From IMG/VR virus record IMGVR_UViG_3300017917_003066: 64,000 nt of DNA; one strand, written 5' to 3'. Source of the DNA: an uncultured virus (IMG/VR IMGVR_UViG_3300017917_003066) (Duplodnaviria; Heunggongvirae; Uroviricota; Caudoviricetes). Shown here in pieces: positions 1 through 64,000 of this stretch; position 1 is the first letter of the stretch; each line of letters starts with the position of its first letter. The notes beneath the pieces are model-generated. The model worked only from the letters and a program-made list of their open reading frames with translations. It made no database searches and was not told the DNA's origin. A program made the position numbers and the translations under genes.

Positions 1-435
1 GTTACCATAAGCTACTGTAAACTCAAAAGGTCTACCATTAGCATCTATACCTTGAAAAGTATCACCATGTAAACCTTTACATATCTTAGGTAATTCAAAT
101 TCTTTATGAATAGTTAGGTAACAACTAAGGTAAGTATCATGTGAATAAGTGTCCCAAGATTTATCATACTTTTCTTTACCGAGGTATTTCAACATTAACT
201 CGTCTCTACTGGCTAGACTAAAACTATATAAGTCGGCTAAAGTAATTTCACCTACTTCTTTACCATCGTTTAATTTAATAGGAAAGGTATAAACAAAAAC
301 TGGATAATTATATTCAGTAAGGTCTAATAATTTATTAGCCTTTTGATTATTAACCCAATTATCAAATACTTCTATAGGATCTTTATCGGTTAATGTTTTG
401 ATAATATCTAGAACTTCTTCTTCAGTATACTTCAT
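1..435 (-). CDS. hypothetical protein, runs off window start (MKYTEEEVLDIIK...)
   Basis: ATG at 435, open to window edge; TATATTTG 4 nt upstream. Confidence 0.75.
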   Translation of the reverse strand, partial: MKYTEEEVLDIIKTLTDKDPIEVFDNWVNNQKANKLLDLTEYNYPVFVYTFPIKLNDGKEVGEITLADLYSFSLASRDELMLKYLGKEKYDKSWDTYSHDTYLSCYLTIHKEFELPKICKGLHGDTFQGIDANGRPFEFTVAYGN

Positions 436-439
436 TATA

Positions 440-447
440 CAAATATA
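440..447 (-). promoter_or_regulatory. Bacteroidota-type -7 promoter element (TAnnTTTG)
   Basis: TATATTTG 4 nt before ATG 435; the motif recurs at the head of many minus-strand operons. Confidence 0.7.
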
Positions 448-463
448 AATAAAAAATATTAAT

Positions 464-472
464 TAATATATA
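464..472 (+). promoter_or_regulatory. putative phage (late-type) promoter TAATATATA
   Basis: 4 nt before ATG 477; same motif and spacing recur at more than 12 genes. Confidence 0.65.
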
Positions 473-476
473 CTTT

Positions 477-1127
477 ATGAAATATCTTAAAAGAATAAAT
501 GAAGGTTGGTCAGATGATTATGTATCAGATTTTTCTGATAATGGATTTACTATAGAAGAAACACCTTCAAGTATAAAAGGTTCAATAAGTAAAGGTAATT
601 TTTTAGTAACTGATTTAAATAACTGGTTTACTGAAATGAGTGATAAGTTATCATCAGAATATAAAGTCTTATCAACTAAAACATTTTTTAATCAAACTAC
701 TGGTAATGCTAATTTTGAAGTTGTTATAACTGAGACTGGTTTAGAAAGTATTTATATTAATGTAGATGGAGTTGATATCCAATTCATACCTAAAACGATT
801 CTTTATATAAGTCATTATAGCTATGAGAATCGCCATCGAACTCCTCTTCAAGAGGGTAATATTTCTATTAAAGGTAGATTATCAACAGGTCTAAATAAAA
901 CAATCTCAATATCAATTAAATATAAAGATGATTTCAAAGAGGTTAGTTTCTCACTTTCAAATAAATCAAGAGGTGTTACTATGACTAAAGAAAATATAGA
1001 GAAGATATTCACGTTATTTGATTCAGGTCAAGTTGAGTTTTCTAGTGAATTAACTTCTGATGTTTATTCGAGAATAGCTTTAGAAAATCTTGGAATAATT
1101 AGAGCAAAAATATCAGAATTAATGTAA
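477..1127 (+). CDS. hypothetical protein with N-terminal MKYLK..NE tag
   Basis: 216-aa ORF starting MKYLKRINE. Confidence 0.8.
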   Translation: MKYLKRINEGWSDDYVSDFSDNGFTIEETPSSIKGSISKGNFLVTDLNNWFTEMSDKLSSEYKVLSTKTFFNQTTGNANFEVVITETGLESIYINVDGVDIQFIPKTILYISHYSYENRHRTPLQEGNISIKGRLSTGLNKTISISIKYKDDFKEVSFSLSNKSRGVTMTKENIEKIFTLFDSGQVEFSSELTSDVYSRIALENLGIIRAKISELM

Positions 1128-1516
1128 TGAGATATTTAAAACATTTTGAATCAGTAGAAGATACTAAGAACTGGATATCTGAGGTAATGAATAACTGTAA
1201 AGATATTATGGTTGAGTTAGAAGATGCTGGTATTAAAACTGAAGTGAAAAGAAGTTTACAATTGACCAAATCTGTTTTAATAGAATGTATAATGTTTATA
1301 AACAATAGTGAAGATATCATTAAATTTAGAAAAGTTATGTATGATTCAGAACTTAAAAGTAGATTAATTGATTACATGGGATCAGAAGGATTTGAATTAA
1401 CCAATTACGAACCATATATAAATGATGATAAATTTAAGATGTCATTTAAGAAATCAGATATAGATAATGATTACATTGGTCATTTAAGATATCTGAAGAA
1501 GTATAATAAAGATTAA
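1127..1516 (+). CDS. N-tagged paralog-family protein (KDI..EL.D.G domain)
   Basis: MRYLKHFES; CKDIMVELEDAG and RLIDYMGSEGF; second tag-like LRYLKKYN at C-terminus. Confidence 0.8.
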   Translation: MRYLKHFESVEDTKNWISEVMNNCKDIMVELEDAGIKTEVKRSLQLTKSVLIECIMFINNSEDIIKFRKVMYDSELKSRLIDYMGSEGFELTNYEPYINDDKFKMSFKKSDIDNDYIGHLRYLKKYNKD

Positions 1517-2226
1517 TATAACTTGAATCTTAAATTATCAACCCAAGAAGATGGCGGTGCATCATTTTCTGTATCAGGAATACCATCACCATTCCAATCT
1601 AAATAAGTAGAAGCCCAACCAATAGTTCCATCAGGTGAATCGCCACCACTAGGTAAATCAGATTGACTAGTGATTTGTGTCATTAAAGTCATTTCAACAA
1701 TTGTTATTCCAGACTCTAATCTAAAAACAATCTTTGAGTGTCTTCTAGCAGATAAGACAGTATTTACAGCAAGTGAATAACCAATGTTACCAACAGGTTG
1801 AGATAAAGCTGACTCAAAAAACATTTCACTATAAAAGTAAATCACATCTTCAATAGTTGGAAACTCATAAGTGAAATCATCTAACTTAGTGAAATTAATA
1901 ACTGAGTAAGTTTCACCTTGACCAGGTCCTAACAGGTTATTATTTAGTATATTATTAACAGCATTATCTATATCTATTTGTGGATATACCCAAGCAGTAT
2001 CTTTATAAGTAATCCAATTTTGAGTTGGTGTACCACCACCGGCACCAGCAGCAGAAGATGAACTATTAGATAAAGATTCATATATCTTATTTTGTCTAAC
2101 CCATTCTTTTCTTTGGGCTTCTCTAATATCATTTAATTGTTTTTCTTTTTGCAATTCTGCTAATCTTCTTTCTTGAGATTCTTGTTGCATTCTTTGCCAT
2201 ATTTCATCTAATGATTTACCTGCCAT
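1513..2226 (-). CDS. hypothetical protein
   Basis: 237-aa ORF with coiled N-terminus and S/A/G linker. Confidence 0.75.
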   Translation of the reverse strand: MAGKSLDEIWQRMQQESQERRLAELQKEKQLNDIREAQRKEWVRQNKIYESLSNSSSSAAGAGGGTPTQNWITYKDTAWVYPQIDIDNAVNNILNNNLLGPGQGETYSVINFTKLDDFTYEFPTIEDVIYFYSEMFFESALSQPVGNIGYSLAVNTVLSARRHSKIVFRLESGITIVEMTLMTQITSQSDLPSGGDSPDGTIGWASTYLDWNGDGIPDTENDAPPSSWVDNLRFKLY

Positions 2227-2268
2227 GATATTAGTTATATTTTTTAGTATATATAAAAATAACTAATT

Positions 2269-2769
2269 TCAATTATTAGATTTAAACTCTTCAGTTAATC
2301 TTAAATACTTTTCATTAGACTTTGCTAATTGCCAATAAACCTTAAACACCTCAGCAGACTTTGCTTTATCACTGGTGTTCCAATCTTGTTCTTGTTTTAA
2401 GATAGACCAATCACCGTTAGTATCTTGATTCCACTTCTTACCTGATTTATGATTAGCATATCTACGGCTACGAGTAAAACCCATATGTAAATACTTTTTA
2501 GCCAAGTCAGCACCAACAAAATCATTAGCATCTAAATACTGTAGAAAAAGAGAATATATTTTCTCAGCAGATACTTTAGCAATCTCTGATGTTTTAAATC
2601 GCCAATAAGGACATATCTCGGATTTATAAGGCTGACAGGTTAACACACCTTGTTGTCCTTTACCGATATGATAAAGATGAGGATTCTGACGATAATCTAT
2701 ATCAGGCTTCCATAAGTATTTATCTTCTTCAAAGTCTATATACGATGGTTTCATTTCTTTGATCTCCAA
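2269..2769 (-). CDS. DUF4385 family protein
   Basis: GKGQQGVLTCQPYKSEI, WRFKT, GADLAKKYLHMGFTRSRRYANH. Confidence 0.75.
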   Translation of the reverse strand: MEIKEMKPSYIDFEEDKYLWKPDIDYRQNPHLYHIGKGQQGVLTCQPYKSEICPYWRFKTSEIAKVSAEKIYSLFLQYLDANDFVGADLAKKYLHMGFTRSRRYANHKSGKKWNQDTNGDWSILKQEQDWNTSDKAKSAEVFKVYWQLAKSNEKYLRLTEEFKSNN

Positions 2770-3053
2770 ACAGTTTCAGAGTCTACAGTTTTAACACCAA
2801 ACACAGACTTAAAAGGTTTCTTAAATACTCTAACAGGTTGTCCGGTCAAACTATGTTTGAATTCTTTCACAGAAGAAAAATCATCTGTACCAAATGCAAA
2901 TAAAGATTTGAATCGTTTATCAACAGTACCTGACTTTGTGATACGTTCAATCTTATAGCAAAAGGTATTAGAATCTTTAACACCGGTATAAAAGCGAGTT
3001 AAAACTAATCTACGCTTTTCATCGACTTTAGGGGTAAATGATTTGTACTTCAT
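2751..3053 (-). CDS. hypothetical protein
   Basis: 100-aa ORF; TATATTTG at 3058-3065, 4 nt upstream. Confidence 0.7.
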   Translation of the reverse strand: MKYKSFTPKVDEKRRLVLTRFYTGVKDSNTFCYKIERITKSGTVDKRFKSLFAFGTDDFSSVKEFKHSLTGQPVRVFKKPFKSVFGVKTVDSETVWRSKK

Positions 3054-3071
3054 TCAGCAAATATAATAATA

Positions 3072-3248
3072 TTAAATAATAAAGTAAAGCAATAAGCCTA
3101 TTAATGTGATAACAATAAGTGATTTAAATATAAACTTAATCACCGTCAAAATAAGTTGAATAATAAATAAGTCTATAATAAATTCAAACACGGCTGGTAA
3201 GAACTTCCAGGTAAGACCTATTGCGATAAGAAGAAATAAGATTGTCAT
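3072..3248 (-). CDS. small membrane protein
   Basis: hydrophobic 58-aa ORF from ATG 3248; TATCTTTG at 3270-3277. Confidence 0.55.
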   Translation of the reverse strand: MTILFLLIAIGLTWKFLPAVFEFIIDLFIIQLILTVIKFIFKSLIVITLIGLLLYFII

Positions 3249-3347
3249 GTTGTAGTGGTTTTGACATAACAAAGATACAAAATATAATTGAATAAACAAA
3301 AAAAGCCTAGTTAAAAACCAGGCTTTAATATAAATCTTTTTTATTGA

Positions 3348-3632
3348 TTAGTCTCTTGATGGATATATTCCTTCAACACAGATATAACTATCAATATAAG
3401 GTAATCCATCTTCCATAATATCACCTACTTGATAGTAGTTACCATTTTTGTCTTTCTTTCTTAAATCAGGTAACTTAAATGTAGTAACTGCGTCACCACC
3501 ATACGTTATACCTAAAAGAGAGAATAAAGCTTGATTAGAATTAATTGACATAACTTGACCATGGCAAGCTTGCCAACCTCTAGGTGTCCAGTTAAATCCA
3601 AACTGTAAAATTGTTCCAATGTATTCTTCCAT
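3348..3632 (-). CDS. phage tail-collar domain protein
   Basis: IGTILQFGFNWTPRGWQACHGQ...NQALFSLLGITYGGD...FKLPDLR. Confidence 0.85.
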   Translation of the reverse strand: MEEYIGTILQFGFNWTPRGWQACHGQVMSINSNQALFSLLGITYGGDAVTTFKLPDLRKKDKNGNYYQVGDIMEDGLPYIDSYICVEGIYPSRD

Positions 3633-3695
3633 AATATAATATAAATTTTACGTTATATATAAATTTATATATACATTAATAATAAAATTAATACC

Positions 3696-4334
3696 ATGAA
3701 ACATTTAAAATTATTTGAGGCTTATATTAAAAATCCAGTCAAAACAATTGATATAGATGGATACAAAATTAATATAACAGATTGTACAGATGTGCCAGGT
3801 CATAAAGCCATATATACCGTTGAAGAAAGATCTGCTAATGATACTGGATCATATCCTGTTTGTTTCAGTGATATTGAACTTGCTAAAAATTACATCAAGG
3901 GAATGATTGAAAGAAATGAGGTTAATAAGGATGAGGTTCAAAGTTTTTTAATTAGGAAAATGATGTTAGATTTAGTGGATGTAAAATCTATAAAATCAGA
4001 AGAAGAAAAATCAGAAGAAGACGGTGAGACACCGCCAAAATGGGTTAAGAATCCAAAATCTTGGGCTATGGATAAAATAGTTGAATTACTAACACCGGAA
4101 AATATTAATCAAATAGTAAATACCTACATAAACAGTGGTATATTTAAATCCAAAGAATCAGATATAAAGTCAAATATAAAGGCTATATATCAATCTTCTA
4201 AAGATAAAAGAGAATTAGATGTTACAGACCATATAAGACGTTTAGGTATAAAAAGTATTAAGGGTGTTCATTATTTGAAAGGTGATAAGAATAAAATTGC
4301 TGAAAAATTTGAAAATCTATTAAGATACTTTTAA
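3696..4334 (+). CDS. N-tagged hypothetical protein
   Basis: starts MKHLKLFE. Confidence 0.8.
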   Translation: MKHLKLFEAYIKNPVKTIDIDGYKINITDCTDVPGHKAIYTVEERSANDTGSYPVCFSDIELAKNYIKGMIERNEVNKDEVQSFLIRKMMLDLVDVKSIKSEEEKSEEDGETPPKWVKNPKSWAMDKIVELLTPENINQIVNTYINSGIFKSKESDIKSNIKAIYQSSKDKRELDVTDHIRRLGIKSIKGVHYLKGDKNKIAEKFENLLRYF

Positions 4335-4344
4335 AAAGAATATC

Positions 4345-4373
4345 AAAAAACCCAGACTTTAGTCTGGGTTTTT
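4345..4373. terminator. bidirectional intrinsic terminator
   Basis: A6-CCCAGAC-ttta-GTCTGGG-T5 between convergent genes. Confidence 0.8.
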
Positions 4374-4392
4374 ATTTTAATATAGTAGTATA

Positions 4393-5247
4393 TTATCTCA
4401 CTACTTTTTTCTCAGTATGACCATCACTATAATGATAGATAAGTATTTCTTCTTTTCTAATATTAGTCACTGGTCTACCCAACATATCATAAACACCAAT
4501 TAACTTAGGCTCTACCTTATTGATTCTAGCTACAGATGATGTATTACAATCATAACTAATTTTAGTGAAAAAGAAAGTGTCTTGATCTAAACATTTATTA
4601 TACCACTGAGTGGCAACTAAGTAATTACCTTTATGTGGAAACTTATAAGTAATTATTCTAGCTGAATTGCTTGGACCTTCATACCAAACCATATCACTAT
4701 CATTGAAATCGTAATAATTCCACAAATCATAATCACTCATGTGTTTAAAATCAAATTCACTTAATGAGTCAAGCATTGGTCCATTCCAGATATATGAATA
4801 CCATTGCCAACAAGTATCACCTTTAACCCAAGGTCCTATACTCATTTCACCGGTCATGCTATCTAAGCATTTACCACCAGTGCTTTTTAGATTATATGTA
4901 AACTTACAATTTGGAAAGTAGATAATGTTTACTTCTCTATATAAAGCAGTATCACATTTCTGACATCTGTTCCAAACCTTTAGATACATTTTATATCTAC
5001 CTTTAACATTAAATTGTACTTCACAGATTCCTCTAAATGATTCTACTGTGTCAATTTTCTTGGTTTGAAAGTCGTAAACCATAAACATGTAATCAACACA
5101 AGTATCATCTAATACCTGACCACTCACATACCACTTATAATAATTACGTTGATTCCATTGTTGGAGTTTAAGTGAACTCCAGTCACATCGTGCTTGTACT
5201 GTTGCTAAGGAGACCAAAAGCATTAACAGCGAGAATAGTTTCTTCAT
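4393..5247 (-). CDS. secreted protein with T9SS-sorting-like C-terminal domain
   Basis: signal peptide; C-term LIGVYDMLGRPV...ILIYHYSDGHTEKK. Confidence 0.65.
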   Translation of the reverse strand: MKKLFSLLMLLVSLATVQARCDWSSLKLQQWNQRNYYKWYVSGQVLDDTCVDYMFMVYDFQTKKIDTVESFRGICEVQFNVKGRYKMYLKVWNRCQKCDTALYREVNIIYFPNCKFTYNLKSTGGKCLDSMTGEMSIGPWVKGDTCWQWYSYIWNGPMLDSLSEFDFKHMSDYDLWNYYDFNDSDMVWYEGPSNSARIITYKFPHKGNYLVATQWYNKCLDQDTFFFTKISYDCNTSSVARINKVEPKLIGVYDMLGRPVTNIRKEEILIYHYSDGHTEKKVVR

Positions 5248-5324
5248 TATCACGAATATAATATTGAGAACCTATATAAACAAGTTTAAAATAAAAAAAC
5301 CCCAATTAAATTGAGGTTTTATTT

Positions 5325-5834
5325 TTATTGATTAATATAAACTCTTTCTGTGGTACCATCAGAGTAACACTTAATCAAAATCTTATTTGGTTCTAATATA
5401 GATTCTCTACCCATTAAGTCAATTACCTTTATTAGATATCGTTGATTCATAGATAACTCTTCTATACCTACAGTCGAAACATAATATGTTGAGGTAAGTA
5501 TTGTTACATTTCCTGTTGGACAAGCAAGTGCTACATCATATCTATAACATCCACTTTGTGGAAATGTGAATGGTGGAAACATAATACTAATTGGTTCAAC
5601 AACAATATTATAAAAATAAATATCCCACCAAGTTTCGATACTATCTTGTGGATTTGCTGGGAAGTTAACCCAGAATAAATGTGTACCCCAAATACTATCA
5701 CAATCGATATTTGTTGGTACTATTTGAGTTAATGTAGTAGTGGCACCTTGACAGTTAAAAGTGTCAATGATTACGTTTTGTGAATATGTCAAACCTGACA
5801 TAAATAATAATAAGGTAAGTAATAGATTTTTCAT
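5325..5834 (-). CDS. secreted protein with T9SS-sorting-like C-terminal domain
   Basis: signal peptide; VGIEE...LIKVIDLMGRE...NKILIKCYSDGTTER. Confidence 0.65.
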   Translation of the reverse strand: MKNLLLTLLLFMSGLTYSQNVIIDTFNCQGATTTLTQIVPTNIDCDSIWGTHLFWVNFPANPQDSIETWWDIYFYNIVVEPISIMFPPFTFPQSGCYRYDVALACPTGNVTILTSTYYVSTVGIEELSMNQRYLIKVIDLMGRESILEPNKILIKCYSDGTTERVYINQ

Positions 5835-5853
5835 AATTTGTTTTTTTTATTTT

Positions 5854-6066
5854 TTATCTAGAGATAAGTGTGTAAAAGATAATGGTCCATAATGTAACGG
5901 ATACGAACATAACAATATTAGCAACTGTTATGTCTTTGCTTGTGAATTCTTTTTTACGGCTTTCTGGTGCGATTGAGGAAACCATCCAAGTCATTAACTT
6001 ACCAAAGAAGTAAGTAGAAGTGATCATAGCTAGAAAAAATAGGATAGCAAGTGTGATGTTGTTCAT
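5854..6066 (-). CDS. small two-TM membrane protein
   Basis: two hydrophobic stretches in 70 aa. Confidence 0.65.
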   Translation of the reverse strand: MNNITLAILFFLAMITSTYFFGKLMTWMVSSIAPESRKKEFTSKDITVANIVMFVSVTLWTIIFYTLISR

Positions 6067-6069
6067 AAT

Positions 6070-6909
6070 TTAGTTTTTAATTGTTTTTTGTGTTGTTCCA
6101 TCACTATAGTGATAGATTAGAAGTTTATTAGTTTCAGGTAAACATTCTTTACCCATTAAATCTGTAATCTTAATTAGATGTTTATCTAAAGTTAATTCAG
6201 TTACACCAGTTGTAGTATAACAATAATCAAATGATTCTTGACATCCCATAACATCTTCTACATAAATATCATAACAACCAGCATAGAGTTCTGCTAGATT
6301 AGTAATATTTAATGACTGACATTGAGCACCATAGTATTCAACGTGATTACCTAAGTTATCTGTGCCTATAAGTAAAATGTTATAAGGTTCGGTACCAAAC
6401 TGTGGATTAATAGAAAGGTATTCACCTAAACAAGTATCACATTGTGGAACACTGGCAACTGGAGTAGGAAGTGTAATCTGATTAGGGAATTTATATTTGA
6501 AATTAACAATAAGAGTATCATGTTTATCGTTAGCCGATTCAACACGACTATCAATCACGGTTAATCTATAAGTATAGTTTGCGTTACCTAATTTAGGTTG
6601 AGGTATATTTAAACTAACATCTAAAAAGTCTAGCCAATCAAATAAGTAATCGTGACCAGGTACAATAGTACATAAGGTTGAGTCTTGAATAACAGTGTTG
6701 TTATTAACTAGTTTCCAAGTATAGAAGATTGGTCTTTGACCACCTTGGATATAACCTTCAATTGTCATAGAATCATCATAACAATTTGCTGGAACAACAT
6801 GAACTGTACAGGTGTCACCAACAGGAACAGTGTAATAAATTGACATTGGTTGATATTGTGCAATTAACAATGTAGGCAATAGTAAAAGTAATAGTAGTAA
6901 ATTTTTCAT
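6070..6909 (-). CDS. secreted protein with T9SS-sorting-like C-terminal domain
   Basis: signal peptide; SprB-like GTEPY/YAGCYDIYVEDVMGC segment; LIKITDLMGKE...NKLLIYHYSDGTTQK. Confidence 0.65.
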   Translation of the reverse strand: MKNLLLLLLLLPTLLIAQYQPMSIYYTVPVGDTCTVHVVPANCYDDSMTIEGYIQGGQRPIFYTWKLVNNNTVIQDSTLCTIVPGHDYLFDWLDFLDVSLNIPQPKLGNANYTYRLTVIDSRVESANDKHDTLIVNFKYKFPNQITLPTPVASVPQCDTCLGEYLSINPQFGTEPYNILLIGTDNLGNHVEYYGAQCQSLNITNLAELYAGCYDIYVEDVMGCQESFDYCYTTTGVTELTLDKHLIKITDLMGKECLPETNKLLIYHYSDGTTQKTIKN

Positions 6910-6985
6910 AAATATATTTTTTTAATTATAATAACGTAAATATATTATTATAAGGGTGGTAAATAGTAAAAGTTTTTTTAATGCC

Positions 6986-7159
6986 TTATAAATTAGACAT
7001 CTTGGGATATTTAAATACCTTGGATTCATACCAACGACATTTACTATCATCAGATATGACTTTATAGAATATAGTTTTATTTCGAGGTTTAACCTCAACA
7101 ACTTTATACAGTTTGTTCTGTGTTAGGCTACTTTGTTTAGTATTGCATAAGACTTTCAT
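6986..7159 (-). CDS. small MKV.C family protein, copy 1
   Basis: MKVLCNTKQSSLTQNKLYKVVE; TACATTTG at 7184-7191. Confidence 0.7.
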   Translation of the reverse strand: MKVLCNTKQSSLTQNKLYKVVEVKPRNKTIFYKVISDDSKCRWYESKVFKYPKMSNL

Positions 7160-7220
7160 TTTTATTGATTTATAGATTAGATACAAATGTATAAAGTATA
7201 GAATAAATGGTCAATGGGAA

Positions 7221-7400
7221 TTATACCCTATTATTCATTAAAAATGGATATTTAAATACTGAACTCTCAAACCATTTCAACTGATTATCATCAGTTACTA
7301 CTTTGTAATGAATAACACGATTTACGGGTTTAGCCTCAACAACTTTATACAGTTTGTTCTCTGTTAGATTCTTTTGGGATTTAATACATAATACTTTCAT
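7221..7400 (-). CDS. small MKV.C family protein, copy 2 (59 aa, absent from ORF track)
   Basis: hand translation MKVLCIKSQKNLTENKLYKVVEAKPVN...FESSVFKYP; TATATTTG at 7423-7430. Confidence 0.7.
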   Translation of the reverse strand: MKVLCIKSQKNLTENKLYKVVEAKPVNRVIHYKVVTDDNQLKWFESSVFKYPFLMNNRV

Positions 7401-7543
7401 TCTGATTATTTTAGATACGATTCAAATATAGTAAGTATAAGTAACACGACCAAAGGTAATTATACTAAAAATAAGGGTACATGTACTAAAATTAGAATAA
7501 GTTCTAATTTTTATTTTAATATGATATTTTTAATATATACTAT

Positions 7544-8041
7544 ATGAAGTATTTAAGAAGGTTCAATGAGTCTATTGAAAATGTTATTCATGATTGTCAA
7601 GATATCTTAATTGATTTAGCAGATGATGGTATTAAGTATAAAACATCTATTATCTATGATCATAAATCATCGCCTCGTTTTGGTGACGCAAAAGGTAATA
7701 TAGTAATTGATATTAGTGATAATGTTAAAAGGATTGAACTAAAGAAATATGGTGATAACTTTGAACGTCTTTTTGATTACTTAGAATCTTTAGGTTATAA
7801 ATTAAAAAATACATCTTATTATGAAGGAGATGGTTGGGATTATCATGAAAGATGTCCTAACTGTAAAAGTTCTAGAGGCATTACTGGTGATAGAGAGACA
7901 TTGGAGTGTAGTGATTGCGGTCATAAAGATGAATATAACGAGTTTACAACATCTGAACATCCTTTAACTAAAGGTGATTTAATGTGGTCAGTTAAATCAG
8001 GTGATAAACCTGATTACATTTATCTTGAATTTACTATATAA
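7544..8041 (+). CDS. N-tagged paralog-family protein with inserted zinc ribbon
   Basis: MKYLRRFNES; CQDILIDLADDG; CPNC...CSDC; TAATATATA at 7531-7539. Confidence 0.8.
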   Translation: MKYLRRFNESIENVIHDCQDILIDLADDGIKYKTSIIYDHKSSPRFGDAKGNIVIDISDNVKRIELKKYGDNFERLFDYLESLGYKLKNTSYYEGDGWDYHERCPNCKSSRGITGDRETLECSDCGHKDEYNEFTTSEHPLTKGDLMWSVKSGDKPDYIYLEFTI

Positions 8042-8045
8042 TAAT

Positions 8046-8378
8046 ATGGACTATTTATTTACATACGGATTATTTAGAGATGCTGGTAAAGTTCTTTTAG
8101 GTAAAGAAGCAATTTACTGTGGTAAAGCTTATATAAAAGGTAAGTTGTATAAAGTAAATGAATTTTATCCTGGTTATGTTGAAGGAGATGGTAAAGTATG
8201 GGGAGAAGTTTACCTTTTCAATCCAGTTAATCTACCTAGTATGGATGAGTATGAAGGTGATGAGTACATCAGAAAACAAGTTATAACTTCAACAGATGTT
8301 AAGTGTTGGGTTTATGAATATAAATATGATGTAAGTAAGTTTGATCAAATCAAATGTGGTGATTGGTTACTAAGATAA
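8046..8378 (+). CDS. gamma-glutamylcyclotransferase (AIG2-like) family protein
   Basis: LFTYGL, YPG, VWGEVY, MDEYEG..Y.R, WVYEY. Confidence 0.85.
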   Translation: MDYLFTYGLFRDAGKVLLGKEAIYCGKAYIKGKLYKVNEFYPGYVEGDGKVWGEVYLFNPVNLPSMDEYEGDEYIRKQVITSTDVKCWVYEYKYDVSKFDQIKCGDWLLR

Positions 8379-8433
8379 AAAATTAAATATCAATATTAAT
8401 ATATATAACTATATAAAAATTAAAACAATAAAA

Positions 8434-8991
8434 ATGAAACACTTAAAAACATTTGAATCATTTACTACAAATGAAACATTAGATATGATGACTATGCCTG
8501 TTGATCCTATTAAAGGCGCCGCAGATATGTATGGTGATGTTAAAGACTACTTAAAAGATAAGTTCAATGCCTTTGAAGAAAAGGTAGAAGAGTTTGTTGA
8601 TGGTATTGTAGAACAATTAGATGCTGATAAAGTTCTAAGTAACATAGAGAAATACTTTGGTAAGCCTGCTCATGATCTTTCATTTAAAGATATTAAATTA
8701 GCACTTGAAAGACATAACGAATCATCATTCGCTGATAAATATGATGCGGCTGATCCTTATGGTGATGAATATCTTGGTTCTGGATTAAAAGATATTAAAG
8801 GTGGTCCTGCTCAAAAGATATTACATATCTTACAAACTATTGTAGGAGTTAATCTTCTTACATTCGGTATTGCTGGTAGTTTTATCGCTGGTATCGCTGG
8901 TTTATTAGTTGGTCCTGGAATGAGTATGATATTATCTTGTGTTGCGTTTATTGTTTTACACATTATCAGAAAATTAATAGCAATGATTTAA
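8434..8991 (+). CDS. N-tagged protein with C-terminal TM hairpin
   Basis: MKHLKTFESF; hydrophobic C-terminus. Confidence 0.8.
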   Translation: MKHLKTFESFTTNETLDMMTMPVDPIKGAADMYGDVKDYLKDKFNAFEEKVEEFVDGIVEQLDADKVLSNIEKYFGKPAHDLSFKDIKLALERHNESSFADKYDAADPYGDEYLGSGLKDIKGGPAQKILHILQTIVGVNLLTFGIAGSFIAGIAGLLVGPGMSMILSCVAFIVLHIIRKLIAMI

Positions 8992-9041
8992 TACACTATT
9001 CTTGCCTCTCTTTGATGCACACTTGAATAGTTTTTCTAAAT

Positions 9042-9069
9042 AAAAACCCAATCATTTGATTGGGTTTTT
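9042..9069. terminator. bidirectional intrinsic terminator
   Basis: A5-CCCAATCA-tt-TGATTGGG-T5. Confidence 0.8.
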
Positions 9070-9073
9070 GTTT

Positions 9074-9394
9074 CTAATCAATAGCCATTGATATTTTAAT
9101 TTCTCTAATTGCTGCTTTTAATATTTCTTTATATGGTGATTCAAACTCTGATAACTTAACTGTAATATAATCACCTATATCTTTTCTACTTTTACCTACA
9201 TTATCTTCATTGATACCACAAGAATAATCAATAATAGGTTTAATTCTTTTACAATTAAATAGAACATCATCTTCTAAAAAGTCAATTGAGTTTATATAAA
9301 CATCTATTGCCAATTTATTATGAACCTCAGCAGATTTATTCCACTCATAAAAGTGTTTAATTATAATATTATTATCTGACTTTTTAAGTATCAT
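9074..9394 (-). CDS. hypothetical protein with C-terminal RxxK[LI] tag
   Basis: ends IREIKISMAID. Confidence 0.7.
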   Translation of the reverse strand: MILKKSDNNIIIKHFYEWNKSAEVHNKLAIDVYINSIDFLEDDVLFNCKRIKPIIDYSCGINEDNVGKSRKDIGDYITVKLSEFESPYKEILKAAIREIKISMAID

Positions 9395-9861
9395 ATTTTC
9401 CCTAATATATCATCTATTTTTCTATCACGAGGTTCAATCGTATTAAACCTTTGTCTTAATAAAGTAAGAGCTTCATCTGCCCATTCACCATCACTAAGTT
9501 CCTCACCTTTTCTAGGAACTAAATCATAGTTATCACTTGGTGTAAAATTAGCAATAGTTTGTAAATTCTTAAAACCTTTTTCTTCAGTTAAATAATCAAT
9601 AACATCACTATATAAACTACTAACTCTTGGTCGATAATCGTACCAATCTTCCGGTAATTCCTTTCTTTTCTCTTTATTATCATCTGACATCCATTCATTA
9701 ATATACCATTCGTTATGACTTTTCTCTTGTCTTTTATTTACCTCAGCATAAGCATCTAAAAGAATTTCATTGAATTGTTCTTGAGTATAAAGTTCATCAT
9801 GTGATAATATAATCTGAGGACATTCTTCCCAAGTTGTGTAGCCTACTTCGTAAAGATTCAT
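9391..9861 (-). CDS. hypothetical protein with C-terminal tag
   Basis: ends RDRKIDDILGKI; ATGA overlap. Confidence 0.75.
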   Translation of the reverse strand: MNLYEVGYTTWEECPQIILSHDELYTQEQFNEILLDAYAEVNKRQEKSHNEWYINEWMSDDNKEKRKELPEDWYDYRPRVSSLYSDVIDYLTEEKGFKNLQTIANFTPSDNYDLVPRKGEELSDGEWADEALTLLRQRFNTIEPRDRKIDDILGKI

Positions 9862-10082
9862 ATTCCTAATTGTTTTAATTTCTTTTCACGAGCGATATCT
9901 ATCATTTCAAATCGTTTATGGTAATAAGATCCTTTTTTACCTATATCATTAATAACATTATAAACATGGTCACTAGTTGATATATTATCACCAAGTGCTT
10001 CATAAGTTTTACCTACTGTTAGATTAACAAGGTTATCCATAGCACCATCCATTGGACCATTATTAACACAAACTACTTTCAT
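9858..10082 (-). CDS. MKV.C family protein with C-terminal tag
   Basis: MKVVC...LTVGKTY; ends REKKLKQLGI. Confidence 0.75.
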   Translation of the reverse strand: MKVVCVNNGPMDGAMDNLVNLTVGKTYEALGDNISTSDHVYNVINDIGKKGSYYHKRFEMIDIAREKKLKQLGI

Positions 10083-10297
10083 AATATTTTATCTATTTGT
10101 CTTTTACGCCATTCATCTAATTTGAGGAATGTATTTTTAGAATAATATTCTTTATTACCTTTATCATTAATAATAAAATAATTATAATCATCAATACCTT
10201 TTATACCACAACCAGGTAAGACATCATAAATCTTACTAAATGTTAATTCATATTGTAAGCCTTGTGAACGGTATTTCTTAATACAAACTACTTTCAT
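10079..10297 (-). CDS. MKV.C family protein with C-terminal tag
   Basis: MKVVC...LTFSKIY; ends WRKRQIDKIL. Confidence 0.75.
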   Translation of the reverse strand: MKVVCIKKYRSQGLQYELTFSKIYDVLPGCGIKGIDDYNYFIINDKGNKEYYSKNTFLKLDEWRKRQIDKIL

Positions 10298-10506
10298 TTC
10301 AATATCTTTTTAATAGTATCTTCTCTATTACAAGATTCACATATCAACTTATAACCACCAACAGTTACATCACCTGTAACTATTACACATCTGATTATAA
10401 TATTTACAATAGTAACAAATCGACTAGGTGGTTTAACAAAGTATTTATCTTTTACCAAATCAAACTTAGAATCACAGTCTGGACATATTCTTTCAGTTAA
10501 TCTCAT
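10294..10506 (-). CDS. zinc-finger-like small protein with C-terminal tag
   Basis: CPDC...CESC; ends REDTIKKILK. Confidence 0.7.
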   Translation of the reverse strand: MRLTERICPDCDSKFDLVKDKYFVKPPSRFVTIVNIIIRCVIVTGDVTVGGYKLICESCNREDTIKKILK

Positions 10507-10736
10507 ATACCTAATATTTCAAGTTTATCTAATCGAATAGATTGAACATCTAGTTTGACCTTTCCAGCGTGTAATGCGCCGTATTCAAGTTGTTCAGGTG
10601 TATATTGAGTTTTACGACCATTCTCCCAATAAATAACAATATTATCACCTATCATTTTAGTGACCTTACCCTTTAAGGATAAATTAGGTTGGTCATAATC
10701 TTCCCAATATACTTTATCGCCTAAATTAAAACTCAT
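10503..10736 (-). CDS. small SH3/KOW-like protein with C-terminal tag
   Basis: FNLGDKV...KGKV; ends RLDKLEILGI. Confidence 0.7.
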   Translation of the reverse strand: MSFNLGDKVYWEDYDQPNLSLKGKVTKMIGDNIVIYWENGRKTQYTPEQLEYGALHAGKVKLDVQSIRLDKLEILGI

Positions 10737-10772
10737 ATACCTAAGTTAATATACATTGAAATTTTAATTTCA

Positions 10773-10988
10773 TTATACAATATTTAACTCAACTTCTTTA
10801 ATTTCTAATTGGTCATTTGTGTACACTTCATTCATATCATCAATGTGATAAACTTCAGGACAATGTTTCATAATTGAATCAGCCATATATTTATCCATCA
10901 ACATTGGTAATTCACATACATATTCTCCCATTTCATCTGCGTTGAAGAATAAATCCTTTTCTTTTACTTTTACTACTAAATATTTCAT
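10773..10988 (-). CDS. hypothetical protein
   Basis: 71-aa ORF in operon, ATGA overlap. Confidence 0.7.
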   Translation of the reverse strand: MKYLVVKVKEKDLFFNADEMGEYVCELPMLMDKYMADSIMKHCPEVYHIDDMNEVYTNDQLEIKEVELNIV

Positions 10989-11473
10989 ATTCCTAATAAT
11001 TCTAATGATTCTTTTCTTATTACATATGTTTTGAATCTTTCAGAAGACTCACTATCTCTCATGATTCTATCATATAACTCTTTAGTATCAACTCGATATG
11101 TCCAGTTTGGATGTATAGTTTCTGATATTCTTTGACCATCAACAACCTTTATATTAACCTTAGTAGTTACTTTAATGATAATTGATTTAGGGTTCTTTTT
11201 AGCAAACTGAATAATATCACCTTGTTTTAAGAATGGTGATATAGAGTTTTGACCGGCTTTTAATCCGGTTTGAACCGCTTTAATATTAAAGTAACTATTA
11301 ATATGATATTCAGAACCAATTTCAATCCACTCAGAAAAATAATCTAATAATCTAGATTCTTTTAACTGAGAGAGTTCATTATTCTGTATAGATAAAGCAG
11401 CAACCTGTTTTTGTAATTCTCTGATTGCTTCTTTATTACTATTATACTTACTATCTATTTCAGATATTCTCAT
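10985..11473 (-). CDS. hypothetical protein with C-terminal tag
   Basis: ends RKESLELLGI. Confidence 0.75.
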   Translation of the reverse strand: MRISEIDSKYNSNKEAIRELQKQVAALSIQNNELSQLKESRLLDYFSEWIEIGSEYHINSYFNIKAVQTGLKAGQNSISPFLKQGDIIQFAKKNPKSIIIKVTTKVNIKVVDGQRISETIHPNWTYRVDTKELYDRIMRDSESSERFKTYVIRKESLELLGI

Positions 11474-12003
11474 TTATTCTTTTCGATAAAAAGTTTATTA
11501 TCTAAGGCATAAAACAATTGAATAAAGTATCTTTTATCTTTATTCTTAACATCACCGGTATAACTATCATAACTTCTACCGTTAGTCATTCTAATTTTAG
11601 ACATAGGTTGTGTTCTTAATAATTCAATATCAGAATCGCTTAGATTAAAGTAAGCCTCACCTTCACAGTTAAATTTCTTCCAAGACTTTTTAGTTATTTT
11701 TTCACCATTTTCAAAAAGAATAATAATCTCGTCATTTTCATTACAACTTCCAATACCAACCATTTTAACTGTAATCATACCGAATGAAAAGTCATTCTTG
11801 ATATAAGTATCAATTCTAAATCCTTTTGATGATTCATCGTTAGCAACTACGAATGCTCTGTTACCGTAAACATAAGTATCACCTGACATAGCGTCTGTTT
11901 CTTTTACTACATAAACACTATCAGGAGATGCTGTTTGAGCAAAAGATAACATTGTTGTAAAACACATAATAAGTGTTAAGATAATTAATTTTAAATTTTT
12001 CAT
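11470..12003 (-). CDS. secreted hypothetical protein
   Basis: signal peptide ending SFA-Q. Confidence 0.75.
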   Translation of the reverse strand: MKNLKLIILTLIMCFTTMLSFAQTASPDSVYVVKETDAMSGDTYVYGNRAFVVANDESSKGFRIDTYIKNDFSFGMITVKMVGIGSCNENDEIIILFENGEKITKKSWKKFNCEGEAYFNLSDSDIELLRTQPMSKIRMTNGRSYDSYTGDVKNKDKRYFIQLFYALDNKLFIEKNK

Positions 12004-12081
12004 TTTATTGGGGTTTTATTTTTTTATTATTATTTGTAATATTGTTTAGTAATTGTTAAAAACTTAAATAAATATTAACAG

Positions 12082-12333
12082 TTAAGATTTTTGATAAACT
12101 CTATTTTTAGGTGCTGTTACTATAATCTTTACTTCATCACCATTTACTTCTAATACTTCACCAGAGTATTGGTCATTCATAACCGGTACAGTTACCGAAT
12201 CACCTGGTTTAATAACTTTAGAAAAAGCCTTACGATTACGTTCATTACGAACCGTATTAATGATTATTCTAATTGTCATAAATGACATAAAAATGAGTAG
12301 TACTATCCACCCAACACTTGTGATTGTTTCCAT
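12082..12333 (-). CDS. YajC-like single-TM protein
   Basis: N-terminal TM, then IKPGDSV...GEVLEV. Confidence 0.5.
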   Translation of the reverse strand: METITSVGWIVLLIFMSFMTIRIIINTVRNERNRKAFSKVIKPGDSVTVPVMNDQYSGEVLEVNGDEVKIIVTAPKNRVYQKS

Positions 12334-12336
12334 ATA

Positions 12337-12612
12337 TTAATTTTGTTTTTCGTAATCGTTTGAAAATACTCCTGTTCTAACCCACCATTTTTCACCATTT
12401 GTCATATCTACTTCATAGATACGTTGACCTTTATTTAGATAGTTAAATGGTGTTCCAAATATAGTCATATGAGTTTCAATGTTTTGAATACTCATGTTAT
12501 GTTCTGTGGCCCATTGGTTAACTTCTGATTTTTCGCTATCAATTCTTTCTACAATAAGTAAGATACCAATAAACAAAAGTAAGACAACACCTATTACTTT
12601 TAGTAAATTCAT
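12337..12612 (-). CDS. membrane-anchored hypothetical protein
   Basis: N-terminal hydrophobic helix. Confidence 0.65.
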   Translation of the reverse strand: MNLLKVIGVVLLLFIGILLIVERIDSEKSEVNQWATEHNMSIQNIETHMTIFGTPFNYLNKGQRIYEVDMTNGEKWWVRTGVFSNDYEKQN

Positions 12613-12615
12613 ACT

Positions 12616-12774
12616 TTATTTATTAGCCCAATATTCTTTATGATTTAAATTTGGATTACTAGGTCTTGGAATTGTTCCTAACTTAATTAGTTTATTCCAT
12701 TGTAATCTTTCTCTGTACTTACCAATTGAGTATCCAATAACTGCTACGATTGGTAATAAAATAAGTGTTATCAT
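12616..12774 (-). CDS. small membrane-anchored protein (52 aa, absent from ORF track)
   Basis: MITLILLPIVAVIGYSIGKY... fills the operon gap. Confidence 0.5.
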   Translation of the reverse strand: MITLILLPIVAVIGYSIGKYRERLQWNKLIKLGTIPRPSNPNLNHKEYWANK

Positions 12775-12791
12775 TTAATATAATTTAGGGG

Positions 12792-13100
12792 TTATTTTAA
12801 TTTTTCAACATTAAAACCACTTACACGAATTTGTAATTGGTGGTCATAATTACTTTGATAAAGAACGCCTTCAAATGGACGGTGTAAAAGAATATCTACA
12901 ATAGATGCTTCTAAAGCAGAAATACGAGAAGGCATAATGAAAAAGAAATCGCCGTATTGGCTAACTAATTTACCAGGTTTAGCATCACGAATATCATCTG
13001 AATATTCAAATGTTACTCTACCAATACTATCAGGGTGTTCTTTATAAGCTTTTTCAAATGCTTTAATCAGAATCTCGGCTTTTTGTTTTTGAGTCTCCAT
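12792..13100 (-). CDS. hypothetical protein, first gene of operon
   Basis: TATATTTG at 13118-13125. Confidence 0.7.
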   Translation of the reverse strand: METQKQKAEILIKAFEKAYKEHPDSIGRVTFEYSDDIRDAKPGKLVSQYGDFFFIMPSRISALEASIVDILLHRPFEGVLYQSNYDHQLQIRVSGFNVEKLK

Positions 13101-13207
13101 ATTATACCTTTATTATACAAATATAATAAAATTAAATTAAATACAAAAATATGAGACAGAATTTTGTATGTTCTTAAAATATTAATTTAGATATTAATAT
13201 ATATGTT

Positions 13208-15739
13208 ATGGCAAATATTATATTCAAAGGTGGATGGAGTGGAACAGGAGCTCCTTTACAAAGCACTCAAACATATTACAACGGTGAAGTTGTATTATAT
13301 GGTGTAGTAACTTACATTGTAAAAGTTGATAATGTTGCGATTGGTTCACCATCTCCTGATAATGATATGTCTAGCTGGGATGTTTTTGTACCCGGTGGTA
13401 ATAATGGCACATCAGGAACATCTGGTTTAAGTGGTGGTGGTGGTGGTACAGCTAGTGGTTCATCAGGAACATCAGGATATGGTATACCTCAAGGTGGAAC
13501 AAGTGGTCAAATACTTTCTAAAATTGATGGTGTTGATTATAATACCCAGTGGGTTAATAAAGAAAATGGAACTCCAAAATACTTACAAAATATAGATTCT
13601 AATGGTTCAGGTTTAACTGATAGCGTTGCTTATCAATTTACTGGTAACTATGGATATACAGCAAGTGGTAATGGTGTTAGTCAACCTAAACCAGATGCTA
13701 TCATAGTTGGTGGTTATAAATACGGACTAAGTGAAGTAGGTCCACAAACAGTAGGAGTAAGAGATAATTCTCAAACAGTAGATGGTACGGCAATTTATCC
13801 ACAGTTTCAAGTTATAGCAGGTACTTCTTATCCAGGTGGATATACGGCTGGTGTTGCTGCGGTATCAACATTTGTTTCAGATGGTGTTTTAAATAGAAGA
13901 TCATCTTTATTTACAAACTACAATCAAGGTTTATGGGGGCTATCAAATATTGGTTCATCTGGTGGATTTACATTTGGTATCTGGCAAGGTCAAAATAGAG
14001 TATTAAGTATATTAACAAATAATAATGTTAATTTCCAACCAGGTGGCACACATTCAGATAGTGGTTATTTTTTCACAGTCGGTAGTACATCATATTTCAA
14101 AGATAAGATAACTATTAGTCAATCAGCTGGTTTACAATTTTTAGGTTTAACATCTGGTACACCAACATCAACAGGTCAAGCAATAGGTGTTGATTCAAAT
14201 GGTAATGTAGTAACAGTAACTGGTGGATCTGGATCTTCAGGAACAAGTGGTTCTGTTGGTTCACCGGGTGGTATCTATGGTAGATGGAATTGGAGTACTT
14301 CTACAAATACTGCTGGTAATTGGAATAGCAATAATGGAAGTAATTTAATTGATTCTAATATATCAACTTTAATTTTCAATAGTACCGAAAGTTCTGGCTC
14401 AGTTGCTTATGATAGTATATTTGATAGATTAACTAGTGGTTCTAGTATTGTTGCGGAGAATCCAGTAAATGGTAGTCAAAAGAGATATTGGAGAGTTGTT
14501 TCATTGGATAGTAAGGTTAGTAATCTACCTTCTTCAAATACCAACACATACACATATACCGTTGTTGACTTAGTGCCTGGTAATACAGCATCATTTTCTT
14601 ATAGTAGTACAAATTGGGTATTTGGATTAGCCGGATCATCTGGAACAAGTGGTAATACTGGTTCTTCTGGAACATCTGGATCATCTGGAACAAGTGGTAA
14701 TACTGGTTCTTCTGGAACATCTGGATCATCTGGAACAAGTGGTAATACTGGTTCTTCTGGAACAAGTGGAGTATCACCTAATTCAAATTTAACAATAACT
14801 TCTAAAACAGAAACCTATTCATTACAAACTTCTGATTTGAATAGTGTTATATTTATGAGTACAGCAACCTCATCGTATCTATCAATAGGATTAGATATTT
14901 CTTTCTCACCTTCATTTCCTAGTGGTGGAACAGTTCAATTAGTAAATAGTGGAACAGGTTCAGTTGGATTTACATATTCATCTGGTGTAACAGTAAATTC
15001 ATCAAATGGTTGGAATATGTTAATAGGTCAATATTATCAAATGACTTTATTGAAATATGGTAATGATACTTGGTTAGCCTATGGTGGTTTAACAGCAACT
15101 CCTCCAGCTCAATCAGCACCAGTAAATACATCAGCACCTGCTATTACAGGCACGCCTTTACCAGGTAGTACACTAACTACATCTACTGGTACTTGGGCAG
15201 GTAACCCAACACCGACATTTACATATCAATGGTATAGAGGTGACTCACTAATAAGTGGTGCTACTAACCCTACATACTCAGTAAGTTCTTATGTTCAGTA
15301 TGGTGACTTTATGTCTGGTTCAGTAAGTATAGCAGATTTAGGATTAACATTAAGTTGTATTGTCACAGCAACTAACGTTGCTGGTTCAGCAACAGTATCA
15401 AGTACTGGTAGTAAGTATGTTAATTATAACTTCTTGATATTTAACTCTAATTCAACAAGAACTGTTTCTAATGCTACAATAGCAAGTACTCAAGTTACTT
15501 TAACTGATGGTTCTTATCCTGTTTCACAAAATCAAGTGGTTGGAGCTAGCTCACACTCATCATTTACACTTAATCAATTAGTATATACATTTGGTGGTTC
15601 AGGATTCTGGTCTACAAGTAGATTATACAAGAATGGTGTCATTGAGGGTGGACCAGGTGATGGATATGCAGGTGGATCATTTACTGCTGGTGGAACGACA
15701 GCTAGTACAACTGATGTATTAATATTTATTGGAACATAA
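13208..15739 (+). CDS. virion fibre/adhesin-like protein with GSSGTSG repeats and Ig-like C-terminal domain
   Basis: 843 aa, G/S/T-rich; PVNTSAPAITG...TGTWAGNPTPTFTYQW; TAATATATA at 13195-13203. Confidence 0.65.
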   Translation: MANIIFKGGWSGTGAPLQSTQTYYNGEVVLYGVVTYIVKVDNVAIGSPSPDNDMSSWDVFVPGGNNGTSGTSGLSGGGGGTASGSSGTSGYGIPQGGTSGQILSKIDGVDYNTQWVNKENGTPKYLQNIDSNGSGLTDSVAYQFTGNYGYTASGNGVSQPKPDAIIVGGYKYGLSEVGPQTVGVRDNSQTVDGTAIYPQFQVIAGTSYPGGYTAGVAAVSTFVSDGVLNRRSSLFTNYNQGLWGLSNIGSSGGFTFGIWQGQNRVLSILTNNNVNFQPGGTHSDSGYFFTVGSTSYFKDKITISQSAGLQFLGLTSGTPTSTGQAIGVDSNGNVVTVTGGSGSSGTSGSVGSPGGIYGRWNWSTSTNTAGNWNSNNGSNLIDSNISTLIFNSTESSGSVAYDSIFDRLTSGSSIVAENPVNGSQKRYWRVVSLDSKVSNLPSSNTNTYTYTVVDLVPGNTASFSYSSTNWVFGLAGSSGTSGNTGSSGTSGSSGTSGNTGSSGTSGSSGTSGNTGSSGTSGVSPNSNLTITSKTETYSLQTSDLNSVIFMSTATSSYLSIGLDISFSPSFPSGGTVQLVNSGTGSVGFTYSSGVTVNSSNGWNMLIGQYYQMTLLKYGNDTWLAYGGLTATPPAQSAPVNTSAPAITGTPLPGSTLTTSTGTWAGNPTPTFTYQWYRGDSLISGATNPTYSVSSYVQYGDFMSGSVSIADLGLTLSCIVTATNVAGSATVSSTGSKYVNYNFLIFNSNSTRTVSNATIASTQVTLTDGSYPVSQNQVVGASSHSSFTLNQLVYTFGGSGFWSTSRLYKNGVIEGGPGDGYAGGSFTAGGTTASTTDVLIFIGT
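14633..14767 (+). repeat. 3 x 45-nt in-frame tandem repeat
   Basis: ggatcatctggaacaagtggtaatactggttcttctggaaca(tct/agt) x3, encoding Gly/Ser/Thr-rich units. Confidence 0.9.
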
Positions 15740-15775
15740 TTTTAATATATACACATTATAAAAATAATATCAAAT

Positions 15776-16891
15776 ATGAAAAATTTCAAAGATATGATAA
15801 AAGAAGCTGAAGAAGCTGAAGTAAAAAATGACAATCAAGATACTACTGATACTGATCAAGTAGAAACTAAACCTGAGTCTAGTGAAGGTAGTGAAAAAGA
15901 AGATTTAATTTCAGGTGCTCAAACACTTAAAGATATTATTAATCTACCTTATGATCAATTCATTCAAAAACTAACCGGTAAAACTCCACCAACTAAAGGA
16001 CAGGAAGTAGCTGAGATAGATCCTAAAGTAACTAAAGTTCTTTCTATGGGTAAATCTGATTTGAAATTAGAAGATGAGAAAGTTCCAGTTAATGACCAAG
16101 CTGTTATAGCTGTTAAGAATTTATTTCCTACACAAGCACAAATTGGCTTATTAGATTCTATTGGATTTATTGCTTTCAAATTACCTGAGGCAGCAAACAA
16201 TGCTCTTTCTGGTAAGGCTGATTTCAAAGGTGAAAGAATATTAACGGCTAATGGTAAATATATCCTAGATGGTCATCATAGATGGTCACAAACATATATT
16301 CTTAATCCAAATGCTACTATACCTGCATTAGATTTGAAATTAAATGTTAATAATGAAAAAGAAATGCTAAAAGTAATTCAAATGGCAATTGCTGCTACTT
16401 ATGGTAAGATAGCAATGAAAGCGGCTAATGCGGCTACTGATATTTATAATGATGAAATTGTGAAGAAATACAATGCTGAATATAAAATTGAAGGTGATAC
16501 TACATTAGGTTTAGTTAAAGCTATACTTGATGGTAAATGTGGTATGCCTGAAGGTGGTGATATTAAAAACGTAGAAAAGTTTATTGATGTTATTAAAGAA
16601 GCCAAAGGTTTAGAAAATAGAGAAGCAGTTGAAAAGTATTTAGCCGGAAATGCTGATATGTTAAGAAAGAATAATGGTAAACCAGAAAGTGCTCCAGCAA
16701 GATCAATTATGCCTCAGCCTGGTGATACTGCTAAGGCTGTGGGTAAAGGTGATGGTGAGAAGATTGCTGGTATACCAAAAGATTTTGTGGATCAGTTAAG
16801 TTCTGGTAAATTAAATTTCAAACCTGACTTTTTGAATATTAAGAAAGAGTCTAAGTATATTAAAACATTCGAACAATTTAGAAATAAGTAA
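15776..16891 (+). CDS. ParB/Srx-like domain protein
   Basis: LFPTQAQI and YILDGHHRW; tag-like MKNFKDMIKE at N-terminus and KYIKTFE at C-terminus. Confidence 0.65.
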   Translation: MKNFKDMIKEAEEAEVKNDNQDTTDTDQVETKPESSEGSEKEDLISGAQTLKDIINLPYDQFIQKLTGKTPPTKGQEVAEIDPKVTKVLSMGKSDLKLEDEKVPVNDQAVIAVKNLFPTQAQIGLLDSIGFIAFKLPEAANNALSGKADFKGERILTANGKYILDGHHRWSQTYILNPNATIPALDLKLNVNNEKEMLKVIQMAIAATYGKIAMKAANAATDIYNDEIVKKYNAEYKIEGDTTLGLVKAILDGKCGMPEGGDIKNVEKFIDVIKEAKGLENREAVEKYLAGNADMLRKNNGKPESAPARSIMPQPGDTAKAVGKGDGEKIAGIPKDFVDQLSSGKLNFKPDFLNIKKESKYIKTFEQFRNK

Positions 16892-16911
16892 TTTAATAAA
16901 ATAATAAACAT

Positions 16912-16939
16912 AAACCCAATCAAATTGATTGGGTTTTTT
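16912..16939 (+). terminator. intrinsic terminator
   Basis: CCCAATCA-aat-TGATTGGG-T6, near-identical to the 9042 hairpin. Confidence 0.75.
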
Positions 16940-16956
16940 ATTTAATATATACTCTA

Positions 16957-17847
16957 ATGAAATATCTAAAATCATATAAAATATTTGAATCCGCGAAATC
17001 TTTAGTAGATACTTATCTATCAAAATTAGATACTACTCGTCAAGATATTATTGATATCTTTCAAGGTGTTGTTGACTTAGGCTTTAGTCCGAAGTTCAAG
17101 TTAGTTTATTTAGATAAAGATGGTAAAGCAAGAGAAGAGAAATCAAGTGGTCAAGAAACGCCTTTATTGACGGTTAAGTTCACAGCACCTAATGAAAAGT
17201 ATATTGGTGGTTCTGTTAGATTTGATAATTTAGATTACTTAGAAAACCTTTATCATAGTTTATCTATGTTTATGTCAATGTTCAAAGGTAAGTGTAATGT
17301 TGAATATGAATTAGATAATATGATTGAACTAAAACTTAGATTACAATTTGATACTGAGTATGATGAAAATAAAGTATCTGTAAGTAAAGAAGAAATACAT
17401 GATGCTTTAGAATCTTGTTTATCTGTAATCCCAGAAGGTTACTCATCTGAAGTTGTAGATGAACTTAGAGGTATAACATTAACGGCTAAACCTGATACTA
17501 CAATTGGTCAAAAATTATTAGACCAATTAATAGCATCTAAGACTGCTAAAGTTATTTCTAACTTAGAAGAAACAGAAAAGATTGCTTTGGATGTTGTTAA
17601 AGAATTAGCTAAGGTTCTTTCTGAGAGACTTAAAAAAGATATTAGATATGTGAGAGGTATTAGTTGGTACAATGGAACAGGTCTTTTTTTATTCAATGGT
17701 GACAAACAAGAACAAATGATAGCTAAAGTTAGAATGAACAACATCTACAACACTAAAACATATAGAGCGGATATCAAAAGAGGATTCCTTAAAGTTGATA
17801 AATGTGAGATAGAATTAGAAACATTAACCATAGAAATTGAATTATGA
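16957..17847 (+). CDS. N-tagged hypothetical protein
   Basis: MKYLKSYKIFES; TAATATATA at 16943-16951. Confidence 0.8.
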   Translation: MKYLKSYKIFESAKSLVDTYLSKLDTTRQDIIDIFQGVVDLGFSPKFKLVYLDKDGKAREEKSSGQETPLLTVKFTAPNEKYIGGSVRFDNLDYLENLYHSLSMFMSMFKGKCNVEYELDNMIELKLRLQFDTEYDENKVSVSKEEIHDALESCLSVIPEGYSSEVVDELRGITLTAKPDTTIGQKLLDQLIASKTAKVISNLEETEKIALDVVKELAKVLSERLKKDIRYVRGISWYNGTGLFLFNGDKQEQMIAKVRMNNIYNTKTYRADIKRGFLKVDKCEIELETLTIEIEL

Positions 17848-18293
17848 AACATATAAAGACATATCAATTATTTGAATCTAATTTGTCTCAATACTTTGAG
17901 ACTGATGTTATTAAAAAGTCAGAAGAGGTAATTGCAGAGTTAAAAGATATTCTACTTGAACTAAGTGATGTTGGCTATCAGGTTAATGTTGATTATGCTC
18001 CTTTTCTACGTCAATATTTAGCATATGATTCACCGGTTATTCGTATTATTATCCAAAAGCAATCAGGAGACTCATATCTAAATCCAGAATTTAGATTTCT
18101 TCCTTTATGGAATAGTGAAGATGATAAAATGGAATTTGATGATGTTATATTAAGAGTTTTACGTTACACTACTAGCGAAGGATATAAATATGAATATGAA
18201 GGTGCTAAATCAGCAGCTGGAGATATTAAAGGTCAAATAGTTAGATACACAATTAATATTTATAAAGAGAATGAGGCACCTAAAAACATATAA
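17844..18293 (+). CDS. N-tagged paralog-family protein
   Basis: MKHIKTYQLFES; LKDILLELSDVG. Confidence 0.8.
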   Translation: MKHIKTYQLFESNLSQYFETDVIKKSEEVIAELKDILLELSDVGYQVNVDYAPFLRQYLAYDSPVIRIIIQKQSGDSYLNPEFRFLPLWNSEDDKMEFDDVILRVLRYTTSEGYKYEYEGAKSAAGDIKGQIVRYTINIYKENEAPKNI

Positions 18294-18807
18294 ATTATTT
18301 GAGTCGAATGATGAAGACACAATGGCTCGATTTCAGTTGTTTGAAGCTGAGTGTGAAATGGCATTTGAATTTGATAAAGGTTTAACTACTGATGTAGAAG
18401 AAATAAAGATGTTTATTAATAAGTATAATCAAACAGTTAATAGCTCAGGTCAATGGTCTGGTGGTCCTGTTAATCAAGAGTTTATTAACTTTTGGAATGA
18501 ATACTACAAAGGTGATAGAAGACCTGCTTCAAGAAAATCTTTGAAACCAACAGTATCTTTATTAATTCAAACTTCAGGTTATGGAACTTTAATGATAGGT
18601 TATTCACCAATAACAAAAAAACCGGTTATGATTAATTGGGGTGGTATTAAGTTTGATGAACCAACCGCTTATGATGAGAGAGTTATGAGTGAGATACTTA
18701 AATATGCTAAAGAAGAAATATACAAGAAAGGTTTAAATATAGATGAAACAATTGATTTCTTACAATTAAATGTTAAAAATAAAATAGATTGGGAATGGCA
18801 AGGATAA
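18271..18807 (+). CDS. N-tagged hypothetical protein
   Basis: MRHLKTYKLFES. Confidence 0.8.
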   Translation: MRHLKTYKLFESNDEDTMARFQLFEAECEMAFEFDKGLTTDVEEIKMFINKYNQTVNSSGQWSGGPVNQEFINFWNEYYKGDRRPASRKSLKPTVSLLIQTSGYGTLMIGYSPITKKPVMINWGGIKFDEPTAYDERVMSEILKYAKEEIYKKGLNIDETIDFLQLNVKNKIDWEWQG

Positions 18808-18812
18808 TACAT

Positions 18813-19094
18813 ATGAAACACTTAAAAACATATAATAAATTATTTGAATCTTCTACTTGGCAAGAAGCTAATGGTAAGTTACAAAAAGAATATCAGTTTA
18901 ATGACTTTACTGAAGCATTAGACTTTATTAATAAGTTAGCAGTTATTTGTGAAAAAGAAAATCACCATCCTGAGATTAATTGGATTTACAATAAAGTAAA
19001 ACTTAATTTATGTACACATGATGCTGGTGATGTTGTTACTGAAAAAGATATAAATTTATCAAGATTAATAGATGAAACACTTAAAGAAATATAA
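18813..19094 (+). CDS. pterin-4a-carbinolamine dehydratase with N-terminal tag
   Basis: F.DF.EA..FIN, ENHHPEI, YNKV...L.THDAG..VTEKD..L; preceded by MKHLKTYNKLFES. Confidence 0.9.
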   Translation: MKHLKTYNKLFESSTWQEANGKLQKEYQFNDFTEALDFINKLAVICEKENHHPEINWIYNKVKLNLCTHDAGDVVTEKDINLSRLIDETLKEI

Positions 19095-19470
19095 CGAATC
19101 TGCTAGTGAATTTACATTCATAGACATTATTAATATCTTACAAGATATTATTGATGAAGGATATGATATTGTTATTTACTCAGCTACAGGTCATTCTTGG
19201 AGACCGGAAGATATTAATAAAGATATTTCTATATTTAGATTAAATAGATATCCAAATTCTCATAAAAAAGAGTTTAAGATTCAAATTGGTTTCAAGATGA
19301 GAGAGTTAGAGTATAGTCCTCTTGTTGATTTCTTTGATGAGATGAAACCAGTTATTGCTAGATTTGAAGATTCTGGTTTTTATCTAAGACGTATGGAGCC
19401 AGAAGTTAATGGCGAATCAGATATTTATCGTTGTTATGGTGTTGACTACGCTTTTGAATCCGATAATTAA
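19072..19470 (+). CDS. N-tagged paralog-family protein
   Basis: MKHLKKYNES; IINILQDIIDEG. Confidence 0.8.
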   Translation: MKHLKKYNESASEFTFIDIINILQDIIDEGYDIVIYSATGHSWRPEDINKDISIFRLNRYPNSHKKEFKIQIGFKMRELEYSPLVDFFDEMKPVIARFEDSGFYLRRMEPEVNGESDIYRCYGVDYAFESDN

Positions 19471-19481
19471 TATATAATCTA

Positions 19482-19922
19482 ATGAAATACCTAAGACGAT
19501 TTAATGATTCTACCGAGACTAAAGTTCTAGACCAATCTGTTATAGATGAGTGTGAAGATATTCTTTTAGAGTTAGAAGATAAAGGTTTTAAAACTAATAT
19601 TCATTCTTATCTAGCAAACCCAACTGGGACACAAACGATTCGTGTCGTGCGTTCATACAATGATATTAATACAGGAAATAAAGATCTTAAAAGTTGGATA
19701 ACTTTTTACTTTAGTAGAAAGAAAGAGTTTGATTATTCAGATATAGAAGATGTGGTTGAAAGATTAAAATCATTCTTATCCGAATATGAATTAAAGATTG
19801 AATGGATGAGTCCAAAGGAAAGATCAGAACAAAGACCTGAAATCAAAACTACAAGAGTTATTAACCCAATGACATTTACACCCGAAGGTATTAAAACTCA
19901 ATGTGAATTACATTTTAGTTAA
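19482..19922 (+). CDS. N-tagged paralog-family protein
   Basis: MKYLRRFNDS; CEDILLELEDKG; VVERLKSFL. Confidence 0.8.
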   Translation: MKYLRRFNDSTETKVLDQSVIDECEDILLELEDKGFKTNIHSYLANPTGTQTIRVVRSYNDINTGNKDLKSWITFYFSRKKEFDYSDIEDVVERLKSFLSEYELKIEWMSPKERSEQRPEIKTTRVINPMTFTPEGIKTQCELHFS

Positions 19923-20005
19923 TGTGGTGGGCAAAAAAATTCCTGGAAAATTTTTTTAAACTGACGTGCCGTCAGATTTTGTCATAATAATTTAATATAT
20001 AAGAA

Positions 20006-20509
20006 ATGAGATATCTAAAATCATATAAGTTATTTGAATCTAATAATGATGAAACAGGCAATGCTTCATTTGATTGGTTGAGAAAGAAAAACAACGAAGA
20101 TTATATTGAGTTGATGCATATCTTACAATCGGAAGTATTTGATGAGTTTAATATTATATCTAAATCGGATGAATCATTCGGAGATATCGATCCTTGGGAA
20201 GAAGGTTATCCTAATCATAGTTTCTGGGTATTTAGACCTGTAGCCAAAGGACATACATCAACAACAGATGATGATTTTTCTGATGTTAACTTAGTTGATA
20301 ATCATGAGGTAAAAGAAATGATAGTTTATAATATTGAAAATGAAGATAAAGAAAGGTTCTATAATCTACTTTTAGAAGTTAGAGATATAGTTAAATCTTA
20401 TCTTAATAAGGATATGGTGATATCAGAAGAACATCACGAAACATCTGGCAATTTTGACTATGTTATAAAGCTAGAAAATATTAAATCTCCTCAAACTCAT
20501 ACAACATAG
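20006..20509 (+). CDS. N-tagged hypothetical protein
   Basis: MRYLKSYKLFES; TAATATATA at 19993-20001. Confidence 0.8.
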   Translation: MRYLKSYKLFESNNDETGNASFDWLRKKNNEDYIELMHILQSEVFDEFNIISKSDESFGDIDPWEEGYPNHSFWVFRPVAKGHTSTTDDDFSDVNLVDNHEVKEMIVYNIENEDKERFYNLLLEVRDIVKSYLNKDMVISEEHHETSGNFDYVIKLENIKSPQTHTT

Positions 20510-20963
20510 TATCAATAATAATTTGATTATCTACGGCTCTTAATTTGTGAACATCTTCTATATTTTCACCTAAGTAGTCTTTTAATCTTAAAATAACTTC
20601 TTTTAATTCATCATCACCTTCATTCATTTTGTAACGAAGTCTATCAATTACAAAACGCCATTTTAATCTACGGATGCGATATTTCTTTTCTACTACTTGC
20701 ATAACAGATATATTACCTGTCATTCTTTGTAACCAATCATCTGTGTCATATGCACATTGGATATCATAGTTAGGTTTAACATGGTAACTGTTAGCATAAT
20801 AAAATTCGTTGAAGTTTATATCTGGTCTTTTAGAATCATAGTTAAAAGGTAAGTATTGAATATCATACTTTTTAGTATCTTCTAATTCAACAAAAATATC
20901 TTTTATTGTTTCTATATCTGGTAATTCATCAATTTGCTTACCCTCAAGCCATTTAGGAATCAT
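20481..20963 (-). CDS. untagged member of the KDI..EL.D paralog family
   Basis: IKDIFVELED...VILRLKDYLG; TATATTTG at 20985-20992. Confidence 0.7.
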   Translation of the reverse strand: MIPKWLEGKQIDELPDIETIKDIFVELEDTKKYDIQYLPFNYDSKRPDINFNEFYYANSYHVKPNYDIQCAYDTDDWLQRMTGNISVMQVVEKKYRIRRLKWRFVIDRLRYKMNEGDDELKEVILRLKDYLGENIEDVHKLRAVDNQIIIDTMLYEFEEI

Positions 20964-21009
20964 ACAATTAGTGATTTTAAAAAACAAATATAAGTATTAT
21001 TTTTAAAAT

Positions 21010-21037
21010 AAAAAAACCTCATCTTTAATGAGGTTTT
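21010..21037. terminator. intrinsic terminator
   Basis: A7-CCTCAT-cttta-ATGAGG-T4. Confidence 0.7.
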
Positions 21038-21040
21038 GTT

Positions 21041-21244
21041 TTAGACATCTCTGCCAAATATTTTCTTTTCTATATAATCATCGATTTCAGACTTTGTACC
21101 TTTTTTCAACTCAGAGTGAATTTTTTTAGTTATTTTCTTTAGTTCAGATATAGCCTTATTAAAATCCTTAAAAGATGGGCAATCTTCCAATGATTCTGGC
21201 TTCTCTTCTTTCTTTGCTTCGTTAAATCCTTTTAAGTGTTTCAT
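21041..21244 (-). CDS. small N-tagged protein
   Basis: MKHLKGFNE; TAATATATA upstream on the minus strand. Confidence 0.75.
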   Translation of the reverse strand: MKHLKGFNEAKKEEKPESLEDCPSFKDFNKAISELKKITKKIHSELKKGTKSEIDDYIEKKIFGRDV

Positions 21245-21298
21245 ATTTTAAGTAAATTTTAATTATATATTAATTAGTAAAATTATATCTTTGAAGAT

Positions 21299-21631
21299 AT
21301 GAAAAAACTATTATTAACAATTACATTACTATTACCTATTTTTGTTTTATCTAATCCAGTTGATAGTGTTATAAACAGTGAGTATTACTACTTAGAACCT
21401 ATTAGATATAAAATAAAAAATGAAAATATATCTACTGGTGCAACCGCTATTGTTAGTGGTTTAATACTAACTAGTATAGGTATAGTTAAAGAAGTTACTA
21501 GAACTCCTTATCCAACACATCCAAATGATATTGACTACAAACCAAATGCGCCCGCCGTTTTAAACTATTTGTTAATAGGTTCTGGATTAGGAATAACAGG
21601 TTATGGTTTTAAAATGATATTTACTTTTTAA
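21299..21631 (+). CDS. membrane protein with signal peptide
   Basis: signal peptide plus two TM segments; TATCTTTG at 21286-21293. Confidence 0.7.
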   Translation: MKKLLLTITLLLPIFVLSNPVDSVINSEYYYLEPIRYKIKNENISTGATAIVSGLILTSIGIVKEVTRTPYPTHPNDIDYKPNAPAVLNYLLIGSGLGITGYGFKMIFTF

Positions 21632-22232
21632 ATACAACCACATCATCTATTTGCTGTGGTTTTAATTTATTAAAACTTTCTATTAAATCAGTATCGCCAT
21701 ATGTTAGAACTTGAAAGTGATTCAAACCGATTATTATAGCTCCTTCTGAAGCTTCATTAATAACTTTTGAGTAGAACTTAATTGCTTTATCTGACACTTT
21801 GAATGGTTGATAAAAATAGATAAAGTTCCATTTAGAGTAATCATGATTCATAATATCATCATGAATTAAATTCAATTCACCATTCCAGTATTGCATAAGT
21901 TCTTTATTAATAAATTGAACATATCTATCATGCTTTTCAATACCTGTAAATGTAAATGATTTGTTATCAAATTCTTTTGATTGTAAATAAATATCAAATA
22001 GAATAGTTGCTAAACCAACGCCACAATCAACTATATTTACTTCATCTGGAAGTAGTCCTTTTTCTTCAAGTCTTTTTAATAAAAAGATGTTAGTTTCTAA
22101 GTCAGCTTGAACATAATGCCACTCCCCTGCTGAAAAAAAATCTTCTAAATTAGAATTTAGGTTTGGTAGAATATTATAAGCTTTTTCTAAATATTCAATT
22201 AGTAAAGGATTTGGCTCTATAATCTCTGTCAT
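21621..22232 (-). CDS. class I SAM-dependent methyltransferase
   Basis: IVDCGVGLA motif I, TGIE, DDIMNHDYS, IYFYQPF. Confidence 0.75.
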   Translation of the reverse strand: MTEIIEPNPLLIEYLEKAYNILPNLNSNLEDFFSAGEWHYVQADLETNIFLLKRLEEKGLLPDEVNIVDCGVGLATILFDIYLQSKEFDNKSFTFTGIEKHDRYVQFINKELMQYWNGELNLIHDDIMNHDYSKWNFIYFYQPFKVSDKAIKFYSKVINEASEGAIIIGLNHFQVLTYGDTDLIESFNKLKPQQIDDVVVFKK

Positions 22233-22391
22233 TATAAAAGTCCTTTTTTATTTAAAATAAATACAGTTATAACACTAACTACAATACTAATTGGTAACAT
22301 CCACCACATATGAATATCCATTAGTTCTACACATTCAAATATAAATTCTCTCATAATTTATATATCAATTAATTACGAATTAGTTTAATAT

Positions 22392-22640
22392 TTATGGAAT
22401 TATACCAGACGGCTTCCAATTTGATGTGTCTAGTATAGACATCATTTCATTGTATGTGTATGGTCCTTCTTTAGTAGTTAGATTTGAAATACAAGATGGA
22501 GTTGCACCAATCCACTTAACAAATGTTTTTATACCATCTGTTGATATTCTAAGTGTACTTGAATCTGTTTCCATAACCTCATTAAAATCTATTTGATTAA
22601 GTTCTGAAACATTAAAAATTATGAATCCTTTATCTTCCAT
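22392..22640 (-). CDS. small hypothetical phage protein
   Basis: 82-aa ORF downstream of the LamG gene. Confidence 0.7.
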   Translation of the reverse strand: MEDKGFIIFNVSELNQIDFNEVMETDSSTLRISTDGIKTFVKWIGATPSCISNLTTKEGPYTYNEMMSILDTSNWKPSGIIP

Positions 22641-22657
22641 TTATATTATTATTTATT

Positions 22658-23638
22658 TTATAATCCAAATCTGCTCTTTTGAGCATTAAAATTTTGTAAA
22701 ACCTCAGTAGCACTTAATGCTCTACTGTATGCTTGTATAATTGCCATTCTACCAAACCAGTATTCTCCGGTATAACCATAACCAATAGTTATATCAGCAG
22801 TAGTACTAGCAAGAGGACCCCAATTGTTTCCCTGTGTTGAATTTAAAGATCCATTCATATACCAGTTAACAGTTGAAGTGTCTCTTGTTATACACATATG
22901 TGTCCAAGCATTTTTAGGCACATTACTAGAGCCTAGAGCGGTGTATGGATTATTATTAGAACCAGCATTACCATAGTAATAATTAATACTACCACCTTGT
23001 TCATGTGTCCAAGTTCCGTATCCACCATAAGCTTGATTCCAAGGATTTCTTCTTCCTGTAGAAATATTGTGATACATCCATATTATGATTGTTTGGCCAG
23101 TTGACCAACTAGCCATATTTGAGGAGTTGTAGGATATTTGACAATAGTCATCAGCACCATCAAAGTCCATCCAACCACCGCTATTATAAGCTAGACCATT
23201 TTTCATTGTGGCGTTGTTTCCACCACCTGATATATCATACCATGTAGTACCTGTTGTTGGATAACTTGGTATAAATCCAGCATCTAAATTTAAAATTAAC
23301 CCATCAGTAACTATAGGTTCATAATCTCTATTGAGAACTACTGTATTACTCTGAGTTGCATACCAACCTAATGATTGTGCTGCTGTTGTAAAACTAGTAC
23401 CATTAATTCTATTAGTTAGTGATACTAATTCAGAATCATTACCAGCAACATAAATAGAAGGACCATTTGCACCCTTATACCCATAGATAGTATATCCTCC
23501 GCTTGGTGGTGTAATTCCGTTCCAATAATCAGTTAATGTAGTTGGACCTTTTACATCATCACCAGTTCCTATAAAATAGTTTCCTTTCTTTAAGGCTTTT
23601 GATTGATTAGATGTTGAGTACTTAATAGGATTGGGCAT
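22658..23638 (-). CDS. LamG/concanavalin A-like domain virion protein
   Basis: IVTDGLILNLDAG...WYDISG, FDGADDY, YSRALSATEVLQNFNAQKSRFGL. Confidence 0.8.
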   Translation of the reverse strand: MPNPIKYSTSNQSKALKKGNYFIGTGDDVKGPTTLTDYWNGITPPSGGYTIYGYKGANGPSIYVAGNDSELVSLTNRINGTSFTTAAQSLGWYATQSNTVVLNRDYEPIVTDGLILNLDAGFIPSYPTTGTTWYDISGGGNNATMKNGLAYNSGGWMDFDGADDYCQISYNSSNMASWSTGQTIIIWMYHNISTGRRNPWNQAYGGYGTWTHEQGGSINYYYGNAGSNNNPYTALGSSNVPKNAWTHMCITRDTSTVNWYMNGSLNSTQGNNWGPLASTTADITIGYGYTGEYWFGRMAIIQAYSRALSATEVLQNFNAQKSRFGL

Positions 23639-23793
23639 TTTATTTTTTTATTTATTTGATTATATATATTAATATATAATAATGTATGAGTAACAAAGAA
23701 GATAGAATTGTAAAATTATTAGTGTTAGCATGGTTTGTAGTTATACTAGTTGTTGCTTATTTATTTGCGTAATGTATATTTTATATATACTTT

Positions 23794-25152
23794 ATGAGGT
23801 ATCTTAAAAATTTCAACGAGGCTACTTACGAAGAATTGAATGAAAATCTATCTGAAGAGATTCAATGGATTGATGATGCTGTTATTGAATTATCCGATAT
23901 GGGTTACAATATTAGTATTACACCATTTGAGGTTAAATCAATTAGTAAACCAGGTTTAACAATTCGTATTGGTAGTACAAATGATGGTAAACTCCTACCA
24001 ATTTATATAGGTGAGTATTTATTAACCATAGACTCTTATTTGAAAGAGAGAGGATTTGTTGGATTTAGACCATATGATTATGATAACCCTTACTCACCAA
24101 GTCGTCATGATGTAAAGGTAAATGCTCTTCTTAAAGGTGTTAAAAACGAGTATGAAAATGAGTTATCTCAATTTGTAGATATGTTAAAAAGATTTACAGT
24201 AAATGCTCCTTTTGATAGTATTAGTGTCTCTTATTATAAACATGAACAAACTAATGAAAGGTTAAAATTATTTAAGACATTTAAAACATTAGAATCTAAA
24301 TTAACAGGTGAGATGTCAGAAGATATTAAAGATATTTTATTAGAGTTACATGACGAAGGTTTCTTCATTTCTAAAGATGTTACTGATGTTAGAAAAGTAG
24401 GTAATAAATTATGTGAAGATGTGATTGAAATTGTGATTGATAAAGACTCAAAAGAAAGTTTTAGTTTTACGGATATTGAAGATTATATTAGAAGACTAAT
24501 AGATTATATGTCTGAATACAAATTCAACTATTCACTATTTTACTTTGGAGTTTATAGTTTTATTGAATTTGAATGTGGTGGTCAACATCCACTTATATCA
24601 GATAAAAAATTACCAACTGAAGCTGAAAATATTTTACATAAGTCTTTATTAGATAAAACATTAAAAGATATCTCAGCATTCAAAATTGTTTTCTATCAAA
24701 ATATAGATCATATAATAAAAGAATCATCCGAAGTCTTAACACCTCAAGCTGTGAAAGATATTTTACTTTCAATCTATGAAGAGGAATTTGATTCATATAG
24801 ATTTAGATTTTTTGATAGACCTAAATCAGAAGGATATGAAATAGATTTCGTACCAGAGGATAGAATTGTTTACTTTAATATTGAACAAGATGATGTTAAT
24901 AAATCTGGTAGTGTCAAAATATCAACATTAACTAAAACAATATTTTTAGGCAATGATAATATACTATCAGGTTGGAATGATGAAAAAATAGAAGAGTTTG
25001 AAAGTATATTATCTGATTACGGTTATCATCTTTTATCACCACCTAAAAACAGACCAACTAGTGCTTGTTATGTTTTACATCCAAGTGCTGAAGGCACACG
25101 TTTAGTTATGAATACTATGAGAGAAAGTAGATACTCTGTTATTCCAAATTAA
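23794..25152 (+). CDS. N-tagged protein with three tandem paralog domains
   Basis: MRYLKNFNE; IDDAVIELSDMG, IKDILLELHDEG, VKDILLSIYEE; internal tag-like KLFKTFKTLES. Confidence 0.8.
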   Translation: MRYLKNFNEATYEELNENLSEEIQWIDDAVIELSDMGYNISITPFEVKSISKPGLTIRIGSTNDGKLLPIYIGEYLLTIDSYLKERGFVGFRPYDYDNPYSPSRHDVKVNALLKGVKNEYENELSQFVDMLKRFTVNAPFDSISVSYYKHEQTNERLKLFKTFKTLESKLTGEMSEDIKDILLELHDEGFFISKDVTDVRKVGNKLCEDVIEIVIDKDSKESFSFTDIEDYIRRLIDYMSEYKFNYSLFYFGVYSFIEFECGGQHPLISDKKLPTEAENILHKSLLDKTLKDISAFKIVFYQNIDHIIKESSEVLTPQAVKDILLSIYEEEFDSYRFRFFDRPKSEGYEIDFVPEDRIVYFNIEQDDVNKSGSVKISTLTKTIFLGNDNILSGWNDEKIEEFESILSDYGYHLLSPPKNRPTSACYVLHPSAEGTRLVMNTMRESRYSVIPN

Positions 25153-25163
25153 TAAATACATTG

Positions 25164-26357
25164 ATGAAATATTTAAAGTCATATAAAATGTTTGAGTCTA
25201 GATTTTTAGAATTTAGAGAAGTTGTTTCAACAATAAAAGATATTTGTCAAGAGTTTGAAGATAACAATTGTCATTGTGATATAGAACCTAAAGATGATAT
25301 TCAGTTGAATTTAGTTTCATTAAAATCAAGAGGTCATATTAGTAGTATTAAACAAAAGTTTTATCTTGATATTGATATTGATAGAAGAATATGTTTTGAT
25401 GATAAAAGAAGTGGTTTAGGTCCATTTCCTGAATGGTTCATTGAAACCTGTAAAAGAATAGAGGACTATATGTCTGATAATGGATTCAAAACTCTGCCAT
25501 CAGTTAAATACCCTAGTGATTGGGAAAACTTTGAATCAGTGGATGAATTAAATTATGCTATTGGTTTAATAAATCAAGTAAGATTGGATTTTATCCCAAC
25601 TGCTAAACCTTTAGATGAAAATCTTTCATATAATGCTGATTGGAAAAAACATGATAGTTCTATTAGAAGTGAGTTAGAAAAAGATTTAAATGATATTCTT
25701 TTAGAGATTAAAGATTTAGGATTTCATTCACATATATCTGGTTGGACTGACGGTAATAGTCATCCTTATGTTTGGATTAGATCTAGTTCTAAAACACCTA
25801 CTCCAATGATTGAGCATACACGAGATGTTGTTGAAAGAATTAAAGATTACTTATCACAAAAAGGATATCAAACAAAGGTTGATACTTTAAATGATAATAA
25901 ATCTTCTATGCAGATTTATATTTACTTTGATATAGAACATTTAAGAGAATCTAAAGAAGATTTAGATTATAATCTCATTGAAGATGTAAAAGATATCTTA
26001 CTTCCTTTTTCTGATATGGGTATGAAAGTTAGTTGTGATTATACTAGTAAAGGTGATAGTATTGCACTTAATGTAATGACATCAAAAGAAAAGGCATTTG
26101 ATATTAATGATTATAAAGATGATATTGATAGACTTCTATCTTATATGAAAGATAATGAATGGGGTATTTGGGACTTCAAAGTGGGTGCAGTTGAAAAGAA
26201 AGAAGATTGGTCAGGTACTCAACTATTGGCAAGAAATCAAGATATTTTATCTTATAAAAATGGTCCTCTTCAATATGATAAAGTTAAGAATCCTGTATTT
26301 TGGATAACTGCTGAGTTTGTAAAGATTGTTTATACAAAAGTAAAAAGTGTTAAATAA
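25164..26357 (+). CDS. N-tagged protein with three tandem paralog domains
   Basis: MKYLKSYKMFES; IKDICQEFEDN, LNDILLEIKDLG, VKDILLPFSDMG. Confidence 0.8.
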   Translation: MKYLKSYKMFESRFLEFREVVSTIKDICQEFEDNNCHCDIEPKDDIQLNLVSLKSRGHISSIKQKFYLDIDIDRRICFDDKRSGLGPFPEWFIETCKRIEDYMSDNGFKTLPSVKYPSDWENFESVDELNYAIGLINQVRLDFIPTAKPLDENLSYNADWKKHDSSIRSELEKDLNDILLEIKDLGFHSHISGWTDGNSHPYVWIRSSSKTPTPMIEHTRDVVERIKDYLSQKGYQTKVDTLNDNKSSMQIYIYFDIEHLRESKEDLDYNLIEDVKDILLPFSDMGMKVSCDYTSKGDSIALNVMTSKEKAFDINDYKDDIDRLLSYMKDNEWGIWDFKVGAVEKKEDWSGTQLLARNQDILSYKNGPLQYDKVKNPVFWITAEFVKIVYTKVKSVK

Positions 26358-26758
26358 TGAAATATCTAAAATCATATAAATTATTTGAAACTAAACACGA
26401 AGAAATAATGAATATACATTATGGTGTTAATGTTATTAATGAATGTGATTCAATTATTGAAGACATTAAAGATATGTTATTAGAATTAACAGATGCTGGA
26501 CTTTTCACATCAGTTGGTTATACACCAATGACATTAGCTTATCAAGAAAAAACACCTAAGATGGTGGTTGAGATATCAACTTATGTTGGAACTTGGGGTG
26601 GTGGTAAATTCCTAAAAGGTGATACTGACTATACAAATGAAGTTAGAGAAACCATTGAAAGAATAAAAGAGTATGTTAAGTCAATAGGTTACCTTACAGG
26701 TGATGGTGAGTGGGAAAGCAACCATAGACAAGTTTATCAAATTTTAATACAAAAGTGA
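26357..26758 (+). CDS. N-tagged paralog-family protein
   Basis: MKYLKSYKLFET; IKDMLLELTDAG; ERIKEYVKSIGY. Confidence 0.8.
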   Translation: MKYLKSYKLFETKHEEIMNIHYGVNVINECDSIIEDIKDMLLELTDAGLFTSVGYTPMTLAYQEKTPKMVVEISTYVGTWGGGKFLKGDTDYTNEVRETIERIKEYVKSIGYLTGDGEWESNHRQVYQILIQK

Positions 26759-26811
26759 TTTTTTCACTTTTTATTTATAATATATAAATTAATAAAAAAA
26801 AATTATTTGAC

Positions 26812-27354
26812 ATGAAGTACGTTAAAACATTTGAAAACTTTTCACATGATATGGATGCCCAAGATCAAGGTGAAAAAGATATGGAAGTAAGTGTAGAATC
26901 TCCTGAGGTTCAAAAAGCATTAGCTAACATAGCTGAAGAAGAAGGATTAGATCCTGAAGAAGTTATTGATAATGCAAAAGAAATAGCAAGTGAAGAAAAA
27001 AGAACTAATGAAGAAGAAGAACCATTTAGTCTTTCTCTTATCGCAGCAGGTATTGCTGGTATGGTAGCTCTTTTTGGTGCTTCTTTTGGTTCTATGAAAT
27101 TATCTCAAAATAGCAGTCTTAAAAGATATGTTCAGTTCAAAGCTGAGCAAGAGGTTAAAGATGCTATTCAAAAAGATCCTTCACTTATTAATAAAGGATA
27201 TGAAAGTTTAGTAAAGACAGCATATGCTAAAATGATGGGTGATAAAGAATTCATTGAAAAGGCTAAACAATTAGGTGGTGGGTGGCCTTCACACACTGTT
27301 CAAGGTCTTGACAAACGTTACAGATCGTTTAGTCCAACTGCAGGTCAACTTTAA
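26812..27354 (+). CDS. N-tagged protein with acidic pro-region and TM segment
   Basis: MKYVKTFENF; TNEEEE followed by LIAAGIAGMVALFGA. Confidence 0.8.
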   Translation: MKYVKTFENFSHDMDAQDQGEKDMEVSVESPEVQKALANIAEEEGLDPEEVIDNAKEIASEEKRTNEEEEPFSLSLIAAGIAGMVALFGASFGSMKLSQNSSLKRYVQFKAEQEVKDAIQKDPSLINKGYESLVKTAYAKMMGDKEFIEKAKQLGGGWPSHTVQGLDKRYRSFSPTAGQL

Positions 27355-27377
27355 TTTTTTTAATAATGATATAAAAC

Positions 27378-27409
27378 AAAAAAAGAGTCTCTTTGAGACT
27401 CTTTTTTTT
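27378..27409. terminator. bidirectional intrinsic terminator
   Basis: A7-GAGTCTC-ttt-GAGACTC-T8. Confidence 0.85.
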
Positions 27410-27410
27410 A

Positions 27411-27737
27411 TTACATATTTTTTGTCATATGTTCGATGATAAACTTAAATCGTAAAGAAGATTTTACCTTTTTAGTAATCATAAACCCAAAGCCAACAGT
27501 AATCAAACCGAAGTAGATAAAAGATAAAGCAGTTGGGTAAACACTGGTACCAAAAACAGAAGCAGCAAAAACTAATGCAAAATAAGGCATTGTAGATTTA
27601 ACAGATTTGTCAATATTAGATTTGACATCTGATAACTCATCAATCAAAGATCTTTTTTCAAAAACATTCAAAGATTTGAAGTATTCGATTAAGTCCATTC
27701 CTGATGGCTTCTTTAATAAAATTGATTCTGCTTCCAT
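27411..27737 (-). CDS. two-TM membrane protein
   Basis: 108 aa with a hydrophobic hairpin. Confidence 0.7.
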   Translation of the reverse strand: MEAESILLKKPSGMDLIEYFKSLNVFEKRSLIDELSDVKSNIDKSVKSTMPYFALVFAASVFGTSVYPTALSFIYFGLITVGFGFMITKKVKSSLRFKFIIEHMTKNM

Positions 27738-27832
27738 AGTGATTTAATTTTTTTAATTATTTATATAAATATAAGGATTTTTTTCTAACTACCAAATTTA
27801 TTATCAATTTAATTTTCAATATATACATTATT

Positions 27833-28255
27833 ATGAGACATTTAAAGTATTTTAGATTATTTGAATCTAACAAAGAAATATTAAATAATATTGAAGATAT
27901 ATTTCTTGAAATAGAAGATCTTGGATTTAAAATTAGTTCTTATAAAAATATTGATGGTTCAGATGAGAGAATGGAGTCAGATGATGAGTTGATGAGAATA
28001 TACATTGAAAAGTTTGATATTTATGGATTTAGTGATGAACCAAGAGATGTTAAGTATTATCCAACTCAAGAGTTTATAGATGCTCTATTACACTTAATTT
28101 CATATGTGAATGAGTGTGACTTTGAATATAGAATTGAAATACATGATAATGGTGAGGTTGTTGATACTATTTCAACAGATGAAGAAGTAGAAGGTTTAAT
28201 TAAATTTAACTCACCTATAGATTATCTTAAAATAATAATTAGTTATAAAGATTAA
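27833..28255 (+). CDS. N-tagged paralog-family protein
   Basis: MRHLKYFRLFES; IEDIFLEIEDLG. Confidence 0.8.
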   Translation: MRHLKYFRLFESNKEILNNIEDIFLEIEDLGFKISSYKNIDGSDERMESDDELMRIYIEKFDIYGFSDEPRDVKYYPTQEFIDALLHLISYVNECDFEYRIEIHDNGEVVDTISTDEEVEGLIKFNSPIDYLKIIISYKD

Positions 28256-28271
28256 AAAAATAAATTAAAAT

Positions 28272-29237
28272 ATGAGTAAAGTTAGAATATTATCAATAGA
28301 TGGTGGTGGATTAAGAGGAATTGTTCCACTACTTATACTTAAAGAAATTGAGAAACAACAAGGTAAAAAAATACATGAACTATTCGATGTTATAGTTGGT
28401 ACATCAACTGGTGGTATAATCGCTTGTGGTTTAACTTGTACTAAAGACGGTGTTAACCCTTGTTTAAATATCGATCAATTAATTGAGCTTTATACAACTA
28501 AAGGTGATACTATATTTCCATATAAAAAGAATATTTTTGGTAAGATTATATCAGGTGTTAACTCTGTTTTTAATCCAAAGTTTTCTCCAAAAGGTTTAAA
28601 TGGTTTATTAGAAAACTATTTTGGTGATATGATGTTATCAAAAACATTAAAACCTATTATTGTAAGCTCTTATGATTTGAAAAACAATGAAGTTGTTATG
28701 TTCAAAACTAGAACAGCTAAATGGTCTAAAGAAAGATTTGATGCTAGACTAAAAGACGTTTGTAGAGCAACTTCAGCAGCACCTACATACTTACCTTCTT
28801 ATGAAATGACATTTGATGGTAAAGATAGGATATTGGTTGACGGTGGTGTTTATATTAACAATCCAGCCATGGCGGCAGTTGCTGATATTTTGAAATCTAG
28901 AAAAGGTATTAAGTTAGAAGATATAGAATGTTTATCTTTAGGTACTGGTTCTTATTCAGAAAGTCTTGGTATTAAAACTGAAAGTTGGGGTATTGCTAAT
29001 TGGGCACAACCTATAACAACTGTAATGATGCAGGCTTCTTCTAAAGCGGTTGTTTATGAGTGTGAACAAATATTAGAAAAGTATTTAAGAATTCAACTAG
29101 AGATTGATGATGAAAAGAAAAGTGATATGTCTGATTCAAGACCTGAGACAACTCAGTATATTATTGATAAAGTAAATACTGAAATTATAGGAAACAAGAA
29201 AACTATGAGTGGTATTAAATCATTCTTTAAGAATTAA
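28272..29237 (+). CDS. patatin-like phospholipase
   Basis: DGGGLRG, GTSTG, SAAPTY, DGG, SLGTG motifs. Confidence 0.92.
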   Translation: MSKVRILSIDGGGLRGIVPLLILKEIEKQQGKKIHELFDVIVGTSTGGIIACGLTCTKDGVNPCLNIDQLIELYTTKGDTIFPYKKNIFGKIISGVNSVFNPKFSPKGLNGLLENYFGDMMLSKTLKPIIVSSYDLKNNEVVMFKTRTAKWSKERFDARLKDVCRATSAAPTYLPSYEMTFDGKDRILVDGGVYINNPAMAAVADILKSRKGIKLEDIECLSLGTGSYSESLGIKTESWGIANWAQPITTVMMQASSKAVVYECEQILEKYLRIQLEIDDEKKSDMSDSRPETTQYIIDKVNTEIIGNKKTMSGIKSFFKN

Positions 29238-29446
29238 ATTCCTAACTTTTTTAGTTTCAATTCTCTTTCATAAACATTTTTACAAGATTTACATTTGGTG
29301 GGTTTTCCAGTAAACCCACCATTTTCTAATTCTAAGGAACATTCACAATCTTGACAGACCTCACCAACACTAATAGAGAACATTAGGTCAACATCTATAA
29401 ATGGTTTTTGTTTTTTCTTAAATAAAGATTTTATATAGGAAATCAT
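29234..29446 (-). CDS. zinc-finger-like small protein with C-terminal tag
   Basis: CQDC...CKSC; ends RELKLKKLGI. Confidence 0.7.
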   Translation of the reverse strand: MISYIKSLFKKKQKPFIDVDLMFSISVGEVCQDCECSLELENGGFTGKPTKCKSCKNVYERELKLKKLGI

Positions 29447-29817
29447 TCTTCTAGTAAAAAATTTAATTTAATATTTCTTAAAAAAACCTTTACCTTTTCT
29501 TTATTAACTCTTATAGCACCACCTGGAACAACATCGTGATGTGGTAGAGCGTATGTTAAACCACCACCATGTTCCTTGTAAGTATACCAAAAGTAATCAG
29601 CCTCAGGTTCTTTAATTAAAACATCTAATATATCAGATAGTGATTCACCTTCAACATAATTTCTCATATTAGTAAATCTATCTTCTCTTAAATATGGACC
29701 GACTTTAGGGTTATTACTTTTTAATAACCACTCAGTAAAGTCCTCACTAAAACAATCTCTTAGTTCTTTTAATTCTTCTATAATCATAATAACTTGTTTA
29801 ATTGTTGTTCTCTCCAA
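29443..29817 (-). CDS. hypothetical protein with C-terminal tag
   Basis: ends RNIKLNFLLEE. Confidence 0.7.
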   Translation of the reverse strand: MERTTIKQVIMIIEELKELRDCFSEDFTEWLLKSNNPKVGPYLREDRFTNMRNYVEGESLSDILDVLIKEPEADYFWYTYKEHGGGLTYALPHHDVVPGGAIRVNKEKVKVFLRNIKLNFLLEE

Positions 29818-30053
29818 ACATCTAAAGTAACAAAGTAGTGAGCTGGGTAAGTTATCGATTCTTCTTCGTTGTCTTTTACTAAAGTATAAAAACTAGCCTT
29901 ACCAAGTGAGAATATACCATCAGGTTCAGTCTCATATATTTGACCTATGGTTATTGGTAATCTTTTATGTCTAGGCTTACCATTTGAATCTTTGCCAAGT
30001 TCGATGTTATTAATACAAACTAGTTTCGTAATATTGCAATATATAATTACCAT
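29784..30053 (-). CDS. MKV.C-like protein with C-terminal tag
   Basis: KLVCINN...ITIGQIYE; ends WREQQLNKLL. Confidence 0.7.
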   Translation of the reverse strand: MVIIYCNITKLVCINNIELGKDSNGKPRHKRLPITIGQIYETEPDGIFSLGKASFYTLVKDNEEESITYPAHYFVTLDVWREQQLNKLL

Positions 30054-30400
30054 TTTCCTTCTTTTAATAGTTGTTCTCTTGGTTCTAACTCTTCACCATA
30101 ATGTACCCAATGATTCCAATTCTTTCTTAGCTTATCAGAATCATAGTGTAGAGCCGAACCACCATGTCTTGTAACATAAGACATAATAGACTCCGACCAA
30201 ATAGAAAAATGATTGTATTCATTTTCTCCACAACCACAACCGGTTGAACGACCATTATTAAATTCCCAAACAAGTGGTCTTAAATTACAGTTAGGACAAA
30301 TTAACCACTTATCAACATCTTTAGGAATTTGATAAGCTGATATGCATTTATATTTTCCAGAAATAATATCTAGTTTAATATCTCTTTCTAATTGTATCAC
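30047..30400 (-). CDS. zinc-binding hypothetical protein with tag-like N-terminus
   Basis: ERDIKLDII near start; CPNC, CGCG. Confidence 0.75.
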   Translation of the reverse strand: MIQLERDIKLDIISGKYKCISAYQIPKDVDKWLICPNCNLRPLVWEFNNGRSTGCGCGENEYNHFSIWSESIMSYVTRHGGSALHYDSDKLRKNWNHWVHYGEELEPREQLLKEGKW

Positions 30401-30723
30401 TTGTCTAGTATATTTTCTATATAAATTTCACGAATATAGTCTTTAAATCTTTCTTGACCAACTGCTTTAATAAATTCTTCAATTGGTACTTCTTCTAATA
30501 TTTCATCGATTGTGAATTTACCAATCAATTCTGTACCATAATGACTAACACAAGTATCTATATCAATATGTTCTAATAAATCAACATGTGACATGTTTTC
30601 AGTAATCTGTTTAGCCGAAAGTTGATTAACAACGTCTCTTTCATCACATTCAATTTTTATATTAAACTCACGATAACTTCCTGGTGAAACATTTACATCT
30701 GATGCTGATAGTTCTAATTTCAT
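30397..30723 (-). CDS. hypothetical protein with C-terminal tag
   Basis: ends REIYIENILDK. Confidence 0.7.
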   Translation of the reverse strand: MKLELSASDVNVSPGSYREFNIKIECDERDVVNQLSAKQITENMSHVDLLEHIDIDTCVSHYGTELIGKFTIDEILEEVPIEEFIKAVGQERFKDYIREIYIENILDK

Positions 30724-30989
30724 ATTCCTAAATTATTTAGCTGACTTTCTCTCCATTCATCTAAGCTAATAAATGCTTCCATTGGATAAATATAATCAGA
30801 ATTAATATCATCACCCCAAACCATTACTCTTGGGTCAGTTGGTTCTTTCATTTCGTCACCCTCATTCAGTGGTATAGGCAATACAGACACATTATACTTC
30901 TTACCTATTGTAAGATTACAGGATTCACTACCAACAACGGGTAAGAGTTTAATACAAATCATCTCCATAAATTCACCACTTATTACCAC
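30720..30989 (-). CDS. MKV.C-like protein with C-terminal tag (start may be ATG 30968)
   Basis: MICIK...LTIGKKYNV; ends WRESQLNNLGI. Confidence 0.7.
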   Translation of the reverse strand: MVISGEFMEMICIKLLPVVGSESCNLTIGKKYNVSVLPIPLNEGDEMKEPTDPRVMVWGDDINSDYIYPMEAFISLDEWRESQLNNLGI

Positions 30990-31291
30990 TTTAAAACCTT
31001 ATTAATCTTGTAGTCTCTACAAGCCATCTTTAAACCATTATTAACTTTAGTATGATGAACTTCCGCATCATGGTTTCCGCTCATATTTTCATAATGTAAT
31101 ATTTCCCAATTCAGAATAAACTTTTCCCAAGAGCCATATTCACATCTTAATTTAGGACTAATATCTGTAGTTGCAATCTCTATCATACCTTTACCAATAT
31201 GAGGCATATCGATTAAGTGCATTTTATAAATATGACCATTAATAAATCCCAGTGAGTTTAAACCAATGAATTTTGCTTTTATTTTAAACAT
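30983..31291 (-). CDS. hypothetical protein with C-terminal tag
   Basis: ends RDYKINKVLKW. Confidence 0.7.
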   Translation of the reverse strand: MFKIKAKFIGLNSLGFINGHIYKMHLIDMPHIGKGMIEIATTDISPKLRCEYGSWEKFILNWEILHYENMSGNHDAEVHHTKVNNGLKMACRDYKINKVLKW

Positions 31292-31298
31292 ATTTATT

Positions 31299-31841
31299 TT
31301 ACTTAATTAAAGATTTTAGTTTAACACTTCTTTGTAATTGAACATCATTTGGATATTTTTTGGCTTCATTTAAGATATGATTAGCAATCCATTCTTCTAA
31401 TGTTAATGAACTACCTTTAACATCTAAGATACCATCTTTATAAGAATACCAATTACCAAAAGCATCATTCGATATCATATCTTTATGAATATCATTCATA
31501 TAAACCGTTATCCAAGAATCACCAAATATAAATCTTTGAGTAAAGACCACTCTATCTTTTCTTTTCAATGAATCCATAGCCTTTATGTTCAACTCCATTG
31601 ACCAATCATTGAATACCGTTTCAATATGTTTTAACATAACAGAAGGTCTTTTACTAAGTGTTAAAGTTTTTTCAACTCTACCATCTATATAATGAACTAC
31701 ATGATAAGAGTCTTCATCCCACTTAGTTAGATAATCACCTTCAATTTCAAGGCTAACTCTTTCAGTTGAAATCACAGAAACATCTTCTAACCACTTCTGT
31801 ATTTGAATATCTCTTTCCGAATTATGTATTTGTAAATCCAT
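31299..31841 (-). CDS. hypothetical protein with tag-like motif at both ends
   Basis: ERDIQIQKWL near start; ends RSVKLKSLIK. Confidence 0.75.
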   Translation of the reverse strand: MDLQIHNSERDIQIQKWLEDVSVISTERVSLEIEGDYLTKWDEDSYHVVHYIDGRVEKTLTLSKRPSVMLKHIETVFNDWSMELNIKAMDSLKRKDRVVFTQRFIFGDSWITVYMNDIHKDMISNDAFGNWYSYKDGILDVKGSSLTLEEWIANHILNEAKKYPNDVQLQRSVKLKSLIK

Positions 31842-32077
31842 TATAAATTAAATATTTCTAGGTCAGGATTAATTATTACATGGTCTACCTTAGTCATGTA
31901 TGTCTCATAAACAAGAATATGTGAATAAGGATATTCAATCAAAGGCTGTGACAGTTCGACAATATAACCTGCTCCTAAAATAGGTTGTTTATTGTTTGCT
32001 ATTCCACAAACTTTTCCACAAAAATCAAAACTGGTAAAGTTTTTTACTTGTACAATATCTCCTTGCTTAAAATCCAT
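31841..32077 (-). CDS. small SH3-like protein, first gene of operon
   Basis: FKQGDIVQV...GKV; TATATTTG at 32095-32102. Confidence 0.65.
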   Translation of the reverse strand: MDFKQGDIVQVKNFTSFDFCGKVCGIANNKQPILGAGYIVELSQPLIEYPYSHILVYETYMTKVDHVIINPDLEIFNL

Positions 32078-32140
32078 ATTTACTTACTTAAAAGCAAATA
32101 TAATAAATTATTTGCAAATAATAAAATAATATATACAAAT

Positions 32141-32860
32141 ATGAAATATCTTAAAACATTTGAGCAGTTAATGTCTCAAAAAGGATCTATCAATAGTACA
32201 ATAATTGATTGGTGTGATGATAAAATGAACGAATCGGATTTCATTGAATATTTAAATCAAAGTCTAATAAACGAAGGACTTTCTGATTTATTAAAAGGCT
32301 TCAAAGAAAAGATTGTTGATATGTTTTATACATTTGTTGTGAAAGCATATGAGATGGGTTTATCAGTTTATGATAAGGTTTCTGTATTTGTTAAATGGTT
32401 GATATCTAAAGTTAATAATTTTAAGGAAAAAAATCCTACTACTTATAAAGTAATAGTTATTACAATTATTATTCTTATAATTTTTATTGTTACTGCTTCT
32501 TCAGCTAAAGCAGCAACTTCAGGAACTCCCATACCAACAGCTAAAATAGATATGGCAATTGGTTGGTTAGATTCACTAAAAGGTGGTAAAGAAGATCCAA
32601 TGTTGTTAAATAAAGCTATAGCTCATTTAGTTGATTTAAGAGACGGTCAAGTTAATATTCAAGGATTAGGTAGCGAGGCTATAAATATGGCAAACGCGGC
32701 TCTTAATACAGCTAATAAAGTAATGTCTGATGCTAAGGTTGAAACTGATCCTGCCTTCTTTAGATTTTGTATTGGTTTAATTGAAAAGGGTAGAGAATAT
32801 GTAGATGCCATTTATACAAACTCTGGTAACTTTGAAGGCATAAAATTAGTAATGAAATGA
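32141..32860 (+). CDS. N-tagged protein with TM segment
   Basis: likely true start MKYLKTFE at 32141, after TAATATATA at 32127-32135. Confidence 0.8.
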   Translation: MKYLKTFEQLMSQKGSINSTIIDWCDDKMNESDFIEYLNQSLINEGLSDLLKGFKEKIVDMFYTFVVKAYEMGLSVYDKVSVFVKWLISKVNNFKEKNPTTYKVIVITIIILIIFIVTASSAKAATSGTPIPTAKIDMAIGWLDSLKGGKEDPMLLNKAIAHLVDLRDGQVNIQGLGSEAINMANAALNTANKVMSDAKVETDPAFFRFCIGLIEKGREYVDAIYTNSGNFEGIKLVMK

Positions 32861-33558
32861 AATTAAAAAGATACACCGACTTTATTAAAGAATCTTTTGC
32901 TACGTCAAAGGAATATATGGACTTTGTAACATCAAAGGCTATATCAACTGATATATTTGATGATAGTTTATTTGATGTTAAGCAATTTGCTAGAGTTAAT
33001 AACTATAGATGGGTGGAGGATTCAAAAGGTCATATAGTTAATACCGAGGTTAGTGATAATGAAAAGTATAGAATGATTTATACTTGTATAATACAATACA
33101 CTATTAAAGAAGGTAGAAATGATTTTAATAAGATAATTGATAATTTAAATAGCATTAAAATATCTATTGATGAAATGATAGATAGAGCAACTGAAACTGG
33201 GTTAAAGCTAAAACAAAATGTTTATGAATCATCTTCTATGGGTCATAAATTTGAAATATCTTTTATAGGAGATGATGTCGATTCGAAAGAACTAAAAAGT
33301 GTTTACAACGATTATACTTCATTTCAAGATAAAGAATATTTATCAGGATTAAAAAGATTAAGAGAAATCTACAGATCTAGTAATATTGATTTTGATAGAT
33401 TTATGGACACCGTTGATGATGAAGATTATATTCAAGTTGGTGTCTTCATAGATGATGAGTTATATGTTGTAGCATCATATAACATAGAAACTAAACAATT
33501 TTCAATTTATAGCGATGAGATTGAAGCTTCAGTAGAAGCTTATAGAGATTCACAGTAA
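32857..33558 (+). CDS. N-tagged hypothetical protein
   Basis: MKLKRYTDFIKES. Confidence 0.8.
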   Translation: MKLKRYTDFIKESFATSKEYMDFVTSKAISTDIFDDSLFDVKQFARVNNYRWVEDSKGHIVNTEVSDNEKYRMIYTCIIQYTIKEGRNDFNKIIDNLNSIKISIDEMIDRATETGLKLKQNVYESSSMGHKFEISFIGDDVDSKELKSVYNDYTSFQDKEYLSGLKRLREIYRSSNIDFDRFMDTVDDEDYIQVGVFIDDELYVVASYNIETKQFSIYSDEIEASVEAYRDSQ

Positions 33559-33559
33559 T

Positions 33560-33590
33560 AAAAAAAACCCACTCATATGAGTGGGTTTTT
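33560..33590. terminator. bidirectional intrinsic terminator
   Basis: A8-CCCACTCA-ta-TGAGTGGG-T5. Confidence 0.85.
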
Positions 33591-33604
33591 AGTTTTATAA
33601 AATG

Positions 33605-34204
33605 TTAAGCAACAATATCTTTACTTTCAATTAGTGTGTAAGTAAATGATTTACCGTGTATAGCTCCAGCTTTTCTACAAATTGCCATAAAAGATTCAAA
33701 GTCTGCTGACTTCTTAAATACTTGACATCCTTCAGACCAGTTTTCAACATAAGTTGAATCAGCACCAGCTTTATGTATGTTAATACCAAAGATACCTTCT
33801 TGAATTTTATCTTCATCATAAACCATGTCTTTGTCAGCATCACGATAAACTTTAACCGGTTTTTGTTGTTTAAGAGCCTCATATTTACCTTGGTGTAAAC
33901 CTAATGTATGTGAACCTCTATATTGACCTTCTACTAATCTAGCAACACCAGCAGCATTATGATATTCCATAACACCTTTTTTACCTGGGTCAGTAGTTGC
34001 TGGCCATTGGTGAAATTTCCACTCACCATTTTCTTTGTATGATACTGTAATTGTATCGTCAAATACGTTAGTTACTTTATCACCTGTTGATGAGTTTCTA
34101 ACACCTACAATATTAATATCGTAGCCTTTATTTGCTGCGTCTTCAAACCAAACATAACCTTTTGATTTAACCGCACCTTCAATTTGTTCTTTTGTGTAAT
34201 TCAT
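33605..34204 (-). CDS. YkuD/L,D-peptidase-like protein, candidate lysin
   Basis: GINIH...WSEGCQV (H...S.GC motif), ATTDPG. Confidence 0.55.
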   Translation of the reverse strand: MNYTKEQIEGAVKSKGYVWFEDAANKGYDINIVGVRNSSTGDKVTNVFDDTITVSYKENGEWKFHQWPATTDPGKKGVMEYHNAAGVARLVEGQYRGSHTLGLHQGKYEALKQQKPVKVYRDADKDMVYDEDKIQEGIFGINIHKAGADSTYVENWSEGCQVFKKSADFESFMAICRKAGAIHGKSFTYTLIESKDIVA

Positions 34205-34287
34205 AGTGTGTTAATATTTTTATTATATATATGAGATTTTTAATTTCAAAAAAATCCAAATATTAACACAAACAAAAAAGAGAGCTG

Positions 34288-34662
34288 TTAACTCTCTTTT
34301 AATATTTCATTCAAAACTAAATTTCTATTTTCACTTTTTAAAAACTGTATGAAATCTTCTAAGTACATAGTTTTTGTCCCATCATAACCACTACCTGATT
34401 TGTACCTGAAGTCTTTTGACTTTAACTCATTAAATTTGATTTTAAGGTATTTTGCTGATTGATTTTCGTAGTCAAATGGATCTTGAGGTTTATCAGAAAA
34501 TACAAAATCTATTTCGTTAAATCTCTCATCAAATAACATTTCAAATTCAGAATTTTCTGATTTAATAAAACATCTTCTTACTTCACGGATGCTAGTATTT
34601 AGCAAACGATTATTATAATGTATGTTTATATGTCCTATCTGGATTTGATTTTTGTAATTCAT
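34288..34662 (-). CDS. hypothetical protein with C-terminal tag
   Basis: ends RNLVLNEILKES; TATATTTG at 34667-34674. Confidence 0.7.
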   Translation of the reverse strand: MNYKNQIQIGHINIHYNNRLLNTSIREVRRCFIKSENSEFEMLFDERFNEIDFVFSDKPQDPFDYENQSAKYLKIKFNELKSKDFRYKSGSGYDGTKTMYLEDFIQFLKSENRNLVLNEILKES

Positions 34663-34706
34663 TTTACAAATATAATAAATAAATTCTGTATTTTTATATA
34701 TACTGT

Positions 34707-35843
34707 ATGATTAAAAGATTTAATAGTTTTTCAGATGATTTAATAATCGAGTCTGCTCTTAATGAATCCATTGTTTATTTCTCACCAAGAATGAGAGAAC
34801 ATTTAAATCTTGTTAATAATGACATATCAAAAAAAATGTTAGAATTAGAAGGTACTGATATTAATAATTTAGATGTTACTTTTATTGATGTTGATTCAGA
34901 TGGTGAAGTTACTTTTATAACTATGCCTAATGCCATGAAGTTAATTAAAGATAGATATCCAGAAGCTCTTAATGCTGATCTAGATGTTAGTGGTTCAAAA
35001 GAATTAGCGGATATTGTTTATAAGAATGATATCTTAGCTTTAAGACATGGTAGACCGGGTGATACAGGTGTTTATGTGAAATCAAGAAATACAATTAAAA
35101 TTGGTAAATTAGTTAATCGTTTATTTAAGGGTACACTTAATTCATCACAAGTTGAAAAGTTTGTAAATGATTTTAAAGCCGCATCACCATCATATAATGA
35201 AAAGATTGATTTAGTTTCTGGTGAAATAATTAGACATTGGTATAATGAAGAAAACTATTTTTTAAAATCTGGATCACTCGGAAATTCTTGTATGGCTAAT
35301 AAACCTGGTAAATTCTTTAATATTTATGCTGAAAATCCAAGCTCTTGTAATTTATTAATAATGACAGTTGGTGATAAATTAGTAGCTAGAGCCTTAGTTT
35401 GGAAATTAAATTCAATTGAAGGGCATGATGTTAGAGGTGATGGTGGTATTGATAAAAATAACAGACCGGAGTATTTCTTAGATAGAGTTTATTCAGTTGA
35501 AGATTATCAAGTTGAAAAGATGAGAAGGTTTGCGATTGATAAAGGTTGGGCTATAAGAGCGTATAACAGTGGACATAATTTTAATTACATTACTTGGAAA
35601 GGTAAAAATTATGATGATGTTTCAATGTCTGTTAAAGTAAAGAAATCTAACTATGATGATACTTATCCTTATATGGATACTTTTGTAAGATACGATCATT
35701 TTAATGGATTGCTTTGGAATGATGAGTGGAGAAAAAAAGGAGGTCATATACTTCGTTCTACACAAGGAGAGTACACTAAAAGTATTTCTAAAAGTAGAGT
35801 TTATATAAATAAATTTAAGGACTTTTTCAAAAGAAATGACTAA
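34707..35843 (+). CDS. N-tagged hypothetical protein
   Basis: MIKRFNSF...IIES; LGNSCM, ARALVW, DRVY, YPYMDTF motifs; TTATATATA at 34694-34702. Confidence 0.8.
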   Translation: MIKRFNSFSDDLIIESALNESIVYFSPRMREHLNLVNNDISKKMLELEGTDINNLDVTFIDVDSDGEVTFITMPNAMKLIKDRYPEALNADLDVSGSKELADIVYKNDILALRHGRPGDTGVYVKSRNTIKIGKLVNRLFKGTLNSSQVEKFVNDFKAASPSYNEKIDLVSGEIIRHWYNEENYFLKSGSLGNSCMANKPGKFFNIYAENPSSCNLLIMTVGDKLVARALVWKLNSIEGHDVRGDGGIDKNNRPEYFLDRVYSVEDYQVEKMRRFAIDKGWAIRAYNSGHNFNYITWKGKNYDDVSMSVKVKKSNYDDTYPYMDTFVRYDHFNGLLWNDEWRKKGGHILRSTQGEYTKSISKSRVYINKFKDFFKRND

Positions 35844-35844
35844 T

Positions 35845-36228
35845 ATGAAACACTTAAAGCCATATAACGAATCTAAGATAGATGATTATAAATTTGAAAG
35901 ATTTTATAAATCTATTCAATTGATATTCTCTGAACTATATGACTCTGGTGATGTTGATATTTGGAAACATTCAGATGAACATAATTTTGACAGATCTCTT
36001 GGAGAGTTTGTTAAAGTACACATACCTGTATTAAAATCAGTATGGTCACCTGAAGATGGTGAACCTAATAAGTTTCAAGAATACATGAAGGGCATAGAAC
36101 AATGGAACGAACTATTAAAGGATATAGATGTTTGTTTAAAAAGATTAAATGATGAATATGGTGAAACCACTTATCATTTTGACTTTGGTAATGACTACAT
36201 TGAGTTAATCTTTAGTAGTTGGAATTAA
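35845..36228 (+). CDS. N-tagged paralog-family protein
   Basis: MKHLKPYNES; IFSELYDSG; KDIDVCLKRL. Confidence 0.8.
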   Translation: MKHLKPYNESKIDDYKFERFYKSIQLIFSELYDSGDVDIWKHSDEHNFDRSLGEFVKVHIPVLKSVWSPEDGEPNKFQEYMKGIEQWNELLKDIDVCLKRLNDEYGETTYHFDFGNDYIELIFSSWN

Positions 36229-36749
36229 CTAAGTATTATATTATTTGTTTCAAACTTCTTAAAAATAATATGACCTATTTTACGAGCCTTTTCTTTAAAC
36301 TCATCAAATGTTCCGTTATTCTCAACTATAATATCAGCATCTGATTTACTTATATTAAAAGAAGTTGAAGGCTCTTCTGGTAGTCTTTTAGAAGCATCTA
36401 CCCAAATTATTAGATCGAATATTCCCTGTTTTTTACATTCGTCAAACTCGGCTTTATCTCTCATACCAACATAACAGCTAACTCTTTTTGTTATATCAGT
36501 TGCTAATCTAGCACGGTTGTCTTTGTTGTAGTTACATATTTCTAAATACCACTCGTCTCTGTGATTAACTCTATCGTTAAAGCATTCTTCCGGTGTTTGG
36601 TAATCATATTTACCTTTTAATAAATCATATAAAAATATATCAGCCGCGGCTTGTGATGATGATAAAAAAGTAAGACCAAAATATTCTTGAAATAATTCGG
36701 CTAGTGTGTCTTTACCATGTCTGGCATTTCCTAAAATAAGTAACTTCAT
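36225..36749 (-). CDS. P-loop (deoxy)nucleotide monophosphate kinase-like protein
   Basis: GNARHGKDT Walker A; ADIIVENNGT. Confidence 0.7.
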   Translation of the reverse strand: MKLLILGNARHGKDTLAELFQEYFGLTFLSSSQAAADIFLYDLLKGKYDYQTPEECFNDRVNHRDEWYLEICNYNKDNRARLATDITKRVSCYVGMRDKAEFDECKKQGIFDLIIWVDASKRLPEEPSTSFNISKSDADIIVENNGTFDEFKEKARKIGHIIFKKFETNNIILS

Positions 36750-36780
36750 ATTATTATATTATTTTAACCTTGAATAGTTA

Positions 36781-37128
36781 TTATAAAATTTGATTTATTT
36801 TATAATCTCTTTCTATAGATTCCCAATTGTTTACTATTTCTAAAACTTCATATGCTTCCAAATTTCTATCATCACATCGACACCAGTTAACTTGATGACA
36901 TTCTGCTTGTGCCCAATCATCATCATCTTCTGTAATATATGAATAACCCACTTGATATTTTTTATCAGCAATTGTGAAATTTATTGACTCACCGTTTTCG
37001 TTGTAATATCTATCACCATATGATATATCTTCAACTTCAAGTTTTAACTCACTACTTGACTTAATCATATCTTTTAGATGTTTGAATAAGTCTTCTACTC
37101 TAACAAATTTTTTATTTGATAATTTCAA
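36781..37128 (-). CDS. hypothetical protein with C-terminal tag
   Basis: ends RDYKINQIL. Confidence 0.7.
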   Translation of the reverse strand: MKLSNKKFVRVEDLFKHLKDMIKSSSELKLEVEDISYGDRYYNENGESINFTIADKKYQVGYSYITEDDDDWAQAECHQVNWCRCDDRNLEAYEVLEIVNNWESIERDYKINQIL

Positions 37129-37822
37129 AATATCTATCTTTTAATAATCTTAAATACAAATCATTAGGCATTCCATAATTACCTATTGCCCACATATCAT
37201 TATACTCTACAACAACATTCTCACCATTTTCTAAAACACCAATATCAATTGTATAAGCAATCGGAAATTTAAGTTTATTCGACTCAATAACTTTATTTAT
37301 ATAACCTTCATCTGGTGAGCAAAATAATTCACCTGAGTAATTACGAACATCTACAATTTTATTTCTATGTATGTAACAACGAAATTCTGATTTAATAGGA
37401 CTTTCAAAAACATCATACACCATAATCATTGTATCACCTGGTATGTCTGATATTGAAGAATATATCATTTGATCAAGTACAAAGCCTGTGAATAATTTAA
37501 TATCAAAAGGTTTGATAAAAATATTCTTACCTGACTTAGCTAAAGTTTTAGCATCATCTAAAGTCATTACTTTACATTCTCTGTTTGAATTCTCAGGAAC
37601 TCTAACATTTTCTTTTCCAACTTTAGAAAATACTTCTTTCATAAACTCAACAGAACCTACAAAAAGATTGTTCTTAATTAAAAGATTAAACCTACCAGAT
37701 TGAACTTCTTCAAAAGTAGTTAGTCTATAATCTTGTCCAGTTTCTATAGCACCAAACATGGCACAAGCCACATCAAAGTGATGTGGCTTTAACCGTTCAT
37801 TATCTGATTGAATGTATATCAT
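37112..37822 (-). CDS. ATP-grasp domain protein (DUF4343/R2K-like)
   Basis: FIKP...KLFTG, SEFRCYI, AYTIDIG, VVEYND.W.IG.YG; TATATTTG at 37827-37834. Confidence 0.75.
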   Translation of the reverse strand: MIYIQSDNERLKPHHFDVACAMFGAIETGQDYRLTTFEEVQSGRFNLLIKNNLFVGSVEFMKEVFSKVGKENVRVPENSNRECKVMTLDDAKTLAKSGKNIFIKPFDIKLFTGFVLDQMIYSSISDIPGDTMIMVYDVFESPIKSEFRCYIHRNKIVDVRNYSGELFCSPDEGYINKVIESNKLKFPIAYTIDIGVLENGENVVVEYNDMWAIGNYGMPNDLYLRLLKDRYFEIIK

Positions 37823-37850
37823 TATACAAATATAGGAAATTAATTTTTAA

Positions 37851-39602
37851 TTACCAACTTCCTGAGCTACCTCCTCCACCAGAGTCACCTCCACCGAATC
37901 CACCGAATGAAGATCCAGAGTCTGATGATGATGATGAACTCCAAGATGATGATGAGTATGATGAGTATGAATTTCTTCTTCTACGTTCTTCCTCTTCTTC
38001 CTCTTCTCTTTTTCTACGTCTTTTTCTTTCTTCATCATCAATATCAGACTTAGCTTTGCTTGCTAATTTATCAGCTTGAGAAATCATTGATGTAAAGTCA
38101 TTGAACGAGCTCAAAATATCTGATGTTACTTTGAAAGCAATCATACTAGCAATAAAAGCTCTGATAGCATTTTTAGTAGAAGAACTAACATCACTGTTAC
38201 TTAAATACTTGTTTAACTTTGAACTATGATTGTCTAATGTTGATTTAGAACTTTTCAAAGTGTTAATCATATTTTCGTGATTTCTGTTCTTATCGGATAT
38301 TTTACCCAAGTAAGAATAAAAATCATCTCTTATAAATTTATAAGTTGAATATGAGTTTTTCATATTCTCAAGGTTTTCAAAAGACTTATCAATAGAGTTA
38401 AATTGAAGAGCCGCTTGTTTCAATTTATTGTTATAACTAGCAACTGTAGATGAATCAGTTTTATATTCTTTTCCATCAAAGCTTTTAACAGACTCTAAAA
38501 CCCAATCACTAATGCCTTCAATTGAGAATACACCAACAGCTACTAACTTATTATATTCATCAATTCTATCAGACTTATCATTATAAGAAGAGATAGTTCT
38601 TTTAACTTGTGCTAAGGTTGATTTTAATGAACCAACTGTTGAGTTGATATCAAGCATAAAATCTGTCTTTTTTGTTTCTGGTAAATTGATAGCCTTTTCT
38701 TTCATAACTAAATAGTTATGAGTTCTATTCAATTCGGATAAATTAGAAGTAACTTCCGAAATAACATCAATTAGTTCAGCATGTGATGATAATGAGCTGA
38801 TTGCTCTATTAAAGTTAATTGATAGTTCGTTATCATCTTTTGATTTTTTAATCAAGTTTAATAAAGAATTATCTACAACTATAGTATTTAGATTATAAGA
38901 TTTTAGTTTATTATTAATAAAATCTACTCTTTCTTTATATGAGTCTGCTTTACTATCTCTTTTGGCTTTGAATGCTTTTTCACGTTCAACTTTAGCTTTG
39001 AATTTAACAAAAGCTACAACGATTATAATTAAACCAACGATAGATAGAACAACGTAAAGGAATCCCCACCAGAAGTTAACCCAAGCCTCATGTTCAGCTT
39101 TTTCTTGTTTTGCCTTATAAGCCATTCTATCTTCCCAAGTTGAATTACCAAGGTGTTTAGTTGTAGCATCTACAAATGAATTAATACCTGTAAAATAATC
39201 ACCAGCTTTGAAGTTTGGATTAAAGTTATTTTCACCAAATTCATGTGATTGGTAATCTGTTAGATAAGCTTCTAGTCCATATCCAACTTCAACTCGCCAC
39301 TTTCTTTCATTAGGCGCAATTACAACAAGTAAACCATTATTTCTGTCTTTCTTACCAACGCCCCATTTCTTGAAAAGTTCATTAGCATAAGACTCGATAT
39401 CACGGTCTTCAAGAGTTGGAACGATAGCAAATGTTAACTCAATATCAGTTTGCTTCTCAAAATTAGCAATCTTGTTGTTTAGAGTGTTTACTTGTTCAAC
39501 TTTAAGTAAACCAGTATAGTCATTTACCCAACCTGTTGGTGTCAAATCGGCACCAAACAGGATTGTAGGGATAAACAAAAGTAAAAGTATAAACTTTTTC
39601 AT
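37851..39602 (-). CDS. TPM-domain membrane protein with coiled coil and Gly-rich tail
   Basis: VNDYTGLL, WGVGKKDRNNGLL, RVEVGYGLE; ends FGGFGGGDSGGGGSSGSW. Confidence 0.85.
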   Translation of the reverse strand: MKKFILLLLFIPTILFGADLTPTGWVNDYTGLLKVEQVNTLNNKIANFEKQTDIELTFAIVPTLEDRDIESYANELFKKWGVGKKDRNNGLLVVIAPNERKWRVEVGYGLEAYLTDYQSHEFGENNFNPNFKAGDYFTGINSFVDATTKHLGNSTWEDRMAYKAKQEKAEHEAWVNFWWGFLYVVLSIVGLIIIVVAFVKFKAKVEREKAFKAKRDSKADSYKERVDFINNKLKSYNLNTIVVDNSLLNLIKKSKDDNELSINFNRAISSLSSHAELIDVISEVTSNLSELNRTHNYLVMKEKAINLPETKKTDFMLDINSTVGSLKSTLAQVKRTISSYNDKSDRIDEYNKLVAVGVFSIEGISDWVLESVKSFDGKEYKTDSSTVASYNNKLKQAALQFNSIDKSFENLENMKNSYSTYKFIRDDFYSYLGKISDKNRNHENMINTLKSSKSTLDNHSSKLNKYLSNSDVSSSTKNAIRAFIASMIAFKVTSDILSSFNDFTSMISQADKLASKAKSDIDDEERKRRRKREEEEEEERRRRNSYSSYSSSSWSSSSSSDSGSSFGGFGGGDSGGGGSSGSW

Positions 39603-39610
39603 ATTTTAAA

Positions 39611-40222
39611 TTACTTAGTCATTTTAATTTTAGGTGCTTTCATAGCAGAAGAGTCTGCCTTAAAGTATTCACGAGTTGTGAAGCCGAATAGATTGGCCCA
39701 TAATTTACGAGGCATTACAACAACTTTTTTATTATAATCTTGAACAGCATCATTGAATACTTTACGTTCAACCGCAATTCGGTTTTCAGTTCCGCTAAGT
39801 TCACTCATTAATTGTTGATAGTTTTCATTTGCTTTTAAGTCAGGGTATCTTTCAGATACTACCATTAATTTAGATAAGGCTTGTGTTAAGCCAGATTGTG
39901 CTTCTTCAAACTTTTTGATTGAGTTAGCATCCAACTTAGAAGCATCAATAGTAACAGCGGTTGCTTTAGCACGAGCATTGATAACTTCTGTTAAGGTTTG
40001 TGATTCGTGTTGAGCATAACCTTGTACTGCTTCAACTAAGTTAGGGATAAGGTCGCTTCTACGTTGATAAACGTTTTCCACTTGAGACCATTTAGAATTC
40101 ACATCTTCATTCATTGATGCTAATGTGTTATAAGATGAGCAACCATTCATACACAGGATTGCCAATACACCGATGAAAATTAAGCCACGGTAAGCTTTTA
40201 AGAAATCTGATACTACTTTCAT
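39611..40222 (-). CDS. lemA: LemA family protein
   Basis: WSQVENVYQRRSDLIPNLV, ERYPDLKAN, TENRIAVER..FN..V..YN. Confidence 0.92.
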   Translation of the reverse strand: MKVVSDFLKAYRGLIFIGVLAILCMNGCSSYNTLASMNEDVNSKWSQVENVYQRRSDLIPNLVEAVQGYAQHESQTLTEVINARAKATAVTIDASKLDANSIKKFEEAQSGLTQALSKLMVVSERYPDLKANENYQQLMSELSGTENRIAVERKVFNDAVQDYNKKVVVMPRKLWANLFGFTTREYFKADSSAMKAPKIKMTK

Positions 40223-40263
40223 TTTTTATTTTTTTTATTTTAAGTTATACAAATATAATATTT

Positions 40264-40692
40264 TTATTTTAATTTCAAAGCCTCATTTGTGGCTAAAACA
40301 TCACATCTTTCATTTTCAGGGTGTCCATTGTGACCTTTAACCCAATTAAATTTTATGTTAAAGTTAGGATATATTTTTAGAAATCTTCTCCACAAATCTT
40401 CATTCTTTTTACCACCAAAATCTGGCTTCTTTGCCCAATTAAATACCCAACCTTTTTCAATAGAATCAATTACATATTTAGAATCAGAGTAAACTTCAAC
40501 AGGATACTTTGTTGTCTTAACTGCTTCTAGTGCTTCAATTACCGCTAGTAGCTCCATTCTATTATTGGTGGTGTATTTTTCTCCACCTGACATTTCTTTT
40601 TCTTTGTCATTGAATTTCATGACAACACCCCAACCACCAGGACCGGGATTTCCTCTAGAACTCCCGTCCGTGTATATAAGTAGTTTACTCAT
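40264..40692 (-). CDS. rnhA: ribonuclease HI
   Basis: YTDGSSRGNPGPGGWG, TTNNRMEL, SDSKY, WVKGHNGHPENERCD. Confidence 0.95.
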   Translation of the reverse strand: MSKLLIYTDGSSRGNPGPGGWGVVMKFNDKEKEMSGGEKYTTNNRMELLAVIEALEAVKTTKYPVEVYSDSKYVIDSIEKGWVFNWAKKPDFGGKKNEDLWRRFLKIYPNFNIKFNWVKGHNGHPENERCDVLATNEALKLK

Positions 40693-40890
40693 TAAGATCG
40701 AATACCGTATGTTAAAATGTTATAAACAACTAAACCAACAATGGTTAAAATAGCTATTGTTATTGCAACAATCTCTTTGTTGTTTAGGATTTTATTTGTA
40801 ATTGCTTTCATGTGAAATGATATTTTTATTATTACAAATATAAGTATATTATTTCAATTGGACAAATATAGTTGTTTTTATATATAACTT

Positions 40891-41427
40891 ATGTCAAGAA
40901 AATCATCAATTAAAAAGATTAAAAGAGATAATTCTCAATCTAAAAATATAGAGTCAGCATTAGCTATGTACTTATATGAGAAACAACATTCACCTATTAC
41001 AACAAGATTCACTGGATATGGATTATCAGAGTGTGACGTTATATCTGTTAGTAAGTCAAACTATATTTACGAATATGAAATTAAAATATCTCGTTCAGAT
41101 TTTAAAGCCGATTTTTTAAAAGAAAAACATAAATTAATGTTAGAAAGAAAAGGAACAAAAACTAGAATGATTAAAGAAAATAATGAAAAGGTTAAAGACA
41201 CTTTATATCTTACTTGCAACTACTTTAACTTTGTTGTTCCAACTGGATTAGTAACTACTGATGAAGTACCTGAATATGCTGGTTTAATTTACATGGATGA
41301 AAATCTTAATTTTGAGATTGTTAAGAAAGCACCATTATTACATAAAGAAAAGGCAAGCTATAATTTTATTAGACAACTATCACACAATTTAACTTGTAAG
41401 TTAGTTTTTAACAAAGTGCATAGTTAA
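40891..41427 (+). CDS. PD-(D/E)xK nuclease-like (MmcB-like) protein
   Basis: ECDVI...YEYEIKISRSDFKADF, NYFNFVVP, PEYAGLI. Confidence 0.65.
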   Translation: MSRKSSIKKIKRDNSQSKNIESALAMYLYEKQHSPITTRFTGYGLSECDVISVSKSNYIYEYEIKISRSDFKADFLKEKHKLMLERKGTKTRMIKENNEKVKDTLYLTCNYFNFVVPTGLVTTDEVPEYAGLIYMDENLNFEIVKKAPLLHKEKASYNFIRQLSHNLTCKLVFNKVHS

Positions 41428-41793
41428 ACCATAAATAGTGTATTCTGGTTTATTTCTTAAATTTTCAATCCATTTAAGTGGATTAGTTGGATTATCACCA
41501 TCCATAATAATTGAAGATAATCTCCAATCTAAAGAGTTTAAATATTCTAAAATCCTATCAATTGTTTCTGAGATATCACCCCAACAAAGAACATCGTTGT
41601 AGTCATGAAAGTCCATTTTTTCCATACCAATCGAAATAAAATCACCGTATATTTGACTATTTACAACTTTTTTAGGATGATATTCACAATTAACATCAAC
41701 ATAGTTATCGTTTAACTCAAGACAGATATCTTTTAACTCATTAACTATATCATCGGGTGTTGTAAAGCTTTCAAATAGTTTTAGGTATTTCAT
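41401..41793 (-). CDS. N-tagged paralog-family protein
   Basis: MKYLKLFESF; LKDICLELND; TAATATATA at 41798-41806 (minus). Confidence 0.8.
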   Translation of the reverse strand: MKYLKLFESFTTPDDIVNELKDICLELNDNYVDVNCEYHPKKVVNSQIYGDFISIGMEKMDFHDYNDVLCWGDISETIDRILEYLNSLDWRLSSIIMDGDNPTNPLKWIENLRNKPEYTIYGLTMHFVKN

Positions 41794-41834
41794 TAATTAT
41801 ATATTAAATATATAAAAGAAAATAATTAATCACT

Positions 41835-41948
41835 ATGGCAAAAGCAAGAAAAGAGGGTAAACCAAAAAGAAACAGAGCAAATCTGGTTAAAAGATTAAGA
41901 ATGATTCAAAAAAACGAAGAGGTTTTAAGAAATCTTAAAACTCAATAA
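41835..41948 (+). CDS. 37-aa basic peptide (absent from ORF track)
   Basis: MAKARKEGKPKRNRANLVKRLRMIQKNEEVLRNLKTQ, followed by a terminator. Confidence 0.55.
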   Translation: MAKARKEGKPKRNRANLVKRLRMIQKNEEVLRNLKTQ

Positions 41949-41954
41949 TAAAAT

Positions 41955-41980
41955 AAAACCCAGTCTAAGCTGGGTTTTTT
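41955..41980. terminator. intrinsic terminator
   Basis: A4-CCCAG...CTGGG-T6. Confidence 0.7.
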
Positions 41981-42139
41981 ACTTTGCAATAAAATAAGCG
42001 GCTATAAATATTCCTAACCAAACCAGTCCTTTAATTAAGAAAAATAAAAATGCTACAAATCCCATTCTTTTCAACCATTTCATACCTCGCATTTTTTAAT
42101 TAATAACATAAATATAAAAATAATTTTAATATATACACT

Positions 42140-42556
42140 ATGAAAAAGTTAAAAAGATTTAATGAGTTAGTTGATAATAATCAGCCACATCAAGTTAGTG
42201 ATGCTACTGGTCAACAAGGAGCAATTGCTGATAATACAGAAAATATTATAAAGTTTGAGGTTTTCTCAGAACACAGATTAGAAGGTGCTACAGCTATATC
42301 AAATAATGCTGAAGAAAAAGGTGGTGATGCTCTTTTAACTTATCATCATTTCAAAGTTAAATTACCTTATTACGAACAAGTGGTTGATGGTAAATTTAAT
42401 CCAACTAGAGCTAAAGCTCACTATGAAGACTTAGTTGATGAACTTGTTGAATTAACAGGAAACGGAATGAATATTGATCAAATTCACTTTCAAGAGTTAA
42501 TGGGTAGAATCGAAGTTGTAGGTGAGTTATTAATTAAACACCAGGAATTACTTTAA
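42140..42556 (+). CDS. N-tagged hypothetical protein
   Basis: MKKLKRFNE; TAATATATA at 42127-42135. Confidence 0.8.
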   Translation: MKKLKRFNELVDNNQPHQVSDATGQQGAIADNTENIIKFEVFSEHRLEGATAISNNAEEKGGDALLTYHHFKVKLPYYEQVVDGKFNPTRAKAHYEDLVDELVELTGNGMNIDQIHFQELMGRIEVVGELLIKHQELL

Positions 42557-42958
42557 TAGTATATTTCTAGCAATATTATACTCTTCTTCTGTAAAGCCTA
42601 ACCAACCTCTACACTTAACAACATTAGGCAAACCAAATGAGTTTATATCTCTAACATTATCATCTAAGATAATAAACTTATCAATTGTGTTATTGAATAT
42701 CCAGTGTTCTATTTCAGCGCCTCTACCTTCATCCGGAAAGATTGGAGTGAAATCATAGATGCTAGTAATTATACCTTTTTCAGTGAATATTTTCTGTAGT
42801 TGATGTCTTGTATGATTGGTTCGCCAAGTTGAAGTAACAACCGGTCTTAAATTAAATTCAGCACATAGCTTATTATACAAATCAATGGATGATTTATTCC
42901 ACTGGTTTCTATTAACTGTGTTAAAAACACCATCTATGTCTGTAAATGCTATGTTCAT
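42548..42958 (-). CDS. HAD-domain phosphatase (Swiss Army Knife RNA-repair type)
   Basis: FTDIDGV, VVTSTWR, RGAEIEHW, FIILDD. Confidence 0.8.
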   Translation of the reverse strand: MNIAFTDIDGVFNTVNRNQWNKSSIDLYNKLCAEFNLRPVVTSTWRTNHTRHQLQKIFTEKGIITSIYDFTPIFPDEGRGAEIEHWIFNNTIDKFIILDDNVRDINSFGLPNVVKCRGWLGFTEEEYNIARNILLK

Positions 42959-43362
42959 TTAAATAAGTCGTTTAATATAAAATCTCTTTGTATAGATTTT
43001 GGAAATAATTTTATTATATCTTTTTTACTTTCTAGTAAGAATGAACCGTGTTTATAAAATTCATAAATCTCTTCAACACCATTTTTTGCTATATTACCTT
43101 CTAAGTAAATTGTTTTAATTTGTCCTTTATCAGTATCAACCCATATGTTGATACCTTCAGTAAAAATAAGTTTATAAAACTGTCGCCACTTTGGATGAAC
43201 TTTTTTAACAGTTACAACTGTTCTTTTTCCGTTTACTACTTTAGTTTCATTTGTATACACATCCGGAACCATTCTATATAGCTCACTATAATTATCATAG
43301 TGCTTATGATGTGGCTCACATCTTTTAAAGCCCATGTTTAATAGTTTCTTATGTGTATTCAT
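42955..43362 (-). CDS. hypothetical protein with C-terminal tag
   Basis: ends RDFILNDLFK; TATATTTG at 43368-43375. Confidence 0.7.
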   Translation of the reverse strand: MNTHKKLLNMGFKRCEPHHKHYDNYSELYRMVPDVYTNETKVVNGKRTVVTVKKVHPKWRQFYKLIFTEGINIWVDTDKGQIKTIYLEGNIAKNGVEEIYEFYKHGSFLLESKKDIIKLFPKSIQRDFILNDLFK

Positions 43363-43401
43363 TTTGACAAATATACATAATAAAAATAAAAATAAAAAGA
43401 A

Positions 43402-43830
43402 TTAATCTATACTTCTGAATAATTCATCATCAGTCATGTGATCAACATCAGTCCACTTCATTGTGGTTCTAGGGTCCGTTGGTAGATTAAAATACATATA
43501 AATTCTATTGTCAACAGCTACCATTAATTCTGATGTAACATCTTTTAATTCATCAACCGCTCTTTTATAACAAACTTCAATATCTTTAACTAATTCTAAA
43601 TACTTCTCATATCTAGAAACCATTTGTTCAGGTGTCATTTCTGAAGCCATCGTTTGTGTTTTTGTCCAAGGCTTAACTTCTAAAATTAATCTATTTATAG
43701 ACTCTAGTCTAATTTCAACTTGAATCGTTTGGTCATCAATTAACTCAGCAAAAATATCTTTTAACATATTATGAACTTCAATATGTCTTTCTGCTATATT
43801 AGACTCGTTAAATTTTTTCAGATATTTCAT
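43402..43830 (-). CDS. N-tagged paralog-family protein
   Basis: MKYLKKFNES; LKDIFAELIDD; TAATATATA at 43835-43843 (minus). Confidence 0.8.
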   Translation of the reverse strand: MKYLKKFNESNIAERHIEVHNMLKDIFAELIDDQTIQVEIRLESINRLILEVKPWTKTQTMASEMTPEQMVSRYEKYLELVKDIEVCYKRAVDELKDVTSELMVAVDNRIYMYFNLPTDPRTTMKWTDVDHMTDDELFRSID

Positions 43831-43899
43831 ACAATATATATTAAAGTTAGGATTTTAGAAATAAAAATCAATATATAATCAAAATTAATAAAATTACAT

Positions 43900-44130
43900 A
43901 TGAGTGAAATCTTAGGTACCATTAGAATTCTAGAAGGAAGAATAATAACAAAAAAGAATGGAGTAGAAGAAGTTTGGAGTAGAGGCGGTGGTGACCCAAA
44001 TAATTATATTATTTATAATGGGTTAACTTACAGACAACTAAATGGTAAAAATCAAGAAATATCAGAGCCTGTTAAAAAATATCAAGAAATCGAAGAAAAC
44101 GACCTTGATGATGAAACTGAATTATTTTAA
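43900..44130 (+). CDS. hypothetical protein
   Basis: 76-aa ORF ending at a terminator. Confidence 0.6.
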   Translation: MSEILGTIRILEGRIITKKNGVEEVWSRGGGDPNNYIIYNGLTYRQLNGKNQEISEPVKKYQEIEENDLDDETELF

Positions 44131-44133
44131 AAC

Positions 44134-44161
44134 AAAAAAGACACCGAAGTGTCTTTTTTTT
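44134..44161. terminator. bidirectional intrinsic terminator
   Basis: A6-GACAC-cgaa-GTGTC-T8. Confidence 0.8.
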
Positions 44162-44166
44162 GTTAA

Positions 44167-44364
44167 TTACTTTTTCCTTCCTTTCTGTGGCATCGGTGCT
44201 GGTTTTGCCGGTGCTGCTTTAGGAGCTTTTTTAGGAGCTTCTTTTCGTCTTTGATTTCGAATCGCTCTGTACTCATCTGGGGTTTGACAATCATGCTTCA
44301 CCATTAGTTTAGCCATCGTTTGTGAGATACTAAACTGTTCCATCAATAATTTTACTTTTGTCAT
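44167..44364 (-). CDS. small basic protein with K/A/P-rich tail
   Basis: APKKAPKAAPAKPAP. Confidence 0.6.
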   Translation of the reverse strand: MTKVKLLMEQFSISQTMAKLMVKHDCQTPDEYRAIRNQRRKEAPKKAPKAAPAKPAPMPQKGRKK

Positions 44365-44396
44365 TTTTTATATTTAATTGTTATACTTACATATTA

Positions 44397-44591
44397 TTAT
44401 CTCAAGAATGGGAAAAGTTGTTTTAACTTTTCATAAGCAATTCGAGAGTCTTCTTGACCACACATGTTTTTACAAAAAATACCCATATCAGTAGCACAGT
44501 CAATTGGCTGACCACACTTCTTACAAGTCATGGTAATATCGGTACTACCATCTTTATTTTTCTTAGTTTTTATTTTAATATTCTTTTTCAT
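44397..44591 (-). CDS. small Cys-rich protein
   Basis: CKKC...CKNMC. Confidence 0.6.
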   Translation of the reverse strand: MKKNIKIKTKKNKDGSTDITMTCKKCGQPIDCATDMGIFCKNMCGQEDSRIAYEKLKQLFPFLR

Positions 44592-44719
44592 ATTATGTGA
44601 AAATAAAAGCGATTATTCCTATAACTATAAACCAAACAGCTACAAAAATAGATACCGGGATTTTTTTGAAAATATTCTTCATGAGTTTTTAATGTTTTAC
44701 AAATATAGTAATAAAATCT

Positions 44720-45382
44720 TTAAATTCCTAAATTATCTAATTTTCTTCTACGAATTTCTCTTTTTATTAATCCTTGTAATGTTTCTTTCTGAGGTTCTTT
44801 AAATCCGGAAAAAGTTATTTCACCTCCTTCATATTGCTTAATATACTTTTTCAAGTCTTCCGCATAAAAGTAGTTTACAAAAGAAACATCATAGTTAAAG
44901 TCTTTAAGTTCTTCAATTAATTCTCTTGTTTGGAACTCTAATTTAGAATACTTTAGAATTAACAAATCAACATCAATATAAATAATCTTATCATCATATT
45001 TATCAATTAAATCTGAGTAGAATAAATTCATATATTCAACCACATAAGGTGACTTTATTTTCATATAAAGAGAGTTACAATGTATCTTCCACTTTTCATA
45101 CTCATCCTTATTTACCCACTTTAAATCTTTTCTGTTTTTAAGAAACCATTTTACTCTTTCAATATCTTCTTTCCACTTTTCATCCAGCATATTAGATTCA
45201 AATAAGCCAATCAGTAAAGATGTGTAAAGTACATTAAAATCAATTTGAACTACATCCTCGTATAGATTTCCTCTACTAAAATCTCCTAAATGATGTATTT
45301 TCTTATCAGTTATAAGAAAATTATGAAACTCAAGACCTTCTAATTTTTTAAGTCTTTCTATATAATCTTGTCTTAATTTCAT
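44720..45382 (-). CDS. miniature/degenerate family-B DNA polymerase palm-like protein with C-terminal tag
   Basis: DFNVLYTS (motif A), KIHCNSLY (motif B), YIDVD (motif C); ends RRRKLDNLGI. Confidence 0.6.
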   Translation of the reverse strand: MKLRQDYIERLKKLEGLEFHNFLITDKKIHHLGDFSRGNLYEDVVQIDFNVLYTSLLIGLFESNMLDEKWKEDIERVKWFLKNRKDLKWVNKDEYEKWKIHCNSLYMKIKSPYVVEYMNLFYSDLIDKYDDKIIYIDVDLLILKYSKLEFQTRELIEELKDFNYDVSFVNYFYAEDLKKYIKQYEGGEITFSGFKEPQKETLQGLIKREIRRRKLDNLGI

Positions 45383-45816
45383 AAACCTAATATTTCCAAC
45401 TTTTCGTTTCTTAATTCTGATACAAAACCTTGTGGATAAAACTGAACAATAAAACGATAACCTTGATTTGTCATATAATCAACTTTATCATTTTCAAATT
45501 TTGTTTCACCAGAATTGCTACCTGGTCTTGGTAATTTATAACTTGATGAAAACATTTTAATGAACTTATCTTCTAACCTTTTACGACATTTATCTTTAGC
45601 ATTATCAAGCAGCATTGCTTCGTAGATTGAATTAGAAAACCCATCTTCAAAATTAAATGTAACTTTATAACAAAATTCACTTTCTGGATAACCAGTATAA
45701 TACTTATTCATTCTGAATAAATCTACCGATTCTACTTTGCGAGAGTAACCATCAACTTCAATTGATTCAATTATCTCTTTCCATTTATCTGTTAGTATTT
45801 TAGCAAAGCCGTCCAT
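45379..45816 (-). CDS. hypothetical protein with C-terminal tag
   Basis: ends RNEKLEILGL. Confidence 0.75.
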   Translation of the reverse strand: MDGFAKILTDKWKEIIESIEVDGYSRKVESVDLFRMNKYYTGYPESEFCYKVTFNFEDGFSNSIYEAMLLDNAKDKCRKRLEDKFIKMFSSSYKLPRPGSNSGETKFENDKVDYMTNQGYRFIVQFYPQGFVSELRNEKLEILGL

Positions 45817-46136
45817 TATAGTCCTAAGTCTTTTAATATTTTTTCTCTTGCCTCAGCAACAGTCGGTACTTTAACTCTTTCTGACTCACCTTTTGTACCA
45901 TCTGACAATGTTGGTGCATATTTTTTTCTTCTATTAAACTCACTCAACCTTGAGAATAGTTTCTTTTCTTTTATAGGGATAAAGCCTTTTATGACTTTAA
46001 ATTGTAAACTACTTAGTTCTATAATCTCAGAGGGAACATACTTATTATCAACATACCTAGCGAGTAGATAGAGTCTGTATTGACCTCCATCCTCAACAAT
46101 ATAATCACCGCTATTTGAGTTTACCCAATAATTCAT
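45816..46136 (-). CDS. hypothetical protein with C-terminal tag
   Basis: likely start MNYWV at 46136 after TATCTTTG at 46142-46149; ends REKILKDLGL. Confidence 0.7.
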   Translation of the reverse strand: MNYWVNSNSGDYIVEDGGQYRLYLLARYVDNKYVPSEIIELSSLQFKVIKGFIPIKEKKLFSRLSEFNRRKKYAPTLSDGTKGESERVKVPTVAEAREKILKDLGL

Positions 46137-46161
46137 AATTACAAAGATAATAAATAAAAAT

Positions 46162-46189
46162 AAAAAACCCACCTTATGGTGGGTTTTTT
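46162..46189. terminator. intrinsic terminator
   Basis: A6-CCCACC-ttat-GGTGGG-T6. Confidence 0.8.
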
Positions 46190-46191
46190 AT

Positions 46192-47280
46192 TTAGTTAAT
46201 TTCCTCTCCGGTTTCTTTGTAAGCCGGGTTGATGATTTTCAAACGAAGTTTAGTACCATCTTTAGCATCACGGTCAATGTAAGGACGAAGTACAACACCT
46301 TCACGGATATGTAACTCTTTACCAGACACTAACTCATTTCCCTTACAAAGTTCTACGACATCTTTTGGAAGGATGAAGTCAACTCTTGTCTTACGGATTC
46401 CTCTTGACTCATCTTCATAAAGAACGACTTCTTTAGATTCTAAGTTAAGAGTACCATCGTAAATGATTGGTACCCACAACTCCCTCAATTCATCAGGTAC
46501 CATATCGTAAGGGATAGATTTACCATTTACCCTAACATCAAACAACCTTGTGGTTGGATTTGTTTGTCCGTAGTTATATCCTTTTTGAACAGGAACAACT
46601 TCACCAAACACTTGGACAACACCTTCTGTAAAATTATTTCTAATTCTACCAACAATGTTATCATTTTTAGCCGCTACCCAGTATGTGTTGCCTTCTTCAT
46701 CTTGAAGAGACAAACCAGACTTTAACATACCTTTAGAACTTACAATGGTTTTCTCAGTTTCAATCTCATGTGCTAAGATGAATTGAGAACCATGTACTTT
46801 CTCAGTGATAACAACTCTTTCACCTCGTACTAAATCATTAACATAAACATTTGCATGTTCACAGTCGTGATTTCCAATGTGTGGCATATCAAATCTTGTC
46901 ACACTTCCAGCCAAGTGAACTGGAATTGGTGGTTCGTATTTAGTGATACCTAAATCTTCTGAAATATCTACACCAACAGTATAGCTTTCAAAGTTAGGAA
47001 CTAAATGTTTAGGAATGATAATCCCAGAAGAGATTTCATTTCTAAGACGAACCGCCTTTACCCTATCTTTATTTGGACCAGAAAGATACTTTTCATATTC
47101 TGCTTTAATCTGTCCAGTAAGTACAGATTTTTCAGGAGCGAATACTACTTCATCACCGGTTTGATAAAGACCTTTTTGAACTACTACTTGGTAAGAACCA
47201 ATTTTTGCAAGTTCAAGAGCGTCAGCGTTCGGGTGAACGAATAGCTCGATTTTTTCTTTAGATACTTTAAAATTACTCAT
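46192..47280 (-). CDS. RNA ligase, DRB0094 family
   Basis: HPNADALEL N-terminal OB-like module; TEKVHGS motif I, FGE, EGVVLR, LKIIN. Confidence 0.85.
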   Translation of the reverse strand: MSNFKVSKEKIELFVHPNADALELAKIGSYQVVVQKGLYQTGDEVVFAPEKSVLTGQIKAEYEKYLSGPNKDRVKAVRLRNEISSGIIIPKHLVPNFESYTVGVDISEDLGITKYEPPIPVHLAGSVTRFDMPHIGNHDCEHANVYVNDLVRGERVVITEKVHGSQFILAHEIETEKTIVSSKGMLKSGLSLQDEEGNTYWVAAKNDNIVGRIRNNFTEGVVQVFGEVVPVQKGYNYGQTNPTTRLFDVRVNGKSIPYDMVPDELRELWVPIIYDGTLNLESKEVVLYEDESRGIRKTRVDFILPKDVVELCKGNELVSGKELHIREGVVLRPYIDRDAKDGTKLRLKIINPAYKETGEEIN

Positions 47281-47309
47281 TTCTTTAAATTTAATTTGTT
47301 TAACAATTT

Positions 47310-47335
47310 GGGTTCGAGTCCGTCCTGTGCCACCA
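47310..47335 (+). other. tRNA 3'-end remnant (T-loop, acceptor strand, CCA)
   Basis: GGGTTCGAGTCCGTCCTGTGCCACCA with no 5' half. Confidence 0.5.
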
Positions 47336-47406
47336 ATTAAATTCTACCTAAAGAGAAGAAATTAACATCACAAAGATAGTAATATATTAATTAAAAACAA
47401 AATAGT

Positions 47407-48150
47407 TTAAAGATTAAATTTAAATCCTGTTAATTTTTCTACATCTTCTTTTTTAACAGTCCATTTATCTAAACCAACTGGTTTATCTGGAGTATTGTTA
47501 AATATGTAACACTCATATGTTTTAGTTTTCTTTATGTAAATAACTTTCCAACACTTTGATGGTATGTGTAAATTAGCTATAACAAATTGACTACCAGTTG
47601 AGCCACACCAAACATAAATTGAATCGTGAGTGGCGGCTAGAAGTCTCGTTCTTTCTTCTAATCTTTTCCAATCACCAGCATTTAAAGAGTGATATTGTGG
47701 TGCCATATTTGTAAAATAAAAGCACTCTTTTTGTAATTTCTGAGCATCTACTAATTTACCGTTAACAGTTATTGGACATTGATTATCAGCAGCAGGTGAC
47801 ATATGTCCTCTATCAAAGCCTTTTAATCCTTTTTCTTTTTGAGATTTATTTGCTGCTTCGTATTCTTTTTGAATGTCTGTTTCTTTTGGTAATAATGGAT
47901 CTGGTCCGAATTCATCTTTTCTAGGAATTTGATTACAAACAATTCTTTCTTTTGTGTCCCACCATTGAACCATTAAAGGATAATCTAATGTTGAACTCCA
48001 AAGTGTTTTGTAACCAAGATGAACTAAAGTGACTGTATCACTTGGTATTTTATTTATTTCTTGTTGACTTTGTGTTGCTTCTTTAGTTGAAAAGCTTAAT
48101 GTTAATAATACAGATGTTAATAATAATAAAATAGGTAATGTTTTTTTCAT
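47407..48150 (-). CDS. DNA/RNA non-specific endonuclease, secreted
   Basis: DRGHMSPAAD, FYFTNMAPQ..SLNAGDW..LE; signal peptide. Confidence 0.9.
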   Translation of the reverse strand: MKKTLPILLLLTSVLLTLSFSTKEATQSQQEINKIPSDTVTLVHLGYKTLWSSTLDYPLMVQWWDTKERIVCNQIPRKDEFGPDPLLPKETDIQKEYEAANKSQKEKGLKGFDRGHMSPAADNQCPITVNGKLVDAQKLQKECFYFTNMAPQYHSLNAGDWKRLEERTRLLAATHDSIYVWCGSTGSQFVIANLHIPSKCWKVIYIKKTKTYECYIFNNTPDKPVGLDKWTVKKEDVEKLTGFKFNL

Positions 48151-48182
48151 ATTTAGATGTTAGTTTTAACTATATATTAACA

Positions 48183-48524
48183 TCATTTCCAAAAAATCTG
48201 AATTAGTAATATACCACCAGCCAAACACAAACTAACTATCGTTTTTGTTGTGAACGGTTCACTCATTATAAAGTGAGAAAGTAAGGCAAAAACAATAGCA
48301 CCAACTGCAAATCCTATTAGTCGTCCGGGCCAAACTTGACCATCAAAAGCTAATGCACAATACTTAGTAAAATAAATTAAAAGTATAGAAATTGGAACAC
48401 CCATAAAAGACATTAATATAGGATGATTTTTGGCCCAAGTCCAAAAGAATTGACTTTGTAGTTGAAAGTAAGCTAAAGACTGACCAATAGTTATTATAAG
48501 TAATGATATTATTAAATTTCTCAT
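48183..48524 (-). CDS. small multi-pass membrane protein (DMT-like)
   Basis: four hydrophobic segments in 113 aa. Confidence 0.65.
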   Translation of the reverse strand: MRNLIISLLIITIGQSLAYFQLQSQFFWTWAKNHPILMSFMGVPISILLIYFTKYCALAFDGQVWPGRLIGFAVGAIVFALLSHFIMSEPFTTKTIVSLCLAGGILLIQIFWK

Positions 48525-49045
48525 AATCCTAAATCTTCTAACTTAAATCTTCTTTCAATTGCCACCTCATCAACTAGATAATACCCTTCTTTGTGCATAT
48601 TATAACCACTCATAAAGATATCGTGATTTAAATGATGATTCATGTTATCTACTAAAGATTTACATTCTTCAAATAAAGTTTGTTCAGTATCACCATCTTG
48701 AAATGGTCTAAAAATAAAGTATGTAATTGGTCTGTCACCATTTTCATAATTGACATCTCCAACCTCTAATTCAATTTTCCATTTATTACCATGTTCCCAA
48801 TATCTTCTATCAATAGATCTAGCTAAAAAGAATAATCCTTCTTGCTTGTAAATACAAGATTCTTCAACATGTAGAAATATTAATAATCCATTCCACTTAT
48901 TAAGTTCTTCAAATGTTTTATATAAATTTGTACTTTGTACATTTATACCAGGAATAGCTTGTATAGCCATTAATAAGTTTTTATAATCTTCTTTTAGATT
49001 ATATTTGTTAATGTCTTCGGTTTCTTTTCTTAATATTAGTGCCAT
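48521..49045 (-). CDS. hypothetical protein with C-terminal tag
   Basis: ends RRFKLEDLGL. Confidence 0.75.
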   Translation of the reverse strand: MALILRKETEDINKYNLKEDYKNLLMAIQAIPGINVQSTNLYKTFEELNKWNGLLIFLHVEESCIYKQEGLFFLARSIDRRYWEHGNKWKIELEVGDVNYENGDRPITYFIFRPFQDGDTEQTLFEECKSLVDNMNHHLNHDIFMSGYNMHKEGYYLVDEVAIERRFKLEDLGL

Positions 49046-49239
49046 AGTTCTTCTATTTTTTTATTTCTTTCTTCGTCAATTGGATAGAATAGTTCTTTAG
49101 TATACCAGAAGTTTCTCAATTCATCATCAACTATTCTAAACCCAATATTATCAATATCAGTTACCACATAAGACTTATCAATTGTTAAACCTTTTAATTT
49201 ACCAACTGAGTCATTATCACTTTTACATCTAACTATCAT
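49036..49239 (-). CDS. MKV.C-like protein with C-terminal tag
   Basis: VRC...LTIDKSYVV; ends RNKKIEELWH. Confidence 0.7.
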   Translation of the reverse strand: MIVRCKSDNDSVGKLKGLTIDKSYVVTDIDNIGFRIVDDELRNFWYTKELFYPIDEERNKKIEELWH

Positions 49240-49580
49240 ACCCCAATTTTATTTAACTTAACCTCTCTTAGAAATGGTTTGATAATCTTATATGTCAATT
49301 CAATCATTGAGTTTTCAGATGTGTATATTTGTTGAACGTTACCACTCCTTTCAACATGAATATTATAGTTAGTGATATCAACTTCTTTATTATCAGACCA
49401 CATATTAACTAAGCTATAGTGTTTCTCAATTCTTATTTGTGTTGAAATATCATCTTGTTTATAATAAAGTAAATAGTGATTATCTTGTGATATAATCATC
49501 AAATCATCTATCAATAATCTTGAACTGAAGTTCAATCCATCATAGATAAGTTGAATGTCTTTCCAAAGTTTTTCTAACAT
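49236..49580 (-). CDS. hypothetical protein with C-terminal tag
   Basis: ends REVKLNKIGV. Confidence 0.7.
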   Translation of the reverse strand: MLEKLWKDIQLIYDGLNFSSRLLIDDLMIISQDNHYLLYYKQDDISTQIRIEKHYSLVNMWSDNKEVDITNYNIHVERSGNVQQIYTSENSMIELTYKIIKPFLREVKLNKIGV

Positions 49581-49975
49581 AATATTGTTTCAATTTTTTT
49601 ATCTCTCTCAAATGATTTAGTTACATCAGTGAATAACCAACTTTTATTTTCAACCTTTCCAGGATCTAAGTTCTTTTCAATTAGACCTTTTGATATAATA
49701 CTTTCTGTTTTATATTCACTGACATCACCATTATTGTAAATAACTCTTTCAAGATAAGTGTATGCTTCTGATGTCGGTGATGATTTGAAAAAACGAACAA
49801 CCACTACATCACCTTTAGATAATTCAATAGTATCAGTTTCATCCCAATCACTAATATCCCTCATATCACCCCATCTTTTATCTCTGCAATTTGACCATGA
49901 GAAATCTGAATTTACCAAAAAGAAATGTTCTTTCTGTAGTTTATCATGTATCTGACCTGGTATATAATTCATCAT
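49574..49975 (-). CDS. hypothetical protein with C-terminal tag
   Basis: ends RDKKIETILC. Confidence 0.7.
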   Translation of the reverse strand: MMNYIPGQIHDKLQKEHFFLVNSDFSWSNCRDKRWGDMRDISDWDETDTIELSKGDVVVVRFFKSSPTSEAYTYLERVIYNNGDVSEYKTESIISKGLIEKNLDPGKVENKSWLFTDVTKSFERDKKIETILC

Positions 49976-50256
49976 AACAATATAGATTTAATTTTATCTT
50001 CTCTTTGTTCCATAAGTATTTGTCTTTCAGTTTTACTGAAATGATAAGAGGCATACTCATTTTCATATCCACCGTCTGTTATCAAAACAACAAGTAAGAT
50101 ATTAACCGTCATCCCAGGTCTCTTATAACATCTAACTACTTGATAAGGTTTGTTAGGTGTTATAGACTTCCAACTTTTTTTAGTTGTAAAGACTTCAGTA
50201 CCTGGTTCAAAATCAGGATAATGTCTATCTTTAGCATATATTCCATCCCAACTCAT
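49972..50256 (-). CDS. SH3-like protein with C-terminal tag
   Basis: ITPNKPYQV; ends REDKIKSILL. Confidence 0.7.
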   Translation of the reverse strand: MSWDGIYAKDRHYPDFEPGTEVFTTKKSWKSITPNKPYQVVRCYKRPGMTVNILLVVLITDGGYENEYASYHFSKTERQILMEQREDKIKSILL

Positions 50257-50543
50257 AATATCATTCTTAGTTTATATTCTCTAATAATCGATAGTATATT
50301 TTGTCTATCAATATCAGTGAAACAATTTTGATTAATAAACTCATTTGATATTAGATGTTTCTCAGTTCTTTTAATAACTTCAACATCATCTGGTTTAACC
50401 ATGTCTTTGATTCTTCTTAAATATTCATAAGCGTCTATATTACGAACATCTACTAAATACTCTGAAATAGTTCTACATAGATTACCAACTCTTAGGTATA
50501 ATCTATCTTCTGGATATTTTATGTAGTTGTAATCTTTAAGCAT
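50253..50543 (-). CDS. hypothetical protein with C-terminal tag
   Basis: ends REYKLRMIL. Confidence 0.7.
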   Translation of the reverse strand: MLKDYNYIKYPEDRLYLRVGNLCRTISEYLVDVRNIDAYEYLRRIKDMVKPDDVEVIKRTEKHLISNEFINQNCFTDIDRQNILSIIREYKLRMIL

Positions 50544-51124
50544 TATTTTAGTAATCTATCTAATTGTAAATTTCTTAATTCATCCGTAGTTCTATGAAAC
50601 CACCAAGTTCTCTCATAAGCTTGTTTTAATTGTTTCCAATTTGGCATTGAATCCCAAACACCATAAACTAAAAGATAATCATGCCATATTGGTAGCCGTT
50701 GAGTCTCTGTTTCAAGTTCACCAATATACCTTTCGAAGATTCTTTTAGAACCATCTTTATCACTATACTCATATTCATATTGTGCATTCCACTCCCAAGT
50801 TCTACGATAGTCAACCCACTCAATTTCAAGAGTTTGGTCACACGGTAGTGAGTTTAAATAAAGTCCTAACTTTGGATAAAACAATTCATGATCATGAGGT
50901 ACATTAGATTTATACCTACCATCTAATAGTTTCTCATAAAGAAAGAACTGACCCATTTTTTTAGGTGAGTTAATCTTAAAAAACTCATACTTGTGAAAAT
51001 GTTCATTAAATAATTTCTTATCAACAACAGTAACACCTTGAGGATTTCCCATAGGTGTTAAACCATCATCTTCTAAAATGTAGATTGACTTTGATTTACT
51101 TTTTAATACTTCTTCTTTTGTCAT
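50543..51124 (-). CDS. hypothetical protein with C-terminal tag
   Basis: ends RNLQLDRLLK. Confidence 0.75.
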   Translation of the reverse strand: MTKEEVLKSKSKSIYILEDDGLTPMGNPQGVTVVDKKLFNEHFHKYEFFKINSPKKMGQFFLYEKLLDGRYKSNVPHDHELFYPKLGLYLNSLPCDQTLEIEWVDYRRTWEWNAQYEYEYSDKDGSKRIFERYIGELETETQRLPIWHDYLLVYGVWDSMPNWKQLKQAYERTWWFHRTTDELRNLQLDRLLK

Positions 51125-51756
51125 AGCTTAATATCTTCTAATACTTCATTAAGAAGTTTAAATTTTTTGTAAACTCTGCTATATCTATACTGATCGTCAC
51201 ATTGAACGTAATATTTTTTATCACCAATAGAAACAGTAAGAGTATTAGGGGCTTCTTTTTCTTTGTAGATAAATCTCAATTTATCTTCAACCATTTCTGA
51301 TAGAATTTCTCTAACACGAAGGTGGTAGTATTTAGTGTTACCCTGTAAGGATTCGTATAATTCACCAAGCTCAAATGCTTTCTCATTAGAAAGAAGAAAT
51401 TCTAATTTTTCATTTCTATTATGAATTGTTTTATCGGAATTAAATTTAACTAAATCAGCTGAACGAATTCCCCAAGAATCATATTCAGAATTCTTGCTTA
51501 ATTCTCTTTGATAGATTTTGCCTTCTCGATTGAAATAAACCTTTCTTTTATCTTTTTCAAATTCTTGAACTTCATCGATAATTCTATTAACACAATCAAC
51601 AACAAGTTTTTGTCTAACTGAGTGTCTATCTAAAACTTTTAGATATAGTTTATGAATCGATTCAATAGTCCATACTTTAGGCTCACGTTTGAACTTCATT
51701 TTGAAGAAGTCAGAGTTACCCCAGAATCTTTGATAATTTAAATGATTATATCTCAT
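51121..51756 (-). CDS. hypothetical protein with internal tag-like motif
   Basis: likely start MRYNH at 51756 after TATATTTG at 51762-51769; internal RNEKLEFLL. Confidence 0.75.
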   Translation of the reverse strand: MRYNHLNYQRFWGNSDFFKMKFKREPKVWTIESIHKLYLKVLDRHSVRQKLVVDCVNRIIDEVQEFEKDKRKVYFNREGKIYQRELSKNSEYDSWGIRSADLVKFNSDKTIHNRNEKLEFLLSNEKAFELGELYESLQGNTKYYHLRVREILSEMVEDKLRFIYKEKEAPNTLTVSIGDKKYYVQCDDQYRYSRVYKKFKLLNEVLEDIKL

Positions 51757-51813
51757 ATGTGCAAATATAGTGAAAAAAATTAAAGTTGTGAAAATAAATT
51801 TAATATATAGTTT

Positions 51814-52926
51814 ATGGCGATTAAACACATCATAGACAATGCAGATAATTCTTTAGGAACTCAAAGTATAAGTGGTACAGTTTCTGTTGGTAATTTAACA
51901 ATTACAGACATACAATCAACAACAGGTTTAACAAATTATGTTGTTGTTGATGTTAATGGTAATACTTACTATCAATCTGGGCCTAGTGGATCTGGATCAA
52001 CTGGTACTTCAGGAACTTCAGGCACAGATGGTTCGTCAGGAACAAGTGGAAACGATGGATCTTCTGGAACAAGTGGTGAGTCAGGATCATCAGGAACATC
52101 TGGTGAGTCAGGATCATCAGGAACATCTGGTGAGTCAGGATCATCAGGAACATCTGGTGTAACAGGATCATCAGGAACATCTGGTGTTGATGGTACATTT
52201 ATGGGTTCTTCTGGAACTTCAGGAAACGATGGATCATCAGGAACTTCAGGTAACGATGGATCATCGGGAACATCTGGTATAGGAACTGATGGATCATCGG
52301 GAACTTCTGGTAATTCAGGATCAAGTGGAACCTCAGGTATAGGAACTGACGGATCATCAGGAACTTCTGGTAATAATGGATCTTCTGGTACTAGTGGTGA
52401 TAATGGATCCTCTGGTACTAGTGGTATTTCAGGATCATCCGGAACATCTGGTATAGGAACTGACGGATCATCCGGAACATCTGGTAATTCAGGATCAAGT
52501 GGAACTTCTGGTAATTCAGGATCAAGTGGAACTTCTGGTAATTCAGGATCAAGTGGAACTTCTGGTAATAACGGATCATCCGGAACATCAGGTATTTCAG
52601 GATCAAGTGGAACTTCTGGTAATAACGGATCATCCGGAACATCAGGTATTTCAGGATCATCCGGAACATCGGGGAATTCGGGATCAAGCGGAACAAGTGG
52701 TGCTGATGGATCAGGATCAAGCGGAACATCAGGTACTAGTCCTGTAATGAGTGCTGCATTTTTTGCATATACTTGGGGTCTAGGTGACGGTGGCCCTGCT
52801 TGTATGACAGGTGATGGATTACCTGGAACTTGGCAATTTTCAAGTGATGAAGTTGTTATAACCCCTGAAACTCAGGGTACATATTCTTGCTTTGGATTAA
52901 GAGTTTGTTGTGTACCTAACGCATAA
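51814..52926 (+). CDS. GSSGTSG-repeat low-complexity (fibre-like) protein
   Basis: about two-thirds of 370 aa is (x)GSSGTSG; TAATATATA at 51801-51809. Confidence 0.8.
   Translation: MAIKHIIDNADNSLGTQSISGTVSVGNLTITDIQSTTGLTNYVVVDVNGNTYYQSGPSGSGSTGTSGTSGTDGSSGTSGNDGSSGTSGESGSSGTSGESGSSGTSGESGSSGTSGVTGSSGTSGVDGTFMGSSGTSGNDGSSGTSGNDGSSGTSGIGTDGSSGTSGNSGSSGTSGIGTDGSSGTSGNNGSSGTSGDNGSSGTSGISGSSGTSGIGTDGSSGTSGNSGSSGTSGNSGSSGTSGNSGSSGTSGNNGSSGTSGISGSSGTSGNNGSSGTSGISGSSGTSGNSGSSGTSGADGSGSSGTSGTSPVMSAAFFAYTWGLGDGGPACMTGDGLPGTWQFSSDEVVITPETQGTYSCFGLRVCCVPNA
51994..52740 (+). repeat. in-frame tandem repeat encoding GSSGTSG (mostly 27-nt units)
   Basis: e.g. ggtgagtcaggatcatcaggaacatct repeated; roughly 25 units. 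Confidence 0.9.
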
Positions 52927-52927
52927 T

Positions 52928-52960
52928 AAAAAAAGCCACATATTTTATGTGGCTTTTTTT
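52928..52960. terminator. bidirectional intrinsic terminator
   Basis: A7-GCCACATA-ttt-TATGTGGC-T7. Confidence 0.85.
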
Positions 52961-52961
52961 G

Positions 52962-53077
52962 TACAAGAGGATGGATTCGCACCATCACGATTTAGTTACC
53001 TATCAATCAACCCTTTAATCAGGTCACGTCTACTATTAACACTTCACTAGTAAAATGTTTGTTTCCGCCACTCTTGT
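52962..53077 (-). ncRNA. tRNA-Leu-like RNA with D-loop hairpin insertion and aberrant anticodon arm
   Basis: perfect acceptor ACAAGAG/CTCTTGT; TGGCGGAA...GTAGACG D-arm; T-arm GATGG-TGCGAAT-CCATC; long variable arm. Confidence 0.6.
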
Positions 53078-53078
53078 A

Positions 53079-53168
53079 TGGCGGAGGCTCAGGGATTCGA
53101 ACCCCGGTTACCCTCACGAGTAAAGCAGTTTTCAAGACTGCCGCATTCGACCGCTCTGCCAAACCTCC
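53079..53168 (-). tRNA. tRNA-Ser (anticodon TGA), CCA encoded
   Basis: GGAGGTT...GCAGT-CTTGAAA-ACTGC, long variable arm, GGTTCGAATCC, GCCTCCGCCA. Confidence 0.93.
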
Positions 53169-53638
53169 TATTTGATAATTGTTCCAAAGAAAATCAGTGG
53201 AACATTACCTTGTGTGTTATACACAATATCTGATAAATTGTTGTATCGATTTGTGTAAATATAATTATTTTTTTCAGTTATTCTAATATCTGATAAATTA
53301 TCAAATCTACCTTCAAAGATATTCTTACCATCTGTGTTAATAACTAAATTGGATATATCTTCATATCTACCTCTGTAAACATTCTTACCATTGAATGTGT
53401 ATAAAATATCTGATTGATTTGTGAATCTACCACGGTAGATATACTTACCATCAAAAGTATAAAGTATGTCTTGTTGGTTAGTGAAACGACCTCTATAAAG
53501 GTGTTTACCATCCCAAGTATAAAGAATATCTGATTGATTCTTGAGTCGACCTCTAAAGATGTAAGATTGTGCCATAACGTAGTGATTTGATATACAAATA
53601 TACATCAAAATAACTAATAATAAAAATTTAATTTTCAT
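53168..53638 (-). CDS. secreted repeat protein
   Basis: signal peptide; about six 20-aa repeats YRGRFTNQSDILYTFDGK.. Confidence 0.8.
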   Translation of the reverse strand: MKIKFLLLVILMYICISNHYVMAQSYIFRGRLKNQSDILYTWDGKHLYRGRFTNQQDILYTFDGKYIYRGRFTNQSDILYTFNGKNVYRGRYEDISNLVINTDGKNIFEGRFDNLSDIRITEKNNYIYTNRYNNLSDIVYNTQGNVPLIFFGTIIK

Positions 53639-53883
53639 TATTTTTCTATACTATACACTTTATATGGTGCAATAATTGTTAACTTAGATCCATTTGAATT
53701 ATAATACCAGATAGAATCATCATTAAATCCATGAATTGTATCTGTATATGCAACTGCGGAATGTGTTGAATCTTGTCCTTGTTTACCTTTTATTTTAACA
53801 TCTCCTACAATTTTATACTTGTAGTTTGTTCCATTGCAAGAAAACAGACTAATCATCAAGGTGATAAAAATATACTTTTTCAT
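53638..53883 (-). CDS. small lipoprotein
   Basis: lipobox-like SLFSC. Confidence 0.65.
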   Translation of the reverse strand: MKKYIFITLMISLFSCNGTNYKYKIVGDVKIKGKQGQDSTHSAVAYTDTIHGFNDDSIWYYNSNGSKLTIIAPYKVYSIEK

Positions 53884-53885
53884 AA

Positions 53886-54236
53886 TTAAGACTTTCTTTT
53901 TATTTTATAAGCCAGTTCATCAACATAGTTTCTGTTGAGATATCCATATTGTTCACAGATTTTAATTATAAAATCTTTACTTGGTTTACCGTATATTTTA
54001 CCTAAAACAACACCTGTTTCAGTGTGTTTCAAGATAGTAACATCGTTGTTTAATGAGTCACCTGGTGTTGATTCGATTATGAAATTACAACAGAACTCAT
54101 TATCAAGTCTCATCTTTTGAAAATGTGTTGTATCATTAACATTTGAATATTTATACTCAACTGTTAATATTGGGTTGTCTGCTTTTGCTATTTGAAATAG
54201 TGACAAAAATATTAATGATAAGATTATTTTTTTCAT
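53886..54236 (-). CDS. secreted hypothetical protein
   Basis: signal peptide; TATATTTG at 54241-54248. Confidence 0.7.
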   Translation of the reverse strand: MKKIILSLIFLSLFQIAKADNPILTVEYKYSNVNDTTHFQKMRLDNEFCCNFIIESTPGDSLNNDVTILKHTETGVVLGKIYGKPSKDFIIKICEQYGYLNRNYVDELAYKIKRKS

Positions 54237-54259
54237 AATACAAATATAGTAGTATATTT

Positions 54260-56143
54260 TTAAATATTATAATTTTTTTCTATTTTTTCCATGATTAATT
54301 CTGGTGTTATTGCTTTAGTACAGATAAATCTTCTTAATTCATCATGTCTATAAAATGGACACCACAACCAATCACCTGGATCAAATTTATTTTCTGGATT
54401 ATTAAAACAACCGTGACAAACAGACTCATCATACACTCTTATTGTTTTATCATCAACAAACTCATGATCTTTAGAAGTAGCATTTGATATTATAACAGTA
54501 GGTTTTCCAACAGCTTGTGACAACCAAGATAATCCACTACTTAAACCTATAAAGAATTCAGAATGGTAAAGATAATTAATAGTGTCTTCTAAAGATAATC
54601 CATTCTTTTTAACTGATTTACTTGGAGCTTCATTGAAGTTATTTTTTATACCAAACGAGAAATCTTTATCAATACAAACTGGTGTTAGTCCTTTTTTTCT
54701 AAGCATTCCACATAGTATATCCCAACCACCTGGATAATTCCAATACTTACATTGAGCTGTACTCTGAATAGCTATACAAACATACTTAGATTTTATAGGT
54801 CTCTCTTTAATTTTAACATCAATCTTAGGTTCAACGCCAGATGCATCCATTTCAAAATCTGATGCAAATCCGTCTAACAACGGCATATCAAATTTATATG
54901 TTGTTAGTATTTTCTCATTGAAGTAGTCATTATTTATCTTCCAAAGGTTATCACTTGGTATGTATTCGTATGTTGAGTTTTTATCATAGAATTTTATTTC
55001 AGGATAAGACTTTCTAAATAAATCTGGATTTTTACAGATAACAGAAACATTCTTATTACTTTCTTTTCTAAATTTATTAATTACTGCAATAGCACCAATA
55101 GTATCACCTAAAGCATTGCTTTGTATTTCTACAAGTGTTTTTTCAGAATTTGTTATATTAGTTGTTTCTTTTTCAATAACAACATTTTCTAGTTCCCAAA
55201 TATTCTTAACCGATTCAAAAACTTTATTAAAAGATGGGTTACAATCAAATGATTGTTTTTTCTCTAAACAAGTTGCGATTAAAGTAACAGATTGTATATT
55301 TCCCCAATCCCTTAATGAATATTTTAAGTCAGAGGCACAATGTAATCCACAACCACCAAGTATATACTCATACTTATAATCTTGACGACCTTTTCTATAT
55401 GGTGCTCTATACTCTGGTTTAATAGAACTACCAAGTTGTATTATATGAGTGTCTGTAGTTCCAGCTAAGTGTAATATACCTGAGTCCATTGTTATTACAC
55501 ACTGAGAACGATTTAGTATATGCCAAGTTTCATCTAATGATGTTTTATTTGATAAATCAACACCATTTTTAATATCTAATTTGAATACTGATTTTAAAGT
55601 AACACCATTAACTGAGTCTTCTCTTGCGTCTTTACCAACAACAACAACTGGCACTCCGATATCTTCTAAAGATATACAAAGAGCTTGCCAGTTATATTTA
55701 CTCCAAGTTCTAGAAGCCCAAGATTGAGCGGGGTGTATAACAACATATTTTTCAGGTAAATTAAATTTACTTAAACAACTAGAATCAACAGATGGATAGT
55801 AGTCACATGTAAGTTCATTTGGTGTTAGTAAGAATCCTAAATCTTTCGCATGAAATTGTCTGATGTCACACATTGCATGTTTAAATTCAATACCTCTAGA
55901 ATCTTGCTTTCCTAAAAGGAAAAATGTTTTATGTAAATCATACATCTCAGATAGTACTTCTTCAGGGTATAAATCAAAGTGTATACTTTCTTCTACATAA
56001 GGACAATTTTGAAAAAGATATGGATGATTTGATATAACGGTTATCTGTGACTTGTATATTTCAGATAGTTTTTTAATGGTTGGTGTTGCTGATATTAAGT
56101 CACCTATTGCTGCTGCTGATGAGTAAAAAGCCTGTTTCTTCAT
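54260..56143 (-). CDS. tandem GT9 glycosyltransferase; C-terminal half autotransporter-heptosyltransferase (Aah/TibC)-like
   Basis: IGDLI...DSGILHLAG in half 1; ALGDTI, YVCIAIQSTAQCKYWN..GW, FIGLSSGLSWL, CHGCFN...WCP...CTKAIT in half 2. Confidence 0.8.
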   Translation of the reverse strand: MKKQAFYSSAAAIGDLISATPTIKKLSEIYKSQITVISNHPYLFQNCPYVEESIHFDLYPEEVLSEMYDLHKTFFLLGKQDSRGIEFKHAMCDIRQFHAKDLGFLLTPNELTCDYYPSVDSSCLSKFNLPEKYVVIHPAQSWASRTWSKYNWQALCISLEDIGVPVVVVGKDAREDSVNGVTLKSVFKLDIKNGVDLSNKTSLDETWHILNRSQCVITMDSGILHLAGTTDTHIIQLGSSIKPEYRAPYRKGRQDYKYEYILGGCGLHCASDLKYSLRDWGNIQSVTLIATCLEKKQSFDCNPSFNKVFESVKNIWELENVVIEKETTNITNSEKTLVEIQSNALGDTIGAIAVINKFRKESNKNVSVICKNPDLFRKSYPEIKFYDKNSTYEYIPSDNLWKINNDYFNEKILTTYKFDMPLLDGFASDFEMDASGVEPKIDVKIKERPIKSKYVCIAIQSTAQCKYWNYPGGWDILCGMLRKKGLTPVCIDKDFSFGIKNNFNEAPSKSVKKNGLSLEDTINYLYHSEFFIGLSSGLSWLSQAVGKPTVIISNATSKDHEFVDDKTIRVYDESVCHGCFNNPENKFDPGDWLWCPFYRHDELRRFICTKAITPELIMEKIEKNYNI

Positions 56144-56189
56144 TAAGGTATTTTTAATTTATACCTTATATGTAAATATTTGATAAATG

Positions 56190-56954
56190 TTAGGAAATAA
56201 TTTGAAAATTATCTCTATCTGATAAAAAAGGTAAGTTTTTTCTTATTTTATCTAAATCAATTTTATTCAAGGTATTAGTGTAAATATCCTCACTATGTGG
56301 TCTAATATAAATGGTTTCACCCAAGGCATTTACTAATGAACTCTCACCACTGTAAAAGTTTCCATTATTATCAAATCCAACTCTATTAACACCTATAACA
56401 TAACATTGATTTTCAATGGCTCTAGATACCAATAAGTTTTTCCAAGCATGTTTTCTTGAAGTGGGCCAGTTAGCCACATACAATAAAATATCATAATCTT
56501 CTAAGTTTCTAGACCAAACAGGAAATCTCAAATCGTAACATATTAAAGGACGTATCTTCCAACCTTTATATTCAATTACTAATTTGGTATTACCTGGTGT
56601 GTAACTTTTATCTTCTCCTGAGAATGAGAACAGATGTTTTTTATCATAGTGATAAATTGTTCCATCAGGATTAACCCATATAAATCTATTGTAAAATTTA
56701 TTATTTTCTTTTATAATAATAGATCCGCATATCGCTGAGTTTAACTTTGATGAATTTTCTCTCATCCAATTTACAGTTAAACCATTCATATCTTCGGCTA
56801 AATTTTCAGGATACATTGTAAATCCTGTAGTAAACATTTCAGGTAAAATAATAACATCTGTTTTAATATCATTTATTTTATCCTGATATATTCTTAGATT
56901 TTCAAATATGTTTTCCCAAACTATATCAGTTTGTACTAAGGTAACACTTATCAT
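56190..56954 (-). CDS. nitrilase-family amidohydrolase (YafV/omega-amidase-like)
   Basis: LPEMFTTGF, YDKKHLF, ICYDLRFP, RAIENQCYV.GVNRVG. Confidence 0.9.
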   Translation of the reverse strand: MISVTLVQTDIVWENIFENLRIYQDKINDIKTDVIILPEMFTTGFTMYPENLAEDMNGLTVNWMRENSSKLNSAICGSIIIKENNKFYNRFIWVNPDGTIYHYDKKHLFSFSGEDKSYTPGNTKLVIEYKGWKIRPLICYDLRFPVWSRNLEDYDILLYVANWPTSRKHAWKNLLVSRAIENQCYVIGVNRVGFDNNGNFYSGESSLVNALGETIYIRPHSEDIYTNTLNKIDLDKIRKNLPFLSDRDNFQIIS

Positions 56955-57334
56955 TTATATTCTTTGTAGTCTTTTTGTTCCTTGATTTCAGAGTTTGTCA
57001 AATTGTTTATTTTATCTTTGAGTCTAAATCTTTCATCATTTGTATAATAAACACCTCTTGCTAGTTCTATAAATTTTGAATCAAAATTTTTTGTACTCTC
57101 AATTACTCTCAACTCATCTTCTATTTCCCATAATTTAAGATTAACATCTATTAAATTTTTATATGTTGATAAAATCTCTTCATCTTTAAAATACTCAATA
57201 GACATATTAAATAATATGTCATATTCCTTTTCTATAAATTTTAATTTTTCGGTGTTTTTAACCTTACCTTTTTTAACTTGTAATATTGATAGTTTGTCTA
57301 TCATCTCACCAACGCTAACTGGAATAGAAATCAT
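56951..57334 (-). CDS. DUF6165-like protein
   Basis: PVSVGEMIDKLSILQ.K, LWEIEDELR, FIELAR.VY.TNDER...K..IN. Confidence 0.7.
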   Translation of the reverse strand: MISIPVSVGEMIDKLSILQVKKGKVKNTEKLKFIEKEYDILFNMSIEYFKDEEILSTYKNLIDVNLKLWEIEDELRVIESTKNFDSKFIELARGVYYTNDERFRLKDKINNLTNSEIKEQKDYKEYK

Positions 57335-57377
57335 ATTAGATATTTTTTATTATTATATTATAATATGATGGTAATGT

Positions 57378-57701
57378 TTAAACAGCAAATGATTCACCAC
57401 ATCCACAAGTTCTACTTGCGTTTGGATTATTAAAAACAAATCCTTTTCCATTCAAACCACCTGAGTAATCAAGTTCTGTTCCAAATAGGTAAAGAAAACT
57501 CTTTTTATCACAAACAATTTTAATTCCTTTGTCCTCAAACTCTTGGTCACCTTCGTTTATTTTATTATCAAATGATAGATCATATGATAGTCCAGAGCAA
57601 CCACCACCCTTAACACCTACTCTAATAAAACTATTTTCTAAACCTTCTTCACTCATTAGTTTCAAGGCTTGACTCTTAGCTGATTCTGTTACTGTTATCA
57701 T
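57378..57701 (-). CDS. iscA: Fe-S cluster assembly accessory protein (IscA/HesB)
   Basis: RVGVKGGGCSGLSY, FNNPNASRTCGCGESF. Confidence 0.92.
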   Translation of the reverse strand: MITVTESAKSQALKLMSEEGLENSFIRVGVKGGGCSGLSYDLSFDNKINEGDQEFEDKGIKIVCDKKSFLYLFGTELDYSGGLNGKGFVFNNPNASRTCGCGESFAV

Positions 57702-57767
57702 ATATGTTATATAAAAAAACCTCAAAAAAGATTTTGAGGTTTTATATTATTTTTAGTTAATTTACTA

Positions 57768-58157
57768 TTATAGAGGAGCACCACCACCAACTCTGTAGTG
57801 ATGTGTAGGTCTATTAGCTTTATTGAATTCTTCTTCAACTTCTTTAGCTATTTCTTTAGGATCTCTATCAGGATTTTCTTTTACCTTGTCAAGAATCATT
57901 TTGTTTAACTTTTCTTTATCTTCTTTTTTACTTCTAATAGCAGATATTAATAAAGGTGAAGTTAAACCTAAAGCACCAAGTACACCAACGATAGCTTCCC
58001 AGTTAGCATAGTACTCACCAGTTCCATCCATATGTGTATTTTGTAACCAACCCATGAACTGATTAAATAGTTCACCTACTGTAGCTAAATCAAACTCTTC
58101 GTTTATTTTAGAAACTTCTTGGTTTCCATAAGATTCAAATTTCTTAATATGTTTCAT
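57768..58157 (-). CDS. N-tagged protein with TM segment
   Basis: MKHIKKFESY...INEE; IVGVLGALGLT; TAATATATA at 58182-58190 (minus). Confidence 0.8.
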   Translation of the reverse strand: MKHIKKFESYGNQEVSKINEEFDLATVGELFNQFMGWLQNTHMDGTGEYYANWEAIVGVLGALGLTSPLLISAIRSKKEDKEKLNKMILDKVKENPDRDPKEIAKEVEEEFNKANRPTHHYRVGGGAPL

Positions 58158-58306
58158 ATTATTCTATTAATTTTTATAATGTATATATTAATAGTAAAAA
58201 TTGATTTTTTTGATTTTATTGAAAAGTTTCAAATATACCAATAAAAGCCGCTAAAACTATAGAAGCACTTCCTATAAAAAAGTAAACCGGAATTAGTAAA
58301 ATATTT

Positions 58307-58660
58307 TTAATCATTTATAATTTTATTAATTTTATTATCTCTATCGATATCTTTATTTCTCTTTAAGAATCCTACCCATTCATTCCTAATGTTTTCACTC
58401 TTCAATAGCTCTTTTCTTTTTCTATCACTATGTTTAACAAAAAATAGTAAAAAGTATAAAATATACTTATTTATACCTATGTCTTTGAATGAGTAAAAAT
58501 TTCCATTCTGAAGTGAAAATGTCCAAATTGATTTATCAAAATCTTTTTTAATAGAAACTACACCATTTGAATAGAAATCACTTCTTCCTTCAGAAGACCA
58601 ACTTGATTTTATTATTTGTTTAATAATGAATCTTCTTATATCTTTTAGAGAATTGTCCAT
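58307..58660 (-). CDS. hypothetical protein with C-terminal tag
   Basis: ends RDNKINKIIND. Confidence 0.7.
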   Translation of the reverse strand: MDNSLKDIRRFIIKQIIKSSWSSEGRSDFYSNGVVSIKKDFDKSIWTFSLQNGNFYSFKDIGINKYILYFLLFFVKHSDRKRKELLKSENIRNEWVGFLKRNKDIDRDNKINKIIND

Positions 58661-58708
58661 ACATATAATATATAATTTTATAATTCAAATGTTTAATATA
58701 TATACAAT

Positions 58709-59617
58709 ATGAAAAACATCAAAAACTACAAAGACTTCATAGAATCTAAGATAAACGAAGAAGAAGGATGGAAAGATGCACTAGTTGGAACTGCAATTGC
58801 GGCTGGTTCTTTACTACCAGGTCAGTTATCAGCTGAGCCTAAGGCACCAACTGAAATATCTTATGAGAAACCATCTGAAAAACAAATTGATGCAATAGAT
58901 TGGCCCTGGTCTAAAAAAACTAAAGTAGTTACAAAAAAAGTATCTACAGAGGAAGAATCTGAGAGACTTCAAAAAAGAGGATATAGTTTAGATTCGGTTA
59001 CTGTTGATACACTTTGGAATGAAGTTATAGTACAAAAACCAGATACAACTATTCACACAACTGAGATTAAATACAATGATAATCAGTTTTTTGCTTCTGG
59101 TGTTTACTCTATATCACCAGAAATGGCAGATAGTCTATCTGAAACTATTGGTTTTATTATTGAGAACAATGGTATTATATTAGGAGTTAATATAGAATCA
59201 TCAACTGATAGACAAGGTTTATCAATTAATCTTCAGAATAAATTAAAATCAGAAGGTTATGAACCAAATAATAAAGGTTTATCAAAGGCTAGATGTGAAT
59301 CAATATCTAGATATTTATCTAACAATGAAGGCATTGACTCAACAATTATAAGTTCAGAGCAAAAGTTTGAACAAGGACAAGAAATTAACGATCCAAATGC
59401 TAGATACGTTATTGTTAAAATTGTTTATATGGAAAAAAGTGTTATATCAACACCTGAGATAATAGAAAAAGTTCCTCAACTAAACAAAAAGTTCTATCTA
59501 TCTAAAGAAGTTGAGATTAAAAAGACACACAAGAAAAGACATCCACATATTAAGAAAAGATACAAAAAACATAAAATAAAACACTGTAAAAATATAACAA
59601 AGTGTTTTGAATTTTAA
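58709..59617 (+). CDS. N-tagged protein with divergent OmpA-C-like domain
   Basis: MKNIKNYKDFIES.INEE; SSTD...NKGLSKAR...YL...RYVIVKI. Confidence 0.55.
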   Translation: MKNIKNYKDFIESKINEEEGWKDALVGTAIAAGSLLPGQLSAEPKAPTEISYEKPSEKQIDAIDWPWSKKTKVVTKKVSTEEESERLQKRGYSLDSVTVDTLWNEVIVQKPDTTIHTTEIKYNDNQFFASGVYSISPEMADSLSETIGFIIENNGIILGVNIESSTDRQGLSINLQNKLKSEGYEPNNKGLSKARCESISRYLSNNEGIDSTIISSEQKFEQGQEINDPNARYVIVKIVYMEKSVISTPEIIEKVPQLNKKFYLSKEVEIKKTHKKRHPHIKKRYKKHKIKHCKNITKCFEF

Positions 59618-59647
59618 CAAAAAAAAAGAACTCTATGAGTTCTTTTT

Positions 59648-60163
59648 TTATTTTGTATCTATAAATACCATAGTATTGTAATTCTCGTAATGTTTTACGT
59701 TAACAAATCCACTTTTTGTAATAACTTGTTTACAAAAGAAACCAGCGTATTTAAATTTAGGATCTATAAGAACATTGTTGTGGTCTGGTGAGTTTTTCCA
59801 AGCTTCTACAATCTTATCTGCTAACTTATTAAGACTCAAACTATCACTGCTAATAATATTGAATGGTATAAAATTACAAACCTCACCAGCTTTATTAAAA
59901 TTATAATTACCAAAGTTGTTTAATCTATTAAACACATTCTCATATCCTTTTACATCTTGGTTGTGACCAACCATCTTTTCACTTGCTAAATAGGTTGCTT
60001 GGTTTTTTGCGGCTTTGTAACAAACACTATCAAACTCAACTTTGTTCAAACCTAAAGAAAGTCTATACTCATTTACTTTAACAAATACAAGACTATCAAC
60101 TTTTGATTGTGCAAAAACCGAACAAGTCAAGAATAAAAATAATATAGTGAATAGATTTTTCAT
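59648..60163 (-). CDS. CAP/SCP domain secreted protein
   Basis: VNEYR...GL, H, GEV, W.NSPDHNNVL; TATATTTG at 60168-60175. Confidence 0.85.
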   Translation of the reverse strand: MKNLFTILFLFLTCSVFAQSKVDSLVFVKVNEYRLSLGLNKVEFDSVCYKAAKNQATYLASEKMVGHNQDVKGYENVFNRLNNFGNYNFNKAGEVCNFIPFNIISSDSLSLNKLADKIVEAWKNSPDHNNVLIDPKFKYAGFFCKQVITKSGFVNVKHYENYNTMVFIDTK

Positions 60164-60192
60164 ATATCAAATATAGATTATTTTTTTAACTT

Positions 60193-60462
60193 TTACAACT
60201 TTGGTTTGCTTTTTTCTTTTAGTTTTGCGTTGTATATTTCGTGATCAGTCATACCGATATAAGGAGTAATTATTACTTTTTCTTCTTTACCTTTGAATGG
60301 TCTTTCGGTGTATTCCTCGTCAAGTTCTTGATTCTCTACAATAACGGTTTTTTTAACTGTTACGATTGGCTTTACTTTGTTAAGTAAAGTATCTTTAGTT
60401 ACTGTTTGTGTAAAAGCAACTAATGGAAAGAGTAATAATAGTGTAGTGATTAATTTTTTCAT
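60193..60462 (-). CDS. secreted hypothetical protein
   Basis: signal peptide; TATATTTG at 60467-60474. Confidence 0.65.
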   Translation of the reverse strand: MKKLITTLLLLFPLVAFTQTVTKDTLLNKVKPIVTVKKTVIVENQELDEEYTERPFKGKEEKVIITPYIGMTDHEIYNAKLKEKSKPKL

Positions 60463-60485
60463 ATATCAAATATACTAAATATTTT

Positions 60486-60692
60486 TCAATTATCAAAATA
60501 ATCTTCTTCATTATCATCATTTAAAATATCCTCATATATTTCAAGCTCTTCTAGTCTATATAATAGTTTTTCAACTTCAGACATTCTATCAAACTTTTCC
60601 CAATTTCTATTTCTACGAGCATATATAATTTGCTCAGTTGTTAGTTTTTCTAAAATTAAACTAATCTTATTATTGAGAATATCTTTATTCAT
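60486..60692 (-). CDS. hypothetical protein
   Basis: 68-aa ORF. Confidence 0.55.
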   Translation of the reverse strand: MNKDILNNKISLILEKLTTEQIIYARRNRNWEKFDRMSEVEKLLYRLEELEIYEDILNDDNEEDYFDN

Positions 60693-60741
60693 TATTTTTT
60701 TATATATTTAAACTTAAATTCTTAAAATTTATATAAATTAT

Positions 60742-60879
60742 ATGAAGTCATTCATTAAAAGATTTGAAAAGTGGTTTGACCTAAAACTAGGTTGGTTTTT
60801 CATTAACGGTAGAAAGCAAGAACAATGGTCTGAATACCTTAAAGAAAAATATCCTAATGATTACCAAAAATCAAAATAA
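60742..60879 (+). CDS. 45-aa peptide (absent from ORF track)
   Basis: MKSFIKRFEKWFDLKLGWFFINGRK... Confidence 0.45.
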   Translation: MKSFIKRFEKWFDLKLGWFFINGRKQEQWSEYLKEKYPNDYQKSK

Positions 60880-60895
60880 AAAAATATTTAAAATT

Positions 60896-61075
60896 ATGGG
60901 CGATGATGCAATGATGTCAGAAGCGGTAAGTTACCGTTATGAGAACAGGGAGTATTTGTTGAAAACAATTATGAATCAGTTAGGAATGACTGAGGGAGAT
61001 TTAGAAAACGATCCTTCTTGGGTAAGAGCTAAAGTTAGAGAAGCTAATATTGATAAAGTATTAGAAAATAACTAA
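60896..61075 (+). CDS. small protein with C-terminal tag
   Basis: ends REANIDKVLENN. Confidence 0.65.
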   Translation: MGDDAMMSEAVSYRYENREYLLKTIMNQLGMTEGDLENDPSWVRAKVREANIDKVLENN

Positions 61076-61079
61076 AAAG

Positions 61080-61107
61080 AAAAACCTCTCAAATTGAGAG
61101 GTTTTTT
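61080..61107. terminator. bidirectional intrinsic terminator
   Basis: A5-CCTCTCAA-a-TTGAGAGG-T-run. Confidence 0.75.
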
Positions 61108-61502
61108 TATTTCAATTTATGCCAGAATCTTTCTGGTAGGTGAATATTCTCAACAGAAACAGCATCTACAAACAAAGGTGCTACATCTTTTGGTTTCAAA
61201 CCTGCCAATCCACAACCAACCTCAGTTACTAAAAATGTTAAATCTGGTCTATTTTTAGCAAACTCAATAAAATCATCAACAAAAGGTTTTATTTCTTCAA
61301 TAGTTAGAGTTCTTCTTATTGAAGCATCTTTTGTAGGTATACCATAAGTTCTACCTTGTAGACCAGCAACTTGACCCCACCTAGCACCCCAACCTAATGC
61401 TGTTTTAGCAGCACCTTTACCGTGTCTACCTGACAGGTTTGATCCAAAGACAAATATGTGATTATCTGGTAGTTTAGTTATATTCTCAGGTGTTATTCTC
61501 AT
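61107..61502 (-). CDS. macro-like phage protein (A1S_2505-type)
   Basis: IFVFGSNLSGRHGKGAA, YGIPT, FLVTEVGCGLAG, IHLP. Confidence 0.7.
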   Translation of the reverse strand: MRITPENITKLPDNHIFVFGSNLSGRHGKGAAKTALGWGARWGQVAGLQGRTYGIPTKDASIRRTLTIEEIKPFVDDFIEFAKNRPDLTFLVTEVGCGLAGLKPKDVAPLFVDAVSVENIHLPERFWHKLK

Positions 61503-61900
61503 TTTACAAATTCTGATTTTTTTGTATCACCGTGTCTTTTTAAGTAACTAACAATACACTTAGCAGACGAATAGTTAGTTGCTAAAGGAACATCATGTAC
61601 ATTACACAAACGAGTTAACATCTGAACGTCAACTTCGTGAGGATGTGAGTAAAGAGGGTCTATAAAGAATAGTACGGCATCAATCTCACCAACTACAAGT
61701 TTAGCCGCTATTTGAGCGTCACCACCCATAGGACCTGATAATAAACATTCAACATCTAATCCAGCATTTTCAATGTGCTTTCCTGTTGTACCTGTTGCGT
61801 ATATTACAACTCCTTCTTGTTTGAAGAAGTCCATTCTTTTCATTATAAAGGCAACCATATCTGCCTTTTTATTATCGTGAGCGATTACTGCTATGTTCAT
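61499..61900 (-). CDS. mgsA: methylglyoxal synthase
   Basis: IAHDNKK, ATGTTG, SGPMGGDAQI, DPL..HPHEVDV, PLATN. Confidence 0.93.
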   Translation of the reverse strand: MNIAVIAHDNKKADMVAFIMKRMDFFKQEGVVIYATGTTGKHIENAGLDVECLLSGPMGGDAQIAAKLVVGEIDAVLFFIDPLYSHPHEVDVQMLTRLCNVHDVPLATNYSSAKCIVSYLKRHGDTKKSEFVK

Positions 61901-61907
61901 ATATTTA

Positions 61908-62501
61908 CTATTTTATAAAACCCAACTCTTTAAGTGATAGATAAGCAAAGTATCCACCAAATATAGCTAATATGATACTCCAAGTCATTAAAGCATAAAC
62001 AACAAGAGCTATTGAAAATACAACAGATATTTTAGATGCGATTCTCCTTGCTTGATATCTATTTTTACTAAGATTTGCATAACTTCTAACAATCTGACCA
62101 CCATCCATAGGATAAATTGGTAAAATATTAAAAATAAAAAGATAAGTATTGATTATAAACATTGAGTTTAAAAAATCAATAGGATAAAATATACTAGCAA
62201 TATAAGAAATAACGGCTAATATCAAAGTTGAAATAGGACCAGCTGCTGTGATGGGTATTGAATCTCTATCATGCATATTTGAGTCGATTGCCGCAGCACC
62301 TGATAACATATCTACTGTTATACTATGTACGGTGTAGCCTTTTCGGTTAGCCATCCAAGCGTGAGCCATTTCATGTATTAAAACTGAAATAAAAAGACCA
62401 ATAGTCACTTCAACGGAAAACATAAGAAAAAGTAGGAAAAACCACAAACTAAGGTAAACAGGAGTTCCTTGAAAATTGAATAATTTAAATGATTGCTTCA
62501 T
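61908..62501 (-). CDS. site-2 protease (peptidase M50)
   Basis: HEMAH, AAGP, FNILPIYPMDGG; multiple TMs. Confidence 0.9.
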   Translation of the reverse strand: MKQSFKLFNFQGTPVYLSLWFFLLFLMFSVEVTIGLFISVLIHEMAHAWMANRKGYTVHSITVDMLSGAAAIDSNMHDRDSIPITAAGPISTLILAVISYIASIFYPIDFLNSMFIINTYLFIFNILPIYPMDGGQIVRSYANLSKNRYQARRIASKISVVFSIALVVYALMTWSIILAIFGGYFAYLSLKELGFIK

Positions 62502-62561
62502 TGATATAATATTTTTTACAAATATAAGGAGTATTATCCGATTTATGAAATGTTTTAAAAT

Positions 62562-62590
62562 AAAAAAGACCCAGCTAAAAGCTGGGTCTT
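62562..62590. terminator. intrinsic terminator at the 3' end of the large ncRNA
   Basis: A6-GACCCAGC-taaaa-GCTGGGTC; U-tract on the minus strand. Confidence 0.8.
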
Positions 62591-62592
62591 AA

Positions 62593-63505
62593 AACGCTGA
62601 GATTACACGTTCAGTGTGACATCTTTGACTGGATTATTGTTTCCCAGTTTTATCCACCATCTTTTGAATGGTATCGTCACAGTGACGGTTAGTTAGACTA
62701 ACCACTTCTTGAGTTACTGAATACTCTCCACTTACTCTGCTTACTCAACCCTCGCAGGCTGATTCGGGCTTCGACCCCCTATAAGTTTTTCGATGAAATC
62801 ACATCAGCCTTTCGAGCATCAGTGGCTATGGACATCCCATAACTAAGTAGTCACCTTTCATCAGTAACTAGGTAACACTTTCGATTTTAGATTAAGTTTT
62901 TACGCCAAATGTAAAATTTAAGTGCTGTAGATTATGTCGAAGTAGTGGTTACCTCTCAGCTCCCAAAGCTTTTGACCTCAAGAATACTGGACTACTCCGT
63001 GTGATGCCTCCATCACAACTCTTTAAGATATCTTCACCACGACTCACCTTGCGGTTTATCTACACCCTTGGTAGAGTGATTAGTGTTCATTAACAGCACC
63101 ACCTGTACAACGAATTGTCTTTCGACTTTGAGACACCTCTCAAGTTGAAACTCGCAATTATAATGACTGGTGGGTCACCATTTCTTGCAAAATTTCTACA
63201 GGTTATTCTTATTGCTCTTCCGAACTCAACTGAACAATCTACACTTGCCCAGTCACTAATCCATTTCCCTACGGAGTTACCCTCAGTACTTCAGGCTTAG
63301 TGATATCCTGCTTGCTTACTCGACCTCAGTTACCCAAGACGCAGACACAATTTGCAGTTGTGTCCACTTTATCCCCCTTTCAAGGTTTATTTAACGACTA
63401 TAAGCGGCCGTTGCCTTCACATCAACCGAAGTTGATGATCCAACAATATCATTTAAGGCTCAATAGACCATCTGTCTACCAACTTTCGTCTCTTGTGAGA
63501 GAACC
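62593..63505 (-). ncRNA. large ornate non-coding RNA, possibly GOLLD-like (ends approximate)
   Basis: ~900 nt, GC-richer than flanks, no credible ORF, many hairpins and long-range complements, between a tRNA array and a terminator. Confidence 0.6.
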
Positions 63506-63580
63506 TTTTATTTCAAAGAACTTACTTTATATCCGACGTTTCGGAAAAGTTTAGAAATTTTTTTCAAATTTCTTTTTTAG

Positions 63581-63667
63581 TAGCGGGAGCAGGATTCGAA
63601 CCTGACGTGTCACTTGCGCAACCCTGGGTTATGAGCCCAGTGAGTTTGACCTCTACTCTACCCCGCG
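63581..63667 (-). tRNA. initiator-like tRNA-Met (CAT) with an atypical long variable arm
   Basis: C1:U72 mismatch; CTGGG-CTCATAA-CCCAG; extra GTTGC-GCAA-GTGAC hairpin; GGTTCGAATCC. Confidence 0.75.
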
Positions 63668-63676
63668 ATATATTTG

Positions 63677-63772
63677 TAGTCGGTAGTGGATTCGAACCAC
63701 TGTCTGATATCGGAAAAGATATCTGTCCTGTTCACTCGCGCGATTGTGAGTTTGCCACTAGACGAACCGGCC
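63677..63772 (-). ncRNA. tRNA-Glu-like RNA with ~25-nt D-loop insertion and 8-nt anticodon loop
   Basis: GGCCGGT TC GTCTAGTGG[ins]AGGAC A GATAT-CTTTTCCG-ATATC AGAC AGTGG-TTCGAAT-CCACT ACCGACT A. Confidence 0.7.
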
Positions 63773-63782
63773 ATATTTTTTG

Positions 63783-63946
63783 TAGCCCGTAGAGGATTCG
63801 AACACTCTGTTTTCTAACCGAAAAGTTAGACGTCCTAAACATCAGGTCATACTTATTTTGGGTGACGCTCCCAATGGTTACCAACTACTGGATAAGTATT
63901 TTTTTGACCGTCTGTTTCTCTTGCGAGTCCTGTAGACGAACGGGCC
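63783..63946 (-). ncRNA. tRNA-Glu-like RNA with ~90-nt structured D-loop insertion and 8-nt anticodon loop
   Basis: GGCCCGT TC GTCTACAGG[ins]AGGAC G TCTAA-CTTTTCGG-TTAGA AAAC T-arm ACGGGCT A. Confidence 0.7.
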
Positions 63947-63956
63947 ATATTTTTTG

Positions 63957-64000
63957 TAGTCGGTAGAGGATTCGAACCTCTGTCTGATATCGGAAAAGAT
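63957..64000 (-). ncRNA. third tRNA-Glu-like copy, truncated by window end
   Basis: matches 63677-63720 except for one compensatory T-stem pair. Confidence 0.65.

Follow-up and report, generated by a model that had tools for sequence, protein, structure and literature searches.

A portable C-terminal helix tag on otherwise unrelated small proteins of T4-like huge phages of Bacteroidetes

Several short peptides are known to direct unrelated proteins to one machine or compartment. The C-terminal XB peptide of E. coli SspB is a short tail behind a flexible linker that docks on the ClpX N-domain and delivers cargo. The ssrA tag is a C-terminal degron that marks unrelated proteins for Clp protease and needs a free non-polar C-terminus. 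Encapsulin cargo-loading peptides are C-terminal, extended, Gly/Ser/Leu-rich sequences of ~10 residues that follow a flexible linker and bind inside an HK97-fold shell. Sliding-clamp tails are found on T4 gp43, gp55 and gp33, and their bacterial counterparts read QL[SD]LF or QLxLxL. Dot/Icm type IV effectors are recognised by one machine in a bacterium through a loose compositional C-terminal signal. The T4 capsid-targeting sequence (CTS) consists of ~10 N-terminal residues, is carried by late proteins and is removed by the prohead protease. The CTS belongs to internal proteins IPI-III and Alt (cf. PMC3012670, PMC7697877). SPO1 Gp53 is described as a phage early protein and an adaptor-like modulator of host ClpCP (PMC6873191).

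We analysed a 64,000-nucleotide stretch of DNA (the window) from a huge phage of Bacteroidetes that is T4-like, of "Mahaphage" type and has 29% GC. ORFs of the window were called mechanically (non-overlapping, at least 40 aa, n=121); denominators are therefore approximate, but the C-termini are the same whichever start is taken. An earlier note on this DNA had reported a shared C-terminal helix motif on ~29 proteins. All 12 peptides it quoted were confirmed at the gene ends, and the motif is far above chance: the pattern R...[LI]..[LIV] lies within the last 14 residues of 29/121 ORFs, compared with a mean of 1.25 (sd 1.1, maximum 6) in 1000 per-protein shuffles, and the strict form R..[KQ][LI]..[LI][LG] occurs in 17 ORFs versus 0.011 expected. 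The loose pattern matches 53 times in 19,745 residues, 29 of these in the last 14 residues. A 46-aa ORF at 52910-53050, adjoining tRNA-Ser and probably not a gene, was removed by judgement. This leaves 28/120 tagged ORFs (23%, about a quarter of the genes), and together with a degenerate copy at 9074-9394 explains the earlier count. The tag is about ten residues long (8-12), with the consensus R-[DEN]-x-[KQR]-[LI]-x-x-[LI]-[LG] across the 28. Twenty-seven carriers are on the minus strand, and 23 fall, as the note had described, in four minus-strand operons (6, 7, 3 and 7 carriers). The tagged ORFs, the degenerate copy and an internal copy are as follows:

9391..9861 (-): 156-aa ORF, tag RDRKIDDILGKI at 9391-9429
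9858..10082 (-): 74-aa ORF, tag REKKLKQLGI at 9858-9890; LR745206 homologue tagged
10079..10297 (-): 72-aa ORF, tag RKRQIDKIL at 10079-10108
10294..10506 (-): 70-aa ORF, tag REDTIKKILK at 10294-10326
10503..10736 (-): 77-aa ORF, tag RLDKLEILGI at 10503-10535
10985..11473 (-): 162-aa ORF, tag RKESLELLGI at 10985-11017
29234..29446 (-): 70-aa Cys-rich ORF, tag RELKLKKLGI at 29234-29266; closes its operon, with no gene coupled downstream
29443..29817 (-): 124-aa ORF, tag RNIKLNFLLEE at 29443-29478
29784..30053 (-): 89-aa ORF, tag REQQLNKLL at 29784-29813
30397..30723 (-): 108-aa ORF, tag REIYIENILDK at 30397-30432
30720..30989 (-): 89-aa ORF, tag RESQLNNLGI at 30720-30752
30983..31291 (-): 102-aa ORF, tag RDYKINKVLKW at 30983-31018
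31299..31841 (-): 180-aa ORF, tag RSVKLKSLIK at 31299-31331
34288..34662 (-): 124-aa ORF, tag RNLVLNEILKES at 34288-34326; ATG preceded by TAnnTTTG, 12 nt upstream
36781..37128 (-): 115-aa ORF, tag RDYKINQIL at 36781-36810
42955..43362 (-): 135-aa ORF, tag RDFILNDLFK at 42955-42987
44720..45382 (-): 220-aa ORF, tag RRRKLDNLGI at 44720-44752; operon end, TAA stop, without a coupled gene
45379..45816 (-): 145-aa ORF, tag RNEKLEILGL at 45379-45411
45816..46172 (-): 118-aa ORF, tag REKILKDLGL at 45816-45848
48521..49045 (-): 174-aa ORF, tag RRFKLEDLGL at 48521-48553
49036..49239 (-): 67-aa ORF, tag RNKKIEELWH at 49036-49068
49236..49580 (-): 114-aa ORF, tag REVKLNKIGV at 49236-49268
49574..49975 (-): 133-aa ORF, tag RDKKIETILC at 49574-49606
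49972..50256 (-): 94-aa ORF, tag REDKIKSILL at 49972-50004
50253..50543 (-): 96-aa ORF, tag REYKLRMIL at 50253-50282
50543..51124 (-): 193-aa ORF, tag RNLQLDRLLK at 50543-50575
58307..58660 (-): 117-aa ORF, tag RDNKINKIIND at 58307-58342; without a coupled downstream gene
60857..61075 (+): 72-aa ORF, tag REANIDKVLENN at 61037-61075; sole plus-strand carrier
9074..9394 (-): 106-aa ORF, degenerate copy REIKISMAID at 9074-9106, Ala at +7; LR745206 homologue ends AIREIKINRINDKKRY
51121..51828 (-): 235-aa ORF that opens the 51.8-48.2 kb operon; the copy RNEKLEFLL is internal, at residues 138-146 (51391-51417), and is conserved in the G001 orthologue

The tag is lineage-specific: it marks one clade of T4-like Bacteroidetes huge phages and is absent from related tag-less genomes. 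In the record nearest to the window, LR745206 (635 kb), 161/996 ORFs are tagged versus 9.9 expected, and 73 carry the strict form versus 0.1. Tagged ORFs number 42/237 in G001 (2.4 expected), 53/576 in G003 (6.1 expected), and 27/114 and 11/67 in two blocks of LR756502; the share in five related genomes is 9-18% of ORFs. As a mirror control, the pattern was counted in the first 14 residues, where it occurs in 35/2110 ORFs, versus 322/2110 at the C-terminus. G004 (31% GC) is at chance level, with 7/726 versus 6.1 expected and no strict copies, and G005 (3/235) and LR756508 (1/109 and 1/111) are likewise poor in tags. A very strict form of the motif gives 129 C-terminal and 25 internal copies in the tag-positive genomes, and none in 1181 ORFs of the tag-negative ones.

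The motif is under purifying selection as amino acids. Each of the 11 homologues that tagged window proteins have in LR745206 carries the tag, at body identities of 27-62%, and 119/120 database homologues of the 50543 family keep the tag. A by-product of translation was nonetheless considered, in which the tag codons would provide an unstructured, A-rich region for initiation in an SD-less Bacteroidetes host or a stop-start coupling signal for the downstream gene, or the nascent peptide would modulate termination or re-initiation. Stop-start overlap is indeed commoner in tagged genes (window, 20/28 versus 18/92 untagged; LR745206, 76/161 versus 217/835), the tag codons are A-rich, and GGA and ATA/TTA are over-used at +7/+8 (ATA 68 versus 48 expected; GGA 22 versus 13). 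Because these positions favour A-ending forms, a weak nucleotide-level overlay on the tag is apparent. However, the Arg codons match background usage, both in the window (AGA 22, CGT 5, CGA 1; n=28) and for all six codons over 189 tags (CGT 16, CGC 1, CGA 9, CGG 1, AGA 139, AGG 23; p=0.94), and Leu and Ile codons are mixed at the aliphatic positions. In LR745206, 85/161 tagged genes are uncoupled, 54/161 are followed by no gene on their own strand or by one at least 30 nt away, and Gly occupies +8 as often in coupled (17/76) as in uncoupled (16/85) tags. The distance from tag to stop varies between 0 and 5 residues and internal copies exist, which speaks against anchoring of the peptide at the peptidyl-transferase centre, and G004 lacks the motif despite the same GC content and gene packing. 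We regard this account as barely credible, the least probable of those considered. The earlier note had set against its own reading a conservation at the DNA level only, of a TTAGG[AT]ATATGA coupling signal; this fails, and the protein-level tag therefore stands.

Another part of that interpretation, that some bodies are PolB-like or SH3-like, found no support in Pfam, in Foldseek or in sequence searches of the PDB. The former is hinted at solely by a weak lead to DNA_pol_B in the Atlas. The carriers are small (median ~110 aa), mostly soluble, clade-specific orphans that are otherwise unrelated. Only 1/28 tagged proteins has a Pfam match at E<=1e-3, below the curated cut-off, versus 25/85 untagged ones (Fisher p=0.004). 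The carriers might be very diverged paralogues in which the C-terminal helix alone is still recognisable, as they cluster in arrays and five of them (9858, 10079, 49036, 29784 and 30720; 67-89 aa) have weakly similar bodies. Yet BLASTP gives E<1e-3 for only 1/378 body pairs and E<0.05 for 7, all within that subfamily; carriers range from 46 to 731 aa; two modelled bodies differ in secondary-structure order; and the tag also occurs inside a helicase. Common descent is thus very improbable.

The tag is an amphipathic helix in which Arg(0), [LI](+4), [LI](+7) and [LG](+8) share a face. At +3, 63% of tags have Lys and 6% Gln. In most cases the tag closes the protein, with 0-5 often polar residues after +7, and the internal copies show that a free C-terminus is not required. 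One such copy lies in a DEAD/ResIII helicase. Across 21 orthologues of the 48521 family, R165, L169 and G173 are invariant, and the AlphaFold model has a confident body and a tail (157-174) of pLDDT<50 with a helix at 165-171. The homologue of this body in G004/G005 stops just before the tag position, so the same body is found with or without a tag. In the 50543 family, the predicted tag helix (180-192) has a pLDDT of 77-78 and may therefore pack on its own body. This is compatible with a helix that has no common partner and acts in cis or between like molecules, either as a C-terminal cap that could stabilise or solubilise newly arisen small proteins or as a short self-association helix; in the tag profile, Gly at +8 with a hydrophobic residue after it looks like a helix C-cap. 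An invariant Arg amid the hydrophobic face and identical spacing on ~300 unrelated bodies are unexpected for a generic cap, the tail is unpacked in the 48521 model, whose body also exists tag-less in G004/G005, and the motif is all-or-none between related clades of the same base composition. We consider this explanation rather unlikely, though not negligible.

The promoters of the carriers bear on a second alternative, in which the helix would bind scaffold, capsid interior or portal, and the carriers would be packed in the head and injected with DNA. Such a virion-loading signal would be a C-terminal counterpart of the T4 CTS or of encapsulin cargo-loading peptides. These T4-like phages have gp23, a gp20 portal and a T4-type terminase; the tag is short, terminal and on a flexible tail in one model; and the carriers are diverse, small and soluble, as injected effectors would be. 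Against this, TAATATAT, a motif likewise present upstream of gp23, portal and terminase, precedes 13/110 tag-rich versus 213/738 tag-free operon heads, and TATATTTG precedes 21/110 versus 44/738 (p=2e-5), lying exactly 12 nt before ATG in 10 tag-rich heads. TATATTTG fits the Bacteroidetes -7 box TAnnTTTG (PMC6847099). Tag-rich operons are thus enriched in host-type leaderless promoter motifs and depleted of the capsid-gene motif, which points away from co-expression with head genes, the promoter classes being putative assignments from motif resemblance. These promoter-like motifs lend indirect support to the "early-type" label of the earlier note. In addition, more than 150 cargo species per genome would be unprecedented, and no cleavage-site pattern adjoins the tag in the tag profile. 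Virion loading is thus an outside chance.

Our best reading, held at a probability of about one half, is that the tag is a selected, portable short linear motif that serves as a docking peptide for one common partner. Conservation in orthologues, the AlphaFold tail helix, the rare internal copies and the tag-less body are all consistent with a docking or sorting role. The helix would dock in trans onto the partner, and its carriers would thereby gain a shared address for fast-turning-over, probably early (host-RNAP-transcribed) proteins. The single hub and the "second addressing system" of the earlier note are likewise putative. As the likeliest single partner we tentatively propose the N-domain-less ClpC-ClpP1P2 protease that the clade itself encodes; other phage proteins and host machines, taken collectively, are about as likely. 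With Clp as partner, the tag may be a degron timing when early proteins are removed, or an SspB-like tether through which cargo bound by the variable body reaches the unfoldase. LR745206 encodes two ClpP paralogues and a 701-aa ClpC-like protein with AAA, AAA_lid_9, AAA_2 and ClpB_D2-small domains, a UVR-like M segment, no N-domain and a putative ClpP-docking VGF loop. Its counterparts in LR756502 and G003 share 82-83% identity with it, versus ~50% for typical proteins there, and PF07724 is absent from tag-less G004 (97% complete). Among 79 IMG/VR loci around ClpC homologues, binned by ClpC identity, tags occur only at >=67% (59/1129 ORFs, 33 strict), versus 3/300 at 47-60% and 1/764 at 36-40%, neither with strict copies. 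We note that the co-occurrence lies inside one clade, so that shared ancestry is a confounder; another 217 untagged LR745206 proteins are likewise present in G003 and absent from G004/G005. The window contains no Clp gene; G001, the closest relative (a 155-kb fragment), has ClpP_b alone and no ClpC; and LR756508 lacks tags although it encodes a ClpC homologue (52% identity).

Literature searches found no described motif matching the tag. Like the Dot/Icm signal, it unites about a tenth of the proteome, made up of fast-evolving orphans, but in this phage the motif is a sharply defined helix, and nothing points to a secretion machine. Clamp-binding tails, too, are hydrophobic C-terminal peptides common to several proteins, there with a ring-shaped hub, and some tags read Q-L-x-x-L-G-I; the prevalence of Lys over Gln at +3 and a spacing that differs by one residue set the tag apart, and no Pfam-recognisable replication protein of LR745206 carries it. 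Encapsulin peptides share its C-terminal position, ~10-residue length and flexible linker, but are extended, whereas the tag is an Arg-anchored helix. The T4 CTS is likewise a ~10-residue address peptide on unrelated proteins of a T4-type phage; the tag differs in being C-terminal, without a cleavage motif and in operons with early-type promoter motifs. Carriers resemble SPO1 Gp53 as small, putative host-takeover proteins of a large phage with a possible ClpC link; there, one protein acts on host ClpC and the consulted part of the source describes no shared tag, whereas here the unfoldase would be phage-encoded. Like ssrA, the tag is a portable C-terminal peptide on unrelated proteins, but it tolerates polar residues after it, occurs internally, and has helical periodicity with an invariant Arg. 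Its sequence is unrelated to the SspB XB peptide, it sits on >100 different bodies per genome rather than one adaptor, and the candidate unfoldase is ClpC-like without the N-domain that XB needs on ClpX; in being terminal, independent of body fold and placed behind a linker for possible docking on an unfoldase, it nevertheless resembles an SspB-type adaptor tail and other AAA+ protease tethers.

The motif studied here is a C-terminal helix tag, R-[DEN]-x-[KQR]-[LI]-x-x-[LI]-[LG] (positions counted from Arg = 0), which an earlier note had reported, as R-x-x-[KQ]-[LI]-x-x-[LI]-[LG], on about 29 proteins of the window. C-termini were scanned on a mechanical set of 121 ORFs for a loose form (R...[LI]..[LIV] in the last 14 residues) and a strict form (R..[KQ][LI]..[LI][LG]). 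The loose tag is present in 29/121 ORFs, against 1.25 in shuffled sequences (sd 1.1, maximum 6; 1000 shuffles), which confirms the enrichment, and the peptides quoted in that note are correct (12/12). The strict form occurs in 17 ORFs against 0.011 expected. One loose match, a 46-aa ORF at 52910-53050, lies between a collagen-repeat gene and tRNA-Ser; it was excluded as probably non-coding, leaving 28 tagged ORFs of 120. Variant copies are found at two positions of the window:

9074-9394: degenerate tag copy
51121-51828: internal tag copy

The window has a GC content of 28-34% and short, densely packed genes, and belongs to a record of 164,686 bp (protein database). Its gene content in Pfam includes phage tail-collar, collagen-like, RNA ligase, RNase H, TPM/LemA, patatin and other auxiliary genes, together with tRNA-Ser and tRNA-Met. 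A megablast search with 12 kb of window sequence against 50,697 phage records gave no match; neither did tblastn of the phage collection with a structural-region protein of 452 aa. The link to LR745206.1, an uncultured phage of 634,780 bp, came from the RNA ligase, which is 77.6% identical (tblastn) to one of its genes. BLASTP homologues in LR745206 were found for only 34/121 window ORFs, which indicates that the window is a diverged member of the LR745206 clade. Another tag-bearing relative, LR756502, is 642,428 bp long. Al-Shayeb et al. 2020 report four largest complete genomes of 634, 636, 642 and 735 kb and place them in the 'Mahaphage' clade, with Bacteroidetes as predicted hosts (PMC7162821). 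LR745206 encodes a T4-type capsid, portal and terminase, CHU_C/SprB/SusC-like genes of Bacteroidetes style, many aminoacyl-tRNA synthetases and EF-G. Of the 252 LR745206 ORFs with 230 aa or more, 246 were included in this Pfam scan; of the remaining six, five were scanned among the tagged set, and the last is the RNA ligase, known from its tblastn match alone. LR745206 also encodes a PrkA-DUF444-SpoVR trio (L011:30112-34920), a module that is stress- or sporulation-associated in bacteria. In the window, a TPM-domain protein with a Gly/Ser-rich tail adjoins a LemA protein (37851-40222), and the pair is kept in LR745206. Two sets of minus-strand neighbours have common C-terminal endings of other kinds, namely …YHYSDG[HT]T…K… (4393-5253, 5325-5834 and 6070-6909) and …KW[FY]ES[SK]VFKYP… (6986-7186 and 7221-7400); both sets look like tandem paralogues unrelated to the tag.

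The tag is frequent in several relatives and at chance level in others.

Tag frequency in related genomes (tagged ORFs/ORFs scanned)
LR745206, tag-bearing, 13 blocks analysed separately: GC 29% (one block measured); loose 161/996 vs 9.9 ± 3.4; strict 73 vs 0.1
G001, tag-bearing, 155 kb: GC 31%; loose 42/237 vs 2.4 expected; strict 26
G003, tag-bearing, 436 kb: GC 32%; loose 53/576 vs 6.1 expected; strict 20
LR756502, tag-bearing, two 50-kb blocks: GC 30-31%; loose 27/114 and 11/67; strict 19 and 6
G004, tag-less, 425 kb, 97% complete (tool estimate): GC 31%; loose 7/726 vs 6.1 expected; strict 0
G005, tag-less, 107 kb: GC 31%; loose 3/235 vs 1.9 expected; strict 0
LR756508, tag-less, two 50-kb blocks: GC 39%; loose 1/109 and 1/111; strict 0

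G004 serves as the key control, being matched in base composition to the tag-bearing genomes. G004 and G005 probably represent one phage, so that they would provide one negative control rather than two. Among 284 tagged proteins, one family has a homologue in the tag-less genomes, that of the window ORF 48521..49045 (minus strand; the 48521 family); the other three matches are chance-pattern enzymes. The 48521-body homologue in G004 stops just short of the expected tag position. We note that G004 and G005 (L018 and L019; IMG/VR) are identical over a 0.86-kb stretch translated around this homologue.

The earlier note had raised the alternative that conservation lies in the DNA only, as a coupling signal (TTAGGWATATGA). 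Coupling of the stop to a downstream start is indeed commoner in tagged genes, both in the window (20/28 vs 18/92 untagged) and in LR745206 (76/161 vs 217/835). The invariant Arg, however, is encoded by AGA, CGT and CGA in 22, 5 and 1 of the 28 window tags (background 76%, 13% and 5%), and all six Arg codons are at background frequency over the 189 tags of the window and LR745206 (p=0.94). The aliphatic positions +4 and +7 use mixed TTA, TTG, CTN, ATT and ATA codons. Tags also occur uncoupled (8/28 in the window, 85/161 in LR745206), and for 54 LR745206 tags the next same-strand gene downstream lies at least 30 nt away or is missing. Gly at +8 is as frequent in uncoupled (16/85) as in coupled tags (17/76). 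A-ending codons are over-used at +7/+8 only (ATA 68 vs 48 expected, GGA 22 vs 13), which is a weak nucleotide overlay near the stop codon. With background Arg codon usage, uncoupled tags and an equal share of Gly at +8, the motif is therefore selected as a peptide; the codon mix and the uncoupled tags bear out protein-level selection. The TTAGGWATATGA explanation was rejected, as Arg codons follow the background, Leu and Ile codons are mixed at +4 and +7, and tags occur without an overlapping downstream start.

The residue profile was taken from 322 pooled tags, all of which, by definition, have Arg at 0. D, E or N occupies +1 in 76% of tags; at +3, K accounts for 63% and Gln for 6%. Position +4 is L (55%) or I (45%), and 80% of tags have N, K, D or E at +5. 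I (48%) and L (44%) are the main residues at +7, with V in 7%, and +8 is L (47%), G (24%) or I (11%). Beyond +7 there are 0-5 residues, most often 2, often K, N, D or E; upstream, 30% of tags have K at -4, and S, Q, D or E is found at -3. In our reading, R0, +4, +7 and +8 lie on one face of a helical wheel. As a mirror control, the pattern was counted in the first 14 residues and found in 35/2110 ORFs, about chance, against 322/2110 at the C-terminus.

In tag-positive genomes, a very strict form is found 129 times at the C-terminus and 25 times internally; in 1181 ORFs of tag-negative genomes it has 0 copies. A DEAD/ResIII helicase contains an internal tag at residue 201 (or 225), which is kept in three genomes:

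LR745206 L004:20830-22440: DEAD/ResIII helicase with internal tag
G001 L070:2464-4074: DEAD/ResIII helicase with internal tag
G003 L057:7514-9202: DEAD/ResIII helicase with internal tag

In 2/3 of these genomes the helicase is near ClpP_b: the two genes are neighbors in G003, and a single tagged ORF separates them in LR745206. Since internal copies exist, a free C-terminus is not required. AlphaFold models predict a helical tag in two families. The 48521 family has a confident body and a tail (157-174) with pLDDT<50 containing a helix at 165-171, and the family of the window ORF 50543..51124 (minus strand; the 50543 family) has a helix at 180-192 with pLDDT 77-78 and no low-confidence linker.

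The tag is retained in homologues. LR745206 homologues were found for 11/28 tagged window proteins, and each of the 11 finds a tagged one (27-62% body identity). In 21 orthologues of the 48521 family (48-72% identity), R165, L169 and G173 are invariant and K168 is nearly so. The 50543 family carries the tag in 119/120 among the matches listed (40-100% identity), and the single tag-less match looks truncated.

Carrier proteins are small (median length 110-115 aa), with a pI near 6. Transmembrane-like segments are present in 3/28 window carriers vs 23/75 untagged small ORFs, and in 13/161 vs 79/628 in LR745206. A Pfam match of any kind was found for 1/28 window carriers, below cut-off, vs 25/85 untagged ORFs (p=0.004); the cut-off was reached by 0/28 carriers. 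PHROGs gave weak matches for 2/28 window carriers, to families of unknown function that do not cover the tail, and for these carriers no curated family in Pfam or PHROGs was found to cover the C-terminal helix. In LR745206, 7/161 carriers belong to a Pfam family, mostly with poor tags. The bodies differ from each other, as the earlier note had stated: E<1e-3 is reached by only 1/378 body pairs, and one weak subfamily comprises five small proteins. A Foldseek search with the 48521 model gave no match at E<=1e-3, a PDB sequence search with three carriers none below E=0.02, and a permissive Pfam search (E<=0.5) with 16 proteins none that was credible. The sole lead, from Atlas (0.91), is to a cluster in which 10% of members carry DNA_pol_B.

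To assess expression timing, 912 operon heads were pooled from tag-positive genomes. TATATTTG is located upstream of 21/110 tag-rich heads vs 44/738 tag-free heads (p=2e-5), and in 10 tag-rich heads it begins exactly 12 nt before the ATG. TAATATAT has the opposite bias, upstream of 13/110 tag-rich vs 213/738 tag-free heads (p=8e-5), and is found upstream of gp23, portal, terminase and UvsX. TATATTTG fits the Bacteroidetes -7 box, TAnnTTTG, which runs from T at -12 to G at -5 relative to the transcription start (PMC6847099). The box-to-ATG spacing implies that tag-rich operons may be expressed as leaderless transcripts by host RNA polymerase. Both biases support the 'early-type' label of the earlier note, on the basis of motif resemblance, and would count against a late, virion-cargo role. 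At least eight window genes have TAnnTTTG exactly 12-13 nt upstream of their start codon, which implies leaderless mRNAs:

Minus strand: 3065, 34674, 37834, 43375, 54248, 60175, 60474, each preceded by TAnnTTTG
Plus strand: 21286, preceded by TAnnTTTG

A second fixed-position motif, TTAATATATA, at -13 or about -30, dominates the remaining operon heads of the clade, including those of gp23, portal and terminase, and is possibly a (late-type) promoter belonging to the phage itself.

As a candidate partner we considered the proteostasis proteins of LR745206:

L010:23224-25329: ClpC-like unfoldase
L003:25119-25859 and L004:23556-24221: two ClpP paralogues
L011:23636-25510: DnaK
L011:10828-11910: DnaJ
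L011:12777-13475: GrpE
L007:47268-47987: second J-protein, a J-domain zinc-finger protein

The candidate hub is known from relatives, and the window itself contains no Clp gene. In the unfoldase (701 aa; Pfam AAA, AAA_lid_9, AAA_2 and ClpB_D2-small), residues 552-554 form a VGF ClpP-docking loop, and a UVR-like segment is found near 315-330. It lacks the N-domain: D1 begins after ~45 acidic residues, and this acidic N-terminal tail is conserved. Its database relatives are named ClpC at source and carry PF02151, and over 120 database clusters are 85-100% identical to the G003 copy. With two AAA+ modules, a UVR middle segment and an [ILV]-G-[FL] loop, the protein fits the ClpC type, as judged from its sequence.

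Clp and chaperone homologues (percent identity to the LR745206 proteins)
ClpC-like unfoldase: LR756502 82%; G003 83%; G001 not found; G004 no AAA_2 match; LR756508 52% homologue
ClpP_a: G003 65%; G001 only a 37% match, to the ClpP_b orthologue; G004 distant, 28-31%
ClpP_b: G003 75%; G001 73%; G004 distant, 28-31%
Second J-protein: G003 57%; G001 not found; G004 not found
DnaK: G003 absent; G001 not found; G004 not found

Across 79 IMG/VR loci that surround ClpC homologues, tags are confined to those with a ClpC identity of 67% or more: 40 loci at 67-100% have tags in 59/1129 ORFs (33 strict), and the counts are 3/300 (0 strict) at 47-60% and 1/764 (0 strict) at 36-40%. This pattern fits a pairing of tag and unfoldase, but shared ancestry predicts it equally. 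Moreover, 231 LR745206 proteins have a homologue in G003 and none in G004/G005, 217 of them untagged, too many for subtraction to single out one hub. The tag has the hallmarks of a docking peptide. Given the ancestry confound and the 217 untagged proteins with the same distribution, we assign the general docking-tag reading a probability of about 0.5, and we consider the version with Clp as the specific partner doubtful. SPO1 Gp53 is a phage precedent for a small early protein that engages ClpC (PMC6873191).

Other machines were considered as well. DnaK was rejected as the hub, as G003, a 95%-complete tag-bearing genome, has no DnaK homologue. Mimicry of the IGF loops by 'LGI' in the ClpP pocket is not favored, as Gly at +8 is present in just 24% of tags. 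The ClpP_b tail, RYGMIDEIL..., matches the loose pattern; we read it as an ordinary ClpP C-terminus and the match as chance, and the ClpP of tag-less G004 ends similarly.

In a more elaborate version, which we regard as quite improbable, the phage would run a targeted-degradation system with the tag as its address label. Each genome would supply over 100 fast-evolving 'bait' proteins, each binding a different host (or defence) protein through a variable body, and the shared helix would tether the bait-bound protein to the phage's own N-domain-less ClpC-ClpP1P2 protease. If true, such a system would be a library-scale counterpart, in nature, of engineered protein degraders.

These phage genomes rank among the largest known, and the majority of their genes have no explanation. 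A single motif of ten residues unites 9-18% of their ORFs (over 150 in one genome) as a single functional class, which makes all carriers directly testable together, and a single partner would apply to all of them. Should that partner turn out to be the phage's own Clp protease, the pair would be the first tag-and-protease system encoded by a phage and could supply Bacteroidetes with a portable tag for degradation or docking. With or without a partner, the tag is a practical annotation marker for the 'dark' early gene arrays of the clade.

We found no description of the motif in the huge-, jumbo- and megaphage and phage-Clp literature, and the main text of PMC7162821 contains neither 'C-terminal' nor 'Clp'. 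The tag was compared with known systems. An ssrA-like degron forms the very end of a protein, where its last residues are non-polar and its carboxylate is free; unlike it, the tag is followed by 0-5 residues, often K, N, D or E, and the 25 very strict internal copies have no terminal position. An SspB-type tether is a short terminal peptide joined to the folded body by a flexible linker; the 48521 model has a low-confidence tail, and the 50543 model has no low-confidence linker. The T4 capsid-targeting sequence is N-terminal and followed by a prohead-protease cleavage site, whereas the tag is C-terminal and matches at the N-terminus are about chance. The bacterial/T4 clamp-binding motif is QL[SD]LF or QLxLxL, on polymerase and other replisome proteins; the tag instead has mostly Lys and rarely Gln at +3, and no DNA polymerase, helicase loader, ligase or RNase H family is represented among the tagged proteins. 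The clamp was rejected as the hub on this motif profile and the lack of tags on replisome proteins. We class the tag with shared terminal address, docking or degron peptides.

Follow-up and report, generated by a model that had tools for sequence, protein, structure and literature searches.

A conserved family of tRNA-Glu-like RNAs with remodelled anticodon arms and elbow inserts beside the GOLLD RNA of large phages

The window, that is, the whole stretch of 64,000 nucleotides analysed here, comes from an uncultured lake virus (IMG/VR IMGVR_UViG_3300017917_003066). Its G+C content of 29.8% and its gene content fit a large phage, with an RNA ligase, a non-specific endonuclease, an ATP-grasp protein and a patatin among the accessory genes recognised by Pfam in 36 window ORFs. 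The closest records are the uncultured huge phages LR745206.1 (635 kb) and LR756502.1 (642 kb), whose GOLLD RNAs are 75-80% identical to that of the window and both of which carry the same kind of tRNA-Glu-like unit beside GOLLD. On the minus strand, the order from 5' to 3' is copy 3, copy 2 and copy 1 of the unit, then a tRNA-Met, GOLLD and a terminator, as follows.

63957..64000 (64000..63957), minus strand: tRNA-Glu-like copy 3, cut by the window edge; its last 44 nt, from the 3' part of the anticodon arm to A73
63783..63946, minus strand: tRNA-Glu-like copy 2, complete, 164 nt; paired acceptor stem with G1.U72
63837..63933, minus strand: D-loop of copy 2, 97 nt, structure from the MFE fold
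63918-63927, minus strand: GNRA (GCAA) hairpin in the copy 2 D-loop, followed by a long hairpin with a three-way junction
63813..63830, minus strand: anticodon arm of copy 2, 6-bp stem and UUUUCG loop
63677..63772, minus strand: tRNA-Glu-like copy 1, complete, 96 nt; C3xA70 mismatch in the acceptor stem
63730..63759, minus strand: D-loop of copy 1, 30 nt, one small hairpin insert
63706..63723, minus strand: anticodon arm of copy 1, palindromic 6-bp stem and UUUUCC loop, C at position 37
63582..63666, minus strand: tRNA-Met (CAT), 85 nt; ARAGORN, and RF00005 at 41.6 bits
62594..63575, minus strand: GOLLD RNA, with a probable 5' end; RF02032, 275.9 bits, E 1.2e-77
62594-62999, minus strand: conserved 3' domain of GOLLD (RF02032)
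62566..62590, minus strand: intrinsic terminator, 11-bp stem with 6 G-C pairs, then a T-run

The array holds at least three copies, the count ending at the window edge, base 64000. Copy 3, copy 2, copy 1 and the tRNA-Met are each separated by 10 nt, and the spacers between copies are AT-rich, which bears out the tandem arrangement first reported for this locus. Two copies are complete and one is cut by the edge, all on the minus strand. The tRNA-Met looks initiator-like on inspection and carries a GCAA-capped hairpin in its variable arm. The 5' domain of GOLLD probably extends to about 63575, as judged by comparison with GOLLD in LR745206.1 and LR756502.1 and by the spacing of 490-600 nt between tRNA and 3' domain in relatives. 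The terminator lies directly 3' of GOLLD, and since no sigma-70-like promoter site was found between the units on the minus strand of the window, a single precursor would be the simplest reading. Among the 36 window ORFs, Pfam revealed no gene for a tRNA-specific enzyme adjoining the locus.

The MFE fold of copy 1 is a cloverleaf. Copies 1 and 3 differ at 2 of the 44 visible nucleotides, and the two differences form one compensatory T-stem pair, as the preliminary description had pointed out; the T-stem of copy 2 has a one-base bulge, present in relatives too. ARAGORN made no call on the window copies, and Rfam, even at E<=1, showed no RNA family matching the window units or their inserts. The thermodynamic z-scores of the two complete window copies are weak (-1.73 and -0.53), so that the case for structural selection rests on covariation.

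Relatives were collected with sequence patterns and a covariance model. In viral contigs, a pattern describing the unit only gave 94 loci, of which 16 (on 13 contigs) are real and 78 are chance matches in coding sequence; nearly all of the real ones come from contigs measuring 150-480 kb. In metagenomes, 65 loci were obtained with a specific pattern, many of them with 2-4 tandem units. Furthermore, a covariance model (R1) built from 27 insert-free units yielded 203 matches in 80 sources, so that the search of phage and metagenome DNA proposed in the preliminary description recovered a conserved family. It amounts to about 90 distinct sequences, mostly on phage contigs of 150-640 kb. The model scores copy 1 of the window at 73.4 bits (E 1.1e-21) and copy 3, as a 5'-truncated match, at 42.4 bits; in copy 2 the insert interrupts the alignment, so that only 63783-63848 is matched (43.7 bits).

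The members have a 7-bp acceptor stem, a D-arm with G18G19 and a T-arm loop of the TPsiC type. In the 27 insert-free units, 97.5% of the helix cells are paired, against 74.9% in shuffles, and none of 500 shuffles attains any of the observed pairing measures; sliding one partner by 1-3 columns lowers pairing to 30-54%. Changes on both sides occur in 15 of the 22 pairs, the acceptor helix is 99.5% paired, and four D-stem pairs, including U13.G22, are invariant. The units are conserved, structurally selected RNAs. Random decay without covariation or a conserved loop size, along with a lack of mature transcripts, had been named beforehand as the outcome that would speak against non-canonical tRNA-Glu-derived RNAs under selection; as to decay, the opposite was found, in the pairing as well as in the conserved loop. 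Standard tools recognise the family poorly: insert-free relatives match RF00005 at 30-48 bits, and ARAGORN labels them tRNA-??? with 2- or 4-nt anticodons. The Rfam Y-RNA models, searched for a mimic of the YrlA type, gave no unit match at E<=1. Separately, a class-II-like tRNA-like RNA that lies upstream at L013 and L030 was considered as a Y-RNA and had no match at E<=0.1.

The anticodon arm was surveyed in 99 distinct model-alignment rows taken from the best 150 of the 203 matches, 90 of them family members and 9 ordinary tRNAs. The loop has 6 nt in 90 of the 99 rows, from which the canonical 5-bp stem with a 7-nt loop is absent; the other 9 are the canonical tRNAs. Its sequence in the family rows is UUUUCG (51), UUUUCA (27), UAUUCR (6), UUUUCC (5) or CUUUCC (1). 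Positions 32 and 38 form C-G in 83 rows, U-A in 4, G-C in 1 and G.U in 1, one row being gapped; C32 and G38 were forced by two of the three collecting patterns, and with the third, which left both positions free, real units show complementary combinations only. Within the 27 insert-free units, 32 and 38 are never unpaired, whereas 8 of these units lack the outermost pair 27-43. Owing to the 32-38 pairing, the arm is a 6-bp stem with a hexaloop.

The window copies had been described with a loop CTTTTC[C/G]G on unlike 5-bp stems (GATAT/ATATC versus TCTAA/TTAGA), or alternatively as 6 bp with 6 nt, and this description is correct. Of the 8-nt anticodon loop emphasised there, the extra base stands, but the second form, with 32 and 38 paired, is the better reading. 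About 20 distinct anticodon stems occur, all paired; in one clade (L006, L041, L048 and L069, on contigs of 270-350 kb) 3-4 of 5 stem positions pair. Of the 90 rows, 84 retain U33, UUC and a purine at position 37; window copies 1 and 3 have C at that position. In the same number of rows U33 could pair with R37, leaving a UUUC tetraloop, and the MFE fold of copy 2 shows this closure. Formally, the arm offers a quadruplet-type anticodon, UUUC or AUUC in an 8-nt loop, yet 32 pairs with 38 and U33 can pair with R37.

The second peculiarity is the D-loop, which had been described as carrying variable cargo; indeed it measures 30 nt in copy 1 and 97 nt in copy 2, where the insert-free relatives compared with them have 7-8 nt. 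Across the family it has 7-11 nt in insert-free units and 19-23, 27-30, 34, 39, 49-50, 56, 93-97, 108 or 120 nt in insert-bearing ones, which share the same body and the same arm. The inserts, about 12-112 nt long, all enter at one site between G18G19 and the 3' strand of the D-stem; we propose this site to be D-loop position 20, at the elbow. Three types recur. One consists of an 8-bp hairpin alone. Another begins with a GNRA hairpin (CUC-GCAA-GAG, CUC-GUAA-GAG or CCC-GUAA-GGG) and continues with a covarying 7-bp hairpin. The third is an extended form of this, in which the second hairpin has a three-way junction, and window copy 2 belongs to it. A near-identical copy 2 insert is found in L181/L184, and its architecture is kept in L033/L107 and L170 with a different, compensatory inner stem. 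The nested stems reported for copy 2 are accordingly present in its MFE fold and maintained in relatives by compensatory changes. The copy 1 insert has a homologue in L205 with a better paired stem. Because the insert types recur and covary, they are selected RNA domains and not junk.

The giant RNA adjacent to the units, whose association with them had been suspected, is GOLLD, and the association is confirmed. When loci are collected with patterns free of GOLLD sequence, Rfam places a GOLLD no more than 1.5 kb from the units in 8 of 16 real viral loci, and a profile built from 8 Rfam-confirmed 3' domains places one no more than 2 kb away in 42 of 65 metagenome loci; this profile matches none of the 78 chance-match loci. 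No GOLLD was seen within the fetched flank in 23 of the 65 metagenome loci, nor in the clade with the poorly paired stems. In four whole records, all units (3, 2, 2 and 2) are at the GOLLD locus and none elsewhere. Among 42 non-redundant GOLLD loci, units are upstream in 29 of 35 assessable loci and a tRNA-Met in 23 of 35, fractions that are conditional on the presence of a unit, since the loci were collected through it. The 3' end of GOLLD is followed after 8-13 nt by the start of a unit in 15 of the 40 loci where this could be assessed, a fraction subject to the same condition. The neighbour abutting the 5' domain is a tRNA-Met or a unit, and the units sit outside GOLLD, either upstream of the tRNA-Met or 5' domain or past the 3' end, rather than in the linker.

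The association was also approached from the side of GOLLD. A strict 20-base GOLLD pattern gave 8 viral loci, which are too few for a frequency, and it missed some known GOLLDs, such as those on the L013 and L033 contigs. Four of the 8 have units; one has, in this order, GOLLD, a tRNA-Met and a canonical tRNA-Glu (UUC), one a tRNA-Met only, and two no nearby tRNA. In Acinetobacter phage Herod, a GOLLD-like segment is surrounded by ordinary tRNAs. GOLLD can do without units, and the linkage fails in the reverse direction. It seems that the units arose as a lineage-specific offshoot of an older neighbourhood of Met and Glu tRNAs around GOLLD. Since the window GOLLD ends at a terminator, no unit is needed there for its 3' end. 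A direct kissing contact between the UUUUCR loop and a [CT]GAAAA site of GOLLD was considered and rejected: although 24 of 33 GOLLDs keep the site, control motifs with an equal base composition are conserved just as often, and the base preceding GAAAA does not track the loop variant of the units.

The descent of the units can be read from their body. Recognition by glutamyl-tRNA synthetase (GluRS) in E. coli relies on U11-A24, on U13.G22 with A46, and on a 4-nt variable loop lacking residue 47. The corresponding elements (U11-A24, U13.G22 and the variable-loop A) are found in 27 of 27 insert-free units. Canonical tRNA-Glu genes for UUC and CUC, with 7-nt loops, are present in the main arrays of LR745206.1 and LR756502.1, where tRNA-model matches number 61 and 50, respectively; G1.U72, A73 and C74 are common to these genes and the units, which are therefore extra paralogues. 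A 98%-complete 483-kb phage has only four tRNA-model matches in total, yet keeps two units flanking GOLLD; outside its GOLLD locus, nothing matches a Glu-body model above 32 bits.

The explanation that we favour, and to which we give about an even chance, is that the units are paralogues of the phage's own tRNA-Glu, turned into mimics that would not decode and that form part of a GOLLD module. The units, the initiator-like tRNA-Met and GOLLD would be transcribed as one precursor, from which RNase P and 3'-end enzymes may release the units as they would tRNAs, because the acceptor stem, A73-C74, the elbow and the Glu signature of D-arm and variable loop are intact. As the units abut GOLLD, the same cuts could also set the ends of GOLLD. 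The freed L-shaped RNAs, with 32 and 38 paired and hairpins at the elbow, would stay out of translation and might bind either a factor recognising tRNA-Glu or the GOLLD cage. Two kinds of partner are suggested: GluRS, a U34-modifying enzyme or a nuclease by the conserved UUC loop and the D-arm signature, and the cage by the GNRA hairpins and the exclusive link to GOLLD. On a role limited to processing, it may be observed that the loop would then be expected to drift, yet U33, UUC and purine 37 are kept, as in a decoder.

A bolder form of the mimic explanation, which we advance tentatively as possible but doubtful, is that GOLLD and the units constitute a two-part, RNA-only system in which the units serve the nanocage as tRNA-shaped adaptors or cargo. 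Here the GNRA hairpins, the three-way junctions and the closed anticodon arm would dock or load the units. If this were true, the cage could store, deliver or withhold a Glu-tRNA mimic, possibly together with initiator tRNA, during infection.

Mimicry might also serve defence, with the units acting as decoys or sponges that soak up a host factor which attacks, or needs, the anticodon loop of tRNA-Glu, such as an anticodon nuclease, a U34-modifying enzyme or GluRS; the altered loop would be bound and not consumed, and the proximity to GOLLD would merely reflect shared strong expression. The conservation of a UUC-containing loop in changed geometry agrees with such a role, as do the several copies per phage, the real tRNA-Glu genes elsewhere in the two largest relatives and the Glu signature invariant in all 27 insert-free units. 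Host defences that cleave tRNAs and phage tRNAs that escape them are documented, as excerpts of PMC10264068, PMC11555353 and PMC13056530 describe. However, the literature search gave no defence nuclease specific for bacterial tRNA-Glu, and the terms Glu, decoy and insertion are absent from PMC10264068. Since the exclusive placement at GOLLD in whole records and the structured elbow inserts are left unexplained, a decoy function appears unlikely.

Another possibility is that the insert-free units are working tRNAs, charged with glutamate, that read GAA/GAG as nuclease-resistant spares or read four bases, namely GAAA/GAAG, or GAAU for the UAUUC variant, and so cause +1 frameshifts. Outside the loop the acceptor stem, A73, the elbow and the D-arm signature are all kept; within it, the retention of U33, UUC and purine 37 in 84 of 90 rows suits a decoder, and the extra base is either U or A, a variation that could be that of a fourth anticodon base. 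Eight-nucleotide loops can decode, as in yeast mitochondrial tRNA-Thr (PMC7609411) and in the +1 frameshift suppressor tRNAs of the suf class such as SufJ (PMC4238358), according to the sections of these sources at hand. Nevertheless, the phage does not avoid the quadruplet. GAA makes up 828 of 15,504 codons in 71 window ORFs, and it is followed by A 297 times where 295.6 are expected (p=0.41 in a chi-square test of all four bases after GAA), with no depletion of U after in-frame GAA either. Efficient quadruplet decoding is disfavoured by these roughly 300 in-frame GAAA sites in 64 kb. Further objections are the Watson-Crick pair 32-38 with the possible U33-R37 pair, the C at position 37 in window copies 1 and 3, the canonical tRNA-Glu already present in the two largest relatives, the folded elbow RNA of 20-112 nt that many units carry with the same arm, and the location of the units only at GOLLD in whole records, not in tRNA arrays. 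The GAAA decoding suggested in the preliminary description thus loses ground for reasons of codon usage, insert size (up to 112 nt) and redundancy, and decoding of either kind seems quite improbable; the units probably do not read codons.

It is very unlikely that the D-loop inserts are introns removed after transcription to leave a Glu-like tRNA of ordinary size, the splicing that had also been suggested. The single insert position, the likeness of insert-free and insert-bearing bodies and the RNA ligase gene at 46192-47280 of the window would fit splicing, but this gene is 16 kb away from the unit locus. The inserts are self-contained hairpins, and inspection of the folds showed no helix joining exon and insert, so that no bulge-helix-bulge motif is apparent. 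Furthermore, a search of Rfam at E<=1 gave neither an intron nor a ribozyme, the covariation of the insert stems suggests that they are required in the mature RNA, and the odd anticodon arm would still be unexplained after splicing. Finally, decaying tRNA-Glu pseudogenes left in a tRNA array beside GOLLD, as the acceptor-stem mismatch of copy 1, the clade with poorly paired anticodon stems and the failure of ARAGORN and Rfam to find the window copies might suggest, are scarcely credible in the face of covariation in all variable helices, a loop conserved in about 90 distinct sequences, conserved and covarying insert types, and conserved placement.

Conclusively, the finding is real, conserved and tied to GOLLD. 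It provides a specific, conserved class of RNA partner for GOLLD, confined to GOLLD loci in whole genomes (4 of 4 records) and recognisable by testable marks, namely an anticodon arm of Glu type, probably closed, and hairpin modules at the elbow. The class gives a new handle on the role of GOLLD, turning the observation that GOLLD lies near tRNAs into concrete questions. It also presents natural structured RNA on a tRNA elbow, which is undescribed for bacterial or phage tRNAs in the literature searched.

Among known systems, the nearest relative of the unit is canonical tRNA-Glu (UUC), with which it has in common the 7-bp acceptor stem, the GUCU/AGGAC D-stem with U13.G22, G18G19, the 4-nt variable loop, the TTCGAAT T-loop and the phages' own G1.U72, A73 and C74. 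Unlike canonical tRNA-Glu, the units have an arm one base longer with 32 and 38 paired and a hexaloop, D-loop inserts of up to 112 nt, and, in whole records, positions only beside GOLLD. One extra loop base beside an otherwise intact anticodon also links them to the suf-class tRNAs and yeast mitochondrial tRNA-Thr, from which they differ by the Watson-Crick 32-38 pair, the large elbow inserts of many units and a genome without GAAA avoidance. In eukaryotes, the tRNA-like mascRNA lies downstream of MALAT1, and RNase P cleavage at this element forms the 3' end of the long non-coding RNA. A comparable arrangement, with a tRNA-shaped and probably non-decoding unit a few bases past the GOLLD 3' end, occurs in the 15 of 40 assessable relatives; the two belong to different domains of life and have no homology, RNase P cleavage is here a proposal, and the window units lie upstream of a GOLLD that a terminator ends.

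The review of non-canonical tRNAs PMC7609411 has no occurrence of "phage", and its D-loop passages concern other tRNAs. GOLLD itself is described in parts of PMC12286853 as a 14-mer RNA cage of unknown function, which the authors speculate may hold phage tRNAs. Its location near tRNA islands, the env-38 GOLLD downstream of a Met-tRNA and tRNAs occasionally placed in the internal linker appear in extracts of 10.1101/2024.12.08.627333, PMC12286853, PMC12990946 and PMC6582537. The literature search found no description of the unit family, although supplements could list the types of GOLLD-adjacent tRNAs. As far as these extracts go, the locus resembles published GOLLD neighbourhoods in that tRNA genes adjoin, including a tRNA-Met directly upstream, whereas the published neighbours are ordinary tRNAs, islands and a linker tRNA or pseudo-tRNA, with no Glu-derived remodelled family outside GOLLD. 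In conclusion, phage tRNA-derived RNAs beside GOLLD are a known kind, and what is new is a Glu-derived family with a remodelled anticodon arm and elbow inserts.

The enlarged loop with paired positions 32 and 38 may not be confined to the units beside GOLLD (the large structured RNA of Rfam RF02032). It was also found in tRNA-Glu genes of loci L133, L067, L127, L191, L038 and L042, which lie on contigs other than the GOLLD-linked ones, smaller in most cases, and GOLLD was absent from their examined flanks. A standard acceptor stem of the GTCCC type is retained in the tRNA-Glu genes of L133, L067 and L127, and CCA is encoded in those of L133, L067 and L038. Since the enlarged loop occurs in tRNA-Glu genes without GOLLD in those flanks, the remodelling may be older than the GOLLD-linked family or recurrent outside it.

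At GOLLD loci, a second tRNA-like RNA was located upstream of tRNA-Met and GOLLD:
L001 7355-7442, minus strand: class-II-type tRNA-like RNA
L013 64-149, plus strand: class-II-type tRNA-like RNA
L030 215-301, plus strand: class-II-type tRNA-like RNA
L163 and L187: class-II-type tRNA-like RNA

It has a class-II-type body with a long variable arm, an anticodon stem of 5-7 bp and a short loop whose sequence varies among loci. ARAGORN labels it tRNA-???, and the Rfam search matched no family except for a weak tmRNA match.

Successive units are separated at many loci by 79-84 nt of conserved spacer forming several hairpins, one of them with a GAAA loop, which may constitute an additional small RNA of the GOLLD module:
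L013 about 1375-1450: conserved multi-hairpin stretch, ~80 nt
L077 about 1590-1665, minus strand: conserved multi-hairpin stretch, ~80 nt

A repeated motif, TTTGGT[A/G]GA..AAAAA with TATCTTTGTAA ~20 nt downstream, may be a phage-specific promoter; it stands 5' of units and of some short hairpin RNAs:
L001 7200-7330 and 7480-7560, minus strand: promoter-like motif
L002 7080-7200, minus strand: promoter-like motif
L033, upstream of its units, minus strand: promoter-like motif

In the window, a predicted RNA ligase (PF09414 plus a PHA02142 OB-fold domain) could take part in tRNA repair:
Window 46192-48150, minus strand: adjacent genes for RNA ligase and non-specific DNA/RNA endonuclease

The tRNA-Met adjoining GOLLD looks like an initiator type on inspection, with CGCGGGG at its 5' end, a 1-72 mismatch and a GGG/CCC run within the anticodon stem; its length of 85 nt is due to a GCAA-capped hairpin in the variable arm:
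Window 63582-63666, minus strand: tRNA-Met, initiator-like

The uncultured huge phages LR745206.1 and LR756502.1 carry tRNA arrays:
L139-L146: tRNA arrays of both phages
L142 665-738 (LR745206.1), plus strand: a further tRNA to which ARAGORN assigns a 4-base anticodon (gtag), within the Asp/Pro array

Many canonical class-I tRNAs in these arrays (Lys, Asn, Gln, Glu, Arg and Thr) are lengthened to 81-92 nt by small variable-arm hairpins, several of which are capped by GAAA. Decoration of tRNAs with GNRA hairpins seems to be a habit of the LR745206.1/LR756502.1 clade.
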